Assembly (NCBI GenBank): GCA_963715985.1 | Contig: CAVQSP010000013.1 | Span: 611,795-675,794 of the forward strand | Source of the DNA: an uncultured Thermoleophilia bacterium | GTDB taxonomy: Bacteria; Actinomycetota; Thermoleophilia; UBA2241 | Length of the DNA stretch: 64,000 bases | Reading direction: 5' to 3' | Part shown: positions 1 through 64,000 of the stretch, piece by piece | Layout of the letters: each line of letters starts with the position of its first letter | How positions within the stretch are numbered: the stretch's first letter is position 1 | The notes under the pieces: generated by a model | What the model was told of the DNA's origin: nothing | Database searches by the model: none | What the model saw: the letters and a program-made list of their open reading frames with translations, nothing else | Position numbers and translations under genes: made by a program

Positions 1-663
1 TCACGCGCGAGCTCGGGCGCGTGGACGCCGTGGTCAAGGGCGTGCGCAAGACGACGTCGCGCTGGGGCGGGCGCCTGGAGCCGTTCAACGTGTGCGACCT
101 GCTGCTGCACCCCGGCCGCAGCCTGTACACGGTGACGCAGGCACACCTCGTGGACGTCTTCCTGCACCTGCGCGAGGACCGCGAAGCGCTGACGGCGGCG
201 GCGGTCGTGTGCGAGGCCGCCGCCGGCCTCACGCCGGAGCACGAGCCGGAGGAGCGCATGTTCGCGCTCTTGCGCAACACGCTGAGCGAGCTCGACCGCG
301 GCTTCCGGGGCCCTGCCGCGTCGGCGCCGCTGGTGCTGGGTGCGCTCCTCAAGCTGCTGTACGAGGCGGGCTACCAGCCTGTGCTGGAGCAGTGCGCGTC
401 GTGTGGGGGCGGCGGACGGGCCCTGGGGTTCTCCGCGGCGCGCGGCGGCCTGGTGTGCGAAGCGCTGCCTCGGTGATTCCGTCCCGGTGACACCCGAGGC
501 CGTGGCGGCGTTCAGTGACGGCCTCGACCGGCCGCTGGCCGAGCTGCGCCTGGCCGATCCGTCGCCGGGCGTGGCGGAGGCACTGCGCGACGCCCACGAG
601 CTGTACGCCTATCACACGGGGACACGGCTGCGCGCCCTGCGGTTCGCGCGCGCGTCGCTGTGA
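1..663 (+). CDS. recO: DNA repair protein RecO (5' end outside window; apparent frameshift near 467)
   Basis: VKGVRKTTSRWGGRLEPF N-terminal motif, zinc finger CASCG...GGLVC..C split between ORFs 21..476 and 340..663; located upstream of glyQ. Confidence 0.9.
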
Positions 664-848
664 TGCAGAGGGGACTGGACAGGAACGGCGTTCGCGTCGC
701 CGTCGCGTCCGTGTCCGGACGTTCGCGTCGCCGTCGCGCCGTTCCTCACGGGCCCTCGTGTCCGGCGGGGGCCGTGCCACACACCGTACAGGTGTCGGGC
801 CCCGGGGCGGATAGAACGTTCGTCGCAGCCCGGGGGCGGGTTGCTCCG

Positions 849-878
849 TTGGTCGAGCGTGTGCGACTTTGTTAGGAT
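849..878 (+). promoter_or_regulatory. Putative sigma70-type promoter of glyQS (TTGGTC-18bp-TAGGAT, extended -10 TGn)
   Basis: TGtTAGGAT at 870-878, 25 bp upstream of glyQ start with GGAGGAG RBS. Confidence 0.45.
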
Positions 879-902
879 TGGCGCTCCCGACGCGGAGGAG
901 CA

Positions 903-1826
903 GTGAGTAACCACGGAAGCGGCGCGGACGCCCGCCGGGACATCCCCACGTTCCAGCAGGTCATCGGTCGTCTGCAGGCCTTTTGGGAAGATCAGGGCTG
1001 TGTGATCCTGCAGCCGTACCACACCGAGGTCGGGGCGGGCACGTTCAATCCCGCCACCTTCCTGCGGTGTCTCGGCCCGCGTCCCTGGCGGGCCGCCTAC
1101 GTGGAGCCGTCCACGCGGCCCACCGACGGGCGCTACGGAGAGAATCCGTACCGCCTGGGCCACTACTACCAGTACCAGGTGGTCATCAAGCCGTCGCCGG
1201 CGGACATCCAGGACGTGTACCTGCAGTCGCTCGTGGCGCTCGGCATCGACCTGCGCGAGCACGACGTACGCTTCGTCGAGGACAACTGGGAAGGCCCCAC
1301 GCTCGGCGCCTGGGGCCAGGGCTGGGAGGTCTGGGTGGACGGCATGGAGGCCACCCAGTTCACCTACTTCCAGCAGCTGGGTGGCCTCGATCTGGACCCC
1401 ATCACGGTGGAGCTCACCTACGGCCTCGAGCGCCTGGCCATGTACCTGCAGGGCGTGGACGACGTCTACGACCTCGTGTGGTCGCGCTGGGACGAGGACG
1501 GCGCCGAGGTCGTGGTGACCTACGGCGACGTGTATCGGGAGAACGAGCGCGAGTTCAGCCGCTACAGCTTCGAGGTGGCCGACACGGAGATGCTGTACCG
1601 GCACTTCCGCGAGTTCGAGGCCGAGGCCGAGCGCTGCCTCGCCGAGCGCTTGCCCGTGCCGGCCTACGACCACGTGCTCAAGTGCAGCCACGCCTTCAAC
1701 ATGCTGGACGCGCGCGGCGTCATCAGCGTGACCGATCGCACCATGCACATCGCCCGTGTGCGCGACCTCGCGCGCAAGGTCGCGGGCCAGTATCTGGACG
1801 TCACCGGCCAGGGGGGTGGGACTTGA
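903..1826 (+). CDS. glyQ: Glycine-tRNA ligase alpha subunit
   Basis: Motifs [60 protein letters not shown]. Confidence 0.98.
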
Positions 1827-3992
1827 GCACCCTGCTGGTCGAGATCGGCTGCGAAGAGCTGCCGTACAAGGTGTGCGAGTCGCTGGTGCGCCAGCTCCAG
1901 GGCGACGGCGAGGCGCCCGGCCTGGTGCGCCGGCTGCTGGACGAGGAGCGCCTCAGCGAGGCCGGCGCCCCGGCGCCGCGGGTGCTCGTGTCGCCACGCC
2001 GCGTCGCCGTGCTCGTGGAGGACGTGCCCGAGCTCCAGATAGCCCGCACCGACGACTTTCGCGGGCCCAAGGCGGAGGTGGCCTACGACGCCGCCGGCGA
2101 GCTGACCAAGGCCGGGCTGGGGTTCGCGCGCTCGCGCGGCGCCCAGCCCGAAGACGTGCGCCGCGAGGTGGTGGACGGCACCGAGTTCGCCGTGGTGCGC
2201 GTGGAGGCGCCCCGCGCCGCCGCCACCGACGTGCTGCCGGGCCTGCTCGCCAGGCTCGTCACCGGCCTGCAGATCCCCCGCGGCATGCGCTGGGGGCGCC
2301 GGCCCGCCGGCGAGGACGAGTACCTGCGCTTCTCGCGGCCCATCCGCTGGTTCGTGGTCATGCTCGGCGACCAGACCATCGAAGGCTCGTTCTACGGGCT
2401 CCCCGTGGGCGACGTCACGCAGGGGCACCGCGTCCTCGGCGCGCCCATCATCATCGACACCGCCGGTCACTACGAGCGCCACCTGGCCGAGCAGAAGGTC
2501 ATCGTCTCGCAGCACGAGCGGCGGCGGCTCATCGTCGAGGGTCTCGACGCGCACGCCGCCGCGCTGGGCGGCGAGTGGTCCGACCCCGGCGACGTGCTCG
2601 CCGAGATCGTCTATCTGTCTGAGTGGCCCAGCGTGGCCGGCGGCGCGCATCGACGAGCGACACCTGCGCCTGCCCGACACCGTCCTCATCACCGCGATGC
2701 AGAGCCACCAGCGGTACCTGCCGGTGCGAGACGCCGAGGGGCGTCTGCTGCCGGCCTTCCTCTACGTGAGCAACGGCGACCCGGCGGCCGAGGAGCTCGT
2801 CACGCACGGCAACGAGCGCGTGCTTGGCGGCCGCCTGGACGACGCCGAGTTCGCGTACGACCGCGACGTGGCGGAAGGCCTGGACACCATGGCCGACAGG
2901 CTCGGTGCCGTGGCGTTCCACGAGAAGCTCGGATCGCTGGCGGACAAGGCCGCGCGCCTGCAGGGGCTGGTGGCCGGGCTGGCCGCGGCGCCGGGCGTCA
3001 AGGGCGACGGCGGCAACGGCTCCGAGGCGCCGCTGGCGGAGACGCTCCGTGCTGCCGCGCGCCTGGCCAAGGCCGACCTCGTCAGCCAGGTCGTGATCGA
3101 GTTCCCGGTGCTGCAGGGCGAGATGGGCGGTATCTACGCACGCTCCGGCGGCCTCGGCGAAGCCGTGGCCGCCGCCGTCGGCGAGCACTACCGGCCGCTC
3201 TCGGCCACGGCGCCGCTGCCGGGCACGCTGGCCGGGGCCCTGCTGGCCGTGGCCGACAAGGTGGACAACATCGTGGGCGCCTGGGTGGCCGGAGAGAAGC
3301 CGTCCGGCTCGCGCGACCCGTACGGCCTGCGCCGCGCCGCCATGGGCATCGTGCGCGTCGCCCTGGAGTACGGCCTGCGCTTCTCGCTGACCGGCGTGCT
3401 GCAGTCGGCCGTGGACCAGTTCGAGCTGCAGGGGGTGGAAGGGCTCGACGACGAGCGCCGCGCCACCATCGTGGCCGGGACCGCCGCCTTCGTGCGCGAG
3501 CGTCTGCAGGTGCTGCTGCTCGATGAAGGCCAGCCTTTCCCCAGCGTCGAGGCGGCACTGGCGGCGCCGGCCGGCGACCTGCCGGCTCTGGCCGCGCGGG
3601 CGCGCGCCTTCGCGGCGATGGCCGGGCGCGACTTCTTCGAGGACGCCGTGACCGCGTACAACCGCTGCGCGGCGCTGGCCGCCAAGGACGCAGAGGCCGG
3701 GTCGCGGAACGTGGACCCGGCCCTGTTCAGCTACGATGCCGAACGCGGGCTGGCCGCGGCCGTGGAGGCCGCGCGCGGCCCGCTGCTCGAGGCGCTCTCC
3801 CACCTGGAGCTCGAGAGCGCCGTCAAAGAGGCGGCCGGCCTGCGGCCGGCCGTGGACCGCTACTTCGAGGACGTGCTGGTGATGGACCCCGACGAGGCCG
3901 TGCGGGCCAACCGCCTGGCGCAGCTCGCCGCCGTCACCGCCCTCATCGGCCGCATCGGCGAGTTCAGCCGCCTGCCGCTGGCCCAGACGTGA
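1823..3992 (+). CDS. glyS: Glycine-tRNA ligase beta subunit (apparent frameshift near 2645)
   Basis: [11 protein letters not shown] start overlapping glyQ stop (TTGA), [40 protein letters not shown]-terminal RANRL. Confidence 0.95.
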
Positions 3993-4059
3993 GCACGCAG
4001 CCACTCAGAAACAGACGCGCGCCCGTCGCGCGGTGACGGATCGCATCTCGGGAGGATCC

Positions 4060-6783
<2,724 letters not shown>

Positions 6784-6797
6784 AGGGGCGGCGCCGC

Positions 6798-7355
6798 GTG
6801 GCGAAGCTGGGCGGCGATGTCACCAGCGTGCTCCGGGACGGGCGCGCGCTGTGCGTGCGCGACGCGCGCCCGCGCGACGCGCGCCCGCTCGCGTCCCTGC
6901 TCGACGCCGTGGCCGCCGAGCCCCAGCCGGCGCTGCTCATGCTGCCCGGGCAGTTCGGCGCCGGCGTGTGGCGCAAGCGCATCACGGAGGCGCTCACCGA
7001 CCCCGGCTGCCTGCAGCTCTCCGCCTGTGTGGGCGACGAGCTCGCCGGCAACCTCGGCTTGCGGCCCGACGGGCACCCCTGCTCGGGCCACGTCGCCATG
7101 CTGGGGATGTCCGTGGCCGCCGCCTTCCGCGGGGTCGGGGTCGGCGGCGCCTTGCTCGAGACCGCGGCCACCTGGGCGGCCGCGCGCGGCGTGGTGAAGC
7201 TCACCCTCGGCGTGTTCCCCCAGAACGGGCGCGCCGTGGCGTTCTACGAGCGTCACGGCTTCGTGCGCGAGGGCTTGCGGCGTGCGCAGTACGTCCGCGC
7301 CGGGAAGTATCATGACGAGGTCCTCATGACGCGCTTCCTCACACCCGTCCCCTGA
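6798..7355 (+). CDS. GNAT family N-acetyltransferase
   Basis: 3' part of ORF 4965..7355: LGMSVAAAFRGVGVGGALL (acetyl-CoA motif A), N.RAVAFYERHGF..EG. Confidence 0.85.
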   Translation: MAKLGGDVTSVLRDGRALCVRDARPRDARPLASLLDAVAAEPQPALLMLPGQFGAGVWRKRITEALTDPGCLQLSACVGDELAGNLGLRPDGHPCSGHVAMLGMSVAAAFRGVGVGGALLETAATWAAARGVVKLTLGVFPQNGRAVAFYERHGFVREGLRRAQYVRAGKYHDEVLMTRFLTPVP

Positions 7356-7359
7356 CCCC

Positions 7360-7887
7360 GTGGACCGCGGCCGTACTCTTCGCACCGTGGTCACGGTGGC
7401 GGCGATCGTGCTCGCCGTGCTGCCGGCCGCCGTCGCGTTCGGCTTCGGCTGGCTGACGTTCGGTCACCCGTCCGTGCCCGCGGGCGGCACCGTGCCGCGC
7501 GACGCCACGCCGCCGGAGGCGTGGGCGCTGTTCGCGCTCTTCTACGTCGCCTGGATGTTCGGGCTCATGGTGCTCCTCATCTGGACCTTCGACCGCCTGG
7601 GGCACCACTGGCGCAGCTGGGACAGGGCGCCGCGCAAGGAGAAGAAGCGGCGCCTGCGGCTCACCGCCGGCCTGGGCTTCCTGGCCGGCCAGGAGAAGGC
7701 CCGCACGCAAGCCGCTACGGACGCGGCGCGCAGACGGGCGACCGCGGACGCCGCGCGCAAGCGTGCGGCGTCCGAAGCGGCGCGCGACACGGCGCGGGCA
7801 CGGGCCGCCGGCAGCGCCTCCGGTGCGCGCCCGCGGGGCGGCCCCGGCGGCGCCTCGCCGGGCTCCGGCCGCGGGGGAGGCGCCTGA
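7360..7887 (+). CDS. Hypothetical membrane protein (2 TM helices, basic Ala/Arg-rich tail)
   Basis: Two hydrophobic stretches; fills gap between GNAT and dnaG with GC3-rich codons. Confidence 0.65.
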   Translation: MDRGRTLRTVVTVAAIVLAVLPAAVAFGFGWLTFGHPSVPAGGTVPRDATPPEAWALFALFYVAWMFGLMVLLIWTFDRLGHHWRSWDRAPRKEKKRRLRLTAGLGFLAGQEKARTQAATDAARRRATADAARKRAASEAARDTARARAAGSASGARPRGGPGGASPGSGRGGGA

Positions 7888-7888
7888 C

Positions 7889-9725
7889 GTGCCGCTCATC
7901 TCCCGCGCCAGCATCGACCAGGTCCAGGCGGCCGCCGACATGCTCGAGATCGTCGGCCAGTACACGCAGCTCAAGAAGGCCGGGGCCAACTACAGCGGCC
8001 GCTGCCCGTTCCACGAGGAGAAGACGCCGTCGTTCTCCGTGAACCCTGCGGAGAAGCTCTACTACTGCTTCGGCTGCGGCGCCGGCGGCAACCTCTTCGG
8101 CTTCGTGGAGGCCAAGGAGAACCTCGACTTCGCCGGCGCCGTGGAGTACCTGGCGGACCGCTACGGCATCCAGCTCGAGTACGAGGAGACCAGCCCGCGC
8201 GGCGACGCTGAGCGCCGCCGCCGCGACCGCCTGCGCTCCCTGCTCGAGCAGGCCACCGCAGTACTACGAGCGCGTGCTTCGCGAGGGCAAGGCGGCCGCG
8301 CCGGCCCGCGAGTACCTGCTCCAGCGCGGCCTCGGGGACGAGGTCTGCGCCGCCTACCGCGTCGGCTTCAGCCTGCCCGGCTGGGAGAAGCTGCGCGAGG
8401 CCGCCGCCGGCAAGAAGTTCAGCGACCAGGAGCTGCTCGACGCCGGCCTCGTGGTGCCCGGCCAGCGCGGCCGCCCGTACGACCGCTTCCGCGGCCGCAT
8501 CATGTTCCCGCTGGCCGACGACCGTGGCCGCACCCTGGGCTTCGGGGCCCGCACCATGGGCGACGAGAAGCCCAAGTACCTCAACTCGCCGGAGACGCCG
8601 CTGTACCACAAGAGCGAAGCCCTCTTCGGCCTCCACGCCGCCAAAGCGGCCGCGGCCCGCGAGGACCGCATCTACGTGGTGGAGGGCTACACCGACGTCC
8701 TCGCCCTCGCGCAGGCGGGCGTGCAGAACGTGGTGGCCAGCATGGGTACGGCGCTCACCGAGCAGCAGCTCTCGCGCCTCTCGCGGGTCACGCGCAACCT
8801 GTACCTGTGCTTCGACGCGGACGCCGCGGGCATCGGCGCCATGAGCCGCGCCCTCACCCTGGGGCGCAGGATGGAGCTCAGCCTGCACGTGGTGCGCGTC
8901 CCGGACGGGCTGGACCCGGCCGACTACGTGCTCTCGGGGGCGGGAGGCGACGGGTTCCGCGCGCTTGCCGACGAGGCACAGACGCTGTTACAATTCCACG
9001 TCCGTTTGGCGCTGACGTCTCATGACCTCGACAAGCCCGGCGAAAGGGCACGCGCAGTGGCGCGACTCAAGGAGGTCCTCTCCGAGACGGCGACGCCGAT
9101 CGAGCGCGACGAGGAGCTGCGGTACATCGCCGATGCGCTGCGGCTCTCTCCGGAGAGTGTCGGCTACCTGCTCGCGGGCGGCGGGCGCTCCGCAGGCGGC
9201 GGAGCCGCCGACGACGACCGCCGCCGGCCGCCACAGGGCGGCGGCGCCGCGGCCGCCATCGGAGGTGCCTACGAGCTCGAGGTCCGTTTTCTGGCTGGTT
9301 GCCTCGCGTGCCCGGACAAGGGCCGTGATGTGCTGGCCGGGGTCGACGAAGGGTTCTTCGCCACGGCCGGCACGCGCGCGGCGTTACGCTCTATAAAGAC
9401 GCGGTTGGCCGTCGGCGACGCAGGGAACAAGAATCAGGCGCCGGACGACGGGGCAGGAGTCGACGAAGGTGGTGAAGTCCTCGCAGAGGTCATCGTGCGA
9501 GCTGCCGGAGACCGCTTCACCGCCACCGTGGTGGACGAGCTCTTCCTGCGTCTACAGGACGCGCAGGTGGGCAGGCTGATTGGGCGGCTCAAGGCCGCGA
9601 TGCATGGTGACGAGACCAGTACTACTACACAGGCCCGTGAGCTCGCGCAGCTGGAAGGTGTGAGACGCCGGTTGCGGGAGGCCCTCCGGGCCATCCCCGT
9701 GGACGAAGAGCCCCAGGAAGGGTAG
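7889..9725 (+). CDS. dnaG: DNA primase (apparent frameshift near 8255)
   Basis: CHC2 zinc finger [11 protein letters not shown]...[46 protein letters not shown]; adjacent to rpoD. Confidence 0.96.
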
Positions 9726-9735
9726 GACGAGCGTT

Positions 9736-10857
9736 TTGACCGAATTCGCAGAAGATCGCACCAAGGCCGCCGAACCGGCGGAGCTGTCCATCGACGAGGT
9801 CCGTCTGCTCCTGGACGAGGGCCTCGCGCAGGGCTATCTGGCGAGCGATCACATCGCAGACGCTCTGCAGGACGTCGAGCTCACTCCCGACCAGATCGAC
9901 GGCATCTACAACCTGTTCGCCGACAACGGCATCGACATCATCGAGGGCGACGTGGTGGCGGGCGAAGAGGGCCCCGAGGCCAAGCCCGAAGAAGAGGTCA
10001 TCCCCAAGCTCGACCTCTCGGTCAAGACGCCCACCAACGACCCGGTGCGCATGTACCTCAAGGAGATCGGCAAGGTCCCGCTGCTCACCGCCGAGGAAGA
10101 AGTCTCCCTGGCCAAGCGCATCGAGCGCCGCGACATGGAGGCCAAGCGCAAGCTCATCGAGGCCAACCTGCGCCTCGTGGTGTCCATCGCCAAGCGCTAC
10201 GTGGGCCGCGGCATGCTGTTCCTGGACCTCATCCAGGAGGGCAACCTCGGCCTCATCCGCGCCGTGGAGAAGTTCGACTACCGCAAGGGCTACAAGTTCA
10301 GCACCTACGCCACGTGGTGGATCCGCCAGGCCATCACCAGGGCCATCGCCGACCAGGCGCGCACCATCCGCATCCCCGTGCACATGGTCGAGACCATCAA
10401 CAAGCTCATCCGCGTCCAGCGCCAGCTGCTGCAGGACATCGGCCGCGAGCCCACGCCTGAGGAGATCGCTCACGAGATGGGCACCACGCCGCAGAAGGTC
10501 CGCGAGATCCTCAAGATCAGCCAGGAGCCGGTGAGCCTGGAGACGCCGATCGGCGAGGAAGAGGACTCGCAGCTCGGCGACTTCATCGAGGACGAAGACG
10601 CCACCATGCCGGTCGAGGCCGTGAGCGAGATCATGCAGAAGGAAGAGCTCAACATGGTCCTCGGCACGCTCACCCACCGCGAGCGCAAGGTCATCGAGCT
10701 GCGCTTCGGACTCAAGGGTGAGCACCCGCGCACGCTGGAAGAGGTGGGGCAGAAGTTCGGCGTCACACGCGAGCGCATCCGCCAGATAGAGGCCAAGACC
10801 CTGGCCAAGCTCAAGGCGTATCGCGACTCGCAGCGTCTGCGCGACTTTCTCGACTAG
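9736..10857 (+). CDS. rpoD: RNA polymerase primary sigma factor RpoD/SigA
   Basis: [59 protein letters not shown]. Confidence 0.98.
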
Positions 10858-10937
10858 CCGGCATGACTCCGCCCACGAGGGGGGCGCGGCAGGCGCACCC
10901 CACTGACGCCGCCGGCCAGTTGCCGTGCCCGCCTCGT

Positions 10938-10966
10938 TTGTCGCACCGTTCGCGGTGGCCTATAAT
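10938..10966 (+). promoter_or_regulatory. Sigma70 promoter of tRNA-Asn (TTGTCG-17bp-TATAAT)
   Basis: Consensus -10 TATAAT at 10961-10966, 17 bp spacer, directly upstream of tRNA. Confidence 0.8.
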
Positions 10967-10981
10967 TCTCGTCCAGAGCGG

Positions 10982-11057
<76 letters not shown>

Positions 11058-11066
11058 GTCTTCAGC

Positions 11067-11098
11067 GGGGCGCCGCGGCCTTCGGGCCGCGGCGCCCC
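11067..11098 (+). terminator. GC-rich hairpin downstream of tRNA
   Basis: 14-bp perfect stem GGGGCGCCGCGGCC / GGCCGCGGCGCCCC with TTCG loop. Confidence 0.7.
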
Positions 11099-11213
11099 TG
11101 CCGCGTACGGAGCCGGGCACCCCTCGGTACGGTTCTACTTTCGCCAGTCGGGTACACACGGTGAAACGTACGTCTGTGGCCGCGGCAGCGCGGTCGTCAA
11201 GTGAGGAGGGACC

Positions 11214-11724
11214 ATGGCGGATCCGATCGAAGAGGCCAGAAGCGAGGCTGAGGCCGACGCGGCTGCTGCGGGCGACCGGTTCAACCGGCTCGTCGAGTCG
11301 CTCGGCGGCACCGCCTCGGCGAGCGCCGTGTTCGGCGACTCCGGTCGAGAAGGACGGCGTCACCGTAGTTCCCGTAGCACGCGTGCGCTACGGCGTCGGC
11401 GGTGGTGGAGGCCGCGGCGCCGGGCGCAAGAAGAAGCGCGACGGCGGCGACGCCGCCCAAGAAGTCGGGTACGGTCACGGCGGCGGGGTGCAGGCCGCCC
11501 CCGTCGGCTACATCGAAATCAGCGGTGGCAAGGCCGAGTACAAGCGGATCGTCGATCCGGTGCGCCCGATGGCGGTGCTCATGCTGTTCCCGCTCGTCGG
11601 CGTGGTCTGCTTCGCCCTGATGGCGGTCATCAGCCTGCAGACCGCCAAGTCGGCGCGCAAGATGTTGCCTGCGATGCCGCACCTGCCCCACCTGCCGCTG
11701 CCGTCGTTCCGCTGGAACGACTAG
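11214..11724 (+). CDS. YtfJ/GerW-family protein with C-terminal TM helix (apparent frameshift near 11340)
   Basis: ASAVFG.PVEKDGVTVVPVARVRYGVGGGGG...GGGVQAAPVGYIEI motif; GAGGAGG RBS. Confidence 0.75.
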
Positions 11725-11768
11725 CGGCCGCAGGCACACCGCTCACGAGCGCCAGGGCTCACCTGACG

Positions 11769-11810
11769 GCGAGAGGGCGGGGCCGCTCCCTTTCGGCCCC
11801 GCCCTCTCGC
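11769..11810. terminator. Hairpin between convergent genes (likely bidirectional terminator)
   Basis: 17-bp stem GCGAGAGGGCGGGGCCG / CGGCCCCGCCCTCTCGC. Confidence 0.65.
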
Positions 11811-11869
11811 GGCCCTTGTGGTGGGGGCGCCGGCCGCGCGGTGCGGCCGCCGGCGCTCCCACCTTCAGC

Positions 11870-13111
11870 TCAGGTCAGGTTGTAGGCCGTCTCCCCGAAC
11901 TCCGACTCGTCCAGGCCCGTGAGCTCGACGCTGTCCGGCACGCGCACCGAGCCGAACAGGTTGATCACCTTGAGGATCGCCCACGTGGCCACGAACGCGT
12001 ACGCTGCGATCACCACGGCCGTGATGATCTGCCACGTGAAATGGTGCGTCTGACCGGTGATGAGGCCCTCGCGGCCGACGGCGATGGCGGGGTTCACCGA
12101 GCGCAGGGCGAAGACGCCGACCAGGATGATGCCCAGCGTGCCTCCGACGCCGTGGGCGGCCCACACGTCGAGGGCGTCGTCCCACTTCATCTTCTCCTTG
12201 AAGATCACGGCGAAGAAGCAGATCGAACCGGCCAACAGGCCTACGATGAACGACGCCCACGTGGGCACGTAGCCGGCGCAGGGCGTGATGCAGGCCAGCC
12301 CCGCCACGGCGCCGGTCAGCGCGCCCACGAGGCTCGGCTTGCCGTCCTTCCACCACGTGATGGCGAGCCACGTGCACATCGCGATAGAGCCGGCGATGTC
12401 GGTATTGATGAAGGCCTGCGCCGCGATGCCGTTGGCGGCCAGCGCCGAGCCGGCGTTGAAGCCGAACCACCCGAACCACAGCAGGCCGGTGCCCAGCGCG
12501 ACGAACGCCACGTTGTGGGCGACTCCGCGCTCGCCCTTGCCGAAGTGGCGCCGTCCGACGACGTACACCGAGGCCAGAGCGGCGAAGCCGGCGCTCATGT
12601 GGACCACGGCGCCGCCGGCGAAGTCCAGCACGCCCTGCTGGTACAACCAGCCGCCGCCCCACACCCAGTGCACGAAGGGGATGTAGACGATGACGCTCCA
12701 CAGCACCAGGAACCACAGGTAGCTCTTGAACTTGACGCGGTCGGCGAACGCGCCGGTGATGAGCGCCGGGGTGAGGATGGCGAACATCTCCTGGTAGACG
12801 AAGTGCGCCTCGGCCGGGATGTTGGGGGCCCAGGGCCCGGGCAGCTGTCCGACGCCGGTGAGCGCCGCCCAGCTGAAGTTGCCGAAGATCCCCCAGATGT
12901 CTCCCGAGAAGGCGATCGAGTAGCCGAAGAACACCCAGATCGTGGTCACGACGCCCATCGAGATGAACGACTGCATCATGATCGCGAGGAAGTTCTTGCG
13001 GCGGACCAGCCCCCCGTAGAAGAAGGCCAGTGCGGGTGTCATCAGCGCCACCAGCGCGGCACAGATGAGGACGAACGCGGTGTCGCCCGCGTTCACGGTG
13101 AGTCCGCCCAT
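11870..13111 (-). CDS. amtB: Ammonium transporter Amt
   Basis: MTPALAFFYGG, DFAGGAVVH, LLWFGWFGFNAGS, DDALDVWAAHGVGG; multiple TM helices. Confidence 0.96.
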   Translation of the reverse strand: MGGLTVNAGDTAFVLICAALVALMTPALAFFYGGLVRRKNFLAIMMQSFISMGVVTTIWVFFGYSIAFSGDIWGIFGNFSWAALTGVGQLPGPWAPNIPAEAHFVYQEMFAILTPALITGAFADRVKFKSYLWFLVLWSVIVYIPFVHWVWGGGWLYQQGVLDFAGGAVVHMSAGFAALASVYVVGRRHFGKGERGVAHNVAFVALGTGLLWFGWFGFNAGSALAANGIAAQAFINTDIAGSIAMCTWLAITWWKDGKPSLVGALTGAVAGLACITPCAGYVPTWASFIVGLLAGSICFFAVIFKEKMKWDDALDVWAAHGVGGTLGIILVGVFALRSVNPAIAVGREGLITGQTHHFTWQIITAVVIAAYAFVATWAILKVINLFGSVRVPDSVELTGLDESEFGETAYNLT

Positions 13112-13374
13112 GCGGGACCCCGTTATGTATCGTGCCTGGGACCCGGGAGGGAACCCTCAAGGGAGTGCGTCGGCGAACCTCACCCGCGTGCCAGACTCTG
13201 GCCGGGCGTCGATGGGGATACCCTCCAGCCACCTAGCCCGAATGGCGCGATTCTCACGCCTTGTGAACGCGAGTGCAATGTGCCCGGATGGCCCGGAACG
13301 GGACGGGCGGCGGGCCAGAATGGCCCGCCGCCCGTGAGATCGTCGATGCCGGCGAGGGCCGGTGCTCCCCAGCC

Positions 13375-14200
13375 TCAGCCCAGGATCAGCCGCTGCGGGT
13401 CGACGTCGTCGCGCAGGATGCGGAGCTCCTCGGCCGTCGGCGGCACCGCCACCGTGGCCCGCGAGAGGTCAAGCGGGAAGCCGGTGTTCTCCTGCACGCG
13501 CTCGGGCGCGACGCCCGGGTAGCGCTCGGCGAGGTACATCTCGTGCGTGTCGTCGTCGAAGCGCAGCACGCAGAGGTTGGTGACCACGGCTATCGGTCCG
13601 CCGCGGCGGTAGCCGGCACGGCGGCGCGAATCGCCGCCCTCGAGCCAGCCGGGCGTGGTGAGGTAGTCCAGCTTCTCCACGAACTTCTTGACGCCGTGCT
13701 GCATGAAGATGATGTACCCGCTGGCCAGCGAGCCGGCGTCGCAGGCGCCGCCGCTGCCGCTGAAGCGCACCGTGGGCGTCCGGTAGTCGCCGATGACCGT
13801 GGAGTTCATGTTGCCGTACTTGTCGACCTGCGCGGCGCCGAGGAAGGCGATGGTGTGCAGGCGCCGGTTGGCGACGTAGCTGAAGGCCTCGACGAGGCCG
13901 GCGTTGAGGTTGCTGAAGGCCATGACGCGCGGATCGGCCACGGCCATGGGCAACTCGTCCAGCGGCGGGCCGATGCCGCCGGTCTCGAAGAAGATGTGCG
14001 CCTGCGGGGCGTGGATGCGCTTGGCCACCGCGGCCGCGAGCATGGCCACGCCGGTGCCGGCGAAGAGCACGTCGCCGTCCTTGATGAAGCGGCCGGCGGC
14101 GATGGCCATCATCTCGCGGGGGGTGTAGACGGGCGGCCTCGGCGGCCTCGGCGGCTGCGGCGGCCTCGGCGGCTGCGGCGGTCTCGTTGTTCTCCGGCAT
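13375..14200 (-). CDS. CoA-transferase subunit B, glutaconate/3-oxoadipate type (apparent frameshift near 14130)
   Basis: EMMAIAAGR..DGDVLFAGTG, FETG, FLGAAQVDKYGNMNST, GSGGACD, VVTNLCVLRFD. Confidence 0.9.
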
Positions 14201-14205
14201 CGCGC

Positions 14206-15183
14206 TCACCTCCGGTCCAGGCCCGGCGCGTAGCCGGCCACCGTGTTGGCGCGGATGCGGGCCAGCTGTGCGCCGCCCACCTTGTCCAGATACGCGTCCC
14301 AGCTCTCGACGCCGTACACCCACTCCTCGAGCTAGGCGGCCCAGGACTCATCGTCCTTGGCCACGACCTTGTAGTGGTTCAGGTGCGCGGGGTCGTAGTC
14401 GTAGAAGTAGCGGCAGGCGGTGGGGTGGGCGCCGTAGGGCACCGGCACCACCGCGTCGACGAGGAAGGGCGGCAGCGCGTTCTGGTCGGGGTCGAGGCGC
14501 AGGTAGTGCTCGGGGACGATCTCCTCGCAGGTGACGATGACGGCCCCGGCGGCCTTGCACTGCTCGAGGTCCGCGAAGGTGAGGCCCTTGATGCGCACGG
14601 TGCCGTCGGTGCTCACCTGCTGCGCGTGGATGATGGAGACGTCCGGCGTGAGCGCCGGCAGGAGCACCACCTCGTCGTCCTTGGCGCCGAAGGGGTCGTC
14701 GATGACGATCACCTTCTCGCACGGGATGCCGTCCTCGCAGCGCAGCTCGGGCGGGAAGCCCGACTTCTCCACCACGTCGGTGCCGAGCCCCGACTTGCTG
14801 GGGATGAACGGCACGTTGAGGGCGCCGGCCAGGAAGCGCAGGCTCATCATGTTGTTGGTGTAGTCCTCCACCAGCACCTCGCCGCGCTCGACGGCCTTGC
14901 GGAAGCGGATGCAGGTGGGGGCGAAGCGGCCGTTGCCGCCGTAGGCGATGTCGAGGCGGCGCACGCAGCCGGCGCCGATCAGCACGTCGAGCGCCTGGCC
15001 GTTGGAGTGGGCCACCAGGTGCAGGTCCTTGACGCGGCGGCGGGCGATCTCGTACACGGCCGCCATCGGGTTGCGGTTGATGGTGAAGCCGCCCACGGCG
15101 ATCTGGCAGCCGTCGGGCACGAAGCGCCCCACGGCTTCGCCGATGCTCATGAGCTTGCCGTCCAGGCCGTTGTGCTCAGCCAT
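14206..15183 (-). CDS. CoA-transferase subunit A, glutaconate type; in-frame TAG at 14332-14334
   Basis: KLMSIGEAVGRFVPDG, LIGAGCV, LRFLAGALNVPFIP, VVPVPYGAHPT; the frame continues after TAG with LEEWVYGVESWDAYLDKVG to TGA at 14206. Confidence 0.9.
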
Positions 15184-15230
15184 GCTCTGTCCCCTTCGTC
15201 GTGTGCGGGCGAGCGCCGGAGGCCGAGGGG

Positions 15231-15369
15231 GTGCCTTAACGCGAAAGCCCCCAGCAGGCGTCGCCACCTGAGCTGGGGGACAGGGCCTGACGGAGAGGCC
15301 GGCGGGAACGCCGCCGGCCCGGACCCTGTGGCAGCGCATCCATGATACACGGGGGCGGCGGCGGTGCAA
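15231..15369 (-). promoter_or_regulatory. Promoter (TTGCAC-16bp-TATCAT) and structured two-hairpin leader of CoA-transferase operon
   Basis: Stems CAGGGTC/GGCCCTG and CCCCCAGC/GCTGGGGG followed by CTTTCGCGTT; same layout at 59091-59202. Confidence 0.6.
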
Positions 15370-15456
15370 CGTGTGGGCGGCGCGCCCGCTTGGCGGGCGC
15401 GCCGCCCGGGTACGCTGTCGCACACACCGCTCGCGCCGGAGCGAGGAGGCGGTCGA

Positions 15457-15834
15457 ATGAGCGAGGCGGATGCAGAAGCGGTGCTCGACGGTCACACGCC
15501 TGAGGTCTACGGCCTCGCGCAGTGGCTGCGGCGGGCCGTGAAGTCGGCGGACCGCGACCTGAGCGAGCGCGTCTACAAGGGCCGGCACGGCTTCGGCTAC
15601 CACCACCCGGACGCCGGCTACGTGTGCGCCGTCTTTCCACGCGAGGACGACGTGCTGCTGGCCTTCGAACACGGCGCCGACCTCGCCGATCCCGAGGGGC
15701 GCCTGACCGCGGGCGGCAAGCAGGTGCGCTCCCTCGTCTTCACGGAGCGCAGCTCGCACCCGTTCGCGGTCATCCGCGGCTTCGTGAGGGCGGCCGTGGA
15801 GGACGGCGTGAGGCGCCGTCAGTCCGGCCGCTGA
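15457..15834 (+). CDS. DUF1801 (YdhG-like) domain protein, copy 1
   Basis: ERVYKG.HGFGY...YVCAVFP....LAFEHGADLADPEGRL..GGKQVR pattern; GAGGAGG RBS. Confidence 0.75.
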   Translation: MSEADAEAVLDGHTPEVYGLAQWLRRAVKSADRDLSERVYKGRHGFGYHHPDAGYVCAVFPREDDVLLAFEHGADLADPEGRLTAGGKQVRSLVFTERSSHPFAVIRGFVRAAVEDGVRRRQSGR

Positions 15835-16046
15835 CTCGCGCGCCTTTGCGTGCGGACGCACGCCGGGACGGGGTCGTGCTTCGTCGCCCACGACGCCGTC
15901 GCGAGATCTGTCTGCGCTTGGCGGTCCCACTGCCTCATTCGAGTGAGGGCCGTTGCATACGACGATCCGTGGCGTTGGCTTCGTCACAGCGGCGCGGTCC
16001 GCACAGGGTCCGCCAGACGATGGTTCCATTGATGGCTCCGCCTACG

Positions 16047-16085
16047 TTGACCCGCGAAGTCCGTCGTGCTATGTGAATCGTCACA
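16047..16085 (+). promoter_or_regulatory. Putative promoter TTGACC-17bp-TATGTG overlapped by palindrome TGTGA-N4-TCACA
   Basis: Seen in sequence at 16047-16052, 16070-16075 and 16072-16085. Confidence 0.45.
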
Positions 16086-16461
16086 CAAGGCCGTGCTCGA
16101 CTTCCATGGAGGGGGCTTCGGAGATGGGTTGCAGCTGCTCACCGTCTGCAGGACGACTCCGGCTGCGAGCTGGGGGTCGGCCTCGGGCCGCGCAGCAGCA
16201 CTTCGCGCGTCGACGCAGATCGGCGGGACCTCTCCGGCGCCACCCTCATCCAAGCTACCGACTTGGTCTCCGGCCACGGTCGTCGGCCGCACAGCTGCTC
16301 TGGGTGCACTCGCTCTCGTCCGCGCGCAGGTGCTCACGGGGGGAAGGAGCCGGTCCGTCCCGGGGACGCATCTTATGACGGTGTCCCGGGGCCTGGTGTT
16401 GACGAATGGCGCCGCTGTGCCCGCGGCGTGTCATGGGGTCGTCTGAGCGACAGGGGGGATC

Positions 16462-19400
16462 ATGCGCAGGTCAGTCCGTGCTCTCACGCTTCTTCTGACC
16501 GCCGTCTGCGCGGTGGCGCTGGCCGGAACTCTGATCGCTTTCTGGGCGGAGCCTGCTCGAGCCGCCTACGGCGGCCTCGCAGCCGCTCTTGCCGACGTGA
16601 CTCCGCCGCTGACCACCTGTAACTACGACGGCGCCTGGCGCAACGCTCCCGTCACCCTCACGTTCAGCGCCACTGACGCCGGCTCCGGCGTCGACTACAC
16701 CGAGTACTCGGCCGACAACGGCGTCACCTGGACGCGCGGCGCCTCGGTGGTCGTCTCGGCGCCGGGCGTGACCCCGATCCTCTACCGCTCCGGCGACAAG
16801 GCCACCCCTGCCAACGTCGAGAGCGCCAAGAGCGTGAGCGTGAAGATGCTCGGCGTCGCCCTCTATGCGGGCAGCAACACGACCATGAGCGGCAGCAGCA
16901 AGGTCACCAGTCCCCTGATCGGCGGCCAGCCGAGCGCGGCCCTCTACGTGGCCGGCAAGCTGACCACCAGCGGCTCGGTCGATCTGAGCAAGACCGTGCA
17001 GTACGTCCAGGCGAAGGGCGCCGCGGTGCCGCCCCTGAGCCGGTTCATGCCCGACGCGCGCATCGCCCTGCTGACGCAGGCCTCACAGGCCGCCCAGCAG
17101 ACCGGCACCGTCTACAAGGGCCTCACCTACAGCGGCACCCAGAACGTGACCTTCACGGCGCCGATCACGGTGAACGGCAACCTCACCATCTCCGGCTCCG
17201 GCACCTACACCTTCGCCTCGGTCTACGTCACCGGCAACGTGACCATCAGCAACGTCTCGGCGAAGGTCAGCTTCGCCGCACTGCGCGTCGGTGGCTCGCT
17301 CACCGTGAGCGGTGGCGGAGCCATGCAGTGGGGTCCTACCTATGTCGCCGGCAACACCACGCTCTCGGGCAGCGGCCAGTGGAACGTGGGGCTGCTCGTC
17401 ACCGGCGGCAACTTCACCCTCAGCGGCAGCCAGACCATCGCCGGCGACAGGCTGGGCGCCGGCGCCGAGACCGGCCACCATCCTGCTGACGGGCCAGGGC
17501 AAGGCGCTGACCATCAGCAACACCGGCACCTTCTACGGCCTGCTCTGCAACCGCTACGGCGGCTTCACCCAGAGCGGCACCGGCATCATCAATGGCTCGG
17601 TGCTCTGCGGCGGGTCGTACATCGCCAGCGGCAGCTCGACGATCAGCCTACGACCCAGCGTGGCGAGGCTCACGCTTGACGTGACACCGCCCCACGGTGA
17701 CCATCGCCTCGCCGGCAAGCTGGGAGCCTCAGCAACGACCGAGCCCCGTGCTCAGTTCACGACGCCGGACGACCCCGGCGGAAGCGGGCTGGCGATGGGT
17801 TCGCTGCAGGTCAAGCTCGACGGCGCCGTTGCAGCGGTGAAGTCGGGAGACACGCTGCGCAACCTGTCGGACGGGGTGCACACGGTCTCCGTGACGGTCG
17901 CCGATCTCGCCGGCAACGCGACTACGGCGACCACGAGCTTCACGATCGGCAAGACGACGCCCATCGTGACGCTCACTTCGCCAAACGTGACCGACGGCGG
18001 CAGGACAAGCTACAACAGGCCGGTCTTCCGACTTCAGAGCCTCCGACCCCGGCGGCAGCCAGCTTCCCTGTGAGGTGACACTGCGTGGCGAGGCCGGCGA
18101 AGCGCCTGTCGCGGCAACGTCGGACCGGCCGCTGCCGGATGTCTTGAAGGATGGACACTACACGCTCACCGTCACGGCCCGAAATGGGCCCGGGAACGAG
18201 ACGTCGAAGTCCTGCGCCTTCACCGTCGATACCGTGACGGCACTCCCATTCACCGTGTCGTCGAGCGCTCTGTACGAAGGTGACGAGATCGGTCTGTACG
18301 CCGATTCCACGGGAGCCACGGGCAACGCCGGCGGGAGTTGGGTCGGCAAGACGTGGCAGTGGAGCGTCGCTCAGCCCAGCCACGACGAGCCCACCACGTT
18401 CGACGGACCCATCGGCTACGTGACGCTGCCGACCGCGGGCGACTACCACGTTCGCATGACCGTCACCGACGCGGCGACCGGCGCGATCTGCGTTGCGGAC
18501 AAGACGCTGTCCGCGCAGCCGGAGCCGCCAAGGGTCCACGCTCTCAACGTGGAGGTCCTGAACGGCCGACCCACGACGCTCTTGGCGAGGTTCCTCGACC
18601 GCGGTTGGGAGCAGACGCACACCGCGACCTGGACGATCGACGGGGTCGGCTCGTTCGGCGGAGCAGTCAGCCGAGGACAATTACCCCGCCATCGACTCTG
18701 GCTGCGTAACAGGCCAACACCCCATCACTCGACGCATCCCACGAGCCCTATCAAGGTCACCTCACTGTGACAGATTCCACGGGCCAGAGCGCCCGGACCG
18801 ACTTCACGATCACGCCGGTCTCACCTGGTTCGAACGTCGACGAAGGCCGCTCCGGGAGCGACACGATCAAGCGGCCAGCGGACAGCCCAGTAGCATGCGG
18901 TGGACAGGTGCACCTGTCGCTACATCCAGTCGGCCGCTGACGTCGACGTCTTCGAGGTCCAGACGCCCGGCGGTAAGCCGCTGCCCTACGGCACCCAGGT
19001 GCTCGTGACGCTCCGCGACCTGCCCGCGGACTTCGACCTGGCAGTGATCCAGGACCTCGGCGCTGAAGTCGCTCTGGACGACGGTCTCGCAGGTTCGTCG
19101 CATGCCAGTGCGGGCCGCATCCCCGGCATCGGCCGCATCCCCGGCATCGGCCTGTACGACCTCGGCCGCATCCCCGGCATCGGCCGCATCCCCGGCATCG
19201 GCCGCATCCCCGGCATCGGCCGCATCCCCGGCATCGGCCGCATCCCCGGCATCCCGCTGCTGGACGCCGGCCGCATCCCCGGCATCCCGCTGCTCGACGG
19301 TGGCCGCATCCCCGGCATCCCGCTCTTCCGTGACCCTGTCCTCTCGATGCTCTTCGACGACCTGACGCCGGTGGAGGGCAACCCCGAGGCGCCGCCGAAC

Positions 19401-22400
19401 AGCAACAGTCTCGACGGCTATCCACTGTCCGACATGAGCTTCACCGATCTCTCCGACGATACGGGCAGCAGCATCAAGTTCGAGGAACTCGGCTTCGACA
19501 ACCAGGCAGTGGCCGACATGAGGGTCGCCGGCTTCTCCGCGCATTCGGGGACCAGCTCCGAAGTCGTGCTGGCGGATACGGACTTCGTCAACGGGCACAC
19601 CTACATCATGATCAAAGGCGCGAACGGAGCCTTCTCTGCGACCGAGCCCTACACGCTTCAGGTCGAGACGTCGGTGCCGAACGACACGCCCGAGGCCATC
19701 AACGCCGGCATATCGCCCTCGCCGACGCCGGTGGTCGCCAACGCCGGCAGTACGCCTGTGATCGAAGCGACCCCGCCGGCGGGCGTGACGCCGCTGACGC
19801 TCTTCGTGACCCAGGCGGATCGCATCGATGCCATCTATGCGGATTCGAGCCGCCCGAACTACAAGCCCTTCGAAGACACGATCCTGCACCCCGTGGGCGG
19901 GCGAGGGCTGGAGCAAGCGTGCGCTGACCCCCTCGTCCGCGGCGAAGTGATCTCGGTGCCGGCAAACATCTACGATGCCTGGGACCGTGCTCCGTGGGAC
20001 ACGACGCTGGCGAACGGCGTCGCCGAGCACATCCGCGACGACGTGATCCGGCCCTACCTGCGCGACCATCCGTCGGTCAAGTACGTCGTGCTCATCGGCA
20101 GCGACGACATGATCCCTCAGCATCGCGCGCCCGACGGTACTACGCTGTGCAACGAGAGCGCCTACGCCGCCGGCTCCTACTTGAAGTCCAGCAGCCCTCA
20201 GCTTGCCGGCATGCTGGACTCGATGGTGCTCACCGACGACTACTACGTCGACGCGCAGCCCAGCGCCTACAACGGGCGCCCCCTCTACATTCCCGACATC
20301 GCCGTGTCACGGCTGGTCGAGAAGCCGGCCGAGATCGCCGGCCAGATTCGACAGTTCCTCACCAAGAACGGCGTCCTCGACGGCGGGAGCGCGGTCGTGA
20401 CCGGTCAGGACTTCATGACCGACGGGGCCACCCGCGTGAAGAACATCCTGGCCACCGCCGGCCTCACACCCAATGCCCTCGCCGATCCGGCCAGGGACTA
20501 TCTGCGCTCGTGGACGGCGAACGACGTCCGAATGGACCTGCTGAACAAGCCGGCCAACAGCAGCAACAGGCCGGCCGATGTCGGCAACATCAACGCCCAT
20601 TTCACGCACTACGGCGGCCTCTCCGCCTCCGGCTACACACTCGCGAAGGCCGGTCAGGACTGGGCGAGTGAGTTCTTGTCGACCACTGACATCGCGAGCG
20701 CCGAGTCGTTCGTCGGCAAGCTGGTCTTCTCGATGGGCTGCCACGCCGGGCTCAACGTGCCCGACGACCGCGTAGCTGGCACTTCTGACGCCACCGCCAG
20801 CGTCGATCCACGCCTCGACGTCGCCCAGGCAGTGGCGCGAACACAGGGAGTCCTGATCGGCAGTACCGGGTTCGGATTCGGCGACACCGAGGCGATCTCC
20901 TGTACCGAGGCGCTCGTCGGGAACTTCGTCGACCAGGCGTCCACGAGCGACACGGCCAGCAAACTGGCCACGCCGGAGACAGGTCAGCCGATCGGGCTCG
21001 CCCTGGCCGCGGCCAAGCGTGAGTACCTCGGCTCCCTCTCGGCGGTCACGGCTTACGATGAGAAGTCGAGCATCGAATTCACGATGTACGGCATGCCGCA
21101 GTATCGCCTGGCGTGCACGACTCATCCCTACGTTCCGGGCGTCCAGACTGGCGGGATCGACCCGCAGGGCGCCGGTATCGACTTCGGGATCCCGGAGACG
21201 GGCTTCTCTCTGACTGTCTCGGACCAGGGTGTGGACACGCCGTTTGGCGCGACCCTCAAGGAGGCGAACCCGGACCGCACGGCCCGCTTCCTTGCGGCCT
21301 ACCGTACGGTGAACGGCGTGACCAGTGGAGACGCCGAAGCCACGTACGGCGAGCCGATCCAGCCCAGGATCTCGATCTACCTCGGTGTTCAGGGTAGCAA
21401 CCCGGTCAAGTCGGCGATCGTCACGGGTGGCACCTACCACGACTACGCCGGCTTCGATCCGGCCATCTCGACCGTGATGCCCACGACATATGGGGGCGTC
21501 CCAGAACTCCAGAGCGCGGGTGGCGGCTGGTCGCCGCCCAGTCCGGTGACGGTGTCGACGATCGGCAAGGAACAATGGCTGAATGTGCTTCCCGGCCAGT
21601 TCCTGGCCACGTCACCCAGCGACGCGTCGACGATTACGGGGACCGAACGGGTCTGGAGTAGTCTGCAGGTGACGCTCGTCAGAGGCTCGACCAGTGGCAC
21701 GAGCGACACCATTGCCCCGACGGTCCACAGCGTGACGCTTTCGAACGACGGCGACTGGTGGACAGCGACGATCGACGCAGACGACAACGGCAGCGCCGCG
21801 GGCGGCGGCATCACTCAGATCGATGTCACACAGGTCGGCGCTTCGCCCGCGGTCCACAGCGACCAGGCTTTTGATCCGGCGGCCTCTGGGCCCTATCAGG
21901 TCCGGTCCTACCTGCCTGGTCTCGAGACGACAGACGTGGCCGTGATGGTCGCCGTGACCGACGCACAAGGGAACGTGACGACGGCTACGGCCAAGGGCAG
22001 CCTCATCGTCCTGGACACCACGCCGCCGGCGATCAGCATCACCTCGCCGGCCGACGGCTCGACGTTCACAACGGCCACGCCACAGCTGGTCTGTGACACC
22101 GGCGATGCTGCGCCGGCCAGCGTTGTGGTGAAGGTCGACGGCAATGTGGTCGCCAAGACATCCGGCCAGAATCTCGACGCCCTGGCCGACGGTCAGCATA
22201 CCGTGACAGTCAGCGGCGCGGACGCGGCCGGCAACACCGGCTCCGCCACGTCCACATTCACTGTGGCCGCGGCCCTGTTCGCCACCCACGTCGACTACGC
22301 CACCGCCTTCAACCCGTTCGCAGTCGCCGCTGGCGACTTCAACGGCGACGGCGTGAAGGACCTGGCAGTGGCCAATCACGGTGCCGATAGCGTCAGCGTT

Positions 22401-24356
22401 CTGCTGGCTCACGGCGACGGCACCTTCCAGGCCAAGGTCGACTACGCGACCGGGAGTGAATCGTGGGCGGTCGCCGTCGGCGACTTCGACGGCGACGGCG
22501 TGAAGGACTTGGCGGTGGCCAACGCCAGCGCCTGGACCGTCAGCGTCCTGCTGGGCAACGGCAACGGCACCTTCGGGGCCAAGGTCGACTACGCGACCGG
22601 AAACACCCCGCAAGGGGTCGCCGTCGGCGACTTCAACCGCGACGGTGCCCAGGACCTGGCGGTGGCCAGCGCCGGCGCGAATGCCGTCAGCGTCCTCCTG
22701 GGCAACGGCGACGGCACCTTCCGGCCCAACGTCGACTACCCGACAAGCGGCGGTCCGATCAGGGTCGCCGTCGGCGACTTCAACCGCGACGGCGCTGAGG
22801 ACCTGGCGGTGGCCAACGGCAACAACACCGTCAGCGTGCTGCTGGGCACCGGCAACGGCACCTTCCAGGACAAGGTCGACTACCCGACCGGCACCAGCCC
22901 GTTCGGGGTCGCCGTTGGCGACTTCAACCGCGACGGCGCTGAGGACCTGGCGACGGCCAACGCCAACGCCAACACCGTCAGCGTGCTGCTGGGCACCGGC
23001 AACGGCACCTTCCAGGACAAGGTCGACTACCCGACCGGCACCAGCCCGTTCGGGGTCACCGTCGGCGACTTCAACGGCGACGCCATCCAGGACCTGGCGG
23101 TGCCCAACGGCGTCGACGACACCGTCAGCTTGCTGCTGGGCATCGGCAACGGTACCTTCCAGACCAAGGTGGACTCCGTGGTCGGCGGTAGCCCGTACGG
23201 GGTCGCCGTCGGCGACTTCGACGTCGACGGAATGCAGGACTTGGCGGTGGCCAACAACCTCGACGACACCGTCAGCGTGCTGCTGAACGCTTTGCCTTCT
23301 CTCGGCTCGCTTCAGTTCGCCAGCCATGCGGAGTGGGCCACCGGAAGCGGCAACATCCATTCGGCCGCCGTCGGCGATTTCGACGGCGACGGCAAGCAGG
23401 ATCTGGCGACGGCCAATGGCGGCAGCAGCGTCAGTGTCCTGCTGGGTATCGGCAGCGGCACCTTCCCCACCCATGCCGAGTACACGACCGGTTCCACGCC
23501 GTACTCGATCGCCGTCGGCGATTTCAATCGGGACGGCAAGCAGGATCTGGCGACGGCCAACTCCAACGGCAGCAGCGTCAGTGTTCTGCTGGGCACGAGC
23601 GGCGGCGTATTCGGCGCCGCGACTGACTTCACGACCGGCGCCGGCTCCACTCCGTTCTCGATCGCCGTCGGCGATTTCAATCGCGACGGTAGGCAGGACC
23701 TGGCGGTGGCAAAGGGCGGCCCTCACAGCGTCAGCGTCCTCTTGGGCAATGGCGACGGCACCTTCACGACCGGGAGCATCTACGCGACCGGCACGAACCC
23801 GCACTCGATCATCGTCGGCGACTTCAACGGCGACGGTAAGCAGGATATGGCGACGGCCAACAACTGGAGTGGCGGGGGCGTCAGCATCTTCTTGGGCAAT
23901 GGCAACGGCACCTTCGCGGTCAGGGTGGACTACATGACCGAGACCGATGTCAATCCAATGTCGGTCGCCGTGGGCGACTTCAATCGCGATGGCAGGCAGG
24001 ACCTTGTTGCAGGCACCTGGGGTGGCAACAGCGCCAGGGTCCTGATCGGCGACGGCGACGGCACGTTCACGGCCGGGAGCAACGTCGCGACCGGCAGCTA
24101 CGCCGGATCGGTCGCGGTAGGCGACTTCAACGACGACGGCAGGCAGGACGTGGCGATCGCCAACGTCAACGATCAGACCATCAGCATCCTGCCGGGCAAC
24201 GGTAACGGTACATTCGCAGCCAAGGTCGACTACACGATCGGCCTCACCCTGTACGCGGTCGCCGTCGGCGATTTTAATCGGGACGGTAAGCAGGACCTTG
24301 CGACGGCCAACGCGAGCAGCAACGTCAGCGTCCTGCTCAATACGACTCCACGATGA
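16462..24356 (+). CDS. Giant secreted multidomain protein: signal peptide, Ig-like/PKD domains, beta-helix-like segment, GRIPGI repeats, C25 (gingipain-like) cysteine peptidase, ~14 FG-GAP/VCBS repeats (several apparent frameshifts 17450-18900)
   Basis: N-terminal signal peptide; consecutive Thr/Ser/Gly-rich ORF pieces with no internal RBS/start seen; [29 protein letters not shown] and MGCHAG motifs; repeated VAVGDFNxDGxxDLAVAN...[12 protein letters not shown]. Confidence 0.75.
19113..19319 (+). repeat. Intragenic 18-bp tandem repeat GGCCGCATCCCCGGCATC (GRIPGI x9)
   Basis: Nine copies in blocks 2+5+1+1 separated by GLYDL/PLLDA/PLLDG spacers. Confidence 0.95.
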
Positions 24357-24437
24357 GGTGGTCCAGGTGCGCGTCCGACTCAAAGGTGTAGACGATCGCT
24401 GAGCGCGAGTGAATGTGGCAGCGGAGGAGGTCGGCGT

Positions 24438-27400
24438 GTGGGTGACAGAAGTGAGGAAGTAGTCACCTACCTGCCGGCCTTCCTCGTGCACACGGTCGCA
24501 GGGCAGCCGGCGTCCGGTCTCCCGTGGTACGTGGAGGTCGACGGTACGATGGTCATGGCCGACCTCTCCGGCTTCACCGCGCTCTCCGAGCGGCTCGCCC
24601 GTCTGGGCGATGAGGGTGCCGAGCGCCTGACCGACGTCATCAACTCGTTCTTCGAGAAGATGCTCAAGACGGCGTCGCGCTTCGGCGGCGACACCCTCAC
24701 CTTCGGCGGCGACGCCATCCTGCTGCTCTTCGACGGGCCCGAGCACGCCACCCGGGCAGCCGTCGCAGCGCTCGAGATGCTGAAACAGGTCCACCGTGCG
24801 GCCGCGATCGAAGCCGATGACGGCAAGGTCAAGATCGGCATGTCGGTCGGCGCCCACAGCGACAGGTTCGTGCTCGCCGGCGCCGGCCTGGCCGACGAGC
24901 GCGCCCACCTTGTCGTGATCGGCCGCGGCGCCGAGCTGACTGCTCTCGCCGAGGCGCAGGCCGAACGTGGCCAGTTGGCTGTCTCATCCAGCTGCAAGGA
25001 TTTGCTCCCGAACGGGTCGACGGTCGTGCCGACCGGCGACTTCTGGCGCATCGAGGAGTCGGGGGCCCGTGCGCTGCCGCGCCTCGCCTGCGAAGGCACG
25101 TCGATCTCCGACAGGCAACTCCGACAGCTCAGCCCCTTCCTGCCCTCTTACGCCCGCATGACGAAGGGGCGCGGGGAGGAGAGGATGCAGCTCATGCCTG
25201 AGCACAGACGCGCGGTGATTGTCTTCGTCAACATCCTCGGCCTGAACGACGTGATCGCGCGAGACGGCCCCGGTGCTGCCGTCGAGCAGCTGCAAGCCTA
25301 CGCAGCCGTCCTGACCAGGCTGGCGGTGCGGCATCGGGGCTTCGTCGTGAGCAGCGACATCGCCACTAAGGGCTCCAAGCTGATCGTCACCTTCGGTGCG
25401 CCGGTGGCCCACGAGTACGCTCCGGCCAACGCCTGCCGCTTCGCCCTCGACCTGGACGACGAGCTACGACGTTCCGGGCTGGGTCTTGCCCACAGGATCG
25501 GAGTCAACGGCGGGCACGTCTTCGCAGGGGAGGTCGGTCCGTCGTTCCGGCGGCAGTACACGGTGATGGGCGATGCGGTGAATCTGGCGGCCCGGCTGAT
25601 GGGCGCTGCCGAACCGGGAAACGCGCTTGTCAGCCGCACGCTGTTGAACTACGTGAGCTCCGACCTGTGCGCGCGTGAGTTGCCGCCCATCAAGGTGAAG
25701 GGCAAGGAGAAGCCAGTCGCGGTCTGCGTGCTTGAGGCGGAAGAACCGGAAGGTCCCCACATCCACGGCGGCATGGGAAGGACCCCCAGTGAAGGACGCC
25801 TTTTCGGCCGGCGGGCCGAGCTTGACCGGCTGGCGCGGAGTTGGGAGCGGGCGCGCCGCGGCAAGGGACGGGCGGTCCTCATCGCAGGCGATGCAGGCGT
25901 TGGCAAGACACGGTTGCTCGAAGAGGGCCTGCAGGCGATGTCCGCCGGCGACCGGGTGTACCGTGCCGCCTGCTTCGAGCACCTGCAGGCGGTCCCGCTG
26001 GCGCCTTGGGTCGAGCTCCTGCAGCCTATCCTCGGCGTCTCCCGGACCGAACCGACGAGCCAGCGTACGAGCAAAGTGGGCGCGCATCTCGAAGCCCATC
26101 TGCCGGATTTCGTCGAGTTCGGTTCGCTGCTCAATCCCTTGCTGAACGTGACGCTACCGCAGAGTCAGGTCATTGGATCGCTCGACGCGCAAGCGCGGCG
26201 CGAGAAGCTGTTCGAGGTGATTGCGAGTGTCGTAACGGAGGCCGCCGGCGTCCGCGGCCTTGTCATCGGGGTTGAGGACGTGCACTGGATGGACGAGAGC
26301 TCGCTCGCGCTCGCTGCTCACCTCGCGCGCGAGGTCTCGGGGACTCGCGTCCTCTTGCTGCTCACCACACGGCCAACCGACGTTCATGTCGACCTCGGAC
26401 CGGCGGCGACAACGATGGTCCTGGCCGAGCTCTCGGCGCCGGAGTCGCTCGCCATGATGCGCGATGCGTTGCGGGTGGCCGACCTGCCGGCTGAGGTGGG
26501 CGAGGCACTCTACGCCAAGACGAGGGGCAACCCTCTCTTCCTCGAGGAGGTCATCTACTCGCTGCGGGCGCCAGTCGTGCTCGAGCGCATTCTGGGCGCC
26601 TCGTCGGTAGCGCGCGCGGCGGAGCTAGCCGCTCTGGAGATCCCCGACCGGGTGCAGGGCCTGCTCATGTCGCGCATCGATCGGCTGCCGCCCGATACGA
26701 GGGAGGTGCTCAAGGCCGGGTCGGTCGTCGGCCGCTCGTTCGATGATGCCGTGCTGAGCGGGATCGACGACGAGCTGCTGCGCGCCGTTTCCGTGCAGCG
26801 GGCGCTCGACGAGTTGATCGAGGCGGCCCTGGTGGTGTCGGGCGAGGACGGTGACACCAGAGCCGTGAGCTTCCGCCACGCTCTGGTGCAGGACGTCGCC
26901 TACGAGAGCCTGCCGTTTGCCCGCCGCCGTCAGCTGCACGGCCACGTGGCGCGCTACCTTGAAGCCACCCAGACGGTCCCCGACCATGGCCTGCTGGTGC
27001 ACCACTACCGTCACGCGTGCGATGCCGGCAAGACCCGCATTCACGCGGTCCGCGCATCGGAGTCTTCGGTCGCGGTCTACGCGAACCTGGAGGCCATCGA
27101 CTACCTCGCCGTTGCGCTCGACACCGCCACGAGCCGGACGCCGCACGACGCCTGTCTCCGCAGCCGCTCTCGAGGAGCTCATGGGCGACAGCCTCGAGAC
27201 GCTCGCCCGCTACGACGAAGCGGTCGCCAGCTTCTCGCAGGCCCGGCGGCGCTGGGCGTCGCTTGCGGTGCGAGCGGTCGCCGAGTCGGTGCTGTCCGAG
27301 CTGTCGCCCATCGACGAGGCCGACGCCCGCGACAGCCTGCTGTGCTGGAAGATCGCCGTAGCCATGGAACGCGGGCGCGGCGCCTACACTCAGGCCCTCC

Positions 27401-28470
27401 GCTGGCTTGAAAAGGGGGTGGCGGCGCTGCCGCCGGATCACCTGCGTCTGACCGCGCGGCTGCGGATCACGAGAGGCGGCTTTCTCTCCCGACTCGGTCG
27501 CTTCCGGGAAGCCGTCGAAGTCGGGGAAGAGGGTGTCGCGCTGGCTCGGCAGGACGGCGACGCCGCCCTCCAGGCCTACGGCCTGACCTTGCTCGGCGTC
27601 GCCTTCGACGGTCTTGGCAACTTCGACCGCAGCCTCGCCTGCCACGCCGAGGCCGTCAAGCTCTACGAGCAGGCCGGCGACCTTCACGGTCTGGCCATGA
27701 GCCATGGCAACCTGGCGGACAGCTTCTTCTTCCTCGGCGATCTTCGGGCCGCGCTCGAACACGACGAGCTCTCGCTGGCCTTGCACGCGCGCATCGGGAG
27801 CGCCAGCTGGATCGCAAGAGAGCACGCCAACCTCGGCGTGGTGCTCCTCCAGATGGGCGAGGTGGAGGGGGCGCTCGAGCACCTCCAGGAGGCGCTGAGG
27901 CTGCGATCCTGCCAAGGCGTCAATCCAGTGGTCATCGGCATGGCGCTCGTCTTCCTCTGTCAGACTCACCTGTGCTCGGGGGACATCGAGGCGGCGTCGC
28001 GAGAGATCGCCGAGGGACGGCGAGTGCTGGAGGGCATCAATTCCCGCGGCCTCCTGCTCGACGTCGGCATCGCGGAGGCCGAGCTTCATCAGGCGAAGGG
28101 TGAGCTGGAGGAGGCCGCGGAGTCGTGCCGCTGGGTCCTGGCCGAAGCGACGTCGATGGGGGCGGAGCTGAACCAGGTGCAGGCCTTGTGTGCGCTCGGC
28201 CGGGTGCAGATTGCACAGGGCGTTCCGGAGGCCGCGATCACCGGGCTCGAAGCGGGTGTCACGCTGGCCGAGAAGATCGGCGCCGGCTATGAGCGGGCGC
28301 GCACGCTCGCCGCGCTTGCCGAGGCCCGGGCGTCTTGCGGCGGCTCGGGCGAACCTTGCGAGCGCCCGTTGGCCGAGGCGATCCGCTTGTTCGAGGAGAT
28401 GGGTGCGCGCTACGACCTGGACCAGGCTTTGGGCGCGCGCGAGCGCCTCCAAGCGGTGGCTGGAGACTGA
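24438..28470 (+). CDS. Soluble adenylyl cyclase (sAC)-like protein: two class III cyclase domains + STAND NTPase + TPR (apparent frameshift near 27165)
   Basis: C1 MADLSGFT...FGGDA; C2 GVNGG...YTVMGDAVNLAARL; Walker A GDAGVGKT, EDVHWMDESS, GNPLFLEE, FRHALVQDVAY; TPR tail in ORF 26917..28470. Confidence 0.88.
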
Positions 28471-28509
28471 CGATGGAAGACGGAGCATGACGAGGCGGAA
28501 GGGCGCGAC

Positions 28510-30417
28510 ATGACGTCGCCGAGGCGCGTCCAGAAAGCCCTGCTCATCGGCCTGGACTGCGCCGTGCCGGGCCGCTGGCGCAAGTACGCCGAGGCCGGCC
28601 TGCTGCCGGTGGGGCAGCGCCTCCTCGCGGACGGCTGCTTCGTCGCCACGTGCCTGCCGGCGATGCCCACGCTCACCACGACGAACTGGGCGACGATCGC
28701 CACGGGCGCGTGGCCCGGCACCCACGGCATCACCGACTTCAACCCGTACCGGCCCGGCGACGGTGCCGACGACAGCTTGCAGGGCTTCGACGCCCGTGAC
28801 GTGCAGGCCGAGTTCGTCTGGGAGGCGGCGGTCCGCGCCGGGCTGGACAGCATCGTCGTCAACTGGCCGGGGAGCTGGCCGCCGCGCGAGGCGCCGGCCG
28901 GGCTCGCCCGCGGGCGAGGCCGCGGACGGCAGCCGCCCGGCCGGCGAGATCGCGGACGGCGGCCGCCCGGCCGGCGCAGCCACGCCGGGCCGTCTGACTC
29001 TCGTGGGCGGCGCCGGCATCGAGCTGAACGAGTGGCGCATCGGCCTGCCCGGCATGGAGCGGCGCGTGGCGCTCGCCTCCGAACAGCGCTTCTCGACCGC
29101 CGACGAGCCGCGCGCTCATCGGGTGACGCTGCCGCCGAGCGGCGAACCGTTCGAACTGCCGTTGGCGTTGCGCGACGGGTACGACGAGGTGCGCTCCGAC
29201 GTGACCCTGGTCTGCCGCGTCGTCGCGCGAGGCGACCGTCCTGCGGCGCGCTTCTCGCTGGCGGGCGACGACGAGGCGCTCGCCGAGCTCGCCGCAGGCG
29301 AGTGGAGCGAGCGCCTCGAGCTGCCGCTCGCCGTGGACGGCGCCACCGTGACCGGCGTGTTCCGGCTCAAGCTCCTGGAGCTCGACCCTGGGGCCGGTCT
29401 GTTCCGCCTCTACGTCACCGACGTGTGCCGCCAGAATTGGCTGGAGGAGCCGGCCGGCGTGTCTCGGCGACGCGTCCCGCTTCGCCGGCCTGCCGACGCC
29501 CGGCGTCGGCTGGGACTCCCTCGGCTTGGGCTGCATCGACCTCGACACCTTCGTCGAGCTCACGGGCATGGCCACCACCTGGCTGGCCGACGTCTGCGCC
29601 GGCCTCGTCGGCGAGCGCCCCTGGGACCTGTTCTGCGTGCACTTCCATGCCATCGACTCGTTCTACCACCTGTGCTCGGAGAAGCTCGACGAGCGGTTGA
29701 CGCCGGATCCCGAGGAACGCCGGCGCTACGAGGCCGCGGAGGTCGCCGTCTACCGGCAGCTCGACGATGCCGTCGGCCACATCCTGGCCGCAGTGGACGA
29801 GCCCGCACTGACGGTGCTCGTCTCCGATCATGGAGCCGTTCCGTCCGGGCCACCGCTGCCCCTGCGGCGGATCCTTGCGGCCGCGGGTCTGCTGACGGCG
29901 GAGGACCACGGCGGCCGCGACCTCGCCGAGATCGATTGGCGGCACACGCTCGCGGCGCCACAAGGCAGCTGCTTCATCAGGCTGAACCTGGAGGGCCGCG
30001 AGCCGCACGGCATCGTCGCGCCCGACGCGTTTGAGAACGTCCGCCGGCGCGTCATCGAGGCGCTGCTGGCCTATCGCGACCCGGCGACAGCGCAGCTGCC
30101 CGTTCTCTCTCGTCATCCCCAAGGACGAGGCCGTGACCCTGGGCCTGTTCGGAGACGGCGTCGGCGACGTCGTCTACGCCGTCCACCCCGAGTACTGCGA
30201 GGCGCACGGCCAGATGCTGCCCCAGGCCACCAGAGAGCCCGGCGCCTGGGGCATGCCTGCACTCTGCCTGTTCTCCGGCGCCGGGGTGCGGGCCGGGCAC
30301 ATCGTGGAGGCTCCCGCCGCGCTCACAGACGTCGCCCCCACCATCTGTCAGGCACTGGGCATCCCAGCACCATCGAACGCGGACGGGTCACCGCTGCCTC
30401 ACCTTGTCACCGGCTGA
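28510..30417 (+). CDS. Alkaline phosphatase superfamily, type I phosphodiesterase/nucleotide pyrophosphatase (apparent frameshifts near 28910, 29465, 30095)
   Basis: LLIGLDCA, PTLTTTNWATIATGAWPGTHGITDF (Thr nucleophile), D..YH, VSDHG, C-terminal DVAPTICQALG. Confidence 0.82.
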
Positions 30418-30461
30418 CAGCGGAGCTCGAGCCCACTGAAGACGGAGGGCTCGTCGCCCGA

Positions 30462-30929
30462 CTACTCCTTCTGCATGTCGCGCACCATCGCGAGCAGCCC
30501 GCGGGCGAGGCCGATGCCGATGGACGGCTCCTCCTTCACCAGCTTGAGGAAGGCGGTACGCCCGATGCGCGCCGTGGTGAGCACGCCGGTCGCGGTCACG
30601 GTCGCCGCACGCGGCGCGCCGTCGAGGAGCGCCAGCTCGCCGAAGTAGTCGCCTTCGATCAGCTTGCGAGTGTGGCCGGCGGGCGTCTCCACCAGGGCGC
30701 CGCCGTCGAGGATGACGTACATGGCGTCACCGCGCGCCCCGGCACGCACCACTGCGGTGTCCTTCTTGAAGCGCTTCATCTCGGCGAGGCGGCCGACGCG
30801 GCGCAGGTGGCGCTGCGACAGCGCCTGGAAGAGGGGGACGCGCCCCAGTACGGGCAGCCATCCGGGATGCAGTGAATCGGTCGCGCTGTTCACGAAGGCT
30901 TGGATCCCAGAGACACTCCGCGCCTTCAT
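30462..30929 (-). CDS. Stand-alone cyclic nucleotide-binding domain protein
   Basis: VPLFQAL...G..GDAMYVILDG...GDYFGELALLDGAPRAATV; no HTH; AAAGGAG RBS. Confidence 0.88.
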   Translation of the reverse strand: MKARSVSGIQAFVNSATDSLHPGWLPVLGRVPLFQALSQRHLRRVGRLAEMKRFKKDTAVVRAGARGDAMYVILDGGALVETPAGHTRKLIEGDYFGELALLDGAPRAATVTATGVLTTARIGRTAFLKLVKEEPSIGIGLARGLLAMVRDMQKE

Positions 30930-31138
30930 CGAGGCTCCTTTCCCCGAGCGGGCCCCGGCGGACGAGAGGGGGCGACGCGTGGCGACCAACGCGATCCGGC
31001 CACCTGCGTCGCGTCCTTCCTGAGGTGAGGCCCCATCCGCGCTGAGTATATGCCTTGCCGGGGCGCGCGCCGTTGCGTAGCGCCCATCGGGTACGCTGTA
31101 GCGCACTGTGCCCGCGCCGAAGAGGGGAGGCCGGTCGA

Positions 31139-31516
31139 ATGAGCGAGGCGGATGCAGAAGCGGTGCTCGACGGTCACACGCCTGAGGTCTACGGCCTCGC
31201 GCAGTGGCTGCGGCGGGCCGTGAAGTCGGCGGACCGCGACCTGCGCGAGCGCGTCTACAAGGGCTGGCACGGCTTCGGCTACCACCACCCGGACGCCGGC
31301 TACGTGTGCGCCGTCTTTCCGCGCGAAGACGACGTGCTGCTGGCCTTCGAGCACGGCGCCGACCTCGCCGATCCCGAGGGGCGCCTGGCCGCGGGCGGCA
31401 AGCAGGTGCGCTCCCTCGTCTTCACCGAGCGCAGCTCGCACCCGTTCGCGGTCATCCGCGGCTTCGTGAGGGCGGCCGTGGAGGACGGCGTGAGGCGCCG
31501 TCAGTCCGGCCGCTGA
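31139..31516 (+). CDS. DUF1801 domain protein, copy 2
   Basis: 7 differences in 378 nt versus 15457..15834 by manual comparison. Confidence 0.75.
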   Translation: MSEADAEAVLDGHTPEVYGLAQWLRRAVKSADRDLRERVYKGWHGFGYHHPDAGYVCAVFPREDDVLLAFEHGADLADPEGRLAAGGKQVRSLVFTERSSHPFAVIRGFVRAAVEDGVRRRQSGR

Positions 31517-31544
31517 GGCGCCCGCCTGTGCTAGCATCGCGGCC

Positions 31545-31928
31545 ATGAGCGAGGAGCCCACCTTTCTCTTCTCCGGGTACGCGCGGCTGCCGCAGGACGT
31601 GAGTCACCAGGCCATGTACAAGCGCGTGGGCGTGGTGCTGGAGGTCGACGCGGCCGGCGAGGTGGTGGCCTGCAGCACCACGCTGATGATGCCGGTGGCC
31701 TCCGACTTCTTCGGGCGCCTTCTGGTGGGACGCAACGTGCTCTCCGAACGCCGCGAGATCGAGGCTCTCGTCCGCTACCGCTACCGCGGCCACTCCCAGG
31801 GTGCGCTGATCTCGGCGCTCCACAAGGCGTTCGAGGCCGTCGACCAGAGCCCGCTCGTCTCCCCGGAGGCCCACGTCACCTCCGAGGCCGGCCGTGGCAC
31901 AGACTCCGAGACGGAGACGCTCGGCTAG
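31545..31928 (+). CDS. DUF3870-like protein
   Basis: FSGYARLPQ....YKRVGVVLEVD..GEVVACSTTL.....RYRGHSQGALISAL pattern recalled for this family. Confidence 0.7.
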   Translation: MSEEPTFLFSGYARLPQDVSHQAMYKRVGVVLEVDAAGEVVACSTTLMMPVASDFFGRLLVGRNVLSERREIEALVRYRYRGHSQGALISALHKAFEAVDQSPLVSPEAHVTSEAGRGTDSETETLG

Positions 31929-32103
31929 CCGTCTCTCGCCTGCTGCTCGCGTGCCCGGCGCCGTCGCGCTTTCGTCCTCTCCCGACCCTGCTCCGCTCCG
32001 CGTACCCCGTTTCACCCCATGCGGGTGAGGAGCGCGCTCCCCGGCGCCGCATATCGTCCGCGTGAGACCCGTGCTTGAGACCCACGCCACCCGAGGAGGG
32101 ACC

Positions 32104-32406
32104 ATGGCCACCACCGTCCGCGAGCCCGTCCGTGTTGCCGCCGTCGAGGGGCCGCCCGCGCCGGCCCAGAGGATCCGCGTTCCGGCGTGCGCAGACTGTG
32201 CGCACGCGCAGCTCTTCGCGGTGCAGCCCCGCGCCGTGTGCGCACGTGCGGAGGGTGACGGGTCGGGAAGGGCCCTGTTCGCCGGCCAGCCCGCTTGCGC
32301 GGCGATGACGCCGCGCGGCGCCGACGACCTCTCGCTGGCGTGGTGCACGCCGGGCGCCAAGACGATGCACTCACGCTTCCTCACCGTTCCGCCGCGCATG
32401 ATCTGA
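32104..32406 (+). CDS. Small Cys-rich hypothetical protein
   Basis: GAGGAGG RBS; CADC..C..C..C. Confidence 0.55.
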   Translation: MATTVREPVRVAAVEGPPAPAQRIRVPACADCAHAQLFAVQPRAVCARAEGDGSGRALFAGQPACAAMTPRGADDLSLAWCTPGAKTMHSRFLTVPPRMI

Positions 32407-32598
32407 CGCGGCGGTCGCGGTCCCGGCCGATCTCCCCGGGGCCGAGCGGCGTGCCGTCCCCCCGGGACGCCGGGTGCCGTCGCCGGCGGCCGTGACCATC
32501 ACGGCCGCCGGCCTGCGGCACGTACTGTCACCAGACGGTGACATCCTCCCCTCGCGGACGTAGACTCCTGCTACCGGGGGTCGTTGGAGGGGAGCGAG

Positions 32599-34812
32599 GT
32601 GACCGAGGCCGGAGAGACCGCGGCGGGCTGCCTGCCCGCCAAACTCAGTCCGCCGGGTGCGCGCGTGCGCACCGTGGAGCGGCGCACGCTGCTCGACGCT
32701 CTCGGGCGCACCACCGAGCCGCTGGTGGTGCTGTGCGCGCCGGCAGGGACGGGCAAGACCACCGCGCTTCGGCAGTGGATCGAGAGAGACGGCGGGCCGG
32801 CGGCGTGGGTGCAGATCGACGAGGCCGACGCCGACCCGGTGGTGCTGCTCATCTACCTCACGCGAGCGCTCTCCGCGGTGGTCGACGTCGACCCGGCCGT
32901 GGAGCCGGCGCTGCAGGTCGGCGTGCCGCCGCTGCGCGAGCGCATCATGCCGCTGCTCGGCGAGGCGCTGGCCGCGGCACCCCCGTTCACGCTGGTGCTG
33001 GACGACGCGCACCTTCTGAGGGACTCCAGGGCGTGGGAGGTCGTTGACTTCACGCTGCGCGGCCTGCCGCCGGGTGCGCGGCTGGCGCTGGGCACACGCA
33101 GTGACCCGCCGCTGCACCTTGCGCGCCTCCGCGCCGCCGGTGAACTTGCGGAGTTCGGCGCGCACGAGCTGGCCTTCGACCGGGACGAGACGGTCGAGAT
33201 GCTGCGGCTGCACGATATCGCCATCGGCGACGACGACGTCGATGCCTTGATCGCCGCGACGGAAGGCTGGGCGACCGGTCTTCAGCTCGCGTGCCTGGCC
33301 GCGGCAGGCCGATTGCCTGCCGAGTGGCTGCCGCAGGTGCGCGGCGACCGTCGCGCCGTGGCCTCCTATTTCGCCGACGAAGTGCTCGACCGCCAGCCCG
33401 CCGACGTGCAGGACTTCCTCTTGCAGACTTCGGTGCTCACCGAGCTCACGCCGGCGCTGTGCAAGTTGGTCACGGGACGGGACGACGCCGGCGAGCTCCT
33501 CGCCCGCGTGACGCGCGAGGAGCTCTTCGTCGTCCCGCTCGGGGACGCGGCCTCCCACTACCGCTACCACCACCTCTTCGCGGAGATGCTGGAGGCGGAG
33601 CTGGAGCAGCGGCATCCGGGCCGCCCGGCCGAGTCGCACCGCGTCCTCGCGGACTGGTACGCGGGGCGCGACGACGCCGACGCCGCCGTGCAGCACCTCC
33701 TGGCGGCGGGGGACGTCGCGGCAGCGGGGGACATGGTCGCGGCATCGTGGCCGGCGATGTGGTCGCGCGGCCAGGTGGAGACGGTGCGGCGCTGGCTGGA
33801 GTCGTTCACGGACCGGCAGATCCTGGCCCAGCCTGCGCTCACGCTCACGGCGGGCTGGATCTACACGGCCATCGACGCCGGCGAGCTCGGGGCGCGCTGG
33901 GGCAAGGCGGCCTGCAGCGCGCCCACGAGCGACGCCCCGTCGCCGGACGGCGCCGCGTCGCTGCGCTCGTCGCAGGCGCTGCTGCGGGCCACGGTCGCGC
34001 CGGAGGGCGTGCGCCGCATGCGCGAGGATGCGGAGCTGGCGGCGAAGCTGGAGACCTCACCGGCGACGAACTGGTACGCGGAAGCGCAGGTATCGCTGGG
34101 CGTGGCGCGCTGGCTGTCGGGCTCCGCCCAGCGCGCCGTGCATCCGCTGACGGTCGGCGCCCAGGAGGGCTCGGCGCACAACGAATCAGCCGAGCTCGCC
34201 GCTCTTGGGTACCTTGCGCTCATCGCCATCGACGAGGGCGACTGGGAGGCAGCCGCGGAGCACGAGGCACACGCGACCGCGCGCCTCGCCGAGCTCGGAT
34301 TCGGCACCCACCGGCGCTGCCTGCCGATGCTGCTGGCCCGCGTCAAGCTGAGGGGCCGCGACGGGCAGGCCGATGTGGTGGAGGCGGCCGGCGACGTGGA
34401 CCGCCTGCTCAAGCACATGGTGCCGCACCCCTGGATGCCGCTGCTCGCGGCGGTCGTGCTCGGCGAGGCGGCCATCGAGCGCGGGGACATGGAGACGGCC
34501 GGCGTGCACGCGGCTGTGGCCGCCGCCCTTCTGGAGCGCTACCCGGACGCGGGCATCCTGCGGCGCCGCGTCGAGCACCTGCGCGGCGCCGTGGAACTCA
34601 CGCGCGGCGCCGAGCCGATCACCCCGGCCGAGCGCCGCGTACTCGAGCTGCTGCCGACTCACCTCTCCGAGCAGCAGATCGCCGAGCAGCTCTACGTGTC
34701 GCGCAACACGGTCAAGTCGCACGTCAGGAGTCTGTACCGCAAGCTCGCCGTGGCCTCGCGGGCGGACGCCGTGCAGCGCGCCCGCGACACCGGGCTGCTG
34801 CCGCCGGTCTGA
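32599..34812 (+). CDS. MalT-like (LAL/STAND) LuxR-family transcriptional regulator
   Basis: Walker A APAGTGKTT, LVLDDAH, TEGWATGL, YRYHHLF, C-terminal LuxR HTH ITPAERRVLELL...IAEQLYVSRNTVKSHVRSLYRKL. Confidence 0.92.
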   Translation: MTEAGETAAGCLPAKLSPPGARVRTVERRTLLDALGRTTEPLVVLCAPAGTGKTTALRQWIERDGGPAAWVQIDEADADPVVLLIYLTRALSAVVDVDPAVEPALQVGVPPLRERIMPLLGEALAAAPPFTLVLDDAHLLRDSRAWEVVDFTLRGLPPGARLALGTRSDPPLHLARLRAAGELAEFGAHELAFDRDETVEMLRLHDIAIGDDDVDALIAATEGWATGLQLACLAAAGRLPAEWLPQVRGDRRAVASYFADEVLDRQPADVQDFLLQTSVLTELTPALCKLVTGRDDAGELLARVTREELFVVPLGDAASHYRYHHLFAEMLEAELEQRHPGRPAESHRVLADWYAGRDDADAAVQHLLAAGDVAAAGDMVAASWPAMWSRGQVETVRRWLESFTDRQILAQPALTLTAGWIYTAIDAGELGARWGKAACSAPTSDAPSPDGAASLRSSQALLRATVAPEGVRRMREDAELAAKLETSPATNWYAEAQVSLGVARWLSGSAQRAVHPLTVGAQEGSAHNESAELAALGYLALIAIDEGDWEAAAEHEAHATARLAELGFGTHRRCLPMLLARVKLRGRDGQADVVEAAGDVDRLLKHMVPHPWMPLLAAVVLGEAAIERGDMETAGVHAAVAAALLERYPDAGILRRRVEHLRGAVELTRGAEPITPAERRVLELLPTHLSEQQIAEQLYVSRNTVKSHVRSLYRKLAVASRADAVQRARDTGLLPPV

Positions 34813-34836
34813 CGGCGCGGGCCTGAGGCCCGCCCG

Positions 34837-36726
34837 CTACTCCTCCATGGTCTGCGACCGCCGCCTTCTGAACAGCACGAGGATGACTGCGCCGACGACC
34901 GCGACCGTTATGACGACCACCCAGAGCGGCGGTCGAGCTCGCCCCGCTGTCGCCTCCACTGCCCGCTCCAGCGGCGGCCGCCTTCGGCTGCACGTACAGG
35001 TACGTCGCCACGAGCCCAGTCTGGTTGACCACGTTGCCGTACCCGGCGGGCGACCGTACCCAGCCGGTCCACTTGGCGGTGTTCCACCCCTCCGTGTCGG
35101 TGAAGTAGGTCAGTCAGGAGGTAGGGCGACTGTTCATAGATGATCTGCTGCATCCGGTCGAGGATCGCCTTGCGCTTGGCCGTGTCGATGGCGTGCATCT
35201 GCAACGTGTAGAGCTTGTCGAACTCGGGGTTGGAGTAGGCGCTGTCGCTCCAGCCGTTGATCTGGTCGGTGCAGAAGTAGCTCACGCCCTGCCCGGGGTC
35301 GGTGCCGTTGTACCAGCCCCAGATGCACAGGTCGAAGTCCGGGGCGAACGTGCCGGCGGCCGTGTTGAAGATCTTGGCCATGAGGGCGCCGTTGTCGAGG
35401 GTCTCGAGCTCGATCTTGAGACCGAGCTGCCGCAGCCAGCCGGCCAGCATCTTGCCGATCGCCTGGCTCGTGGGGCTGGACTGGCGAGCCCAGAGGCGCA
35501 GCGTGATGGGCGTGCCCTGCTTGTCGACCCGCGCTCCGTTCTTGAGCGGGTAGCCGGCGGCCGTCAGTGCCTCGCCGGCCTTGGCCAGGTCGAACGTGTA
35601 GGCCTGGTCGGCCGGTGGCGACCAGTGCCAATCGGGGTTCGTGTAGTAGCCGGCCGATGATGACCGCGTCGGCCGGGCGCGCGTCGCCGTAGTACACGAC
35701 CGAGACGATCTTCTGCTTGTCCACGGCCCACTGCAGGGCCTGACGGAACTTCCAGTCGCGCAGCACCGGGTTGCCCAGGCTCTTGCCGCCGGCCGGCGGC
35801 TCGTAGCAGTTGAAGACAACGTCGTCGTAGCCGTTGATGCGGATCGGCTCGACCTCGACCGTCGGCGTGTTCTTGAACATCTGTATCTGTGTGTTCAGCA
35901 GCCCGGTGCAGGCGTCCAAGGTCCCGGCCTTGAGGTCCTGGGCCATCGTGTCCTCGTTCGTGTAGCACTGGAAGATGAGCTCGTCGATCTTGGGGGCGCC
36001 GCGCCAGTAGCCCTTGTTGGCCTCCATGATCACGTAGTTGCTCTTCTTGTACTTCACGCACTGGAAGGCGCCGCTGCCCACGATGGGCGGGTCGTTGGGG
36101 TAGTTGGTGCCGGCCAGCTTGGGCGGCACCTCGGCCCAGATGTGCTCGGGCAGCACGGGGATGGAGTTCAGCGACAGCAGCATGTCGGCCTTGGGCGCCG
36201 AGCAGGCCATCTGTACCGTGTACTGGTCCAGTGCCGTGACCCTGGTGATGCCGGCCGTGTAGCTCGTGAAGTTCGACATGTCGTTCTTGAGGATGTAGTC
36301 GTACGTGAACACGACGTCTTGCGCCGTCACCGGCTGGCCGTTGTCCTGCCACCTCGCGGTGTCGCGCAGCGTGAACGTCCACGTCTTGCCGTCCGCGCTC
36401 ACGCTCCAGTCTCTGGCGAGGCCGGTCTCTTTGGACGGCACGAGCGTGGCGGGGTCGATCCCGACGAGGTAGTCGTAGTTCGTGGAGAAGATCAGGTACG
36501 ACGGGAAGACCTGGGCGACGAAGGGGTTGAGGTTGTCGGGCTCGCCGACGTAGCCGACGCGGAGCACGACCTTCTCCGCGGACGGGGATGGGCTGGGGCT
36601 GCTCGCCAGCGCCTGCCCCAGCCCCCAGCCGAGACTGCAGAGCAGCAGCAGGAGGACCCCGACGGCCGCCAGACGTGCGGACGTGCGACGATACGCATGC
36701 GAGTGCTGCCGGTCCCCTACACCCAT
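34837..36726 (-). CDS. ABC transporter substrate-binding protein family 5 (peptide/nickel) with C-terminal TM anchor (apparent frameshifts near 35655, 35110, 34925)
   Basis: Signal peptide, EPDNLNPF, LARDWSVSADGKTWTFTLR, TAQDVVFTY, PIVGSGAF, YSNPEFDKLY; tail WVVVITVAVVGAVILVLFRRRR. Confidence 0.85.
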
Positions 36727-36884
36727 GGTGGCCCCTCCTCCACTGGTGTGCGCCCCTGCGCGCGGCTCGCTCCCTACGAGCCGCTTCGTGAGTGTACGCC
36801 TTGCTGTGGTCTGCAGAGCGTTTCGTCGCCGCCGTTCCCCGGCCGTTGTCGCAGTTGTACGCTTCACTTGGGAGGGGGCATGGG

Positions 36885-39800
36885 ATGATCGCCTGTCCGT
36901 CGTGCGGGGCCCGGTTGCCCGGCGGTTCGCGCTTCTGTCTGAGCTGCGGGGCGGGGCTCGACGCGGCCGCCACCGGCCTCCCGCTCACGGAGGAGCGCAA
37001 GGTCGTCACCACGCTCTTCTGCGATCTCGTCGGCTTCACGGCGATGAGCGAGGGCTCTGATCCCGAGGACGTCGACGCCCTGCTGCGCGAGTACTCGGCG
37101 CGGGCGCGACGCGCGATCGAGGCCCACGGCGGCGTCGTGGAGAAGTTCATCGGCGACGCCGTGGTCGGAGTCTTCGGCGTGCCACGCGTGCACGAGGACG
37201 ACCCAGAGCGCGCGGTGCGCGCCGCCCTGCGCCTGATCGAGATGCTCGAGGGCATGACCCGTCCCGACGGCCCGTCGCTTCAGGCTCGCTGCGGCGTCAA
37301 CACCGGGGAGGCCCTTGTGCGCCTGGACGTCGATCCGCTCGCCGGGCTCGGCTTCCTCACCGGCGACGCCGTGAACACGGCCGCTCGGCTGCAGGCGGCA
37401 GCGCCGCCCGGCGGCGTCGCCGTCGGTGCCCTGACACACGAACTCACCAAGCGCGCCGTTATGTACGAGGAGCTGCCGGGGGTCGTCGCGAAGGGCAAGG
37501 CGGAGCCGGTCGCGGCCTGGCGGGCGGTGAGGCCCGTGGCGCGCACCGGCCTGCGCACCGCCGGGCTGACGTCCACCCGGTTTCTCGGCCGTGAGCTCGA
37601 GCTTGCGGCTCTTCACGGCGCGTTGGAGCGGGCCTCGGATGCCGCTGAGGCGCGCTTCGTGCTCGTCGTCGGCGAACCGGGCATCGGCAAGAGCCGCCTG
37701 GTTCTCGAGTTCTCGCGTGCTCTCGCTGCCTCGACCGATCTCTTCAGGTGGCGCCAGGGCCGTTGCCTCGCATACGGGGAGGGAGTCACGTTCTGGCCTC
37801 TGGGCGAGATCCTCAAGGAGCACGCCGGCATCTACGATTCGGACGATGTCGCGACCGTGGAGGCCAAGCTCGAAGCTGTGCTCCCGGAGGGCGAGGACGG
37901 GGCGTGGCTCCGCCAGCGGCTGCGTCCTCTGCTCGGCCTCACCGCGTCGCAGGCTGCCCGCGAGGAGAACTTCGCCGCATGGGCGCGCCTGCTCGAGTCG
38001 ATGGCGGGTGACCGCCCCGCGGTGCTGGTCGTAGAGGACCTGCACTGGGCCGGCGAGGCGATGCTGGCGTTCCTGGAGTACGTGCTGGCCTGCGACCTCG
38101 CAGTGCCGCTGCTGATCGTCGCCACGACCCGGCCCGAACTCCTTCGGCAGCACGAGGGGGCGCTCACGAGCCCCGCCGGTTCGGACCGGCTGCACCGGAT
38201 CACGCTGCCGAGTCTCTCGCGCACGGACACCGGGGCGCTCGTTGCCGACCTCTTCGACGGGGACCAGGCAGGTGGCGTGGGGGCCCACATCGCCGAGCTG
38301 GCCGGCGGCAACCCGCTCTACGCGGAGCAGTACGCGCGACTGCTGCTCGACGGCGGCTTCATCGCGCGGACGGGTGACACGCTGGATGTGGCAGGCACCG
38401 CGGAGCTCCCGCTGCCGAAGACGGTGCAGGCCGTGCTCGCGGCTCGTCTGGACACCCTCCCTCGCGAACACAAGGCGTTGCTCTGCGACGCCGCCGTCAT
38501 CGGCGAGACCTTCTGGCAGGGCGCTGTCGCGGAGCTGGCGGGTCGCGACTCGGGCGCCGTGGGCGAAGCCATGGCGGCGCTTGGCGCTCGTGATCTCGTG
38601 CGACCCGCGGCCGCGCCCACCATGGAGGGCGAGCCGGAGTACCTCTTCTGGCACGCCCTGGCTCGCGATGTGGCCTACGGACAGCTGCCGCGCAAGGTCC
38701 GGGCCCGCAAGCACCAGGCCGTGGCGCGCTGGATCGAAGGGCGGACAGGCGAGCGTGGCGACGAGTTCGCGGAGATCGTCGCCCATCACTACACGACGGC
38801 GCTCGACCTTGCCCGGGCCGCGCGAGATGCCGAGCTGGCTTCGTCGCTCGTCGCGCCGACCGTCGCCTGCCTCGCACGCGCCGGCGAGCGCGCCCTGCGC
38901 CTCGACGTGGCCGCGGCCGAGCGCTACTGCGCCCGCGGCCTCGAGCTCGCCGCACCCGACGCGCCCGAGAGACCCAGACTGCTCCAGCGGTGGGCTCAAG
39001 CCCTTTGGCTTCGCAGGCACTACCGCGAGGCGGCGGCAGCCTACAGGGAATCCATCGCCGGGCTGCAGGCCGCCGGCGAGAAGCGCACGGCAGCCGTCGC
39101 CATGTGCCATCTCGTCAGCGTGCTCACGTGGCTTGGCGAACCGTGCTTTGACATCACCCGAGCGGCCGTAGAGCTGCTCGCTGACGACGGGCCCTCGCCG
39201 GAGCGGGCCGAGGTGCTCGGGTTGTACGCCCTCGGCCTGATCCTGCTCGACGAGGAACCGGCGTCGGTCGTCGAGGCGGCGGACGAGGCCGTGGACATCT
39301 GCCGGCTCCTGGAGCTGCCCGAGCCGGCCATGGCCCTAAGCTGCCGCGGGTTCGCGAAGCTGCAGCTCGGTGACCTCGACGGCCTGGGTGACTACGAGCG
39401 TGCTATCGAGGCTGCGCGAGAGCAGGGGCTGGGCGTCGAACGCACAACTATCGAGCTCAACTACGCGGATCTCGTGTTCATCGTGAAGGGCGCACAGGCG
39501 CGCCTGGACGTCCTGCATGACGGCGCCGAGTTCGCACTCACGCACGGGCTGGATTCGTACGCCATCGCCTATCGCGGGACCATAGTCGCCGCACTCCTCA
39601 GTGCCGGCGAATGGGATCGGGCGCTCCGTGAGGCGGAGGAGCTGATCGTCGAGTACGACGCGCATGAGGAGCTCTGGGACGTGCTGACCATGCGGTCCTT
39701 GCAGGCGCTGATCCTCTCCGCCAAGGGGGAGGCCGGTGTGGCCCTGCCCTTTGTCTCCTGGATCGTGGACCAGGGACGTGAGAGCGAGATCGGATGGACA

Positions 39801-40313
39801 CGGATGATGGCGCTCTACGCGGGGGCGGCCGTTCATCTGAGCCTCGGCCACGCGGACGAGGGCCTGGGCCTGCTGGCGGAGTCCTTCGCGTCGCCGCGGG
39901 CCTCCGCCGCGGCACCGGACGACCTGCCGCAGGCGGTGAGAATGACCCTTATGGGCGGCGACGCGAAGCTGGCCCGACGGCTGGCGACCGAGACAAGGAA
40001 GTACATGCCGGCGAAGCTGCTGCCGCTGCAACAGCACGCGGTGGCGACGCTCGACGCGCTGTTCGCAGAGGTAGACGGGGACCGGGCGGCTGCGGCCGGC
40101 TTCGCCGACGCCGCCGCCCGCTGGCACGAGTTCGGCGTGCCCTACGAAGAGGGGCACGCCCTCCTGGGCGAGGGGCGCTGCCTGGTGGCGCTCGGAAGAG
40201 CGCCGGAGGCGGCAGCGCCCCTCGCCGCGGCCCGCGAGATCTTCGCGCGGCTCGGCGCCAGGCCGGCACTGGAGGAGACGGAGGAGTGGCTGGGGAGGGC
40301 GAGCACCTCGTGA
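36885..40313 (+). CDS. Zn-ribbon / class III cyclase / STAND ATPase / TPR protein #1
   Basis: CPSCG..FCLSCG, LFCDLVGFT, EKFIGDAV, GDAVNTAARL, GEPGIGKS, EDLHWA, GNPLYAE. Confidence 0.92.
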   Translation: MIACPSCGARLPGGSRFCLSCGAGLDAAATGLPLTEERKVVTTLFCDLVGFTAMSEGSDPEDVDALLREYSARARRAIEAHGGVVEKFIGDAVVGVFGVPRVHEDDPERAVRAALRLIEMLEGMTRPDGPSLQARCGVNTGEALVRLDVDPLAGLGFLTGDAVNTAARLQAAAPPGGVAVGALTHELTKRAVMYEELPGVVAKGKAEPVAAWRAVRPVARTGLRTAGLTSTRFLGRELELAALHGALERASDAAEARFVLVVGEPGIGKSRLVLEFSRALAASTDLFRWRQGRCLAYGEGVTFWPLGEILKEHAGIYDSDDVATVEAKLEAVLPEGEDGAWLRQRLRPLLGLTASQAAREENFAAWARLLESMAGDRPAVLVVEDLHWAGEAMLAFLEYVLACDLAVPLLIVATTRPELLRQHEGALTSPAGSDRLHRITLPSLSRTDTGALVADLFDGDQAGGVGAHIAELAGGNPLYAEQYARLLLDGGFIARTGDTLDVAGTAELPLPKTVQAVLAARLDTLPREHKALLCDAAVIGETFWQGAVAELAGRDSGAVGEAMAALGARDLVRPAAAPTMEGEPEYLFWHALARDVAYGQLPRKVRARKHQAVARWIEGRTGERGDEFAEIVAHHYTTALDLARAARDAELASSLVAPTVACLARAGERALRLDVAAAERYCARGLELAAPDAPERPRLLQRWAQALWLRRHYREAAAAYRESIAGLQAAGEKRTAAVAMCHLVSVLTWLGEPCFDITRAAVELLADDGPSPERAEVLGLYALGLILLDEEPASVVEAADEAVDICRLLELPEPAMALSCRGFAKLQLGDLDGLGDYERAIEAAREQGLGVERTTIELNYADLVFIVKGAQARLDVLHDGAEFALTHGLDSYAIAYRGTIVAALLSAGEWDRALREAEELIVEYDAHEELWDVLTMRSLQALILSAKGEAGVALPFVSWIVDQGRESEIGWTRMMALYAGAAVHLSLGHADEGLGLLAESFASPRASAAAPDDLPQAVRMTLMGGDAKLARRLATETRKYMPAKLLPLQQHAVATLDALFAEVDGDRAAAAGFADAAARWHEFGVPYEEGHALLGEGRCLVALGRAPEAAAPLAAAREIFARLGARPALEETEEWLGRASTS
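40092..40282 (+). repeat. ~190-bp repeat shared by 3' ends of four cyclase-STAND genes (other copies ~43464-43655, ~46966-47157, ~51721-51912)
   Basis: GCCGGCTTCGCCGACGCCGCCGCCCGCTGG.ACGA.TTCGGCGTGCCCTACGAAGAGGGGCACGCCCT...GCCCGCGAGATCTTCGCGCGGCTCGG nearly identical in all four. Confidence 0.95.
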
Positions 40314-43300
40314 GCGAGACCGTCGTCTGCGCGGCGTGCGGCGCGGAGAACCCGGCCGGCTTCAGGTTCTGCGGCCAGTGTGCTGCGCCGCTCGCCGCTG
40401 TGCCTGTCGTCGCCGAGGAGCGCAAGGTCGTCACCACGCTCTTCTGCGATCTCGTCGGCTTCACGGCGATGAGCGAGGCTGCCGACCCCGAAGACGTCGC
40501 CGCTGTCGTGCGGCAGTACCACGCTGCCGCGCGTAAGGTGATCGAGTTGCACGGCGGCACGGTCGAGAAGTTCATCGGCGACGCCGTGGTCGGGGTCTTC
40601 GGCGTCCCCGCGGTGCACGAGGACGATCCAGAGCGCGCTGTGCGTGCCGGCCTGCGTCTGGTGCTGGCGGTCGAGGGCATGACCCGTACGGACGGCGCCC
40701 CGCTCGAGGTCCGCGTCGGCGTCGATACCGGCGAAGCTCTGGTGCGCCTCGACGTCGACCCCGCCTCCGGCCGCGGCATCCTCACCGGCGACGCCGTGAA
40801 CACGGCGGCGCGCCTACAAGCAGCCGCGCCGCCGATGGGCGTCGTCGCCGGTGAGGCGACGCACGAGCTCACCCAGCGCGCCATCGTGTACGAGCAGCTC
40901 CCGCCCGTCGCCGCCAAGGGCAAGGCGGAGCCCGTCGCGGCCTGGCTGGCGCGTGCCCCGGTGGCGCGCGGCGCGGCGCGGATGGACCGGGCGGTCCTCT
41001 CTCCACTCGTCGGGCGTGAGGCGGAGCTTGCCCGTGTCACGAGCGTGTTCGAGGGAGCGGTGGCGTCGTCCGAACCGCGGTTCGCGCTGCTCGTTGGCGA
41101 GCCGGGCATCGGCAAGAGCCGCCTGATCGCCGAGCTCGCGGAGGTCGTGGACCGACGTCCCGAGCTTGTGGCCTGGCGCGAGGGCCGTTGCCTGCCGTAC
41201 GGCGAGAACGTGACCTTCTCGGCGCTCGCCGAGATCGTCAGGGCTCACGCCGGTATCCCGGATGCCGCGGATGAGGCGGCCACGCGATCCCGGCTCGAGG
41301 CGGCGCTCCCCGACAGCGAGGACCGTGCGTGGCTGCTCAACCGCTTGGGCGCGCTTCTCGGCCTGGAAGCTCCTGCGGGCACGCGAGAAGAGAACTTCGC
41401 TGGATGGACACGCTTCCTGGAGACGGCCGCCGCGAGCCGACCCACTGTGCTGGTGTTCGAGGACCTGCACTGGGCCGACGAAGCGCTTCTCGCTTTTCTC
41501 GACTACTTCGCGTCGCACGTTGCCGACGTGCCCGTGATCGTCCTCGCCTGCACCCGTCCCGAGCTGTTCGAACGCGACCCGACGTTCGCTCGAGAGAGTC
41601 CCCGTCTCGAGCGTGTCGACCTCAAGCCGCTCTCGCGCGCCGAGACTGCGAGCCTGGTCGACGCAGTCCTGTCGGAGACCGGGAGTCGCGCGGGCGCCGA
41701 GATAGCCGCACGTTGCGGCGGCAATCCCTTCTACGCTGAACAGTCGGCGCGCTACCTCACCGACACGGCGCACGCCACCGTGCTGCCGGGCTCGGTGCAG
41801 GCGGTGATCGCCGCCAGGCTTGATGCCCTCCCGGCCGCGCACAAGGAGCTCGTGGGCGACGCGGCGGTGATCGGCCCGGTGTTCTGGGACGGGGCTCTGA
41901 CCGAGGTCGCCGAACGCGAGCCCGCCGACGTGAGGCAGGCCGTCGACGACCTGGTCTCGAGACAGCTCTTCCGTCGAGTACGCTCTCCGACGACAGCGCT
42001 GACGGGCGTGCACGAGATCGCCTTCGTGCATGCGCTCGCCCGCGACGTCGCGTACCGCCAGCTGCCGCGTGCAGTGCGCGCCCGGAAGCACGCCGCCACG
42101 GCGCGCTGGCTCGAGCAGAAGGCCGCCGATCGTCCAGAGGATCTCGCCGAGACGCTGGCGCATCACTACGTGACGGCACTCGGGTTGGCTCGGGCATGCG
42201 GCGAGCATGGCCTCGAGGCGACGCTGATCGACCCCGCGGTCCGCTACTTGACCGCATCCGGCGACCGCGTCTTCAACGCGGACCTCGGAGCCGCCGAGCG
42301 CTACTATCGCGATGCTCTGGACATCGCGCCGGCGGGCGCGGCCGGTCGCGCGGCGCTGCAGGCGCGTCTCGGTGAGGTGGTCCTCTGGGGCGGTCGCGAC
42401 GCTGAAGCGGCGGACCTTCTGGAAGAAGCGGCGTTGCGGCTCCGCGCGGCCGGCGACGTACGCCGTAGTGCGGTCGCCCTTGTGTGCCTGGCTCGCGCCC
42501 GTGAGAACGTCGCCGGCTCTGCAGCGCTTGGGGGCTACTTCCGTGACGCCTTGGCGCTTCTGGACGACGACGGTCCCTCGCCCGAGCTTGTGCGCGTGCT
42601 CGTCGAGTGGGGCCGGCTGAAGGCCAATCTGGACGAGCCGGAGCTGGGGCTCGCCGCTTTCGAGAGCGCCCTCGAGGCCGCGCGACGGATCGGCGCGCCG
42701 GTGCCGGCGCTCGCGCTCAATCTGCGCGGCATCGTCCGGAGGGATCTCGGTCTGCCAGGGTATGTGACCGACTTCCGCCGCTCCCTCGAGCTGGCGCAGG
42801 AGCAGGGTCTGGGCGTGGACCTTGGACGCGTGTGGGGCAACTACGCAGCGTTCCTCGGCCAGCAGGAGGGACCGGGGCGCGCTCTCGAAGAGCAGGCGCG
42901 CGCCCTGGCGTTCCTGAAGTCACGGGGTCTCACGTCGCTCGTGGACAGCGAGATCCCCCGGCACGTCGAGTCACTTCTGTATGCGGGGCGCTGGGCGGAG
43001 GCCGTCGCCGAGGCCTACGCGCTGGAGTCTGCGGCGGACGTGAACGTCCCCGCCTCCACGTTGTTCCTCGTGACCGTGATGCGGCTGCTCGTGCAGTCCT
43101 GGCAGGGCGTACCGGCCGAGGGCGGCTGCGAAGGTCGGTCGCTGTCCGACGCCTCGCGAGACGGCTCGTTCGACGTCGACGTGGCCTTCGGGTCACTGAT
43201 CGCCGAGCTGGTCTCGGTATGGTCATCGCCCCATCAGGCGACGGCGCTCCTCGAGCGCATGGTGGCGACGATGACGCCGGGCATCGCCGTCTGGTGCGCG

Positions 43301-43711
43301 GGGCTCATGCCCGACGCAGGTCGGCTGGCCCTTCGTGGCGCCGCCCCCGAGCTGGCCGAACGCCTCCTCGGCTGCGTTCAGGGTCCGCTGCCGGTCGCCG
43401 AGCTCGCTCGCCAGAGCCTCACTGCGCTGCTCGCCGAGGCGCATGGGGAGCTGGAGGCGGCGACGGCCGGCTTCGCCGACGCCGCCGCCCGCTGGCACGA
43501 GTTCGGCGTGCCCTACGAAGAGGGGCACGCCCTGTTCGGCCAGGGGCGCTGCCTGGTGGCGCTCGGCAGAGCGCCGGAGGCGGCAGCGCCCCTCGCCGCG
43601 GCCCGCGAGATCTTCGCGCGGCTCGGCGCCAGGCCGGCGCTGGCGGAGACGGATGAGTGGCTTGCCGGGTCAGGCATCTCGCACATCGCCGACGACGGTG
43701 GCGCGCCGTGA
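40310..43711 (+). CDS. Zn-ribbon / class III cyclase / STAND ATPase / TPR protein #2
   Basis: Same motifs; GTGA overlap with #1. Confidence 0.92.
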   Translation: MSETVVCAACGAENPAGFRFCGQCAAPLAAVPVVAEERKVVTTLFCDLVGFTAMSEAADPEDVAAVVRQYHAAARKVIELHGGTVEKFIGDAVVGVFGVPAVHEDDPERAVRAGLRLVLAVEGMTRTDGAPLEVRVGVDTGEALVRLDVDPASGRGILTGDAVNTAARLQAAAPPMGVVAGEATHELTQRAIVYEQLPPVAAKGKAEPVAAWLARAPVARGAARMDRAVLSPLVGREAELARVTSVFEGAVASSEPRFALLVGEPGIGKSRLIAELAEVVDRRPELVAWREGRCLPYGENVTFSALAEIVRAHAGIPDAADEAATRSRLEAALPDSEDRAWLLNRLGALLGLEAPAGTREENFAGWTRFLETAAASRPTVLVFEDLHWADEALLAFLDYFASHVADVPVIVLACTRPELFERDPTFARESPRLERVDLKPLSRAETASLVDAVLSETGSRAGAEIAARCGGNPFYAEQSARYLTDTAHATVLPGSVQAVIAARLDALPAAHKELVGDAAVIGPVFWDGALTEVAEREPADVRQAVDDLVSRQLFRRVRSPTTALTGVHEIAFVHALARDVAYRQLPRAVRARKHAATARWLEQKAADRPEDLAETLAHHYVTALGLARACGEHGLEATLIDPAVRYLTASGDRVFNADLGAAERYYRDALDIAPAGAAGRAALQARLGEVVLWGGRDAEAADLLEEAALRLRAAGDVRRSAVALVCLARARENVAGSAALGGYFRDALALLDDDGPSPELVRVLVEWGRLKANLDEPELGLAAFESALEAARRIGAPVPALALNLRGIVRRDLGLPGYVTDFRRSLELAQEQGLGVDLGRVWGNYAAFLGQQEGPGRALEEQARALAFLKSRGLTSLVDSEIPRHVESLLYAGRWAEAVAEAYALESAADVNVPASTLFLVTVMRLLVQSWQGVPAEGGCEGRSLSDASRDGSFDVDVAFGSLIAELVSVWSSPHQATALLERMVATMTPGIAVWCAGLMPDAGRLALRGAAPELAERLLGCVQGPLPVAELARQSLTALLAEAHGELEAATAGFADAAARWHEFGVPYEEGHALFGQGRCLVALGRAPEAAAPLAAAREIFARLGARPALAETDEWLAGSGISHIADDGGAP

Positions 43712-46700
43712 GCAAGCCCCTCACGTGTCCCGCTTGTCACGCGGTGAACCCGGCCCCTGCGCGCTTCTGCATGACGTGCGGTCACGCCCTGGGGCCGCCC
43801 GGACCGGCGCCGACGCGCACGCCCCCGTCGAGGAGCGCAAGACCGTCACCACGCTGTTCTGCGACCTGGTGGGCTTCACGGCGATGAGCGAGCAGGCGGA
43901 CCCGGAGGACGTCGACGCCTGCCTGCGCGCTTACGGTGCCGCTGCCCGCGCCGTGATCGAGCGCTACGGCGGCTCCGTGGAGAAGTTCATCGGCGACGCC
44001 GTGGTCGGCGTGTTCGGCGTCCCGGTGGTGCACGAGGACGACGCCGAGCGCGCCGTGCGCGCCGCCCTGCGCCTGCTCCAGGAGCTCGCCGGGCTCCGGC
44101 GCCCGGACGGAGCCTCTCTGCAGGTCCGCGTCGGCGTCAACACCGGCGAGCTCGTCGTGGCCCTGGACGCCGACCCCGTGCTCGGCGATGGTCTGGTGCG
44201 CGGGGACGCCATCAACACGGCCGCGCGCCTCGAGGCGTCGGCGGCGCCCGGCTCGGTCGTCGTCGGGGCTCTGACCCGCAGGCTGACCGAGCGCATCATC
44301 GCCTACGAGAGCCTCCCTGCGGCGCCGGTCAAGGGAAAGGCGCGGCCTTTGAGCGCTGGCGCGCCCTGCGCCCGGTCGCTCGCGTCGGCGAGGAGACGAG
44401 CGCGGACCGTCTCTCTCCGTTCGTCGGCCGCGACAGCGAGCTCGCCTTCCTCGTCAGCCTCTTACGCCGTGCGATCGACGGGCGCACGCCCCAGACCGCT
44501 CTCATCCTCGGCGACCCCGGCATCGGCAAGAGCCGCCTGGTGCGCGAGCTCTTCGCCGTGGTCGACGCCGGCACAGAGATGATCTACTGGCGTCGCGGCC
44601 GCTGCGTGCCCTACGGCGACGGCCGCACGTTCTGGGCGCTGCGCGAGATCGTCCGCGCGCACGCCGGCATCCTCGAGACGCACGATGCGGACACCGCGGC
44701 GGAGCTCCTCGAGAGCGTCGTCGAGGAGGGGCCGGACCACGGCTGGCTCTGCGATCGGCTCCGGCCGCTCGTCGGACTCGACGCGGCCGAGGCCGAGCCG
44801 CGGCAGAACTACGCCGCCTGGCTCAGGTTCCTCCGCGACGTGGCCACTCGCCGGCCGCTCGTGCTCGTCGTGGAGGACCTCCACTGGGCCGACGAGGCGC
44901 TGCTGGCGTTCCTCGAGTACGTATCGCTCGAGGCGGCCGGAGTGCCGCTGCTGACCATCGCCACCGCACGCCCGGCCGTGTTCGAGCATCATCCGTCGTT
45001 CGCGGCGTCGGGCGGCAGAGTGACGCGCATGTGGCTCGAGCGCCTGTCCGACGACGAGACACACAGCCTCGTCGCCTCGCGCCCCGAGATGGGGGGCCGC
45101 GACCCGGCCACCGTCGAGCTGGTCGTGCGCAGCGCCGAGGGCAACCCGTTCTTTGCCGAGGAGCTCGCCAGCCTGCTCGCCGAGCGCGCCTCGGGGGACT
45201 ACGCCGGGGGTGGTGAAGGTGCTCTTCCGCAGTCCGTCCAGGCGGTGATCGCGGCGCGCATCGACGCCCTGTCACCGCCGGCCAAGTCGACACTGGCGGA
45301 CGGCGCCGTGATCGGCGTCAGGTTCTGGCGTGGACCCCTGCTGCCGATGGGGGGCCGGGACGCGGCGGCAGTGGACGAGAGTCTGCGCGAACTCGTCGAC
45401 CGGCAGTTGCTGCGCGCCGTCCGCCAGTCCTCGCTCGACGACGAGGACGAGTTCGTCTTCCGCCACGGCATGATCCGCGAGGTCGCCTACCACGAACTGC
45501 CGAGGGGCGCGCGGGCGCAGAAGCACGCGGTGTTCGCCCGGTGGCTGGAGGCCAGGTGGGTGCCCGCGCTCGCGGCGACCTCAGTGACATCCTCGCCGGC
45601 CACTTCGCCGCGGCCGCCGAGCTGGCGCGAGCCGCCGGCCACGCGGCGCTGGAGGCGGCGGTCACGGACGAGGCCGTCGACTACCTCTCGGCCGCGGGCG
45701 ACAGGGCCCTGGGCCTGGACGCGAGCGCGGCGGCGCAGCTGTACGCTCGCGCGCTGGATCTCGCCGGCCCTGGGCGCGGCGACCGCGCCGCGCTCCTCTC
45801 CCGCGCGGCGGAGGCGCGGTTCCGCGAGGGCCGCTACCGCGAGTCTGCGGCCGCGTTGCTGGAGTCGGCGGTCGGGCTCAGCGCCGTCGGCGACCGCCGC
45901 GCCGCGGCGCTGGCGGCGGCGCGGCGGGCCGACGTCCTCTACGCCCTCGGCGACCCGGGGGTGACGCTGCAGCTGGAGGGGGCGCTGTCGCTGCTCGAGC
46001 GGGGAAGCTCCCTGCGCGGAGACCGTGGCCGTGCTGGGTAGGCTGGGGCGGGCGTTGTGGCTCGGCGGCGACCCTCACGGCGGCCTCGAGAAGCTGGAGC
46101 AGGCCCTGGAAGTGTCGCGGGCGCTTGAGCTGCCCGAGCCCGTCCTCTTCCTCGGGTACCGCGGCGGCATCCGCGCCATCCTGGGCGACGTGAACGGGCT
46201 CGACGACTACCTCGAGGGCCTGCGCCTCGCCAACGAGCGGGGGCTGGCGCGCGAGGCGGCGCTGCTCACCTTCAACTACGCCGACGCGTTGCTCTCGTAC
46301 CGCGGCCCCCGCGCCGCCGCGGACGCGCTCGTCTCTGGAATGGACACCGCGCGGCGGCGGCGTCTGGAGGCGCTCGGGGCGCGGCCGGCGCGGGACGGCG
46401 AGGCCTCGACGGGGTCCATGGGCGAGTGGGACGCGGAGACCGCACGCCGCCTCACCGTCAACCTTGTCGAGGCACTCGGCATGATGGGCGAGTGGGACGA
46501 GGCGCTGGCGAAGGCGGCGGAGCTGATGCCTGAGCTCGAACGTAGCGAGGCCGGTTCCGATCTCGTGATCGTGCGCACCCAGGAGGCGGTGCTCCGCGTG
46601 TGCAGAGGAGAGGCGCAGCTGGCGGATCCCTTCATCGCCTGGCTCGAGCAGTGCGGCCTCGAGAGCGAGATCCCCTGGATCGCGGCGTACGCTCTGCTCG

Positions 46701-47188
46701 CCGCGACGCCCGTGCGGTACGGCCTCGGCGACGCCGGCGCCGCTCTCGGCCTTCTGGCCCAGTGGGAGGCCCGGCCGCGGCCCGGAAGCGGGCCCAACTA
46801 CGTGGCCTACCTGCCCGAGGCGGTGCGCACGGCGCTGGCCGCCGGCGACGACGTGCTGGCCGGGCGGCTCGCGAGCGGTGTCGAGAGCATCCTGCCGATG
46901 CAGCGCAACGTCCTCGCGTCGTTGCAGAGCCTGGTGAGCGAGCGGGCGGGAGCACCGGAAGCGGCGGCGGCCGGCTTCGCCGACGCCGCCGCCCGCTGGT
47001 ACGACTTCGGCGTGCCCTACGAAGAGGGGCACGCCCTCTTCGGGCAGGGGCGCTGCCTGGTGGCGCTCGGCAGAGCGCCGGAGGCGGCAGCGCCCCTGGC
47101 CGCGGCCCGCGAGATCTTCGCGCGGCTCGGGGCCAGGCCGGCGCTGGCGGAGACGGACGCGGCCCTGCGGCGCGTCGCATCCGCCTGA
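43708..47188 (+). CDS. Zn-ribbon / class III cyclase / STAND ATPase / TPR protein #3 (apparent frameshifts near 43810, 44345, 45555, 46005)
   Basis: CPACH..FCMTCG, LFCDLVGFT, GDAINTAARL, GDPGIGKS, EDLHWAD; pieces in successive ORFs; GTGA overlap with #2. Confidence 0.85.
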
Positions 47189-47269
47189 CCGCCGCGACCT
47201 CGTAGCATGCTGAGCGCAACGTGGGCCGGCGGGTACGCAAGCGTCCGTTTCGGCCCCGCCGAGCCATGC

Positions 47270-47328
47270 TTGCGCCACCCAGCACTGGCGTGCTATATGA
47301 ACACTGTGTGTTCAATCTGTACAGATTG
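47270..47328 (+). promoter_or_regulatory. Promoter TTGCGC-18bp-TATATG followed by two overlapping palindromes (putative operator)
   Basis: TGAACAC-tgt-GTGTTCA (47298-47314) and perfect CAATCTGTACAGATTG (47313-47328). Confidence 0.65.
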
Positions 47329-47336
47329 GTGACGAC

Positions 47337-48566
47337 ATGTTGATCCCACGCACGCTCGAGGCCCGTCTGCAGGAGTCGGCCGGTCCGTTCCCCGTCCTGT
47401 TCCTCACGGGTCCCCGGCAGAGCGGCAAGACGACGCTCGCACGCATGGCGTTTCCCGACTACCTGTACGTCTCACTCGAGGATCCGCAGCGCAGGGCGGA
47501 GGCGCTGGAGGACCCGCGGGCGCTCCTTCGACGGGTCGCGGGGGCGCCCGGAGTGATCTTCGACGAGGCACAGCGCGCGCCGGAGCTCTTCTCCTACATC
47601 CAGGGCGTGGTGGACGAGCGACGCGGCGGACCGTTCGTGCTCACCGGGTCGCAGAACTTCCTCCTCTCGGAGAAGATCACGCAGTCGCTCGCCGGCCGCA
47701 CCGCGGTGTTCGAGCTGCTGCCGTTCTCCGTGGCCGAGCTTGTGCGACGCCCGGCCCTGGAGCCGGAGGACTTCTGCAGGGTGCGCGGCGGCGCGGGCGG
47801 CGGGGCGACTCCGACACGGCCATCGCTACCCCTCGAGGATCTCGTGTTCGTCGGGCTCTATCCCGCCATCCACGACCGCGGCGTCGACGCCGCCCAGTGG
47901 CTGCGAAGCTACGTCAGGACCTACGTTGAGCGTGACGCGCGCGCCGTCGGCGCCATCGGCGACCTCGACACGTTCTTGCGCTTCCTCGGCCTGTGTGCAG
48001 GGCGCAGTGGGCAGCTGCTGAATCTCTCGGCGCTGGGGGCCGAGGCCGGGGTGAGCCACAGCACCGCGCGCAGGTGGCTCTCCGTGTTGCGGGCGAGCTA
48101 CATCGTGACGCTCCTGGCGCCGCACCACGAGAACTTCAGCAAGCGCATCGTGAAGACGCCGAAGCTCTACTTTCTCGATACGGGTCTGCTGTGCGCCTTG
48201 CTCGGCGTGCGCGATGCCGACGACCTCTGGAACCACCCGCTGCGCGGCGCCCTGTTCGAGACGTTCGTGGTGGCCGAACTGACGAAGCTCTTCGTTCACT
48301 GCGGCGAGCGGCCCCGCCTCTTCTTCTGGCGTGACTCACACGGCACCGAGGTCGACGTGCTCGTCGATCTCGGTCGTGAGCGCGTGGCCGTCGAGGTCAA
48401 GTCCGGCCTGACGGTGGCCGCAGACGCGTTCCGCGGTCTGGAGGCCTACCAGCGGCTACGCCACGCGAGTGGGGGCGAGTCCGGAGGCAGCGTGCTGGTC
48501 TACGGCGGCGACGAGTGGTACGAGCGTCGCGGGCACGATGTGCGCCCGTGGTGGGCATGTACGTAG
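47337..48566 (+). CDS. AAA_14 ATPase with DUF4143 (PD-(D/E)XK-like) domain
   Basis: GPRQSGKTT, IFDEAQ, LTGSQ, SLAGR, KTPKLYFLDTG, FWRD..G.EVD...VEVKSG. Confidence 0.9.
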   Translation: MLIPRTLEARLQESAGPFPVLFLTGPRQSGKTTLARMAFPDYLYVSLEDPQRRAEALEDPRALLRRVAGAPGVIFDEAQRAPELFSYIQGVVDERRGGPFVLTGSQNFLLSEKITQSLAGRTAVFELLPFSVAELVRRPALEPEDFCRVRGGAGGGATPTRPSLPLEDLVFVGLYPAIHDRGVDAAQWLRSYVRTYVERDARAVGAIGDLDTFLRFLGLCAGRSGQLLNLSALGAEAGVSHSTARRWLSVLRASYIVTLLAPHHENFSKRIVKTPKLYFLDTGLLCALLGVRDADDLWNHPLRGALFETFVVAELTKLFVHCGERPRLFFWRDSHGTEVDVLVDLGRERVAVEVKSGLTVAADAFRGLEAYQRLRHASGGESGGSVLVYGGDEWYERRGHDVRPWWACT

Positions 48567-48585
48567 GCGAGGGATGGGAACCGCG

Positions 48586-51500
48586 ATGAGTGTGTGTGCC
48601 GCGTGCGGCGCCGAGAACCCGGCGCGGGCCAAGTTCTGTAACGAGTGCGGCGCCCAGCTGGCCGCCCCGCACGCCGCGGCGGATGAGCGCAAGATGGTGA
48701 CCACCCTCTTCTGCGACCTCGTCGGCTTCACGGCGATGAGCGAGGCCGCCGACCCCGAGGACGTCGACGCCCTGCTGCGCGAGTACTCGGCCCGGGCGCG
48801 TCGCGTCATCGAGTCGCACGGCGGCACCGTGGAGAAGTTCATCGGCGATGCCGTCGTCGGCGTCTTCGGCGTGCCCGCCGTGCACGAGGACGACCCGGAG
48901 CGCGCCGTGCGCGCAGCCCTGCGCCTGATCGAGGCGCTCGAAGGCATGGCGCGGCCCGACGGCAGCCCGCTCGAGGCGCGCTGCGGCGTCAACACCGGCG
49001 AGGCCCTGGTCCGCCTCGACGTCGCCCCCGGGAGCGGCGACGGCTTCCTCACCGGCGACGCCGTGAACACGGCGGCGCGGCTTCAGGCAGCCGGCCCACC
49101 CGGCGGCGTCGCCGTCGGCGCGCTGACCCACCAGCTCACGCATCGCGCCATCGTCTACCAGGATCTGCCGCCGGTCGCGGCCAAGGGCAAGGCCGAGCCG
49201 GTTCCCGCCTGGCTCGCCACCGCGCCCATGGCCCGCATGGGCGCCGATGCCGAGCGTCGGCAGCTCACTCCCCTGGTCGGTCGCGCGGCCGAGACCGCCG
49301 CGCTTCGCGCCCTTGTCGACAGCGTCATCGCGGCCCGATCATCGCGATCCGTCCTCATCGTCGGCGAGCCCGGCATCGGCAAGACCCGCCTCGTCCAGGA
49401 GCTCTTCGCCCACGTCGACGCCCTGCCCGAGATGGTCACCTGGCGACAGGGCCGCTGCCCGTCGTACGGCGAGAGCATCGCGTTCTGGGCGCTCGCCGAG
49501 ATCGTCAAGGCCCATGCCGGCATCCTCGACGGGGATGACGGTGCCGCCGCAGCCGACAAGATCTCGGCCGCCGTCCTCGACGGTCCCGATCACACCTGGA
49601 TGGTGAACCGCCTGCGGGCTCTCGTGGGTCTCGAGGCACCCCCGGCCGAGAGGGAGGAGAACTTCACGGCCTGGCTGCGCTTCTTCGAGCAGGTGGCCAA
49701 CGACGAGCCGTTCGTACTGGTGGTCGAGGACCTGCACTGGGCCGACGACGGCCTGCTCGCCTTCGTCGAGCATCTCGCGCGCCATGCCGGGGCCGCGCCG
49801 CTCCTCCTACTCGGCACGGCACGTCCCGAGCTGCTCGAGACCAATCCGACGCTCGGTGCAAACGGCGGCGGGTTGACCCGCATGTCGCTGGGCCCGCTCA
49901 CCTCGGCGGAGACGGAGCAGCTGGTGGCAGACGTGCTGGGTGATGGCGAGGCCGAGAGCCGGCAGATCGCCGACATCGTCGCGCGCTGTGCCGGCAACCC
50001 GTTCTTCGCGGAGGAGTCGGCGCGCCTGCTCGCCGACCAGCGGCCCGGGGAGCCAGTGCCTGCCTCCGTCCAAGCCGTGATCGCCGCCCGCCTTGACGCG
50101 CTGCCCGGCGAGGAGAAGACGGCCTTGGCTGATGCCGCCGTCGTCGGGGAGGTCTTCTGGGACGGCGCGCTCACGGAGCTGGGCCGGCGCGAGCGCGTCG
50201 AGGTGGATGCCGCGCTGGGCGCTCTCCACGACAAGCACCTGGTGAGACGGGCGCGCGAGTCCTCAATGGCCGGCGAGAGCGAGTTCACGTTCACGCACGC
50301 CCTGACGCGCGACGTGGCCTACGGCACGCTGCCGCGCCGGGCCCGCGCGCAGAAGCACGCGCAGACGGCCGCCTGGCTGGAAGGCCGGGCGGGCGGCCGC
50401 CTCGAGGATGTGGCCGACCTCCTCGCCCATCACAGCGCCACGGCCTTCGAGCTCGCCGAGGCCGTCGGCGACGGCGAGCTGGCCCAGCGTTGCCGCAAAC
50501 CGGCCGTCACGGCCCTCCGGCTCGCCGGCGATCGTGCCGTGCGGCTCGATGTCGAGGCGGCGGAGAGACTCCTCGCCCGGGCGGCGGGTATCTGCTCTGA
50601 CGAGGACCCGCAACGGCCCGCACTCTATGAGGAGTGGGGCAGGTCGCTGCTCCTGCGCAGTCGCTACGAAGATGCCAGAGTCGCTCTCGAGGAATCGACT
50701 CGCGGCTTCCTTGCGAGCGGACGAAGACCAGAGGCGGCGATGGCCATGATCTCGCTGGAGGTGGCGCAGTTCTTTCTGGGCGGACGGGACTGGCGCGCGG
50801 TCCTCGACGAGGCGATGCTGCTGACCGACGATGAGCCCTGTGGCCAGACTCGGGCCCACGTCCTGACCGCCATCGCCAGCGGCCGGATCGTGCTGGGCGA
50901 CTACACCGGCGGGCTCGACTGGATCAAGCGCGCCGTCGATATCTACGGCCGCTGCGGGCTGGAGGTTCCCCTTCGTCTCCAGGGGTGGCAAGCGCAGGCG
51001 GAATGCGGGCTCGGCGACCGCGGTGCGGGCGACAGGTTGCTTTCGGTGGCGCGTGCGATGAGGGAGGAGGGGCTGGGTCGTGACGCGATGGTCGCCTACT
51101 CCAACTACGGGATCTCGATGTACCCCATCGAAGGCCCTCGCGCCTACGACAGCGCGCAGGAAGGTCTCGACTTCTTGCGCGGTCGCGGCATCTCCGAGGA
51201 GGGGATCCTGGCCATGAACCGTTGCTCTGGCCTCGTATCCGCCGGGCGCTGGGACGAGGCCCGGCGCAGCATGGAGGAGTCTCGCCCCTGGCTGCAGCAG
51301 CAGGACAATCAGCTGGCGTTCTGCTTCTGGTGGGTGAATCGTGCCGAGCTCCTGACACTCACAGGAGAGGGACGGGAGGCGGTCGAATGCGCCCGCGAGG
51401 CGGACGAGCGCGCGCAGCAGTGGGACGACGTGATACGTGTCCATGGTCGTGCGACCCTCGTCACGGCGCTGGCGTGCGCTGGCGACCGGAGGCGAGCGAT

Positions 51501-51933
51501 CGAGCTACTGGCCGGGATCGCGAGTGTCCCGCACCCGAGGGGGTTCCAGGGCTACGAGGAGCTGATCCCCCAGCTGATGCGACTCGCTCTGCATTGCCGG
51601 GAGGCCGCACTGGCCGAACAGCTGATCGCGGGCATCGAGCCCGATGTGCCTCTGCTCGAGCACGTGTTGGTGACGGGACAAACCCTACTGGCGGAGGCGC
51701 GCGGTGAGCACGAAGCCGCGGCGGCCGGCTTCGCCGACGCCGCCGCCCGCTGGCACGAGTTCGGCGTGCCCTACGAAGAGGGGCACGCCCTCCTCGGGCA
51801 GGGGCGCTGCCTGGCGGCGCTCGGCAGAGCGCCGGAGGCGGCAGCGCCTCTCGCCGCGGCCCGCGAGATCTTCGCGCGGCTCGGGGCCAAGCCGGCGCTG
51901 GCGGAGGCGGACGAGTGGCTGACGCACACGTGA
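48586..51933 (+). CDS. Zn-ribbon / class III cyclase / STAND ATPase / TPR protein #4
   Basis: CAACG..FCNECG, LFCDLVGFT, GDAVNTAARL, GEPGIGKT, EDLHWAD, GNPFFAEE; alternative start 48574. Confidence 0.92.
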   Translation: MSVCAACGAENPARAKFCNECGAQLAAPHAAADERKMVTTLFCDLVGFTAMSEAADPEDVDALLREYSARARRVIESHGGTVEKFIGDAVVGVFGVPAVHEDDPERAVRAALRLIEALEGMARPDGSPLEARCGVNTGEALVRLDVAPGSGDGFLTGDAVNTAARLQAAGPPGGVAVGALTHQLTHRAIVYQDLPPVAAKGKAEPVPAWLATAPMARMGADAERRQLTPLVGRAAETAALRALVDSVIAARSSRSVLIVGEPGIGKTRLVQELFAHVDALPEMVTWRQGRCPSYGESIAFWALAEIVKAHAGILDGDDGAAAADKISAAVLDGPDHTWMVNRLRALVGLEAPPAEREENFTAWLRFFEQVANDEPFVLVVEDLHWADDGLLAFVEHLARHAGAAPLLLLGTARPELLETNPTLGANGGGLTRMSLGPLTSAETEQLVADVLGDGEAESRQIADIVARCAGNPFFAEESARLLADQRPGEPVPASVQAVIAARLDALPGEEKTALADAAVVGEVFWDGALTELGRRERVEVDAALGALHDKHLVRRARESSMAGESEFTFTHALTRDVAYGTLPRRARAQKHAQTAAWLEGRAGGRLEDVADLLAHHSATAFELAEAVGDGELAQRCRKPAVTALRLAGDRAVRLDVEAAERLLARAAGICSDEDPQRPALYEEWGRSLLLRSRYEDARVALEESTRGFLASGRRPEAAMAMISLEVAQFFLGGRDWRAVLDEAMLLTDDEPCGQTRAHVLTAIASGRIVLGDYTGGLDWIKRAVDIYGRCGLEVPLRLQGWQAQAECGLGDRGAGDRLLSVARAMREEGLGRDAMVAYSNYGISMYPIEGPRAYDSAQEGLDFLRGRGISEEGILAMNRCSGLVSAGRWDEARRSMEESRPWLQQQDNQLAFCFWWVNRAELLTLTGEGREAVECAREADERAQQWDDVIRVHGRATLVTALACAGDRRRAIELLAGIASVPHPRGFQGYEELIPQLMRLALHCREAALAEQLIAGIEPDVPLLEHVLVTGQTLLAEARGEHEAAAAGFADAAARWHEFGVPYEEGHALLGQGRCLAALGRAPEAAAPLAAAREIFARLGAKPALAEADEWLTHT

Positions 51934-52086
51934 CGACGGACCCGCCTTGTCTTCGGCGATGATGGTAGTAGCGTGTGACTCAACGCACGGCTCCGGAGGG
52001 GGGACCACAATGAATGCACGCGTGGTGGCGAGACCCGTTGAGCCCGTCTCCCGTCTCGTCGCGACTGCTGCAAGAGGGAGGAACTC

Positions 52087-53076
52087 ATGACCCCGCCAAG
52101 CGCTGCCGACCAGGCCGACTCGACCTGGCATCCTGCATCCCCATGGTCCGGCTGGGCCGAGTGGCTCGCCGGCGTCCCGCTCTTCGCCGGTCTGTCTCGC
52201 GGCCATCTGAAGCGCGTCGCCCGGCTGGCCCACCTGAGGTCGTACGCGGATGGCAAGACGCTGACGAGCGCCGGGTCTCGCGGCGACGCCTTCTTCGTCA
52301 TCCTCGAGGGCAGCGCTCATCTGGAGACGCCCGCCGGCCACACGCGCGAGCTGAAGGCCGGCGACTCGTTCGGCGAGCTCGCGCTCATCGACGGCGCCCC
52401 GCGCGCGGCCACCATCGTGGCCGTGGGCGACGTGAGCGTGGCCCGCATCGAGCGCGCGGCGTTTCTGGAGCTCATGCGCGAGGAGCCACCGATCGCGATC
52501 GGGCTCGCCCGGGGCGTGGTCGCGATCATCCGTGACCTGGAGGCGGACGCCGTGCCGGCGACGGTCGCGGGCGGTGCGGACGCCGCGGCAGCCGGGGCGG
52601 CGGATCCTCTGGAGCAGCTGACTCAGGCCAGCGGCGATCGCGCGTCGCGCAAGGCCGCAGCCGGCCTGGCGGAGGCGCTCTTGGCCGGCGTGCCCATGTT
52701 CGCTGAGCTGCCTCAGCGGCGCCTGCACAAGGTCGCCGCGGTAGCGGCGGTGAAGCGCTACCCGGCGGGCGACGTCGTCGCCCGCGCCGGCGCCCGCGGC
52801 GCCGTGTTCCACGTCATCGCTTCAGGCCGTGCAAAGGCCGTCACCCCGGACGGCCGCGAGAACGTGATGGAGCCGGGAGGATTCTTTGGCGAGCTCTCGT
52901 TGCTCGACGGCGCGCCGCGTGCGGCCACGGTGAGTGCCCTCGACGAGCTCGTGACGGTGTGCATCTCTCGCAGCGATCTCACGAAGCTGCTCAAAGAGGA
53001 ACCCAACATCGCCGTCGGCCTGTTGCGCGGCCTTGTCGCCTTGGTCAGGGACGTGGAGGCGCAAGCAGCGAGCTGA
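52087..53076 (+). CDS. Tandem cyclic nucleotide-binding domain protein
   Basis: Two CNBDs: FGELALIDGAPRAAT and FGELSLLDGAPRAAT; GGAGG RBS. Confidence 0.9.
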   Translation: MTPPSAADQADSTWHPASPWSGWAEWLAGVPLFAGLSRGHLKRVARLAHLRSYADGKTLTSAGSRGDAFFVILEGSAHLETPAGHTRELKAGDSFGELALIDGAPRAATIVAVGDVSVARIERAAFLELMREEPPIAIGLARGVVAIIRDLEADAVPATVAGGADAAAAGAADPLEQLTQASGDRASRKAAAGLAEALLAGVPMFAELPQRRLHKVAAVAAVKRYPAGDVVARAGARGAVFHVIASGRAKAVTPDGRENVMEPGGFFGELSLLDGAPRAATVSALDELVTVCISRSDLTKLLKEEPNIAVGLLRGLVALVRDVEAQAAS

Positions 53077-53144
53077 CAGCGGTGCGCGGGTCCGCGAAGA
53101 GACCGACCTGCCTCTCGCCGGGACGACTCGCTGTCCGTTTCCTA

Positions 53145-53201
53145 TCAGAAGAACCGTTACTTTTGAAACAGTTGATTTCAGAAGACCCTTGACTTTTGAA
53201 A
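53145..53201 (+). promoter_or_regulatory. AT-rich 24-bp direct repeat (33-bp period), each copy an imperfect palindrome; putative operator
   Basis: TCAGAAGAACCGTTACTTTTGAAA and TCAGAAGACCCTTGACTTTTGAAA (21/24 identical). Confidence 0.65.
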
Positions 53202-53223
53202 GCAACGGCCCGAGAGTGGCTGT

Positions 53224-54543
53224 ATGCGACGTGCTCTCACGGACAGATTGGTCGAGTGGAAGGACGCCCGGCGCCGTCAGCCTCTGCTGCTACGGGGCGC
53301 GCGGCAGGTCGGCAAGACCTGGGCGGTCACCGACTTCGCCACACGGCACATGCCCGGCCGGCTCCACGTCGTCGACTTCGAGCGTGATGTCGAAGTTCGC
53401 AGGTTCTTCGAGGGCGATCTCGACATCGATCGCATCCTCGGCGCCCTGGAGGTCACTCTGGGCCGCACCATCGAGGCCGGCCGGGACCTCTTGTTCCTCG
53501 ACGAGATCCAGGCGTGTCCGCGGGCCCTGGTCGCGCTGCGCTACTTCTTCGAGCAGCTCCCTGAGCTCCATGTCGTCGCTGCCGGCTCGCTCATCGAGTT
53601 CGCACTGAGCTCCGTCTCGTTCCCCGTAGGTCGGGTGCAGATGCTGAACCTGCATCCCTTGAGCCTGCGCGAGTTCCTGTGGGCTGTGGGCAACGATCCG
53701 GCTGCCGACGCGGTGAGCGCCGCGCCCCGCGATCTGGGTCCGGCTCTGCACGAAACGCTTCTCGGTATCCTCCGCGACTACCTGTTCGTCGGCGGCATGC
53801 CGGCCGCCGTGGCTGCGTTTGCGGAGACCGGCCGCATCTCCGAGGCCAGGATCGTCCACAACGCCCTGCTGGATGCCTACCGGGCCGACTTCGGCAAGTA
53901 CTCCCCACGCGTGGATCCCGCCTGCCTGGACGAGGTGCTGACCAGCGTGGGACGCTCCGTGGGCAGGCAGATCACCTACACCTCTCTCGCTGAAGGCTAC
54001 ACGCACCCCACCATCAGGACCGCGTTCGACGCGCTTCGCAGGGCGCGGATCGTCCACAAGATCTCAGCCGCTCGTCTCGTCGGCACGCCCCTGGGGGCGG
54101 CCGTCTCCGCACGGACGCGCAAGGCCATTCTGGTCGACCTCGGTCTCATGCACGCGCTCACCGACATGTCGGTGGATGCCGCCCTGCTGCGGCACGATCT
54201 GCTCGATGTGTACAACGGCGCTCTCGCCGAGCAGTTCGTCGGCCAGGAGCTTCTGGCGGCGACTGATCGTGACCTCTTCTACTGGTCGCGCTCGGCGAAG
54301 GGCAGCACCGCGGAGGTCGACTACCTGGTCACGCCGGGGGGCTCTGTCCGCGCGGTGGAGGTCAAGAGCGGACCCGCCGGCAGGCTGAAGAGCATGCATC
54401 TGCTGCTCGCCGAGCACCCGGAGGTCGCCCCCGGCTACGTGCTCTCCACGGCACGGTACGCCGAGCTTCCGGAGCAGGGACTGGTGTTCGCGCCGCTCTA
54501 CTTCGCGGCGGCGGTGGCCCGGGGCGTTCCGGCGGCCGGGTAG
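53224..54543 (+). CDS. AAA_14 ATPase with DUF4143 domain (second subfamily)
   Basis: GARQVGKT, FLDEIQ, AAGSL, FPVGRV, GGMPA, YWSR....AEVDYL...VEVKSG. Confidence 0.9.
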   Translation: MRRALTDRLVEWKDARRRQPLLLRGARQVGKTWAVTDFATRHMPGRLHVVDFERDVEVRRFFEGDLDIDRILGALEVTLGRTIEAGRDLLFLDEIQACPRALVALRYFFEQLPELHVVAAGSLIEFALSSVSFPVGRVQMLNLHPLSLREFLWAVGNDPAADAVSAAPRDLGPALHETLLGILRDYLFVGGMPAAVAAFAETGRISEARIVHNALLDAYRADFGKYSPRVDPACLDEVLTSVGRSVGRQITYTSLAEGYTHPTIRTAFDALRRARIVHKISAARLVGTPLGAAVSARTRKAILVDLGLMHALTDMSVDAALLRHDLLDVYNGALAEQFVGQELLAATDRDLFYWSRSAKGSTAEVDYLVTPGGSVRAVEVKSGPAGRLKSMHLLLAEHPEVAPGYVLSTARYAELPEQGLVFAPLYFAAAVARGVPAAG

Positions 54544-54557
54544 GCGCCCGCGCCGCT

Positions 54558-56485
54558 TCACGTCCCGAGTGACTGCGGCGGCCGCCATTCGGCCGCCGCC
54601 AGCCGTTCGCGAGCGGTGCGCTCGACGAGGTCGAGCGCCTCGGGCGAGCGGCGCAGCACCTCGCCGAGCTGCTGCGGCGTGAGCATCAGCACCGTGCCCG
54701 GCTCTTCGGCGAGCACCTCGGCGTTGCGCACGGCACCGTAGCCGGCGCCCCAGTCCAGCGCCGCCAGCTCGCCGACGAAGTCGCCGGCCCGAAGGATGTT
54801 CAGCGGGCGCCCGGAGCTGCGCACGCTGAAGCTCCCCTCGAGGATCACGAAGACGTCGCGGCTCGCGTCCCACTGCTCGATGAGCAGCTCGCCCGGCTCG
54901 ACGCGGCGCTCCTCGGCGCGACCGACGAGGTCGGCGACGTCGTCTCCGTCAGCGCCGCGAAGAGCGGCACCCAACGCAGGTCGGCGGCGGCAGTGCTCGG
55001 GCTCGTGGCCCAGCCGCCCACGAGGTCCGGCTCGCGACGCACGGGAGCCGGCGCGGCGTCGCCCAGGTCGAGCGCCTCGAGCGGCGTCTGCTCCAGGATG
55101 TCGAGCACGCGGTGCACGTGCGACGCAGTGGTCGTCGGGTTGAGGACGCACATGCGGATGGCGGTGCGGCCGAAGAGCCGCGTCGAGGAGACGAGCGCCT
55201 CTCCGGTCTGCTCCACGGCGGCGACCAGCGCCAGGTTGATCGCGTCCAGGCGGCGCTCGTCGGTCTCGCCGGGCGGCCGCCGTCGCAGCGCCACCACGCT
55301 CAGGTCCACCGGCGCCAGCAGTTCCAGTTCGTCGCTGGCCTGCACGCGCGCCGCCGCCTCCTGCGCCAGGTCCAGCGCGCCGTCCACGGCGGCGCGGAAC
55401 GCGTCCAGGCCAAACGTCTGGATGGACATCCACACCTTCAGGGAGCGGCAGAAGCGTGTGAGCTGCAACCCCCGGTCGGAGAAGTTGACCTCCTCCTGGG
55501 CGGAGATGTCGCGCAGGTAGTCGGGGGTGATCTCGAAGGCGCGGCGCAGGCCCTCCGGCTCGCGCACCAGGATGGCGCCGCACTCGAAGGGCTGGAAGAG
55601 CCACTTGTGGGGGTCGAGCGTGATGGAGTCGGCGCGGCCGATGCCGCGAAGCGTCTCGCGGCCGCGCTCCGTGAGCGCCGCGAAGGCGCCGTAGGCGCCG
55701 TCCACGTGCAGCCAGACGTTGTGCGCGGCGCAGGCGTCGGCGAGCTGGTCCAGCGGATCCACGGCGCCGGTGTTGGTGGCGCCGGCGTTGGCACACACGG
55801 CCAACGGCAGCCTTCCGGCGGCGCGGTCCGCCGCGATGGCCTGTTCGAGGACGTCCACGCGCAGGCGATGGCTGCGGTCCACCGGGAGCACGCGCACCTG
55901 CCCGGGGCGGAAGCCGAGAGCTCTGGCGGCCCGCGCGATGGAGGAGTGACTCTGCGACGACACGTACACCACGAGGTCGTCGCGCATCGCGCCGACGAGC
56001 CGCTCGCGCGCGCAGGCCAGCGCCGTCATGTTGGCGGCCGAGCCGCCGCTGACGAGGATGCCGGAGGCCGTCTCAGGGTAGCCCAGCCACTCGGCGAACC
56101 AGCGCAGCACCGTGAGCTCCAGCTGGCTGCCGCCGGCGCCGCCGACCCACCAGCACGCATCGAGCATAAGGGCGCTGGCGATGAGGTCGCCCATGGCGCT
56201 CGGCCAGGTGGGGAAGCCGGGGATGAAGGCCATGTAGCCGCCGGCGCCGACGTGTGCGCTGTAGGGCACGACGTCGGCGAAGACCTGCGCGAGCACGTCG
56301 TCGTACGGCCGCCCAGCTGCGGGCGGCGGCCCGTCCAAGCGAGCTCTCAATTCGGGCGCGGACACGCGCCGCAGCACGGGCTGGCTCTCGATGGAAGCGA
56401 TGGCGTCGACGAGCGCGTCCACGGTGCGGTGCCCGATGGCGCGCATCTCGTCCGGGTCGAACTGCAGCGGTCCCCCGTCAGGCAT
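54558..56485 (-). CDS. PLP-dependent group II (aromatic amino acid/glutamate-type) decarboxylase fused to C-terminal cNMP-binding domain (apparent frameshift near 54945)
   Basis: SGGSAAN, HSSIARA, GATNTGAVD, WLHVDGAYG, DPHKWL (PLP Lys); then WVPLFAAL / GDFVGELAAL...RNAEV. Confidence 0.85.
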
Positions 56486-56600
56486 GTCCCGACTTTATCG
56501 GGCGTGAGCGTGGGAGTCCACGCATCGCGTGACCCTCAAGACCTCGTCCTCCGCCATCCTTCAAAGTAGAGTAGTGGTGCATCCGGACCGGGAGGGCCGA

Positions 56601-58256
56601 GTGGGGGCAGAGAGCGAAGGTCGCCTGAAGGCCACACTCGGTGTGTTCGGCACGGCGTTCCGCAATCGCTCCCTGATGCTCGTCGAGCTGGCGTGGCTGG
56701 CCTTCAACAGCGCCGAGTGGGGGGTCTGGCTCGCCCTCATGGTCTGGGCCTACACGCGCGGGGGCGCCGCTGCGGCCAGTCTCATCGTCATCGTCCAGCT
56801 GGTCCCCGCCATCTTCATCGCCCCGTACCTCGGCGCGATCACCGACCGGGCGCGCGCCGGCCGGGTGCTCTTCATCGGTCTCCTCATCATGGGCGGGACG
56901 ATGGCGGCGGTGGCCGCGGCGATCGCCCTGGACGCGCCGGGCTTCGTGGTCTACATCCTCGCGCCCATCATGAACCTGGCGCTCTCCGTGCCCAGGCCGG
57001 CACAGGCGGCGCTGCTGCCCGGCGTGGTGCGCACGCCGCTGGAGCTGACCGCCGCCAACGTCGTCTCCAGCTGGGTGGAGAACGCCAGCGTGCTGCTTGC
57101 GCCGGCCTTGACCGGCGTCCTGCTCGGCGTGGGCGGGCCGGCGCTGGCCGCCGGGGTGCTAGCCGGCTGCACCTTGGCCGGCGCCGCGATGGTGGTCGGC
57201 ATCCCCGGGCCGAAGCCGATGACCGAGCGCGGGGAGGGTGTGTCGCTCACGGCCGAGGTCAAGCAGAGCGTGGCCGCGGTCTGGCGCGTGCCGGCGGCGC
57301 GCACGCTGGTCGGCGTGGTCGGCTCGCAGTACATCCTCGTCGGCGCCCTCGACGTGCTCTACGTCGTGCTCGCGATCACCACTCTGGGCATGGGCGAGTC
57401 GGGCGCCGGGTACCTGAACGCGGCGTTCGGCGCCGGCGGGGTCATCGGGGTCGCGCTCACGACCGCGTTCGTGGCTCGCCGCCGTCTGGCGCCGGCGCTC
57501 ATCGGCGGCATCGTCACGGCGGCGTTCGCGTTGGGCGTGCTCGGCGTCTTCCCCACGGTGGTCGGCGCGTTCGCGCTGCTCGGTCTGGCCGGTCTGAGCC
57601 GCTCCGTGTTCGACGTCACCGGACGCATCCTGCTGCAGCGCGCCGCCCCGCCGCAGGTGCTGGGCCAGGTGTTCGCCCTGCTCGAGTCGCTGATGAACGC
57701 CGGCCTTGCCGTGGGCGCCATCTTTGTGCCGGCCCTGGTCGGGCTGAGCGGCGCGTCCGCCGCTCTCATCGGCACCGCGCTGCTGCTGCTCGTCATCGTG
57801 GCCGTCGTCTGGCGGCGCCTGCGGTCCATCGACGACGCGGCGGACGTGCCCCAGGTCCAGATCCAGCTGCTGCGCCTGAACCCCATCTTCGCGCCGCTCC
57901 CCGCCCCCGAGCTCGAGGGCCTCGCCCGCGCGCTCGTCCCGGTGAAGGTGGCAGCCGGCACCACCGTCATCCGTGAGGGCGACGAGGGCGACCGGTTCTA
58001 CGCGATCGCCGACGGCGAGATGCGGGTGACAAAGAAGGGCGTAGACGTTGCGACCCTGCGCCGCGGCAGCGGCTTCGGCGAGATCGCGCTCATCGAGGAC
58101 GTGCCACGCACCGCCACTGTGGTCGCCGTCACGGATGCACAGCTGTTCTCTCTGGAGAAGGAGCCGTTCTTCCTGGCGCTGACCGGTCACGCCCCCGCGG
58201 CGCACGCTGCGAGCGACCTGGTCACGCAACGGCTCGGCGAGCTGGAGGCGCTGTAA
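56601..58256 (+). CDS. MFS transporter fused to C-terminal cNMP-binding domain
   Basis: About 12 hydrophobic segments, G.ITDR motif; C-terminal IREGDEGDRFYAI...GFGEIALIEDVPRTATV; GGAGG RBS. Confidence 0.9.
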   Translation: MGAESEGRLKATLGVFGTAFRNRSLMLVELAWLAFNSAEWGVWLALMVWAYTRGGAAAASLIVIVQLVPAIFIAPYLGAITDRARAGRVLFIGLLIMGGTMAAVAAAIALDAPGFVVYILAPIMNLALSVPRPAQAALLPGVVRTPLELTAANVVSSWVENASVLLAPALTGVLLGVGGPALAAGVLAGCTLAGAAMVVGIPGPKPMTERGEGVSLTAEVKQSVAAVWRVPAARTLVGVVGSQYILVGALDVLYVVLAITTLGMGESGAGYLNAAFGAGGVIGVALTTAFVARRRLAPALIGGIVTAAFALGVLGVFPTVVGAFALLGLAGLSRSVFDVTGRILLQRAAPPQVLGQVFALLESLMNAGLAVGAIFVPALVGLSGASAALIGTALLLLVIVAVVWRRLRSIDDAADVPQVQIQLLRLNPIFAPLPAPELEGLARALVPVKVAAGTTVIREGDEGDRFYAIADGEMRVTKKGVDVATLRRGSGFGEIALIEDVPRTATVVAVTDAQLFSLEKEPFFLALTGHAPAAHAASDLVTQRLGELEAL

Positions 58257-58257
58257 T

Positions 58258-58344
58258 GGACGTGCCGACGACGCGGAAGCCGAGCGCGTACAGTGCGCCG
58301 ATGACCCTGCCCCGGGGCGCATCGACGGGGAGCCTGCGCGTCAT
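58258..58344 (-). pseudogene. Truncated HicA-like toxin remnant
   Basis: MTRRLPVDAPRGRVIGALYALGFRVV starts at ATGA overlap with hicB stop and runs into the convergent MFS gene after ~28 codons. Confidence 0.6.
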
Positions 58345-58565
58345 TCAGCGAAGTCCGCCTCGGCGACGAACGCCTCGAGCACGGGCGAGTCGGGCTCCAG
58401 CGCGGCTGCACCGAACGTCTCGAGGTGGAACGCGATGGCAGAACGCATGTCGGCGAGCGCGGCCTCGTAACTCTCGCCCTGCCCGACGGCGGCACCGCGC
58501 ACCCCGACCGGGAAGGCGACGTAGCTGTCGGCATGCTTCTCGACGATGATCTCGATGGTGGCCAC
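58341..58565 (-). CDS. hicB: HicB-family antitoxin
   Basis: IIVEKHADSYVAFP.G..GAAVGQGESYEAALADMRSAIAFHLE. Confidence 0.8.
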   Translation of the reverse strand: MATIEIIVEKHADSYVAFPVGVRGAAVGQGESYEAALADMRSAIAFHLETFGAAALEPDSPVLEAFVAEADFAE

Positions 58566-59066
58566 CAGCGCCCCCGGATCGACGCTCTGAGTGTACCCGG
58601 GGGCGGGTTGCGAGCAGGCGAGTCCATGTCACGAGCATGGCCGCCAAGGTGCCCGCTGTCAGCGGGTGACGAGTAGCCCTGAGGTGGACGTTGACTGCGA
58701 GCGCCGGTGGACGTTGGGCGGAACGTCACCGGGGATGGCGGCCGTGCGCCCGGCCGGCCGATCGCCATGCCCTGGCCGCCGGGGCCGGCGTCTTCCCGCC
58801 CCGCCGTCGAGCCGCCGGCACTGGTCTTCCGTTCGGCAGATTCAACGAACAGTACTTCTGGACGTACGGTCGCTTGAAATGGCCCATGCATACATGCCGC
58901 CGCTCGGGGACCAGGGTGCCCCGCGGCCGGGCGCGTGGGCAGCGGACCCGGCCGCGGCAGGACCCGGCCGCCACCGAGCTGGGGAACCGGCTCGGATGTC
59001 GAAGACCAGGGCCGCCGGGTCGTACAGCCGGCCGAATCATGCTCCACACTGTCGAAACGGCCGGGC

Positions 59067-59211
59067 TTGCGCGCCCGCTCCGGCCCGGCCTATGATTGTG
59101 CCGCTGCACACATGACCGCAGTCGGGCGCCGTCTCCGCCCCCTGCGCTACAGGTCATGGACCCCCAGCGAACGCATCCGCGTCCCCTGGGGGTCTTCGCG
59201 TTTTCTGGGGG
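59067..59211 (+). promoter_or_regulatory. Promoter (TTGCGC-18bp-TATGAT) and structured two-hairpin leader/attenuator of the acyl-CoA dehydrogenase-fix operon
   Basis: Stems CATGACC/GGTCATG and GACCCCCAG/CTGGGGGTC followed by TTCGCGTTTT. Confidence 0.65.
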
Positions 59212-59239
59212 AATCACCGGTCCCTGAGGAGGGAGCTGC

Positions 59240-60472
59240 ATGGACTTCCGCTACACCACCGAGCAGGAGATGTACCGTCTGGCCATCCGCGAGTGGCTGA
59301 GCAAGAATCTCGAGCCGCGCGCCCGCGGCATCGACGAGGCCGAGAACGGCATCCCCGACGACATCACCGCCGGCATGGCCGAGCTGGGCATGTTCGGCGT
59401 CACCATCCCCGAGGAGTACGGCGGCATGCCGCTCCCCGACGACGAGCGCCTCATCTACGCCATGATCACGGTGCACGAGATCGCCCGCGCCGACCTCAGC
59501 ATGAGCACCCCGGTGTACACGCTGCTCACCATCGGCTGGTCCTACATCGTGAACCGCTACGGCACCGAGGAGCTCAAGCAGGAGCTGCTCCCGGCCGTGG
59601 CCGCCGGCAAGGCGTTCGCCGGCATCAACACCACGGAGCCCGGCGGCGGCTCCGACCTCGCTGCCATCAAGACGGTGGCCCCGTGGGACGAGGCCAGGCA
59701 GGCGTACATCCTCAACGGCGAGAAGGCCTACGTCAGCGGTCCCAAGGAGTGCGCCAAGTGGGGCGCCCCGAGCGGCCACTGCACGCTCGTCAAGACCGAC
59801 CCCACGCAGAGCTACAAGGGTATGACCTTCATCTGGGTGCCCGCCCACCTGGACGGCATCTCCTCCACCGTGTACGACGACATGGGCCGCATGGGCCTCA
59901 GCACCGGCGGATGGATCTACAAGGACGTGGAGCTGCCCAAGGAGTACGTGCTCGGGGAAGAGGGCAAGGGCTTCTACGTCGTCATGGACGGCTTTAACGC
60001 CGCCCGCGTGCTCGTGGTGGCCGCCTGCCTCGGCGGCGCCGAGAAGGCGCTGGAGATCAGCGGCGAATACACGGCCCAGCGCACCACCTTCGGCAAGCCG
60101 CTGGGCAAGTACGAGGGCATCTCCTTCGAGATGGCCGACGACTACATGCAGCTGGACATGCTCAAGCTCAACCTGCTGCGCGGCGCCTGGATGATCGGCA
60201 AGGAGCACACCGAGCCGGGCACCTTCGGGCGCAAGGACATCAACAAGGTGATCAGCACCTGCAAGTGCCTCGCTCCGGCGCTCTGCCACGACATCGCCCG
60301 CCACGGCATGATGTACCACGGCGCCTTCGGCTACACCAAGGAGACGCCGCTCGAGATGCTGCTGCGCGGCGTCATGAGCTACGAAGTGGGCGCCGAGGGC
60401 GGCCTCATGATCATGCGCGGCGTGATCGCCCGCGACGAGTGGGGCGAGACGCACAACCCGTTCAAAGACTGA
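59240..60472 (+). CDS. Acyl-CoA dehydrogenase
   Basis: GMFGVTIPEEYGG, TEPGGGSD, YILNGEKAYVS, LGEEGKGF, QRTTFGKPL, HGAFGY. Confidence 0.95.
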   Translation: MDFRYTTEQEMYRLAIREWLSKNLEPRARGIDEAENGIPDDITAGMAELGMFGVTIPEEYGGMPLPDDERLIYAMITVHEIARADLSMSTPVYTLLTIGWSYIVNRYGTEELKQELLPAVAAGKAFAGINTTEPGGGSDLAAIKTVAPWDEARQAYILNGEKAYVSGPKECAKWGAPSGHCTLVKTDPTQSYKGMTFIWVPAHLDGISSTVYDDMGRMGLSTGGWIYKDVELPKEYVLGEEGKGFYVVMDGFNAARVLVVAACLGGAEKALEISGEYTAQRTTFGKPLGKYEGISFEMADDYMQLDMLKLNLLRGAWMIGKEHTEPGTFGRKDINKVISTCKCLAPALCHDIARHGMMYHGAFGYTKETPLEMLLRGVMSYEVGAEGGLMIMRGVIARDEWGETHNPFKD

Positions 60473-60566
60473 CCGACGTAGCCTGAGGCCCCCGGGCCGG
60501 GTCGCCTGACGGCGCCCGGCCCGCGGCGGCCACGGCCGCCGGTCACGATCAGCCAGGAGAGGTGAC

Positions 60567-61856
60567 ATGGAAACAGTCGAGTGCATCGTCGTCGGTGGCG
60601 GCCTCGCCGGCCTCTCCGCGGCCTACGGCCTGGCTGCGGCCGGCGTCGAGGTCATGGTCCTCGAGCGCGGCGACTACTCCGGCGCCAAGAACGTCACCGG
60701 CGGGCGCCTGTACGTGAAACCGATCAGGCGCTGCTACCCCGAGCTCTGGGAGGACGCGCCGTTCGAGCGCCCGGTGGCGCGCGAGCTGGTCACGATGATG
60801 GCCGACGGCGCCCACACCACGGTGGAGATCGCCTCCGACCGCTTCACGGCGGACAAGCCGCAGAGCTACACGGTGATGCGTGCCAAGCTCGACCAGTGGT
60901 TCGCCGAGAAGGTCGCCGAGAAGGGCGCCATGGTGGTGCCCAACATGAAGGTCGACGAGCTGCTGCGCAAGGAAGGCCGCATCATCGGCATCCGCGCCGG
61001 CGGCGACGAGATCGGCGCCCAGGTGGTCATCGTGGCGGAGGGCGTGCTGCGGCTACTGAGCAGCGCGGCCGGCCTGGCGCCGGAGCCGGAGGCCAGGCAT
61101 CACGCGCTCGGCTACAAGGAGATCATCGAACTGCCGGCGGGCGTGATCGAGGACCGCTGGCACCTGAACCCCGGTGAGGGCGCCGCGCAGCTCTTCATGG
61201 GCACGTGCACCAAGGGCATGATGGGCGGCGCCTTCCTCTACACCAACAAGGACAGCATCTCGCTGGGCATGGTGGTGGGCATGGAGGCCATGCGCAGCCG
61301 GCGCGACGGCACGGAGAGCTGGCAGCTCCTGGACGAGTTCAAGGAGCTGCCCCAGATCCGGCCGCTGGTCGCCGGCGGCACCGTGGCCGAGTACTCGGCG
61401 CACGCCATCCCCGAGGGCGGCATCAGCCAGGTGCCCAGGCTCGCCGGCGACGGCTACCTGGTCGCCGGCGACACCGCCGGCCTCAGCCTCAACGCCCTCG
61501 TCACCGTGCGCGGCATGGACTTCGCCATCGCCTCGGGCTACTTCGCCGCCGAGGCGGTCAAGAAGGCCAAGGCGGCCGGCGACTTCTCCGCCGCCGGCCT
61601 CGCCTCCTACGAGCAGTCGCTGCGCGACAGCTTCGTGCTCCGCGACTTGCAGACGGCGCGCGAGATCCCCAGCTTCATGGAGAACCCGCGCCTCTTCACG
61701 CACTACCCGCAGGCCGTCGGCCGGCTGCTGGAGAGCATCTACACCATCGACGACCAGCCGCAGGCCGGCCACGTCAAGAAGGCCTGGAAGGGCGTCAAAC
61801 GTGACTTCTTGAGTGTGGCGACCGTCAAGGACGCCTGGTCGCTGCGCAAGATCTAG
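60567..61856 (+). CDS. fixC: FixC-like ETF:quinone oxidoreductase flavoprotein
   Basis: VGGGLAG, ERGDYSGAKNVTGG, FLYTNKDSISLG, EYSAHAIPEGG, RGMDFAIASG. Confidence 0.93.
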   Translation: METVECIVVGGGLAGLSAAYGLAAAGVEVMVLERGDYSGAKNVTGGRLYVKPIRRCYPELWEDAPFERPVARELVTMMADGAHTTVEIASDRFTADKPQSYTVMRAKLDQWFAEKVAEKGAMVVPNMKVDELLRKEGRIIGIRAGGDEIGAQVVIVAEGVLRLLSSAAGLAPEPEARHHALGYKEIIELPAGVIEDRWHLNPGEGAAQLFMGTCTKGMMGGAFLYTNKDSISLGMVVGMEAMRSRRDGTESWQLLDEFKELPQIRPLVAGGTVAEYSAHAIPEGGISQVPRLAGDGYLVAGDTAGLSLNALVTVRGMDFAIASGYFAAEAVKKAKAAGDFSAAGLASYEQSLRDSFVLRDLQTAREIPSFMENPRLFTHYPQAVGRLLESIYTIDDQPQAGHVKKAWKGVKRDFLSVATVKDAWSLRKI

Positions 61857-61873
61857 GAGTTGGAGGAGGAGCC

Positions 61874-62155
61874 ATGCCGATGAAGATCGACGCCAAGCTC
61901 GGCCTCGACGTCTTCAAGCTGGACAAAGAGCCGCACATCGTCATCGACACCGACGTGTGCAAGAAGGTGTGCACCGACGAGGCCTGCATCTACGTGTGCC
62001 CGGCCGACCTGTACGAGCGCGACGACCAGGGCCGCATGACCGTGAACTGGGAGGGGTGCCTCGAGTGCGGCACCTGCCTGATCTGCTGCGACCCCCGGGC
62101 GCTCAGCTGGGCGTATCCCAGCGGGCCGTACGGGGTCCAGTACCGGATGAGCTGA
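61874..62155 (+). CDS. fixX: FixX-like ferredoxin
   Basis: PHI..D..C...C....C..VCPA.LY and GCLECGTC.ICC. Confidence 0.92.
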   Translation: MPMKIDAKLGLDVFKLDKEPHIVIDTDVCKKVCTDEACIYVCPADLYERDDQGRMTVNWEGCLECGTCLICCDPRALSWAYPSGPYGVQYRMS

Positions 62156-62168
62156 AGGAGGTGACGGC

Positions 62169-62942
62169 GTGGACATCGTCGTCTGCGTGAAGACCAACCC
62201 GGACCTCCAGATGGTCCGCATCAAGAACCGCGAGGCGGTCACCGAGGCCGTGCCGTACAAGATCGGCGACCTCGAGAAGAACGCCCTCGAGGCGGCCGTG
62301 GTGCTCCGCGACGCCGTGGGCGGCAAGGTCGTGGCGCTGTGCCTGGCCGAGGGCAACCGCAAGGCGGCCGAGGACATCAAGTACGCGCTGGCCATGGGCG
62401 CCGACGAGGCCGTCGTCATCGACGATCCCGCACTCGCCCAGCCGGATCAGGCGGCGGTGGCGGCAGCGCTCGCCGCCGCCGTCAGCAAGATCGGGGCCTG
62501 CGACCTGCTCCTGTTCGGCGAGGGCTCGACGGACAACTACACCGGCCAGGTGGGCGCCCGCGTGGCCGAGCTGCTCGACCTGCCGCAGATCGGCTACGCG
62601 CGCAAGCTCGAGTCTGCGGACGGCGTGGTGCGCTGCGAGCGCAGCATGGACGACATGCTGGAGACTCTCGAGGCGCCGCTGCCGGCCGCGGTCACCGTGG
62701 TCAGCGAGATCAACGAGCCGCGCATCCCGGGGCTCATGCAGATCATGAAGGCGAAGAGCAAGCCGATGCAGGTCTGGTCGCTGGCCGACCTCGGCATCGA
62801 GGCGCTCGCGCCCGTGCGCGAGATCGTCAGCAACCTGGCGGAGGAGCAGGACCGCAAGCACATCCTGTTCGAGGGCAGCGCGGCCGAGCAGGCCGACGCC
62901 TTCGTCGATGCACTGATACGCGAAGGCGTCCTGGGGAGGTAA
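62169..62942 (+). CDS. fixA: Electron transfer flavoprotein beta subunit (FixA/EtfB)
   Basis: IVVCVK..PD, ALAMGADE, DLLLFG..S.D..TGQVG, INEPRIP. Confidence 0.93.
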   Translation: MDIVVCVKTNPDLQMVRIKNREAVTEAVPYKIGDLEKNALEAAVVLRDAVGGKVVALCLAEGNRKAAEDIKYALAMGADEAVVIDDPALAQPDQAAVAAALAAAVSKIGACDLLLFGEGSTDNYTGQVGARVAELLDLPQIGYARKLESADGVVRCERSMDDMLETLEAPLPAAVTVVSEINEPRIPGLMQIMKAKSKPMQVWSLADLGIEALAPVREIVSNLAEEQDRKHILFEGSAAEQADAFVDALIREGVLGR

Positions 62943-62944
62943 CG

Positions 62945-63891
62945 ATGGCCGAGCTGCTCGTCTACAGCGAGAGAGTCGATACCGCCCGCGAGCTGGTCGC
63001 CGGCGGTAAGGAACTTGGTGCGGCCCTCGGCCTCGGCGTGAGCGCCGTGGCCCTGGGGCCGGGCGCCGGAGCCGCGGCGAGCGAGCTCGCCGCCGCCGGC
63101 GCCGACACCGTGTACGTGAGCGAAGACGCCGCCTTCGAGGGCTGGCCGGCCGACGCCGTGGCAGCCGGCCTGGCGCAGATCGCACAGCAGGCCGGCGCGA
63201 GCGTCGTGCTCGTCGGCTCCACGCGCCGCGGCAAGGAGACGGCGCCGCGGCTGGCGCAGAAGCTCGGCGCCGGCTGCGTGAGCGACGTCAACAGCCTGGT
63301 CGCCGAGGGCGGCGACCTGGTCGCCGGGCGCTACGCCTTCGGCGGCGCCACCGTGGCGCGCGAGAAGCTGGCCACGGCCGTCAAGGTGTTCGCCGTGATG
63401 CCCAAGACGTTCAGCGCCGAGGGTGCGACGCCCGGGGCAGGCACGGTCGAGACGCCAACCCTCGACGTCAGCTCGAAGGTGAAGGTAGTCCCAGGCGCCC
63501 GAAAGAGGGCGACCACGTGAACCTGGACGCCGCCCCGCTCATCGTCGGCGTCGGCCGCGGCTTCAACGCCCGCGAGGATCTCGCCCTTGGCGACGAGCTC
63601 GCGGGCGCCCTGGGCGCCGTGGTGGGCTGCACCAAGAGCCTCGCCGACTTCGAGTGGCTCGGCGAGGACCGCATCATCGGCCTCTCCGGCGCCAAGACGG
63701 CGCCGGACCTCTACCTGAGCGTGGGCGTCTCCGGCCAGATCCAGCACACCGTGGGCGTGGCCGGCGCCAAGCTCATCGCTGCCGTCAACAAGGACAAGGA
63801 GGCGCCCATCTTCGCGATGGCCGACTACGGCATCGTGGGCGACCTCTACGAGGTGGTGCCGGCGCTCGTCGAGCGCCTCAAGAGCGTGTGA
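62945..63891 (+). CDS. fixB: Electron transfer flavoprotein alpha subunit (FixB/EtfA; apparent frameshift near 63490)
   Basis: GST..GKE.APRLA, IVGVGRG, IGLSG..APDLYLSVGVSGQIQH, AVNKDKEAPIF.MADYGIVGD. Confidence 0.92.
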
Positions 63892-63934
63892 CGTGGGGGG
63901 CGGCGGCCGGGCGCCAGCCGGCCGCCGCCCCACG
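63892..63934 (+). terminator. Hairpin after etf operon
   Basis: CGTGGGG.GCGGCGGCCGG ... CCGGCCGCCGCCCCACG inverted repeat. Confidence 0.6.
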
Positions 63935-64000
63935 ACCCGTCACAGCCAGATGTCCCCGCGGAGAGAGACGGCTCTGCCGGGACGCACCGGGCCGGGGCCG

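Follow-up and report, generated by a model that had tools for sequence, protein, structure and literature searches.

In the cAMP-regulated mycobacterial acetyltransferase Pat (NCBIfam NF058543), a cNMP-binding domain (CNBD) works as an allosteric switch on an enzyme, and SWACOS-type STAND proteins with an adenylyl cyclase were reportedly described by Leipe et al. in 2004. The SWACOS name for STAND proteins appears in the accessible parts of PMC8195603, PMC13581612 and PMC13236601, and those of PMC12802110 give full-length ADCY10, the soluble adenylyl cyclase (sAC), a predicted STAND domain. Pycsar and Pucsar combine a class III cyclase with CNBD-bearing readers (accessible parts of bioRxiv 10.64898/2026.08.12.744502, which leave open whether STAND-fused cyclases are immune receptors), and Avs/AVAST systems have an effector-STAND-TPR layout with a variable sensor (accessible parts of PMC13581612). 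The locus reported here is a new combination of known parts. The literature that we searched (most subscription papers, the clade tables of PMC13581612, Table S1 of the preprint and the body of PMC2447327 lay outside its scope) held no paper on a CNBD-fused decarboxylase, a cyclase-linked CNBD-MFS transporter or this locus, and no study of the ligands or outputs of cyclase-STAND-TPR proteins.

We analysed a stretch of 64,000 nucleotides (the window) from an uncultured wetland bacterium. Between positions 24438 and 58256 (the island), Pfam and own-genome searches recovered every family named in a first-pass annotation: five class III cyclase-STAND-TPR genes, one NPP/AlkP gene, five CNBDs across four proteins, one MalT-type STAND-LuxR gene and two AAA_14/DUF4143 genes. 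The "five NLR-like cyclases" of that annotation are thus all present, but the first is a two-cyclase, sAC-like protein of another type than the remaining four. The same span also holds a family-5 solute-binding protein, DUF1801, DUF3870 and a small Cys-rich ORF, all absent from the earlier listing. The features are as follows.

15399..15849, no strand assigned: left copy of a 450-bp direct repeat, 95% to 31080-31531 (DUF1801 region); the copies bracket module B
16462..24356, plus: giant protein, probably secreted, in several frames; outside the earlier-listed span
24438..28470, plus: sAC-like protein with two class III cyclase domains, STAND and TPR; frameshift near 27190
28510..30417, plus: putative NPP/AlkP-family phosphodiesterase; three frameshifts
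30462..30929, minus: stand-alone single CNBD (Pfam)
31080..31928, plus: right repeat copy with DUF1801, then DUF3870
32062..32406, plus: small Cys-rich ORF
32584..34812, plus: MalT-type STAND-TPR-LuxR regulator, scoring under the NCBIfam MalT cut-off
34908..36726, minus: family-5 solute-binding protein; one frameshift near 35115
36885..40313, plus: zinc ribbon-cyclase-STAND-TPR, array copy 1; intact
40310..43711, plus: zinc ribbon-cyclase-STAND-TPR, array copy 2; intact, its start overlapping the stop of copy 1
43708..47188, plus: cyclase-STAND-TPR of the resident type; four frameshifts
47337..48566, plus: AAA_14-DUF4143 ATPase; PADLOC candidate PDC-S01
48574..51933, plus: zinc ribbon-cyclase-STAND-TPR; intact, structure modelled (pLDDT 87)
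52087..53076, plus: stand-alone tandem CNBD (Pfam)
53224..54543, plus: AAA_14-DUF4143 ATPase; PADLOC candidate PDC-S01
54558..56485, minus: group II PLP decarboxylase with C-terminal CNBD; frameshift near 54945, intact in relatives
56595..58256, plus: MFS transporter (DHA3/MFS_3-like) with C-terminal CNBD; about 11-12 hydrophobic segments

Five of the nine cyclase-STAND genes of the genome lie in the window, a count that tandem duplication inflates for any statistic of clustering, and so do five of its 13 CNBD matches, in 0.8% of the genome (naive binomial 3e-8). The grouping of signalling genes was confirmed as real and beyond chance. The giant protein has a hydrophobic N-terminus, Ig-like domains, a C25 (gingipain-like) peptidase with its His/Cys motif, which Pfam missed at E 1 and the ESM Atlas recovered, and FG-GAP repeats; it precedes the double cyclase in all four relatives that have it at the site.

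The cyclase-STAND genes of the window, which from their architecture we take to be SWACOS-type, share with that type and with the archaeal STAND-TPR protein 6MFV a class III cyclase, STAND and TPR (annotated 'class 3 adenylate cyclase/TPR protein'). The cyclase is fused N-terminal to a STAND domain with intact Walker A and B, to which Pfam assigns AAA_16, neither NACHT nor NB-ARC, and the best Foldseek match of the modelled protein was 6mfv (E 5e-13). They differ from the SWACOS type as an actinobacterial subfamily with a hydrophobic residue at the Thr/Asp site, in tandem arrays with gene-converted ends and linked CNBD enzymes. PDB searches with the single cyclases ranked CyaC, CyaB and sAC first, and the best PDB sequence match of the double cyclase was ADCY10 (E 3.5e-26), with which it shares two cyclase domains, the two metal Asp in C1, Thr/Asn/Arg in C2 and a STAND domain behind them. 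Unlike ADCY10, it has Ser at the position of the adenine-specifying human Lys334 (pairwise alignment; likewise in the relative G012), a bacterial TPR tail and a tie to the C25/FG-GAP giant protein. The TOMM kinase/cyclase fusion TIGR03903 matches the cyclase-STAND core at 212-235 bits, and cNMP-binding proteins lie nearby as in that system (cf. TIGR03896), but the scores fall under the cut-off of 705 and the window has neither a Ser/Thr kinase domain on these proteins nor a TOMM cluster. A STAND NTPase with C-terminal TPR is shared with Avs/AVAST, whereas the N-terminus here is a zinc ribbon and a cyclase, a second-messenger enzyme in place of a killing effector, and defence-island context is absent. 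Unlike Pycsar and Pucsar, the locus is no two-gene operon and its cyclases bear their own sensors. The analogy with Pycsar drawn in the first-pass annotation failed on effectors, as neither a CNBD-TIR nor a 3TM pJV1-spdB3 effector was found beside a cyclase and all 13 CNBD matches of the genome have other architectures. PADLOC, proposed there as a check, returned no Avs profile match and Pycsar matches at domain level only: PycTIR matches were limited to the CNBD, and PycC profiles matched the cyclase domain only (up to 62 bits), in proteins that are not stand-alone PycC-clade cyclases.

Catalytic and cNMP-binding residues are intact: all 98 single cyclases compared keep two Asp, Lys, Asn, Arg and the Walker A Lys, and the pocket Glu and Arg are present in all five CNBDs of the window. 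At the base-specifying Thr/Asp site 96 of these 98 cyclases carry Phe (86), Leu (7) or Ile (3), with the partner Lys in every one of the 98. Because this site is replaced in the single cyclases and the Lys334 site is Ser in the double one, the cyclases are candidate enzymes only, in product and even in activity; cAMP is the most likely, not certain, product. The TPR sensors, as anticipated, are the variable part, with family-wide identities of 30-39% against 70% for cyclase and cap, and are decoupled from the gene ends. The four window paralogues have common gene-converted 3' ends (90% synonymous identity), and the arrays follow a birth-and-death pattern (0-15 matches per genome). Sensor diversity is extreme: of the 8000 candidates scored, the best match reached 70%. 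We rejected hypervariable alleles for the resident gene, whose sensor is under purifying selection (pN/pS 0.41, 68% identity, 7 species).

Among the readers, the decarboxylase resembles Pat as a CNBD-enzyme fusion, but here the partner enzyme belongs to the group II PLP decarboxylases and the CNBD is C-terminal, with a five-residue pocket insertion bearing an invariant Trp. Its family keeps the PLP Lys in 54/54 and the catalytic-loop Tyr in 52/54 members, its fold lies nearest to the R. gnavus tryptophan decarboxylase (4obv, TM-score 0.90), and about 95 of 101 clusters carry both Pfam domains. The fusion claimed by the first-pass annotation is intact in relatives, while in the window as assembled the two domains lie in different frames, with the break near 54945. 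Enzymes of the NPP type are not known as typical hydrolases of 3',5'-cNMP. The match of the NPP to ENPP1 is weak, its intact orthologue in the relative G019 has all of the expected Asp, Thr nucleophile, Asp-His, Asp-His and His metal ligands, and synteny suggests that it may cleave cNMP.

The first-pass annotation had treated the 34 kb as a single co-organised system, a view that comparison with relatives did not sustain. The site is flanked by CoA-transferase/DUF3870 on one side and acyl-CoA dehydrogenase-FixC-ETF on the other, DUF3870 being the left edge of the empty site; it is empty in 3 of 16 relatives and holds a cyclase in 12 of 16. These relatives were chosen largely for carrying a marker gene and are kin, hence non-independent. 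Every relative compared shows a different gene order and content; the site draws on a single gene pool, in shuffled subsets, and in G178 reader genes are present without any cyclase there. Two modules recur: module A consists of the small Cys-rich ORF, the MalT-like regulator and the resident cyclase-STAND-TPR, whose orthologue adjoins the MalT-like gene in eight relatives; module B consists of the giant C25/FG-GAP protein, the sAC-like cyclase, CNBD readers and NPP. The present genome has both, plus the tandem cyclase array. Instead of one fixed operon, the island represents a genus-level accordion site in its fullest form. The site is chromosomal, between housekeeping genes, and no integrase was seen there. 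A tRNA-Asn was considered as integration site and rejected: the window has a single copy of the 16 bases at its 3' end, and the variable site is 4-20 kb away.

Within the genus, the claim that cyclases, readers and NPP travel together was upheld. A cyclase-STAND gene lies within 10 kb at 11 of the 16 MFS-CNBD loci compared and at 4 of 7 decarboxylase-CNBD loci, and NPP, found in only 9 of 54 genomes, adjoins a cyclase or CNBD gene at all nine loci; in the sister genus, two of three NPP orthologues have neither within about 5 kb. Outside the genus, a test by coordinates that set MFS-CNBD against nothing but cyclase-STAND matches gave a weak signal, with 3/40 within 3 kb against 0.8 expected and 4/40 within 10 kb against 1.96, the latter non-significant (P 0.13). 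This test is blind to double and non-STAND cyclases and was therefore repeated with fetched windows. A cyclase then lay near 10/31 MFS-CNBD loci against 5/40 controls (p 0.042), a cyclase with STAND near 6/31 against 1/40 (p 0.024) and an extra CNBD near 9/31 against 1/40 (p 0.002). Outside the genus the cyclase-reader link is modest, with no class III cyclase detected near 21/31 MFS-CNBD and 8/9 decarboxylase-CNBD loci. MFS-CNBD genes lie near 5/9 of these decarboxylase-CNBD loci against 0/70 plain decarboxylases, and arginase/agmatinase-family genes (3/9) and class III aminotransferases (2/9) also occur there.

Ten frame breaks were counted in the 33.8 kb of the island (decarboxylase-CNBD 1, NPP 3, gene 43708-47188 4, double cyclase 1, solute-binding protein 1), or 0.30/kb. 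The background outside it is similar: 44 matched stretches totalling 53.7 kb contain 21 frame switches, two of these being artefacts of two-gene queries. Since the rates match and dnaG of the same genome is also frame-broken, assembly error is the likely cause of the breaks. We compared them with contigs of four runs, in which no single piece covers the whole stretch: the NPP break at 29462 is missing from contigs of two runs and that of the solute-binding protein (about 35114) from contigs of one, and at the double-cyclase break (27197) the inserted letters in run contigs sum to three.

We give roughly even chances to the reading that the island serves cyclic-mononucleotide signalling, as an expandable locus of the genus with non-lethal outputs, and that its STAND sensors would make cNMP for allosteric control over the synthesis and export of amines. 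Following established STAND and class III chemistry, ligand binding to the TPR sensor would release the STAND switch, and oligomerisation would bring about the pairing of single cyclase domains on which class III enzymes depend. The dimers would then make 3',5'-cNMP, most probably but not certainly cAMP. As the domain fusions suggest, this could control the aromatic-amino-acid-type decarboxylase and the MFS exporter, with regulated amine synthesis and export as the outcome; effector-less CNBDs may buffer or relay the signal, and NPP may reset it. Duplication, with recombination between the conserved gene ends, would diversify the sensor repertoire. Since cNMP diffuses, readers could take their signal from any of the cell's cyclases, and this would explain the loose linkage outside the genus. 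More speculatively, and with rather little confidence, we propose an NLR repertoire whose sensor cassettes swap between gene-converted cyclase and cap ends and converge on one cyclic nucleotide, perhaps not cAMP because the base-specifying site is hydrophobic, which would neither kill nor act via CRP but trigger biogenic amine synthesis and export as a secreted alarm, with an NPP-type eraser.

The absence of a conserved gene order and the weak linkage outside the genus would also fit a hotspot of recombination where mobile signalling genes gather, each acting singly off a global cNMP pool, so that co-location reflects shared ancestry or homology and no circuit. The 450-bp repeat flanking module B and an unrelated passenger, the solute-binding protein, which was found at the site in none of the relatives compared, are consistent with this, as is the finding that 22/24 genomes of the class with MFS-CNBD carry 1-13 cyclase-STAND matches scattered genome-wide. 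We nevertheless consider it unlikely: the adjacency recurs at different chromosomal sites (G015:C3, G021:C7, G019:C133 and C146, G043:C2, G121:C43) and in another class, where L037 is a compact run of cyclase-STAND, MFS-CNBD, decarboxylase-CNBD and CNBD, and in the genus NPP is confined to cyclase or CNBD contexts and directly follows MFS-CNBD at six loci. The size of the island could also be partly an assembly artefact, with modules from several strain haplotypes concatenated in a long-read bin, as genome contamination is 7.29%, contig C18 duplicates the acyl-CoA dehydrogenase-FixC-ETF flank at about 95%, and module B lies between direct repeats to the left of DUF3870 here and to its right in relatives. 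This is very improbable in our judgement, given that G013 and G050 also have both modules at the site, that tandem arrays exist elsewhere (three genes in G050, two in G043 and G001) and that the stop-start overlaps within the array are clean.

The first-pass annotation had left immunity and environmental sensing side by side, and our data favour sensing. In an anti-phage or anti-mobile-element system, the NLR repertoire would sense invader proteins and cNMP would drive effectors that act by slowing growth, altering membrane permeability or alerting neighbours. The Avs-like layout, the sensors that diverge independently of the gene ends, the gene-converted caps, the birth-and-death arrays and the two PDC-S01 ATPases inside the array (PDC-S01 is also beside cyclases in G019, G043 and G054) argue for it, and the extreme sensor diversity equally fits an arms race. 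The 2026 preprint, in its accessible parts, assigns some of the cyclases fused to STAND domains to a clade predicted to be immune; the fusions given there are NACHT and AP-ATPase, against AAA_16 here. The CNBD proteins of the genome include no TIR, nuclease, SIR2 or 3TM effector, the resident sensor is conserved, the site is chromosomal among housekeeping genes, and the outputs are metabolic. No defence-gene enrichment was found near the genus loci: 146 neighbouring ORFs, counted without a control set, gave one full-length candidate defence match (PDC-S43) and six partial ones to generic domains, the neighbours being metabolic or signalling genes. Immunity is accordingly a doubtful reading, and the locus looks like flexible signalling with non-lethal outputs, less like a fixed anti-virus system.

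Soil and wetland Actinomycetota are rich in cyclase-STAND-TPR proteins, with up to 13-15 matches per genome in our data. These proteins mirror human sAC in its full-length form, and the locus supplies candidate outputs for them. If the signalling reading is correct, the decarboxylase family (about 95 clusters) and the MFS transporter, both gated by cNMP, would add new kinds of allosteric cNMP effector, and NPP would be an unusual cNMP eraser. Moreover, the array offers a direct testbed for STAND-fused cyclases as immune receptors. The small Cys-rich ORF, for which the ESM Atlas search returned hypothetical clusters only (0.89-0.90), is kept in relatives upstream of the MalT-like gene and also beside decarboxylase-CNBD genes.

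A Pfam search of 47 open reading frames recovered every gene that the first-pass annotation had listed for the island (24438-58256 of the window); the locus is real and is a novel arrangement of known signalling parts. The source genome bin (4.35 Mb, 88.8% complete, 7.29% contamination) holds nine cyclase-STAND genes and 13 matches to the cNMP-binding domain (CNBD), five of each inside the island. The five cyclase-STAND-TPR genes originally proposed are all present, but they are not alike. Four encode a zinc ribbon followed by cyclase, STAND and TPR regions (1,120-1,160 residues); the first three (starting at 36885, 40310 and 43708) are joined by stop-to-start overlaps, and the predicted model of the fourth (48574; pLDDT 87) comprises a cyclase, a STAND domain and a long sensor built of helical repeats; its best fold match is the archaeal STAND-TPR structure 6mfv. 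All of 98 homologues of these single cyclases have both metal Asp residues, the Lys, Asn and Arg of the cyclase and the Walker A Lys, which suggests that their activity is under selection. The base-specifying Lys points to ATP, but at the second base-specifying position, Thr in CyaC and CyaB, 86 homologues have Phe, 7 Leu and 3 Ile, which leaves cAMP as a candidate product. The fifth gene (24438) carries two cyclase domains and resembles human ADCY10, its best match, with the Asp pair in C1, Thr, Asn and Arg in C2 (C1 and C2 motifs kept in five of five genus copies) and Ser at the position of ADCY10 Lys334.

Mean pairwise identity among the 98 homologues is 70% in the cyclase and 56% in the STAND domain; it declines through the TPR region (39, 36, 31%) and stands at 72% in the last 70 residues, the conserved cap. 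TPR segments correlate with one another (rho 0.55-0.70) and neither with the cap (rho -0.09 to 0.04) nor with the cyclase, and cap correlates with cyclase (rho 0.38), in rows selected by similarity to one sensor and therefore possibly biased. The window's four caps share 94-97% DNA identity and are identical at 217 of 241 fourfold sites (cyclase core, 115 of 173; near Walker B, 56 of 122), a synonymous homogenisation that points to gene conversion or recombination through the 3' end. No match above 70% to the sensor half of 48574 was found among 8000 candidates scored. Genes of the 43708 type, by contrast, are resident: an orthologue adjoins the MalT-like gene in eight relatives, and in the seven intact copies TPR identity is 68% versus 67% for the cyclase (pN/pS 0.41). 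Variable sensors elsewhere and the conserved TPR of 43708 together suggest a birth-and-death repertoire of sensor types in which at least one ligand is stable.

The Gly-Glu and Arg residues of the phosphate-binding cassette are present in each of the island's five CNBDs. The decarboxylase-CNBD fusion is a single open reading frame in the relative G021. About 95 of the 101 matched clusters belong to its family, two relatives of the decarboxylase carry the source names 'Actinobacteria' and 'Thermoleophilia', and 54 sequences retain the PLP Lys (54/54), the catalytic Tyr (52/54) and the CNBD Glu, Arg and inserted Trp (54/54). An aromatic amine is the likeliest predicted product because the closest fold is that of R. 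gnavus tryptophan decarboxylase. The source genome's other eight CNBD matches are a tandem CNBD, four CBS-DUF294 nucleotidyltransferase-like proteins, one ferredoxin-type and one DUF1638 protein; in this incomplete bin no TIR fusion was found among these eight and no CRP-type regulator among all 13. In G021 a CBS-DUF294 protein lies tail to tail with the decarboxylase-CNBD. A second cNMP locus of the source genome (L109:8500-13200, about 409-413 kb of the contig that contains the window), syntenic in G017, holds this tandem CNBD, flanked by two LipJ-like alpha/beta-hydrolase-cyclases.

In the genus, 11 of the 16 MFS-CNBD transporter fusion loci read have a cyclase-STAND no more than 10 kb away (recognised at one of them from its 3' cap alone; four of the five negatives had less than 9 kb read, and one more locus is outside the count). 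So do four of seven loci of the decarboxylase-CNBD, which is present in 7 of 54 genomes; the three negatives are contigs below 9 kb. The NPP-type phosphodiesterase occurs in 9 of 54 genus genomes, with a cyclase or CNBD gene nearby at nine of nine loci in relatives; among 300 genomes of the class it is confined to the genus's own taxonomic family, and in the sister genus one of three copies has a CNBD neighbour. Outside the genus, we compared 31 windows of 20 kb around MFS-CNBD genes (all 27 in genomes with no more than 20 contigs and 4 of 11 others) with 40 control windows taken on those contigs, two pairs of windows adjoining and kin being non-independent. The MFS-CNBD windows contained a cyclase with STAND in 6/31 versus 1/40, any class III cyclase in 10/31 versus 5/40 and a further CNBD in 9/31 versus 1/40. 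For the decarboxylase-CNBD, among the matches listed from other orders and phyla, a sample of nine loci, a cyclase-STAND was near one, versus 1 of 70 plain decarboxylases. MFS-CNBD was near five of these nine listed loci versus none of the 70, and amine and polyamine enzymes were frequent neighbours. Thus decarboxylase-CNBD and MFS-CNBD form the robust pair, and the readers' tie to cyclase-STANDs is strong within the genus and modest beyond. The best minimal system of this kind is the one listed locus with a cyclase-STAND, a compact run in an Actinomycetes MAG (L037:4534-12458) of cyclase-STAND-TPR, MFS-CNBD, decarboxylase-CNBD and CNBD; a further AlkP phosphodiesterase lies 7 kb from it. Three non-genus loci (L140, L141, L146) have S8 peptidases close to MFS-CNBD, and in G174 (L142:7822-8586) a calcineurin-like phosphoesterase, a possible alternative eraser, is directly 3' of MFS-CNBD.

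The site of the island, bounded by CoA-transferase/DUF3870 on one side and acyl-CoA dehydrogenase on the other, was compared in 16 relatives, most picked for carrying a marker gene; three further genomes without a flank match are outside this count. The site is empty in three (G002, G022, G230), holds a cyclase gene in 12 (one truncated) and in G178 carries MFS-CNBD, NPP and a MalT-like gene without a cyclase. Two modules recur in varying order: module A (Cys-rich open reading frame, MalT-like gene, resident cyclase) and module B (sAC-like cyclase, readers, NPP and a giant protein), the latter in G012, G013, G050 and G227.

The giant gene of module B occupies 16462-24356 of the window; its product combines C25-like peptidase, Ig and FG-GAP parts and accompanies the sAC-like cyclase.

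Its C25 peptidase-like domain was matched in the Atlas (0.96; 27 of 30 matches), and roughly ten short hexapeptide repeats with Arg occur in the window's copy (19113-19319), where a motif search of five relatives found none. The small Cys-rich frame (32062-32406), for which no matching family was found, lies upstream of the MalT-like gene, 3' of decarboxylase-CNBD in G054, G121 and G019 and upstream of a cyclase in G043. In several relatives rpoD is immediately followed by another rpoD-like sigma gene (about 68%), which is absent from the rpoD region of the window (9736-10857).

It is very improbable that assembly inflation explains part of the island's unusual size. Ten frameshifts break five of its genes, and we read them as assembly errors because, at 0.30/kb, they are as dense as the frame switches found beyond the island (21, two of them query artefacts, in 53.7 kb of 44 stretches), dnaG of the source genome is also split and the orthologues are intact; the four breaks in 43708 could be real mutations instead. 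Module B is flanked by a 450-bp direct repeat (95%; 15399-15849 and 31080-31531), which could be due to insertion by a single crossover or to the joining of strains. The acyl-CoA dehydrogenase-FixC-ETF flank (59009 onward) has a second copy (about 95%) on contig C18 of the source genome (L112), with an extra cyclase-STAND 3 kb downstream, through either strain heterogeneity or paralogy. Wetland and soil metagenomes hold related DNA (21-38% of words in 20 of 23 listed runs).

STAND proteins switch by oligomerisation and class III cyclases require a dimer. In our reading, a TPR sensor would trigger cNMP synthesis, cNMP would allosterically control amine synthesis and export, effector-less CNBDs would buffer or relay the signal and NPP would reset it. 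The anatomy, intact residues, linkage and end homogenisation are observed, and we give this reading an even chance. A loosely wired hotspot rather than a circuit, at a site whose contents vary across the genus and with the modest tie beyond it, is rather unlikely. Immunity is a slightly less likely role still: sensor diversity and arrays are like those of NLR repertoires, and an immune clade of STAND-fused cyclases is predicted, without experiment there, in section 5 of a preprint (bioRxiv 10.64898/2026.08.12.744502), whereas a defence scan confined to the 146 frames no more than 7 kb from genus cyclase-STANDs gave one full-length candidate (PDC-S43) and six partial generic matches, and the neighbours that could be named, in 91 of these frames scanned for it, have roles in metabolism, transport, RiPP synthesis and resistance. 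Passages of PMC13581612 describe defence and non-defence STAND clades as interspersed. The PADLOC scan proposed by the first-pass annotation gave full PDC-S01 candidate matches for both AAA_14 genes, and PycC and PycTIR matches at domain level only.

The domains are all known already, as are the cyclase-STAND-TPR and sAC-like architectures; in the literature searched, with incomplete coverage, no description was found of the CNBD-decarboxylase, its pairing with CNBD-MFS or the present locus. Among the genus cyclase-STAND neighbours, the RiPP loci (L116:16109-17995; L123:7627-9387) carry a TIGR03975 radical SAM methyltransferase and a daptide-like HExxH protease followed by CNBD matches, and rifampin ADP-ribosyltransferase (arr) genes lie a few kb from cyclase-STANDs in G015 (L011:17570-18142) and on C18 of the source genome (L112:9814-10716).

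Follow-up and report, generated by a model that had tools for sequence, protein, structure and literature searches.

Gene content of the locus

The window, that is, the whole analysed stretch of 64,000 nucleotides from an uncultured Thermoleophilia bacterium, carries at 36885-51933 four tandem genes for proteins of the Zn-ribbon / class III cyclase / STAND NTPase / helical-repeat type, situated, like all the features given below, on the forward (+) strand. The first gene, g1 (36885..40313), is an open frame with Pfam matches to Zn_Ribbon_1, Guanylate_cyc, and AAA_16, and its product is ordered as a Zn-ribbon, a cyclase, a P-loop NTPase of the STAND (AAA_16) class, a long helical-repeat sensor, and a conserved two-hairpin C-terminal cap. 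The same architecture is found in g2 (40310..43711), g3 (43708..47188), and g4 (48574..51933, with ATG at 48574 or 48586). The GTG starts of g2 and g3 overlap the stop codons of the preceding genes, and the GTGA overlaps by which g1-g3 had been described as translationally coupled are present at 40310-40313 and 43708-43711. The AAA_14 / DUF4143 ATPase (Pfam) encoded between g3 and g4 (47337..48566) and the second such ATPase further downstream (53224..54543) match the PADLOC candidate PDC-S01 (E 1e-103 and 5e-120, respectively), and the gene at 52087..53076 encodes a protein with two cyclic-nucleotide-binding domains (Pfam cNMP_binding in two stretches, E 5e-40). The scans for promoters and terminators gave no signal above that of shuffled sequences.

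As assembled, g3 is not a single open frame, which corrects the earlier description: it contains four frame changes (near 43809, 44350, 45554, and 46000) and an in-frame stop at 45962-45964. An intact ortholog exists in the genome G024 (69-74% amino acid identity across the four pieces), the contigs of four metagenome runs have 1-base indels at exactly all four frameshift places, and the frameshifts are probably assembly errors.

Domain architecture and related proteins

With a cut-off of 21.9 bits, the Guanylate_cyc profile (PF00211) scores 61.6-69.3 on g1, g2, a piece of g3, and g4, and the search of PDB profiles returned adenylate and guanylate cyclases (E 1e-29); the match above a curated threshold assigns the domain to the class III nucleotide cyclases, with a predicted cyclase activity. 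Across 26 genes, the residues D47, D91, N164, and R168 (numbered as in g4) do not vary, and, judging from the motifs F-x-D-x-x-G-F-T, I-G-D, and N-x-x-x-R, they may be the metal-binding Asp pair and the Asn/Arg transition-state pair. The AAA_16 match (E 4e-21 to 6e-26) covers a P-loop domain with Walker A and B, as in STAND NTPases, in which G263, P265, G266, I267, G268, K269, E384, and D385 are invariant.

The AlphaFold model of the g4 product has a pLDDT of 81.6, with the cyclase domain at low confidence (32-60) and residues 587-1117 built entirely of helical hairpins (85-98); the TPR matches of Pfam are weak and below the threshold. The best Foldseek match of the model was 6mfv_A (E 2e-13), followed by Apaf-1, Avs3, and MalT (E 1e-7 to 3e-6), with SAMD9 being also found, and the modelled protein has a STAND fold with a helical arm and a C-terminal repeat sensor. 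The likeness to the PH0952-type STAND NTPase with the TPR sensor (PDB 6MFV), as well as to MalT, Apaf-1, Avs3, and SAMD9, consists in the fold match, at low TM-scores (0.26-0.41), and in the invariant Walker A/B, whereas the effector of the array proteins, a cyclase, is absent from all of those.

The mycobacterial multidomain cyclases Rv0386, Rv1358, and Rv2488c are composed of a class III cyclase, an ATPase, TPR, and a LuxR HTH. The array proteins, which also belong to Actinomycetota, resemble them in the N-terminal class III cyclase followed by the P-loop (AAA_16 / STAND) NTPase and helical repeats, but have the N-terminal Zn-ribbon, end with the two-hairpin cap in place of the C-terminal HTH (no Pfam match to the latter), and are encoded in tandem by genes with homogenised ends. 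Cyclases of actinobacteria were surveyed in PMC2447327. The cyclase and NTPase also align to positions ~280-900 of 1267 in the NCBIfam profile TIGR03903, the TOMM system kinase/cyclase fusion protein (E 1e-62 to 3e-69). However, the array proteins are not its members, since they reach 212-234 bits against a cut-off of 705, lack the kinase domain, and have no TOMM genes nearby.

Near-identity of the gene ends

The near-identical last ~190 bp of the four genes, hereafter the tails, are located as had been reported in the preliminary description, at 40090..40282 in g1, 43461..43655 in g2, 46965..47157 in g3, and 51719..51912 in g4, and encode the C-terminal helical cap. The tails are 94-96% identical among the array genes, with 91-98% in 60-bp windows for six of the six pairs and with the longest exact runs of 70-74 bp (g1/g2, g1/g4, g2/g4). 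The sensor region just upstream, noted before as barely alignable, is 26-66% identical in such windows. By the Nei-Gojobori method among g1, g2, and g4, dS is 0.08-0.15 in the tail, with the same codon used at 50/57 to 53/57 identical residues, 0.49-0.60 in the cyclase, 0.93-1.05 in the NTPase, and 1.1-1.3 in the sensor (0.83-1.30 for all regions outside the tail and cyclase), so that the earlier suggested comparison of the tails with the rest of the genes gives a clear inequality, i.e., 0.08-0.15 versus values around 1 for the NTPase and for the sensor. The three array pairs of G000 rank 1-3 in the tail identity (0.945-0.956) among 136 pairs of 17 genes.

The search for further copies in the genome, proposed in the same description, revealed a less similar tail (88-89%, dS 0.26-0.34) in an unlinked fifth paralog on the contig C10, as well as a weak copy located on C9. 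Since a peptide of 39-63% identity occupies the corresponding position in more distant relatives, the tail is an ancestral part of the gene. A mobile, MITE-like nature of the tail was considered as well and rejected, its DNA in this genome being confined to the family genes (the four of the array, C10, and weakly C9).

The genome is a metagenomic bin (88.8% complete, 7.3% contamination) and, besides g3, the SBP_bac_5 gene and the phosphodiesterase gene of the window are frameshifted, as might be expected if the near-identity of the tails were an artefact of assembly or polishing. Such an origin is hardly credible, because 7-11 of 183 positions distinguish the tail copies, other assemblies of the genus carry the tail too (26 of 54 genomes), and independent short-read metagenome contigs extend over the genes and stop where the tails begin, which is what a true repeat would cause; the genes rpoC and uvrA are also intact. 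The repeat is, therefore, not collapsed into a consensus, a caution raised in advance, while its polishing in the metagenome assembly could have slightly inflated the identity among the copies.

Orthologs, paralogs, and probable gene conversion

In the NTPase tree, g1, g2, and g4 fall into separate orthogroups with the support of 99-100, and the paralogy of the four genes is ancient, orthologs specific to each of them being present in other species of the Gaiellales-like genus, such as those in G056, G015, and G017 for g1, the locus L039 of G019 (70.6% amino acid identity) for g2, and G061 and G018 for g4. At the tail sites where orthologs and paralogs disagree, 32 follow the paralogs and 8 the orthologs (3:2 only for g4 alone), and the stricter sliding test gave the paralog-to-ortholog ratios of 21:2 in the tail, 69:275 in the sensor, and 67:112 in the NTPase. 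The overall tail identity is 0.94-0.96 to paralogs and 0.81-0.94 to orthologs; the g4 tail is 85-87% identical to orthologs versus 94.5-96% to paralogs, and the g3 tail 81-86% versus 94-96%. The g3 tail has also lost the variant common to its five orthologs, with 15 sites following the paralogs and 3 the orthologs.

Thus, as is expected from interlocus conversion, the paralogs are closer than the orthologs within the tract (32:8, pair ranks 1-3 of 136), and the orthology is kept outside of it (NTPase support 99-100, sensor 275:69). These opposite site patterns of the tail and sensor support the previously proposed gene conversion of the conserved ends, by which short tracts appear to have been homogenised among the neighbours while the sensors diverged, a clear and fairly ordinary case. 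No protein segment in the genus is more constrained than the cap (the last 61-64 codons), whose likeness may keep the tail DNA as a substrate of homologous recombination between the neighbouring copies. Being constrained and alike, the cap DNA would be open to short non-reciprocal exchange that homogenises the tails with their synonymous sites included, and the conversion tracts would stop where the sensor DNA is too diverged for pairing. Interlocus gene conversion and concerted evolution are described for the duplicate tuf genes of Salmonella (PMC5485169), where non-reciprocal transfer likewise keeps the repeated genes alike within tracts bounded by similarity limits; in contrast, only ~190 bp and weaker head patches of the 3.4-kb array genes are homogenised, and the paralogs are otherwise synonymously saturated.

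The start of the cyclase domain in g1 contains a 64-bp run (36990..37053) identical to 40415-40478 in g2, exactly as had been noticed, which is a candidate second conversion tract; the sites around it follow the paralogs 6:0 (sliding test, window 180-270). The long near-identical tracts formerly ascribed to the g1 and g4 heads are confirmed in part, with one 60-bp window at 93% and exact runs of 38, 33, and 28 bp. In the cyclase, 58 sites follow the paralogs and 47 the orthologs in the sliding test, a signal of the same conversion type as in the tail but weaker, and the same process may have acted there to a lesser degree.

Conservation of the tail between species

At the protein level, the tail is better conserved in the genus than any other segment, and its pS between the orthologs of different species is 0.10-0.36 versus 0.47-0.55 in the flanking orthologs, with five rare codons (GAA, GGG twice, AGA, and GCA) retained in 60-90% of 32 genes. 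Because conversion within a genome does not slow the divergence between species, conversion alone is insufficient for this conservation of synonymous sites and rare codons, which is the point of note in the array. Very strong purifying selection on both the protein and nucleotides (through the choice of codons, the speed of translation, or some other role of the DNA or RNA), with all copies remaining near-ancestral and no exchange at all, would agree with the between-genome rate of the same codon at identical residues, 0.671 versus 0.457 expected from codon usage (0.428 versus 0.430 in the sensor), with the tail dS 2-7 times lower than in the rest of the gene for ortholog pairs between species, with the saturation of the flanking orthologs, and with the retained rare codons. 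The tail DNA tree, which has too few sites and resolves nothing, radiates like a star, many tails of at least five species being close to the consensus and sitting on short branches, and, since all the array tails are near the genus consensus, a part of their likeness could be due to slow evolution rather than to exchange. Yet selection without exchange is unlikely, given the g3 and g4 tails that are 94-96% identical to the paralogs in the genome and 81-87% to their own orthologs, and g3 devoid of the variant of its orthologs. The tails of tandem pairs in other genomes are less alike (0.87 in G001), and constraint alone would, therefore, yield about 80-87%, not 95%.

The conserved feature might also be a structured RNA or DNA element of three hairpins acting on mRNA stability, translation, or recombination. 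Thus, the g2 tail folds at -131.5 kcal/mol (z -4.3 versus 200 shuffles), each of the four copies contains a central hairpin of 12+8 bp (z -1.9 to -4.4), the predicted stems contain four of the five retained rare codons, and the third positions pairing with U are purines in 57-59 of 69 tails, though the codons ending with C or T are commoner for Arg and make up about half of the Ala usage. However, RNAalifold on 69 tails found no consensus structure (-1.9 kcal/mol), the named hairpins pair in 74.2% of cells versus 73.2% after shuffling, with 22 versus 16.3 double-change cells, and the codons outside the stems are equally conserved; as one quarter of the hairpin cells are unpaired, the divergent copies break the stems rather than compensate. 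The comparison of the tail with Rfam gave no match at E up to 1. The hairpin reading, quite unlikely in the light of these results, was, therefore, rejected: the folds are strong, but come without covariation, pair excess, or an Rfam match. The array as a whole is probably explained by ancient paralogs with a constrained cap, conversion of the gene ends, and an older re-assortment of modules.

Probable re-assortment of sensor modules and array variation

Elsewhere in the genus, at least three lineages are placed differently by the NTPase tree and by the TPR/sensor tree, and congruence of the two was rejected in all six AU tests, for which the groups had been picked after inspection of the data. 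The genes of G001 and G017 combine an NTPase of one lineage (69-72% amino acid identity) with a sensor of the g2 lineage, the break being at the alignment column ~650-660, and two further cases of module swap were found; in the three swaps, the 5' break is at the junction of the NTPase arm and TPR, not in the cyclase head. The array content differs in G056, G064, G061, and G019, and solo tail remnants are seen in G043 and G064; the suggested inspection of relatives has, accordingly, shown a variable content and order. Of the proposal that recombination swaps, adds, and deletes sensor cassettes, the part that stands is on the evolutionary scale, by the tree conflicts and array content in the other genomes of the genus, whereas g1, g2, and g4 of the window belong to old, internally congruent orthogroups and the breaks are not in the head. 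Sensor exchange appears supported on the evolutionary scale only, where recombination at the conserved islands may in the longer term have re-assorted the NTPase and sensor modules among the lineages of the genus and altered the array content.

A programmed or fast diversification, with the conserved head and tail anchoring frequent exchange of sensor cassettes in an NLR-like or pilin-like manner, would fit the synonymous sites that are unsaturated across the genus at both gene ends and nowhere else in the gene, as well as the module-tree conflicts, the variable array content, and the solo tail remnants. It is very unlikely in view of the congruent orthogroups of g1, g2, and g4 and of the position of the swap breakpoints. 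The contigs of four wetland metagenome runs also gave no copy-number variants and no trustworthy in-register junctions, a weak point since contigs that stop at the repeat do not link its two sides; the joints listed have sides of 20-40 letters (all no longer than 40), are out of register, and come mostly from one run, and, therefore, probably belong to other organisms or paralogs. The scan of 25 flanking ORFs revealed no recombinase, reverse transcriptase, or similar enzyme, and no truncated silent cassettes were identified in the genome, its other copies being full-length or decayed family genes. Of the marks of pilE/pilS-like or DGR-like programmed variation, namely donors, a recombination element or enzyme, and high-frequency variants, none was observed, the evidence on the variants being weak. 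In Neisseria, the conserved 3' Sma/Cla repeat of pilE/pilS has a role in the cassette-type antigenic variation. The array shares with pilE/pilS the conserved 3'-end DNA segment in every copy and the variable sequence upstream, but all its copies are full-length, and silent cassettes, high-frequency variants, and a dedicated recombination element were not found. The pilE/pilS sequences are listed in PMC4023411.

Exchange between genes is described for plant and fungal NLR clusters, such as the RPP8 family (PMC6771003) and fungal NLRs (PMC13449251). Both the clusters and the array consist of STAND-type receptors in tandem whose signalling parts are conserved and whose repeat sensors are hypervariable, with recombination between the paralogs, whereas the array swaps involve whole modules and are old, with no signs of immune function, diversifying selection, or exchange within the sensor. 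It is unlikely that the cyclase head and the tail of 190 bp remain alike in their DNA, among paralogs as well as among the species of the genus, because they are homology anchors for exchange, gain, and loss of whole sensor modules by homologous recombination, within genomes and between co-occurring species, with the rare codons and palindromes belonging to a DNA-level signal and not to the protein; if true, this would make the array a counterpart of NLR-cluster evolution in bacterial cNMP signalling.

Under the preferred account of conversion and older re-assortment, the array would represent the modular evolution of a bacterial STAND-type receptor family, in which the output and cap remain uniform via exchange and selection, and the sensors diverge and are occasionally re-assorted. 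The pattern is familiar from eukaryotic NLR clusters and is met in this case in uncultured Actinomycetota of soils and wetlands, where the predicted output is a cyclic nucleotide. For annotation and phylogeny, it follows that trees of the family genes will mislead if they are inferred from the cyclase head or from the tail.

Putative signalling role and neighbouring genes

Oligomerisation triggered by a ligand or protein may activate the cyclase, and the cyclic nucleotide (cNMP) produced could be read by the neighbouring cNMP-binding proteins. The Pycsar systems, consisting of the cyclase PycC and a cNMP-sensing effector, resemble the locus in the class III-type cyclase domain and in the neighbour with cNMP-binding domains. 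The PADLOC matches to PycC (E 1e-16 to 1e-18, up to 62 bits) and to the cNMP part of the effector (4e-22) span, however, the shared domains only; neither a TIR nor a membrane effector domain is present in the 329-aa neighbour, and the array cyclase is fused to a STAND-TPR sensor. An antiphage role of the Pycsar or Avs type was, accordingly, rejected, with the domain-level PADLOC matches only, no effector domain, and the DUF4143 ATPases matching only the candidate PDC-S01. The surroundings of the array contain many genes of cNMP signalling. The protein encoded at 52087..53076 is likely the reader of the cyclase output, and the gene for a cNMP-binding protein adjoins the array in G064 too.

Organization and predicted function of the array

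The four genes g1 (36885-40313), g2 (40310-43711), g3 (43708-47188) and g4 (48574-51933) form an array on the + strand at 36885-51933 and encode products of 1118-1143 residues, each combining a Zn-ribbon with a class III cyclase domain (PF00211), a P-loop NTPase of the AAA_16 type and a C-terminal half that is long and helical. The GTGA overlaps of the preliminary description are present at 40310-40313 (g1/g2) and 43708-43711 (g2/g3). The window has a G+C content of 70%; its source is a contig of 676 kb from a binned genome of 4.35 Mb (completeness 88.8%, contamination 7.3%), the protein-based relatives of which are metagenome-assembled Gaiellaceae, Gaiellales and Thermoleophilia. This cyclase architecture is already known from the mycobacterial Rv0386-type cyclases, and the array proteins match the profile TIGR03903, but below its cut-off.

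The array region is a dense cyclic-nucleotide signalling neighbourhood. An AAA_14/DUF4143 ATPase is encoded between g3 and g4 (47337-48566, +) and a second one at 53224-54543 (+), a protein with two cNMP-binding domains is located downstream of g4 (52087-53076, +), and two further cNMP-binding proteins, of which one is a fusion with an MFS transporter, are found at 54558-55796 (-) and 56529-58256 (+). A fifth, more distant cyclase and AAA_16 gene (24438-27410, +; 28% identity to g4) has an N-terminal extension of about 250 residues and is without matching tail DNA, and a type I phosphodiesterase gene (28510-30875, +) is split, with the profile positions 2-119 and 144-289 in overlapping frames. 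A very large FG-GAP repeat protein (1818 aa; 18900-24356, +) lies upstream of the signalling cluster. Homologues of the DUF4143 ATPases adjoin genes of this cyclase-STAND family also in the genus genomes G019 and G064.

The AlphaFold model of g4 (pLDDT 81.6) is confident in the NTPase and the helical hairpins 587-1117, but not in the cyclase domain; in fold it best matches 6mfv_A (E 2e-13), a STAND NTPase whose sensor consists of TPRs, with Apaf-1, Avs3, MalT and SAMD9 as the next hits. Among 26 family genes, the Walker A and B residues are invariant, as are four residues of the cyclase domain, which we take to be the catalytic motif positions. By their architecture, the products of g1-g4 are STAND switches, whose repeat sensor would presumably bind a ligand or a protein; NTP-dependent oligomerisation would then bring the cyclase domains together, because class III cyclases act as dimers, and the cNMP produced may be read by the adjoining cNMP-binding proteins. 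The array was not classified as a defence system, as PADLOC gave just domain-level matches, with the cyclases of Pycsar and with the cNMP part of its effectors, and a candidate system (PDC-S01) for the DUF4143 ATPases (E 1e-103 for the first and 5e-120 for the second).

Integrity of the genes

The assembled g3 contains four frame changes and one in-frame stop, while an intact orthologue is present in G024, with 69-74% identity across all four pieces. In contigs of four wetland metagenome runs (95-99% identity to the window), one-base insertions or deletions occur at exactly the four frame-change sites (behind 43809, behind 44350, behind 45554 or 45555, and at 46000), and g3 is, therefore, intact in related strains; the base inserted behind 44350 differs by run, being A in one and G in another. 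The frameshifts are thus probably consensus errors at strain-variable sites, though g3 might still be a pseudogene specific to this strain. The split of the phosphodiesterase gene and that of an SBP_bac_5 gene (34908-36867, -; profile positions 5-247 and 246-359 in successive ORFs) look like single-base assembly indel errors of the same kind as in g3; rpoC and uvrA are intact. Further family copies in this genome (C9:86773-90106, C15:86356-88311, C18:5794-9113 and C8:184855-185187), matched by tblastn in several pieces, may be decayed genes or other assembly frameshifts.

Probable concerted evolution of the gene ends

The near-identity claimed for the last 190 bp or so of the genes, the tail (g1 40090-40282; g2 43461-43655; g3 46965-47157; g4 51719-51912), was borne out, with 91-98% identity in 60-bp windows for all six gene pairs and the longest exact runs of 70-74 bp, against 26-66% in the sensor region preceding it; identity falls again over the final 20-55 bases ahead of each stop codon. 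The 64-bp identical run between g1 (36990) and g2 (40415) exists exactly as claimed. The likeness extends to synonymous sites: among g1, g2 and g4 the tail has a Nei-Gojobori dS of 0.08-0.15, compared with 0.49-0.60 for the cyclase domain, 0.93-1.05 for the NTPase and 1.1-1.3 for the sensor, so that the tail dS does not equal that of the other gene parts. An in-frame GGC insertion at 40084, just ahead of the g1 tail, was observed in contigs of two metagenome runs, so that the edge of the tract is polymorphic by the length of one codon.

In the tree of NTPase plus arm (32 genes, drawn from 14 of the genus genomes, the partial G019_L040, G019_L043_0 and G056_L066 being left out), g1 groups with genes of G056, G015 and G017 (support 99), g2 with L039 of G019 (100), g4 with genes of G061 and G018 (100), and g5, an unlinked paralogue on contig C10, with a gene of G064 (89). 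The array paralogues are old and their duplications predate the species of the genus, since g1, g2, g4 and g5 each group with genes of other species; flanking orthologues are saturated at synonymous sites between species (pS 0.47-0.55). The tails, however, are closer to paralogues than to orthologues, with the identities of 0.94-0.96 versus 0.84-0.91 for g1, 0.956-0.962 versus 0.94, 0.88 and 0.80 for g2, 0.94-0.96 versus 0.81-0.86 (five orthologues) for g3, and 0.945-0.962 versus 0.85-0.87 (two orthologues) for g4, which in paralogues of this age indicates exchange. At the tail sites where the orthologue consensus differs from that of the other array tails, the paralogues are followed at 32, the orthologues at 8 and neither at 2 (15 versus 3 for g3 alone, which has lost the variant common to all its five orthologues). 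The tail of g5 is less similar to the array tails (0.88-0.89).

A stricter sliding version of the site test for g1, g2 and g4 counted 69 paralogue-like versus 275 orthologue-like sites in the sensor, 35 versus 72 in the arm and 67 versus 112 in the NTPase. The gene conversion proposed for the conserved ends stood clearly for the tail (21 versus 2 in three windows) and partly for the cyclase head (58 versus 47 in the domain, 6 versus 0 near the 64-bp run), which points to concerted evolution of these parts within this genome. Gene conversion between bacterial paralogues is well known (PMC5485169). Keyword searches of open-access text brought up no study in which bacterial cyclase-STAND genes exchange modules or evolve in concert. 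The array is a clear, well-documented example of a known process, outside which falls the synonymous conservation of the tail across species.

Synonymous conservation of the tail across the genus

The tail was detected in 26 of 54 genomes of the genus (E 1e-15 or better, 71-94% identity to that of g2), and no match of such length was found in the 16 genomes searched from elsewhere in the class. Its peptide is nearly invariant and closes a module present throughout the family; in more distant relatives this module is 39-63% identical. Three cross-species orthologue pairs have the tail dS of 0.11, 0.35 and 0.49, and 0.6-1.1 in the rest of the same genes. At identical tail residues the same codon is used in 67.1% of cases versus 45.7% expected from codon usage (465 between-genome pairs), the ratio being 1.47 in the tail, 1.31 in the cyclase head, 1.07-1.09 in the NTPase and arm, and 0.99 in the sensor. 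Codons rare in the family genes are yet the majority choice at their tail positions: AGA (3% of Arg codons; 43568-43570 in g2) is kept in 60% of the genes with that tail residue, GCA (7% usage; 43583-43585 in g2) in 66%, GAA (17%) in 65%, and GGG (20%), occurring twice, in about 90%.

As conversion inside genomes should not slow the divergence between species, this conservation reflects either nucleotide-level selection or genetic exchange among species. An RNA-hairpin element has a low probability as its reason: three hairpins are predicted for the tail (z -4.3), with 4 of the 5 rare codons in stems, but in 69 tails RNAalifold found no consensus structure, pairing in these stems is seen for 74.2% of cells versus 73.2% in shuffles, double changes are few and a quarter of the stem cells are unpaired, and no Rfam family matches the tail. 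Conceivably, the rare codons are retained for a translational pause or dependence on rare tRNAs.

Re-assortment of sensors and array content

The shuffling of sensors, likened in the preliminary description to that of NLR clusters, was recovered as old module swaps and array variation elsewhere in the genus, but not among g1, g2 and g4, whose NTPase and sensor trees agree. The genes G001_7402 and G017_7094 share 69-72% residue identity in NTPase and arm with the pair G019_L041_2 and G061_10475, but only 27-30% in the sensor; their own sensor is placed in the g2 lineage (support 100), and the change-over lies at alignment column 650-660 or so, the conserved arm/TPR junction. G064_12670 combines a g5-lineage NTPase with a G061_3725-type sensor, and G058_3479 is a third such conflict, both with breaks in the same region. 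All six AU tests rejected the grouping of the other module (p 5e-4 to 1e-89, optimistic values as the groups were picked post hoc).

The array content also varies: in G056 the g1 orthologue comes after SBP5 and an unrelated family gene; G064 has two family genes followed by DUF4143 and then a cNMP protein, without g4; G019 has the g2 orthologue between both DUF4143 genes; and G061 has three genes in tandem. Free-standing tail remnants, of 60 bp (97% identity) just after a cNMP-binding gene in G064 (L060:18852-18911, G064:C2:88851-88910) and of 150 bp (93%) starting 9 bp past the stop of an unrelated gene in G043 (L075:598-747, contig C83), resemble traces left by family genes that have been deleted. 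The tree conflicts and the variable content thus suggest that recombination has re-assorted modules and reshaped arrays on the evolutionary time scale; no sign of a frequent, programmed or ongoing process was seen, structural variants being invisible in the metagenome contigs. In G061, the genes G061_17235 and G061_3725 (loci L062 and L070) are 66% identical in the NTPase (support 99), with unrelated sensors (33%), which could have arisen by a duplication in which the sensor was replaced, or else by intragenomic conversion of the NTPase module.

Follow-up and report, generated by a model that had tools for sequence, protein, structure and literature searches.

The mycobacterial Mclx proteins (Rv0386, Rv1358, Rv2488c) combine a class III cyclase with an ATPase and a LuxR-type HTH, and the sections of the published account considered here attribute adenylyl cyclase activity to Mclx1, along with a guanylyl side activity, and describe frameshift pseudogenes as common among strains (PMC4452763). 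In plant NLR clusters and in fungal NLRs with highly conserved repeats, clustered STAND-type receptors exchange sequence between paralogs, vary in content between relatives and, as far as the portion of the work used here goes, have sensor repeats that evolve faster than the NTPase (PMC13449251). Concerted evolution of duplicated prokaryotic genes leaves paralogs within a genome more alike than orthologs between genomes in the affected tract, and in the part of the study drawn upon here it concerns whole genes and long times (PMC6053082). In Treponema tprK, according to a partial description, conserved sequence beside variable segments guides non-reciprocal recombination between copies. Further segmental gene-conversion systems of bacteria are pilE/pilS and vlsE. 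In systems of this kind, silent partial cassettes are copied into one expression site at high frequency, resulting in antigenic variation.

The window analysed here, a stretch of 64,000 nt from contig CAVQSP010000013.1 (GCA_963715985.1) of an uncultured Thermoleophilia bacterium (genome label G000), contains four tandem genes that encode, according to Pfam, a Zn-ribbon, a class III cyclase, an AAA_16 STAND ATPase (NOD) and TPR repeats. The array and its neighbours are composed as follows:

36885..40313, forward strand: gene 1, Zn-ribbon, class III cyclase, AAA_16 STAND ATPase and TPR (Pfam); start ATG at 36885
40310..43711, forward strand: gene 2, architecture as gene 1 (Pfam); GTG start overlapping the TGA stop of gene 1
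43708..47188, forward strand: gene 3, architecture as gene 1, broken in the assembly (Pfam in three frames); GTG start overlapping the stop of gene 2
47337..48566, forward strand: AAA_14/DUF4143 ATPase interrupting the array (Pfam; PADLOC candidate family PDC-S01, E 1e-103)
48574..51933, forward strand: gene 4, architecture as gene 1 (Pfam, alignment); start probably ATG 48574 or 48586
52087..53076, forward strand: gene immediately following gene 4, whose product carries a pair of cyclic-nucleotide-binding domains (PF00027 in two stretches at E 5e-40, Pfam)
56508..58256, forward strand: MFS transporter fused to a cyclic-nucleotide-binding domain (Pfam)

The GTGA stop/start overlaps that the original prediction had described between genes 1 and 2 and between genes 2 and 3 are present at 40310-40313 and 43708-43711. 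All four genes match PF00211 with 61.6-67.9 bits (cut-off 21.9), and the closest solved class III cyclase is 2w01 (E 1e-20). The residues D47, K87, D91, D161, N164 and R168 are invariant among 40 family members and make up the complete class III catalytic set of two metal-binding Asp, a Lys/Asp substrate pair and the transition-state Asn and Arg, in roles that we presume from the class III cyclase literature and read against the 2w01 alignment. The AAA_16 matches (76.5-92.1 bits, cut-off 32.6) are accompanied by Walker A and B residues that are likewise invariant in the 40 members (G263, G266, G268, K269, D385), and the putative C-terminal repeats give weak TPR_2/TPR_12 matches below the Pfam gathering scores. 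The protein encoded at 52087..53076 is a candidate receiver of the cyclase product.

Like the Mclx proteins in the sections considered here, the array proteins carry an N-terminal class III cyclase fused to a large P-loop ATPase and form a small paralogous family; unlike in Mclx, the N-terminus is a zinc ribbon, the C-terminus a TPR-like cap and the genes stand in tandem, a separation drawn from domain content and gene arrangement. An identity as Mclx/LAL-type cyclase-ATPase-LuxR proteins was rejected, as Pfam gave no GerE match in genes 1-4; AAA_16 and GerE do occur together in a separate neighbouring gene (32584-34812). With Pycsar (PycC plus a cNMP-binding effector) the locus shares the class III cyclase fold and a cNMP-binding protein encoded nearby; within these 1100-residue proteins, however, matches to the PycC models (E 1e-16 to 1e-18) are confined to the cyclase domain and the neighbour lacks an effector domain, so that this assignment was dismissed as well. 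The TIGR03903 TOMM kinase/cyclase fusion has a similar core of cyclase and AAA ATPase, and it too was discarded: the proteins score 212-233 bits where the cut-off is 705.75, and Pfam shows no kinase domain. PADLOC returned matches to the generic cyclase fold only and no model matching the NOD-TPR part, and nothing points to an immune role for the array genes.

In the present assembly, gene 3 is not an intact gene. Its domains are spread over three frames (Pfam, tblastn pieces), with indels relative to its ortholog G024_C10 changing the frame near 43809, at 44345-44350, at 45553-45555 and near 46000, and a stop at 45962-45964 lies within a shifted stretch. At all four places related metagenome contigs carry the frame-restoring state. 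Elsewhere in the window, a solute-binding gene has an apparent frameshift, and the gene at 24438-28470 probably has one as well.

The ends of the array genes contrast with their middles. The segments concerned are:

36988..37542, forward strand: gene 1 cyclase segment with a paralog-like history; tracts identical to genes 2 and 4, breakpoint to an ortholog-like NOD near 37542
40413..40967, forward strand: gene 2 cyclase segment, breakpoint near 40967
48680..49234, forward strand: gene 4 cyclase segment, breakpoint near 49234
40092..40283, forward strand: tail copy 1, homogenised 3' segment of 192 nt that codes for the final TPR-like pair (BLAST, codon alignment; breakpoint at codon column 1407)
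43463..43654, forward strand: tail copy 2 (BLAST, codon alignment, breakpoint scan)
46967..47158, forward strand: tail copy 3 (BLAST, codon alignment; in-tail sites shared with gene 2 only versus the ortholog only, 28:3)
51721..51912, forward strand: tail copy 4 (BLAST, codon alignment, breakpoint scan; weak Pfam TPR_12 match below the gathering score)

The claim that the last ~190 bp are nearly identical in all four genes, even at synonymous sites, was borne out. BLAST of the region against the window paired 40081-40292, 43427-43662, 46942-47159 and 51685-51921 with 91.5-96.0% identity over 201-236 nt, and outside the tails the four genes reach 65-74% where BLAST aligns them at all. In the codon alignment the 192-nt cores are 94-96% identical and the bodies 49-59%. 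Among codons for identical residues, the six array pairs differ synonymously at 2-6 of 58-61 in the tail (3-10%) versus 117-226 of 280-485 in the body (40-53%; Fisher p 4e-6 to 2e-11), so that synonymous divergence is far lower in the tail than in the bodies. A further copy, 89% identical, was found on another contig of the genome (G000:C10:293388-293576). The tail has no significant likeness to the neighbouring AAA_16 and GerE protein (best E 0.47) and resembles TPR_12 clusters by language-model features (score 0.96).

As a control for constraint, the synonymous-difference fraction was compared at columns where at least 85% of the genes share the residue. Within the G000 array it was 0.09 for the tail, 0.13 for the cyclase start and 0.45 for NOD, and between genomes 0.32, 0.24 and 0.48, respectively; synonymous divergence of the tail is lowered beyond residue conservation, as gene conversion would have it. 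In three of four cross-species ortholog pairs the tails are ordinary (13/47, 13/52 and 14/55 synonymous differences, 25-28%), and the tail is therefore not frozen in general. Moreover, the four tails vary at 18 sites, of which 11 change the residue, 7 are synonymous and 14 are singletons, a pattern which, judged from the sequences, is that of recent common descent and not of tight constraint. Compared with one another, the four tails reach 94-96% identity, and compared with their orthologs 82-93%; for the bodies the order is reversed (49-59% versus 68-75%); in the tail, paralogs are closer than orthologs between genomes, as in concerted evolution.

At the other end of the genes, the identical 5' stretch reported for genes 1 and 2 is real (36992-37048 = 40417-40473, p<0.0005 by permutation, with 17 polymorphic sites covered); read by eye, the alignment shows it at ~64 nt. 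The "long near-identical tracts" between genes 1 and 4 were overstated: one identical tract of 37 nt exists (37063-37099 = 48755-48791, p<0.0005), and identity is 87% over 300 nt and 81% over the cyclase part. Maximum-chi-square triplet scans with 500 permutations (p floor 0.002), which regional rate differences can mislead, placed breakpoints at codon columns 463-474 and 1393-1407 in 8 of 8 tests (p<=0.002), positions that coincide with the cyclase/NOD border and the start of the tail. In these scans, sites shared with the paralog only versus the ortholog only numbered 28:3, 29:8, 27:6 and 16:7 in the tails and 128:409, 139:367, 152:424 and 97:489 in the bodies. On the cyclase alignment, AU tests reject the groupings of gene 2 with G019_C133 (p-AU 0.0056), of gene 4 with G018_C18 and G034_C1b (0.0064) and of G019_C325a with G034_C1a (0.0029), with one further orthogroup at 0.06, and the cyclase tree joins gene 1 with gene 4 (support 96/89). 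Taken as comparisons of sequence, these results support the notion that the tail and the cyclase 5' part would have histories other than that of the NOD-TPR middle.

The middles behave differently. As predicted, the TPR regions are barely alignable (23-33% protein identity), yet the idea of sensor cassettes diversifying in place did not hold up, as the NOD-TPR blocks go back to old, separate lineages. The NOD+TPR tree contains starred orthogroups for every array gene, with which separate NOD and TPR trees agree: gene 1 pairs with G015_C3, gene 2 with G019_C133 (75% nt identity over the body in the codon alignment), gene 3 with G024_C10 and gene 4 with G018_C18 and G034_C1b. All four blocks are thus matched, with strong support, by orthologs from congeneric species at 63-75% nt identity. 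TPR is less conserved than NOD in eight of nine ortholog pairs, and no tandem repeats were found in the sensors, which lack the highly conserved internal repeats of fungal and plant NLR sensors. Array content and order differ between congeners, and the same orthogroups lie beside different neighbours in G000, G019, G027, G034, G001 and G024.

From our point of view, these data are probably best explained by gene conversion, in which old and distinct sensor genes exchange short homologous tracts at their two conserved ends. The four genes would be old paralogs of one receptor family, in which a zinc ribbon at the N-terminus is followed by the output, a class III cyclase of adenylate type, then by an AAA_16 STAND ATPase acting as switch and a divergent TPR sensor, and the conserved tail supplies the final TPR-like pair. 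By analogy with related families, ligand binding to the TPR sensor may trigger nucleotide-dependent STAND assembly, which would bring the cyclase domains into active dimers, and the cyclic nucleotide produced could be read by the neighbouring cNMP-binding proteins. Since identity between paralogs appears to extend far enough for homologous recombination nowhere but in the cyclase 5' part and the tail, both ends would be overwritten again and again by brief non-reciprocal exchanges, in the G000 array recently, and the NOD-TPR middles, presumably too diverged for pairing, would be inherited as blocks. Recombination in the conserved ends may, in addition, bring a sensor block into a different slot and alter array content, which fits the differing arrays of the congeners and one chimeric gene.

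The latter, G019_C133, is the one clear case with a junction in the conserved part. Its 5' end is closest to gene 4 and its NOD-TPR block is orthologous to gene 2: the zinc-ribbon end is 78-81% identical to gene 4 versus 61-72% to gene 2, the gene behaves as an ortholog of gene 2 from about column 440 on, and the breakpoint lies at column 474 (p<=0.002). As such, the proposal of recombination between conserved flanks stood in part, namely for exchange at the flanks, varied array content and one chimera, and not for a full swap of sensor blocks from slot to slot.

One could speculate, although we would not expect it, that the cyclase 5' part and the 192-nt tail are portable homology arms through which whole NOD-TPR blocks are exchanged between slots and between co-occurring congeners, so that the arrays would form a shared recombining receptor pool, a bacterial counterpart of NLR cluster dynamics with second-messenger output. 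Such exchange would explain why tails and cyclase starts are 91-96% identical across species (neighbouring orthologs ~75%), as well as the chimera and the differing make-up of the arrays in every species examined.

Less probable still is that the homogeneity of the tails stems from interspecies spread, with members transferred among co-occurring congeners and recombining via their conserved ends, in which case the consensus-like tails would represent a recently spread allele. The tails of G019_C133 and G027_C2c are 91-93% identical to those of G000 with flanking orthologs at ~75%, and conversion within one genome cannot account for them. They belong to a cross-species cluster of tails at >=89% (the four of G000, G019 C133, C294 and C325a, G027 C2c, G008 C75 and G014 C139), while flanking single-copy orthologs are saturated between species (synonymous difference 0.37-0.45 in 9/9 comparisons). 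Gene 2 and G019_C133 differ synonymously at 5/57 codons in the tail and 269/727 in the body, and at its cyclase start G019_C133 matches G027 and G001 genes with 91-96% identity. Against this stands that no mobile-element context was seen and that plasmid records hold distant relatives only (all 557 matching records below 60% identity, none covering 80% of the query). In addition, 192 columns are too few to infer donor or direction. The tail tree is star-like, with the four G000 tails near the genus consensus on very short branches without a long shared stem, a shape that lineage-specific slow evolution of some tails would also give and that counts against the recombination reading too. The tail alone is short for a tree: enforcing orthology jointly costs 23.6 lnL (p-AU 0.066) and single-clade tests give p 0.14-0.44, too little to settle it.

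The extra-strong homogenisation is peculiar to the G000 array. In a survey of 57 tails from G000 and 19 congeners, biased toward similar copies as the relatives' tails were gathered by likeness to that of gene 2, median within-genome identity was 93.8% in G000 and 64-83% in the ten other genomes with at least two tails sampled, against a between-genome median of 72.4% (95th percentile 85.9%). With G000 left out, within-genome pairs still average 75.2% versus 71.7+-1.1 after label shuffling (p=0.001).

It is further conceivable, but unlikely, that the tail (perhaps also the cyclase start) has a function at the nucleotide level, e.g., as a structured RNA stabilising or regulating the polycistronic transcript, and that selection keeps its synonymous sites. 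The four tails fold at -128 to -138 kcal/mol compared to -98.5+-11.9 for 297 windows of 199 nt taken elsewhere in these genes, of which no more than 2.7% are as low; the predicted fold comprises three hairpins with perfect stems of 10-11 pairs, in which the rare codons AGA and GCA occur, and tail synonymous divergence is also below that of conserved NOD columns genus-wide (0.32 < 0.48). However, the hairpins are not maintained on 38 tails, where 78.8% of cells pair compared to 77.6% in shuffles, both sides change in only 9 cells and several pairs are broken in 19-23 of the 38 sequences. There is no Rfam match at E<=1, and such a function leaves unexplained why the G000 array alone reaches 94-96% and why non-synonymous tail differences are as common as synonymous ones.

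An artefact, in which metagenome assembly or polishing merged reads of several copies or strains over the repeat, has very little to recommend it. The source bin (completeness 88.8%, contamination 7.3%), the several apparent frameshifts in the window, four of them in gene 3, and the disagreement with related contigs at those four places would be compatible with it, but the tails are not identical and carry the copy-specific differences described above, the contrast between conserved tail and diverged body recurs in independently assembled genomes of other species, and the 5' mosaic tracts and the cyclase discordance are independent of the tails. Equally remote, and disfavoured as sole cause by the conserved-column control on the sequences at hand, would be purifying selection on an essential C-terminal module combined with strong G+C codon bias and no recombination: the tail is conserved family-wide (found in 26 of 79 distant loci, with a median residue identity of 56% where found, near the cyclase domain with 58% and above NOD with 45% and TPR with 29%) and has a GC3 of 0.92-0.95, but equally conserved NOD columns show synonymous differences of 0.45-0.50, ortholog tails of other species differ at a quarter or more of identical-residue codons, and most differences among the four tails change the residue.

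Returning to exchange at the ends, the array resembles the plant and fungal NLRs, within the scope of the account cited above, in its clustered STAND-type receptors, paralog exchange, varying content and fast-evolving sensors. It differs in that the exchanged tracts are the conserved termini and not the sensor repeats, in that its sensors are old orthogroups without near-identical internal repeats, and in having a cyclase instead of a death/effector domain as output. The guidance of non-reciprocal recombination by conserved sequence is shared with tprK as partially described; unlike in the segmental gene-conversion systems, every copy is full-length, the genes stand in an operon-like row and exchange is seen on evolutionary time scales only. 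Compared to concerted evolution of whole genes, as far as the source goes, here it is limited to ~190 nt at the 3' end and to a portion of the 5' domain, and it is strong in one of 11 genomes with at least two tails sampled.

Overall, the evolutionary process is familiar and the gene family showing it is new. The array provides a clean, quantifiable case of how a bacterial STAND receptor family evolves, in which recombination would keep the output and the C-terminal module interchangeable and the sensors diverge as separate lineages that are re-sorted among loci. When metagenome genomes from this group are annotated, the near-identical ends are likely spots for errors of assembly and binning. 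If the exchange between slots and species is true, this would single out the tail as a module of cyclase-STAND proteins that matters for function and has gone unstudied, and the arrays would offer a testable route by which bacteria build repertoires of intracellular sensors without mobile elements.

Genes 1-4 share a single architecture, namely a zinc ribbon, a class III cyclase (PF00211), an AAA_16 STAND ATPase (NOD) and a helical stretch that matches TPR weakly, and all are encoded on the + strand within 36885-51933, in a metagenome-derived bin of 4.35 Mb and 22 contigs (88.8% complete, 7.3% contaminated, ~70% G+C) whose relatives in the public collection are Thermoleophilia/Gaiellaceae bins. 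The locus is laid out as follows:

upstream of the array, AAA_16-LuxR regulator
34911-36867, -, family-5 extracellular solute-binding protein gene (SBP_bac_5) upstream of gene 1, in two frames split near 35650
36885-40313, +, gene 1 (ATG start at 36885)
40310-43711, +, gene 2
43708-47188, +, gene 3, frames broken in the assembly
47337-48566, +, AAA_14/DUF4143 ATPase (DUF4143a), between genes 3 and 4
about 48574-51933, +, gene 4
52087-53076, +, protein of two cNMP-binding domains, downstream of the array
53224-54543, +, second DUF4143 ATPase (DUF4143b), past the cNMP-binding gene
downstream of DUF4143b, opposite strand to the array, PLP decarboxylase
56508-58256, +, MFS transporter fused to a cNMP-binding domain, downstream

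The two GTGA overlaps noted among genes 1-3 are present in the sequence. Operon signals were uninformative (0 promoter-like sites; 6 terminator-like sites compared to 4.5 ± 2.2 in shuffles). A + strand ORF (35650-36888) that seems ATGA-coupled to the start of gene 1 was rejected as an antisense shadow of the minus-strand SBP_bac_5 gene; its first codon position has a G+C fraction of 0.94-0.97. DUF4143a (E 1e-103) and DUF4143b (E 1e-120) both match PDC-S01, a candidate defence family in PADLOC. Cyclic-nucleotide-binding proteins are abundant around the array, as besides the two-domain protein and the MFS fusion a cNMP-binding-like match at 30465-30890 (-) resembles residues 8-154 of the 52087 protein at 53%.

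Almost identical 3' ends had been noted for all four genes, and a self-BLAST bears this out with 91.5-96.0% identity over 201-236 nt, compared to 65-74% in the other aligning parts. In an alignment this segment, hereafter the tail, forms a block of ~195 columns with abrupt edges, and when 22 family members were codon-aligned under protein guidance, its 192-nt core (40092-40283, 43463-43654, 46967-47158 and 51721-51912) is 94-96% identical across genes 1-4 while the remainder of the genes, the bodies, reaches only 49-59%. At the protein level, the cyclase is 74-81% identical, the NOD 45-52%, the TPR part 23-33% and the tail 91-95%. With regard to the 5' region, the identical stretch between genes 1 and 2 is real (p<0.0005), being found both by a Sawyer-type run test and in the alignment. 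For genes 1 and 4 a 37-nt identical stretch was likewise found (p<0.0005), but "long near-identical tracts" is too strong a description for 87% identity over 300 nt. The run test is blind to the tails, which hardly vary across the five copies, and detected only the two 5' tracts. A search for internal highly conserved repeats with Tandem Repeats Finder gave 0 rows in 36800-52000.

The fifth of these copies lies on contig C10; it is 89% alike and ends an intact paralog. Additional paralogs, matching over several frames and apparently broken, lie at C15:86.0-90.7 kb, C9:86.7-90.6 kb, C18:5.7-9.3 kb and C8:184.7-186.1 kb, and the C9 tail resembles those of the array at only 73%. The window itself holds a sixth, distant member of the family (24438-28470, +), which shares 28% identity with gene 4. 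Its ORF 24438-27410 encodes two cyclase domains and an AAA_16 domain, and a continuation in another frame (26917-28470) encodes MalT-like TPRs, so that the gene probably carries a frameshift. Directly upstream of it, 18900-24356 (+) encodes a protein of 1818 residues consisting mostly of FG-GAP-like repeats (12 matched stretches).

The likeness of the tails extends to synonymous sites, as had been noted. Among same-residue codons of the tails, 2-6 of 58-61 differ synonymously, compared to 117-226 of 280-485 among those of the bodies (all six pairs, Fisher p 4e-6 to 2e-11). When the comparison was confined to conserved columns, in which at least 85% of the genes have the same residue, the synonymous-difference fraction within the array was 0.09 in the tail, 0.13 in the cyclase start and 0.45 in the NOD, and between genomes 0.32, 0.24 and 0.48, respectively. 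Single-copy neighbours compared with three other species gave 0.37-0.45 in 9/9 comparisons, which is essentially saturated. Of four cross-species ortholog pairs, three have ordinary tails (13/47, 13/52 and 14/55), the exception being gene 2 and G019_C133, a family gene of the congeneric genome G019 (5/57). The 18 variable sites among the four tails comprise 11 non-synonymous and 7 synonymous ones, and 14 are singletons. Silent sites and residues are thus equally alike, as would be expected from recent common descent and not from tight constraint.

The tail is present in many genomes of the same genus, in several copies apiece. In a survey of 57 tails from the source genome and 19 congeners, which is biased since tails were gathered by likeness to that of gene 2, between-genome pairs showed a median identity of 72.4% (95th percentile 85.9%). 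The within-genome median was 93.8% in the source genome and 64-83% in the ten other genomes with at least two tails, where maxima were ≤90%. With the source genome left out, within-genome pairs still average 75.2% compared to 71.7 ± 1.1 for shuffled labels (p=0.001), which reveals a weak general tendency towards concerted evolution or recent duplication that is strong in the source genome only. The closest between-genome pair in the survey (95.3%) belongs to two other species (L024, G029:C184; L025, G023:C206); both are only 79% like the source-genome tails, and L025 has TAG where the alignment has a conserved GAG.

It had further been anticipated that array content varies among relatives, and indeed its make-up differed in every species looked at:

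source genome: LuxR-type regulator, solute-binding gene (-), genes 1, 2 and 3, DUF4143a, gene 4, cNMP-binding gene, DUF4143b
G019: gene 3-type gene straight after the regulator; gene 2 ortholog between DUF4143a and DUF4143b
G024: gene 3-type gene straight after the regulator
G027: gene 3-type gene straight after the regulator; a pair of family genes followed by DUF4143a and the cNMP-binding gene; no gene 4
G034: three-gene array with the gene 4 ortholog in the middle

The DUF4143 ATPases are stable landmarks, and the cyclase genes between them vary among species. G019_C133 occupies the slot held by gene 4 in the source genome. Its zinc-ribbon end is 78-81% identical to gene 4 versus 61-72% to gene 2, and from about column 440 it is a gene 2 ortholog (breakpoint at column 474).

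Different parts of the genes also appear to have separate histories. The NOD+TPR tree contains the starred orthogroups gene 1 with G015_C3, gene 2 with G019_C133, gene 4 with G018_C18 and G034_C1b, and gene 3 with G024_C10, the latter adjoining G019_C235a and G027_C2x; separate NOD and TPR trees recover the same orthogroups. The cyclase columns conflict with this tree: AU tests, which used the groups of the NOD+TPR tree and were preceded by a quick cyclase tree, reject gene 2 with G019_C133 (p 0.0056), gene 4 with G018_C18 and G034_C1b (0.0064) and G019_C325a with G034_C1a (0.0029), and give p 0.06 for gene 1 with G015_C3. In the cyclase tree only gene 3 stays with its ortholog (100/100), and genes 1 and 4 are sisters (96/89). 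The tail tree is star-like and its single-clade tests are not significant (p 0.14-0.44); constraining all four orthogroups jointly costs 23.6 lnL (p-AU 0.066), compared to 1.4 for grouping the four source-genome tails.

Within-genome conversion fails to explain one aspect of the data, namely the likeness of tails and cyclase starts across species. The source-genome tails are 91-93% identical to those of G019_C133 and G027_C2c, the bodies of which are 54-75% identical to the source-genome genes, and 89-92% identical to tails on G008 C75 and G014 C139; in its cyclase start, G019_C133 shares 91-96% identity with G027 and G001 genes. Two explanations can account for this, namely that (i) a subset of the ends evolves very slowly, or (ii) the ends also move between species. 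The four tails sit near the genus consensus on very short branches, and 192 columns are too few to separate the two. With regard to a plasmid link, a search of plasmid records returned only distant relatives.

Maximum-chi-square scans of triplets of a gene, an in-genome paralog and an ortholog placed breakpoints at codon columns 463-474 and 1393-1407, i.e. at 37542, 40967 and 49234 and at the tail starts, with 8/8 tests reaching the lowest p that 500 permutations allow (p<=0.002). Scans of this type can be inflated by rates that differ between regions. The ratio of paralog-only to ortholog-only site matches is 28:3, 29:8, 27:6 and 16:7 in the tails and 128:409, 139:367, 152:424 and 97:489 in the bodies. 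A reading based on rates alone requires that the tails of all four source-genome genes were near-static and that those of their orthologs in three or four other species changed.

An RNA or DNA element that keeps the synonymous sites alike has a low probability. The tails do have a far more stable predicted fold than the rest of these genes (MFE 2.5-3.3 SD below other windows), but the hairpins lack compensatory change, covariation across 38 tails being at shuffle level, and Rfam gave no match for the tail. The predicted folds (40092-40290, 43463-43661, 46967-47165 and 51722-51920) consist of three G+C-rich hairpins, including one 10-pair stem and an 11-pair outer stem enclosing a 7-8-pair inner stem; the pairs are not conserved genus-wide, and the rare codons AGA and GCA sit in hairpin stems.

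An assembly artefact is unlikely to be the main cause of the tail identity, since copy-specific differences persist among the four tails and independent assemblies of other species display the same contrast between tail and body. Among the metagenome pieces listed (32 of ~1,700), no long one bridges a tail, and the runs consequently neither support nor contradict the tail sequences; metagenome "skip" joints with sides of 20-40 nt were left out. Gene 3 differs from its ortholog by single-base changes near 43809, 44345, 45553 and 46000, which result in three frames and a stop at 45962. In four wetland metagenome runs, contigs that are 97-99% alike have the frame-restoring state at each of these places; at 44350, two of the runs, X1 and X3, have contigs that agree with the assembly. 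Gene 3 is hence intact in close relatives, and its breaks represent either strain-specific decay or assembly errors. As the window holds at least one other frameshifted gene (the solute-binding gene at ~35650) and probably a further one (24438-28470), we gave these breaks no evolutionary weight. The idea that gene 3 is a pseudogene whose tail was kept alike without selection was dropped because of the unbroken related contigs, and a diversity-generating retroelement seems unlikely, the variable tail sites not being restricted to adenines (A involved in 5/18).

All 40 aligned family members retain the Walker motifs, the four zinc-ribbon cysteines and the cyclase residues D47, K87, D91, D161, N164 and R168, the roles of which we presume, and the cyclase domain matches class III cyclases of known structure. 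The tail looks like a TPR_12-type pair and is conserved family-wide; it was found in 26 of 79 distant loci, with a median residue identity of 56%. LAL regulators presumably carry such a C-terminal motif, but a likeness of the tail to the end of the adjacent AAA_16-LuxR protein was discarded (best E 0.47). By analogy with STAND ATPases and class III cyclases, a ligand would induce STAND assembly and thereby a cyclase dimer, which may signal to the cNMP-binding neighbours.

The architecture as such is already known, as rhizobial and Streptomyces replicon relatives are annotated "adenylate/guanylate cyclase domain-containing protein" or "AAA family ATPase". The best-studied relatives, the mycobacterial Mclx proteins, end in a LuxR domain (PMC4452763), unlike genes 1-4, which have none. 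Bacterial paralogs are likewise known to undergo gene conversion (PMC6053082). No description of recombining cyclase-STAND arrays was found in the open-access literature searched, and the terms "cyclase", "gene conversion" and "recombination" are absent from the text of PMC13581612. The novelty lies in the instance, a STAND receptor array of which both ends are homogenised and the sensor blocks are re-sorted among species.

Follow-up and report, generated by a model that had tools for sequence, protein, structure and literature searches.

A covarying leader RNA before two operons for CoA enzymes in uncultured Thermoleophilia, a candidate orphan riboswitch

Closest described systems

In transcription-attenuating ON riboswitches, such as the adenine-responsive pbuE RNA, the helix that closes the sensor shares nucleotides with the 5' arm of the terminator. 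Other leaders depend on proteins for antitermination, among them the RAT/BglG-LicT type, the ANTAR dual hairpins and the PyrR sites. The ANTAR target is made of two adjacent hairpins, whose hexanucleotide loops carry a conserved A1 and G4, and the second hairpin overlaps the terminator. The cai/fix and ydi operons of E. coli, which are close in gene content, are controlled by proteins and are not known to be under a leader RNA. We know of no natural RNA that senses CoA.

Two further RNAs are close in structure or in gene content. In the part of its description available to us, domain 1 of the NAD+-I riboswitch is a stack of three helices, with a C-rich bulge and an internal loop between them, and binds the ADP moiety; the whole RNA consists of tandem bulged stem-loops, each with a conserved 8-nt ACANCCCC bulge (PMC7297122). 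According to an excerpt on the nadA motifs, these are found in Acidobacteria, exclusively upstream of nadA (PMC6859854). For the odc1 motif, the portion of the source used here names family III CoA-transferases (PF02515) among the downstream genes, and a mode of action via a conserved small upstream ORF and an RBS-sequestering stem (PMC8632094).

The locus described here lies in a 64,000-nt stretch of DNA from an uncultured Thermoleophilia bacterium (GCA_963715985.1, CAVQSP010000013.1:611795-675794), referred to as the window. Two leaders of about 100 nt each (59103-59204 on the plus strand, 15335..15236 on the minus strand) form the predicted 5' end of the messages of two operons for CoA enzymes. 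Both have a promoter, an invariant GCUGC at the predicted +1, a long covarying hairpin (hairpin 1), a CCCCCAG/CUGGGGG hairpin (hairpin 2) and a U-rich tail. A sequence-only reading of the window had failed to match this layout to any riboswitch class, and indeed it belongs to no known Rfam family: there is no match at gathering score, and the whole window gives only a tRNA (10982-11054). For both leader regions, a search of Rfam 15 (4227 families) at E values up to 10 returned sub-threshold noise only, the best being SorX (E 0.057). This SorX match lies upstream of the leader motif. No description of the element was found in the literature searched, supplements being outside its scope. We regard the leader as a cis-regulatory RNA of a new class and as a candidate for an orphan riboswitch, outside all curated families; it would add a well-delimited class to those described.

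As in the definition of a riboswitch, the leader has a structured 5' domain with covariation-supported helices and a coherent association with the genes of one pathway. It resembles ON riboswitches such as pbuE in that the proposed sensor-closing helix and the putative terminator are mutually exclusive, in its place before genes that act on the presumed ligand, and perhaps in the combination of a conserved sensor with a variable 3' platform. It differs from them by a predicted closing helix of only 4 bp, an imperfect U-tract and the lack of an Rfam match.

Like NAD+-I domain 1, as far as the excerpt describes it, the leader has three helical segments, a C-rich loop and a second internal loop, and CoA and its thioesters also contain ADP. 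By analogy, this likeness is a lead for ADP-containing ligands such as CoA, not evidence. Membership in NAD+-I (nadA) was rejected, as no contiguous ACANCCCC occurs in 69 representative 5' domains, the domain is single and the downstream genes are not nadA; the leaders also have no Rfam match to this family at E up to 10. Where the ACANCCCC bulge is absent, the leader has a variable 2-4 nt, often CACA, opposite the pyrimidine run.

With the antiterminator leaders the element shares a hairpin upstream of and overlapping a predicted terminator, a conserved loop and stem that could be protein contacts, and a conserved small neighbour gene. No antiterminator-type domain was seen in the annotated neighbouring genes. 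Membership among the ANTAR targets was rejected too, with loops of 3-7 nt that lack the hexaloop pattern and no Rfam match.

As for the genes, E. coli caiTABCDE/fixABCX and ydiF-ydiO-ydiQRST encode the same kinds of enzymes as the leader operons (CoA-transferase, acyl-CoA dehydrogenase, FixC/YdiS-like, FixX/YdiT-like and ETF proteins), and the genes of the leader operons give sub-threshold NCBIfam matches to PRK12341, PRK12342, PRK10015, PRK10157 and PRK15449. The cai set has a family III CoA-transferase, which is also found in the second family of genomes (below). Unlike the leader loci, the E. coli sets have no DUF3870 gene, and PF12986 (DUF3870) gave no match in any of 14 control genomes. 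The odc1 motif, in the part of its description available, has family III CoA-transferase genes in common with the leader, which is without a conserved ORF and without an Rfam match.

Layout, genes and distribution of the leader

The features of the window are listed below, beginning with the leader of the acyl-CoA dehydrogenase (acd) operon.

59067..59096, plus strand: acd-leader promoter by sequence reading, -35 TTGCGC (59067-59072), 18-nt spacer, -10 TATGAT (59091-59096)
59102-59107, plus strand: CGCTGC of the acd leader, 5 nt after the -10 box
59103..59168, plus strand: predicted 5' sensor domain of the acd leader, with GCUGC (predicted +1), hairpin 1, C-run and CAGC
59111-59158, plus strand: hairpin 1 (P2/P3) of the acd leader, outer arms CATGACC (59111-59117) and GGTCATG (59152-59158), loop CCGUCUC
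59161-59168, plus strand: C-run and CAGC of the acd leader, CCCCCAGC
59161-59192, plus strand: hairpin 2 of the acd leader, CCCCCAG...CUGGGGG, 3' arm CTGGGGG (59186-59192)
59193-59204, plus strand: U-rich tail UCUUCGCGUUUU of the acd leader, including TTCGCGTT (59195-59202); with hairpin 2 a terminator-like element
59205..59239, plus strand: linker to the acd start codon, with a second CUGGGGG (59205-59211), C-rich GGUCCCU and RBS GAGGAGGGA (59226-59234)
59240..63520, plus strand: acd operon (Pfam, NCBIfam), acyl-CoA dehydrogenase (59240-60472), FixC-like (60567-61856), FixX-like (61874-62155), EtfB (62169-62942) and a further ETF-domain frame to 63520
31545..31928, plus strand: DUF3870 gene (tblastn; Pfam PF12986, E 1.2e-19)
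15342..15369, minus strand: CoA-transferase leader promoter, -35 TTGCAC (15369-15364), -10 TATCAT (15347-15342), TGTG before the -10
15336-15331, minus strand: CGCTGC of the CoA-transferase leader, GCUGC being 15335-15331
15272..15335, minus strand: predicted 5' sensor domain of the CoA-transferase leader, with GCUGC, hairpin 1 and CCCCCAGC
15328-15281, minus strand: hairpin 1 of the CoA-transferase leader, CAGGGTC (15328-15322) and GGCCCTG (15287-15281), loop CGUUC
15279-15248, minus strand: hairpin 2 of the CoA-transferase leader, CCCCCAGC...GCUGGGGG, 5' arm CCCCCAGC (15279-15272), GCTGGGGG at 15255-15248
15247-15236, minus strand: tail CUUUCGCGUUAA of the CoA-transferase leader, including TTCGCGTT (15245-15238)
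13375..15183, minus strand: CoA-transferase operon (Pfam PF01144), subunit A (15183-14332) and subunit B (14112-13375)

The identical layout that had been claimed for the two leaders holds for every element when both sites are read. The copies agree in 63 of 109 columns of a pairwise alignment, and both fold better than shuffled sequences (z -2.9 and -2.6). Scans for consensus promoters and terminators list nothing at either copy, and no conserved start codon or ORF was found inside the leaders. Within the assembly searched (4.35 Mb, 70% GC, 88.8% complete, 7.29% contaminated) the layout is present at the two window sites and in one further copy at the end of a small contig (C18), 98% identical to the acd copy and probably a strain duplicate. 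A loose regular expression for the 5' domain also gave 8 chance matches in the same genome.

Among 107 distinct upstream regions, the end of the -10 box is 6 nt from GCUGC in 86 and 7 nt in 14. The -10 hexamers are mostly TATCAT (56), TATGAT (22) and TAGGAT (10), with others fewer, and a TTGC-type -35 lies 16-18 nt upstream. From this fixed spacing, transcription is predicted to start at the 5' edge of the motif and not downstream of it. Assembled contigs of four RNA libraries (85% likeness) cover the acd genes of relatives and, in three runs, the leader from 59103 on; none covers 59052-59102, and such contigs cannot show starts, ends or strand and may derive from DNA.

The genes named earlier for both operons agree with Pfam and NCBIfam. 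By its sequence, the CoA-transferase is of family I and glutaconate CoA-transferase-like, subunit A matching the glutaconate CoA-transferase of PDB 1POI at E 2.2e-58. The acyl-CoA dehydrogenase is a generic member of its family, with generic acyl-CoA and glutaryl-CoA dehydrogenases as the closest solved relatives. CoA-transferase, acyl-CoA dehydrogenase, FixCX and EtfBA are a coherent set, and the two operons belong to one CoA-dependent pathway.

The leader is carried by uncultured actinobacteria from soil and wetland; metagenome bins are the sole source for this lineage. A strict DNA pattern of hairpin 2 and tail recurs in 22 of 60 further genomes from the family of the window's host and in none of 40 genomes of other families of the class; 5 of its 28 places (L005, L014, L015, L018, L023) are chance matches. 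R1, a covariance model of the whole leader built from 22 leaders, has matches in 71 of 89 genomes of this family of uncultured Thermoleophilia, with two copies in 54 genomes, one in 14 and three in 3, and scores the CoA-transferase leader at 94.2 bits over its whole length. R2, a model of the 5' domain only from 38 sequences, gives 77.9 bits (E 8.6e-15) for the acd leader and 31 bits (E 5e-4) for the CoA-transferase leader. In a class-wide sample of 151 genomes R2 has matches in two families, with 16 of 25 genomes in the first and 4 of 25 in a second, as against none of 100 from nine other families; the single extra R2 match is within a coding region, without a promoter. As far as searched, the leader is thus restricted to two families of uncultured Thermoleophilia. 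R1 also gives three weak antisense matches, due to the palindromic stems.

A dispersed repeat or mobile element is ruled out by the one to three copies per genome, always in the same cluster, and the covariance search, a check proposed with the sequence-only reading, recovers homologues. At all Pfam-annotated loci (the window, L060, L064, L078, L125, L131, L133, L138, L144, L165, L186, L187 and L188) a CoA-transferase (family I or III) or an acyl-CoA dehydrogenase/Fix/Etf operon lies downstream, with DUF3870 beside. Within the reach of sequence analysis, the checks proposed with the sequence-only reading favour its cis-regulatory interpretation. By a crude start finder, 68 of 105 distinct leaders precede CoA-transferase or acd, with 37 left unresolved. 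The tail is usually 24-94 nt from the start codon.

In most relatives, the small and highly conserved DUF3870 gene sits between divergent copies of the leader, ~450-850 bp apart, and it is always oriented toward the acd operon. This points to an ancestral unit in which CoA-transferase genes (subunits B and A), promoter and leader face one way, and DUF3870, followed by promoter, leader and acd, fixC, fixX, etfB and etfA, faces the other. In the window this unit has been pulled apart: unrelated genes lie between its parts, and the distances from DUF3870 to the two leaders are 16 kb and 27 kb. Presence of leader and of DUF3870 agrees in 86 of 89 family genomes (68 with both, 18 with neither, none with DUF3870 alone); the other 3 are incomplete and have a single leader copy without DUF3870. 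GTDB-wide, with one genome per species, there are 79 DUF3870 loci of this type, all in metagenome bins and mostly labelled Thermoleophilia, Actinomycetota, Actinomycetes or Gaiellales, with one Deltaproteobacteria. At least one leader lies within 3 kb at 75 of the 79, 67 by R1 and 8 more by the 5'-domain model.

The leader marks DUF3870 as part of this CoA pathway and also gives a handle on the substrate of the pathway. In another genome of the class (G068) DUF3870 genes adjoin a thioesterase gene and, elsewhere, genes for a TRAP transporter, CoA ligase and lyase, and no leader is close by; these contexts fit an enzymatic or accessory role in CoA metabolism. The invariant residues of the protein (D, S, H, Q, Y, GHS) suggest a site for a small molecule or a metal. 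Its predicted model (pLDDT 81) gives no Foldseek match at E <= 0.001, and the protein has no PDB sequence match. With VIA-align the best Z is 8.6, to weakly similar IscU, FMN-binding and CO-dehydrogenase flavoprotein C-terminal domains.

RNA structure and the proposed switch

Conservation in relatives, together with covariation, makes the leader more than a chance resemblance. In 105 distinct full-length leaders 84.3% of cells are in standard pairs, vs 73.7% when columns are shuffled. Of the 29 pairs, 20 change on both sides; none of 500 shuffles reaches the observed scores and slid controls collapse. The covariation that had been read from two copies of hairpin 1 extends to the family, where 18 of 19 pairs change on both sides and no shuffle in 500 scores as high. 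The 5' domains (76 distinct) have 93.8% of cells paired vs 83.3% in shuffles, and covariation is seen in 6 of 7 pairs of P2 and in 5 of 5 of P3. Loops of hairpin 1 are CGUUC, CCGUCUC or CUUC, and those listed for hairpin 2 have 3-4 nt. Few unpaired positions of the leader are conserved.

Hairpin 2 (103 distinct leaders) has a length of 29-36 nt and a mean dG of -17.8 kcal/mol. Its interior is free to differ in sequence among leaders while pairing is kept, and its base is nearly invariant, with one compensatory variant, CCUCCAG/CUGGAGG (L124), and G-U pairs in a few leaders. Such total invariance of CCCCCAG/CUGGGGG within the family is more than a simple terminator explains. The 12 nt that follow are 50% U, vs 13% in the rest of the leader. 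This tail is non-canonical, as its U-tract is broken by CGCG, and it fails the consensus terminator scan; sites with a hairpin plus a T-run are barely enriched genome-wide (476 vs 424 in a reversed-sequence control).

Two other pairings were considered and rejected. RNAalifold proposed that nucleotides preceding GCUGC pair with the tail's CGCG in a closing helix of 3 bp, which was built into R1; it was dropped because it would lie upstream of the predicted start and the tail sequence is variable. Its outer pair has some A-U/C-G variation. A mutual information search for a pseudoknot gave as top non-nested pairs ones that merely mirror the split into two leader types.

The sequence-only reading also proposed that the 5' GCUG can pair with CAGC in competition with hairpin 2. 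Pairing of GCUG with CAGC (4 bp) is possible in all 76 distinct 5' domains, with a change on both sides in none. When the domains are cut after CAGC, the minimum free energy structure contains GCUG:CAGC in 68 of 69 representatives, the acd copy included; there the pyrimidine run lies in an internal loop closed by this helix, with hairpin 1 inside. In the full leader hairpin 2 is the stabler state, and imposing GCUG:CAGC on it carries a penalty of 9.5 kcal/mol for the acd copy and 2.9 for the CoA-transferase copy. As the C-run and CAGC also form the 5' arm of hairpin 2, the terminal helix and the terminator-like hairpin are mutually exclusive. The competition is thermodynamically plausible, and its motifs are kept in the second family; the helix itself is a prediction from complementarity, because both strands are invariant and give no covariation.

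Leaders of the second family, at distant DUF3870 loci with weak R1 scores, keep GCUGC, hairpin 1 (often with loop CCGUCUC) and YYYCCAGC. The CUGGGGG arm and the tail are not clearly kept, and ~125 nt of different sequence separate YYYCCAGC from the start codon. There the order is a GntR-FCD-HAD regulator gene pointing away, DUF3870, the leader, and then CoA-transferase family III, acd, fixC, fixX, etfB and etfA; in one genome acd is the first gene. That GCUGC...YYYCCAGC persists beside an altered 3' arm argues for a place of these nucleotides in the sensor and not just in the terminator. With two copies per genome, one pathway and two putative types of expression platform, the comparative evidence is unusually clean.

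In the switch that we propose, transcription would start at the invariant GCUGC and the first ~66 nt would fold as a sensor hairpin, in which the 4-bp GCUG:CAGC helix closes an internal loop with the pyrimidine/C-run and the two covarying stems lie beyond. Most likely the sensor would be bound by a pathway metabolite, with the carboxylate substrate, the thioester that it forms with CoA, and CoA itself as candidates. The bound metabolite would hold the terminal helix during transcription, so that the terminator is prevented and both operons are on. Such attenuator logic would have an early, weaker helix that needs the effector in order to block a later, stronger terminator-like hairpin, where termination is predicted. 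A carboxylate or some species of CoA is the probable effector, given that the genes under control encode a CoA-transferase and an acyl-CoA dehydrogenase/ETF module.

Alternative accounts and further layers of control

We favour the leader as a new cis-regulatory RNA of the ON-riboswitch type, with a pathway metabolite acting directly on the RNA as the likeliest effector, and give this account about an even chance. What speaks against it is a predicted terminal helix of only 4 bp, derived from the complementarity of two invariant motifs, and a scarcity of conserved unpaired positions that is unusual for a metabolite pocket. The constancy of the hairpin 2 base, the non-canonical tail, the slight genome-wide enrichment of hairpin-plus-T-run sites, the constant company of DUF3870 and the GntR-type regulator gene of the second family also count against it. 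Its main rival has a protein as the effector. An RNA-binding protein, either DUF3870 or an unlinked factor, would recognise GCUGC, the C-run/CAGC or the loop of hairpin 1 and stabilise the anti-terminator when substrate is present, in the mode of known antiterminator-protein leaders. The perfect linkage to the leader makes DUF3870 the obvious candidate: it lies between or just upstream of the leaders, with 68 genomes having both, none DUF3870 alone and 18 neither. Invariant sequence in paired stems and an apical loop, CCGUCUC, conserved between acd-type and second-family leaders are typical of protein contacts, and the junctions have few conserved nucleotides. The DUF3870 model, however, shows no RNA-binding fold among the structural matches listed, which are middling (best Z 8.6), the leaderless contexts in G068 suggest an enzyme or accessory protein, and the invariant residues resemble a site for a small molecule or metal. 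We consider a protein effector rather unlikely; if the effector were a protein, the leader would define a new antitermination system.

The same features might be thought to need no sensing at all. A constitutive 5' UTR element, in which base pairing at the 5' end and stable hairpins serve to protect the message or to fix how fast it is processed or translated, would suit a predicted 5' end that is base-paired from nucleotide 1 and the very high stability of both hairpins. Yet a stabiliser needs neither invariant GCUGC, CCCCCAG and CUGGGGG across genera nor a U-rich tail, it need not be common to exactly two operons of one pathway, and mutually exclusive pairings would be purposeless in it, which makes this account improbable. 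A stand-alone small RNA gene of ~100 nt, acting in trans while the operons are expressed from elsewhere, seems very improbable: although the unit has its own promoter and a terminator-like end, usually just 24-94 nt separate tail and start codon, no second promoter is seen there, and the leader keeps a fixed orientation and distance relative to the operons. In two genera the acd-type loop complements GGAGACG, a stretch within hairpin 2 of the other leader, but this pairing was rejected as a general feature, with a mean of -9.4 kcal/mol in trans and -8.6 in cis vs -9.0 for random re-pairing. Finally, the base of hairpin 2 is a perfect and hardly varying inverted repeat and the two copies are inverted around a small gene, so one could imagine action at the DNA level, with CCCCCAG...CTGGGGG and GCTGC as an operator or the copies as ends of a mobile or invertible segment around DUF3870. 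This is scarcely credible given the variable spacing in the repeat (29-36 nt), its interior pairing with different sequences, and the G-U pairs and strand-specific covariation in hairpin 1 that point to RNA. Synteny is also stable over two families, and leaders of one type from different genera resemble each other more than do the two copies of a single genome; together with the constant direction of DUF3870 toward acd, this leaves no sign of inversion or concerted evolution.

In the boldest version of the riboswitch account, the ligand would be coenzyme A or an acyl-CoA thioester, and the leader would be the first riboswitch class of this kind found in nature. The RNA would read the ADP-containing part in the C-rich internal loop beside GCUG:CAGC, and two parts of one anaerobic carboxylate pathway, its CoA-transferase and its enoyl/acyl-CoA redox module, would be switched on in parallel. 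We hold this version to be quite unlikely, and the old question of RNA sensors for CoA-type cofactors becomes directly testable with a 66-nt RNA.

Control may extend beyond the switch. The second CTGGGGG, read earlier as a further alternative pairing, is present at 59205-59211, but a general role for it is not supported: it is found only in acd-type leaders of the closest genus, as CYRGGGG variants. Pairing of the C-run/CAGC with the RBS in second-family leaders was rejected as a general rule (mean z -0.61 in 10 leaders, with at most 8% of shuffles as good in only 4 of the 10). Patterns of G-run, C-run and G-rich RBS 3' of the tail recur in both leader types, which suggests that translation may be under control too. 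In the second-family clusters, the divergent gene for a GntR-type regulator indicates that control at the DNA level exists as well.

Sequence complementarity within and between leaders

As for the stretch that follows the U-rich tail, both leader types, preceding the acyl-CoA dehydrogenase (acd)/FixCX/Etf operon (acd-type) and the family I CoA-transferase operon, carry a G-run, then a C-run and then a G-rich ribosome-binding site.

Regions after the tail
59205-59239: acd-type leader
15235-15184, - strand: CoA-transferase-type leader

This succession could form a putative pairing cascade, linking hairpin 2 with translation.

In two genera, the loop of acd-type hairpin 1, GCGCCGUCUCCGC (window 59125-59141), can pair with GGAGACG in hairpin 2 of the CoA-transferase-type leader from the same genome (examples of such leaders are L099, L103 and L107), with duplex energies of -13 to -20 kcal/mol; in a third genus, complementarity between the loop and hairpin 2 of the genome's two leaders is absent. 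In two leaders of the second Thermoleophilia family, GAGACGG is found in cis, approximately 105 nt downstream. The complementarity of the acd-type loop could reflect either a loop contact or coincidence.

DUF3870 and cluster variants in relatives

The small DUF3870 gene (window 31545-31928) has CoA-related neighbours in every case. In its product, the stretch LFSGYARLPQDVSHQ and a GHS motif are invariant, and the predicted fold, a three-strand sheet with helices, bears only a weak resemblance to IscU-like and flavin-binding domains.

Upstream of DUF3870 and on the strand opposite to it, five annotated CoA-transferase-III-type clusters carry a gene fusing GntR DNA-binding, FCD ligand and HAD-type hydrolase domains. 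For a regulator, this is an unusual set of domains. At L165, the fusion and DUF3870 are separated by a YchF-type GTPase gene.

GntR-FCD-HAD fusion genes, by locus
L125: 1187-2707
L138: 1300-2847
L144: 245-1903
L165: 3147-4778
L186: 6917-8437

Two further variations were found, each in a different relative. One has an insertion in the regulated operon, an IMP-cyclohydrolase-like gene (PF07826; L060:7891-8622) separating fixX from etfB; in the other, a TetR-family gene and a dimethylamine-methyltransferase-type (Dimeth_PyL) frame adjoin the CoA-transferase operon (L078:7131-8801).

Interrupted cluster and third leader copy

Other genes, in stretches of approximately 16 kb and 27 kb, break up the otherwise compact cluster in this genome (window 15457-59090).

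Genes within window 15457-59090
15457-15834 and 31055-31516: DUF1801 gene, duplicated
18900-24356: FG-GAP repeat protein, 1818 aa
32584-34812: LuxR-AAA protein
36792-40313 and 48469-51933: two adenylate-cyclase/AAA_16 proteins
54845-56485, - strand: PLP decarboxylase
56529-58256: MFS-cNMP fusion
Elsewhere within this interval: two DUF4143 ATPases and several cNMP-binding proteins

A third copy of the acd-type leader with the start of acd, 98% identical, sits at the end of C18, a 15.9-kb contig of the same genome (about 15651-15771, - strand). This copy probably represents a second strain in the bin, whose contamination is 7.29%.

The CoA-transferase subunit genes are directly followed by an ammonium transporter gene of the same orientation (window 11870-13111, - strand).
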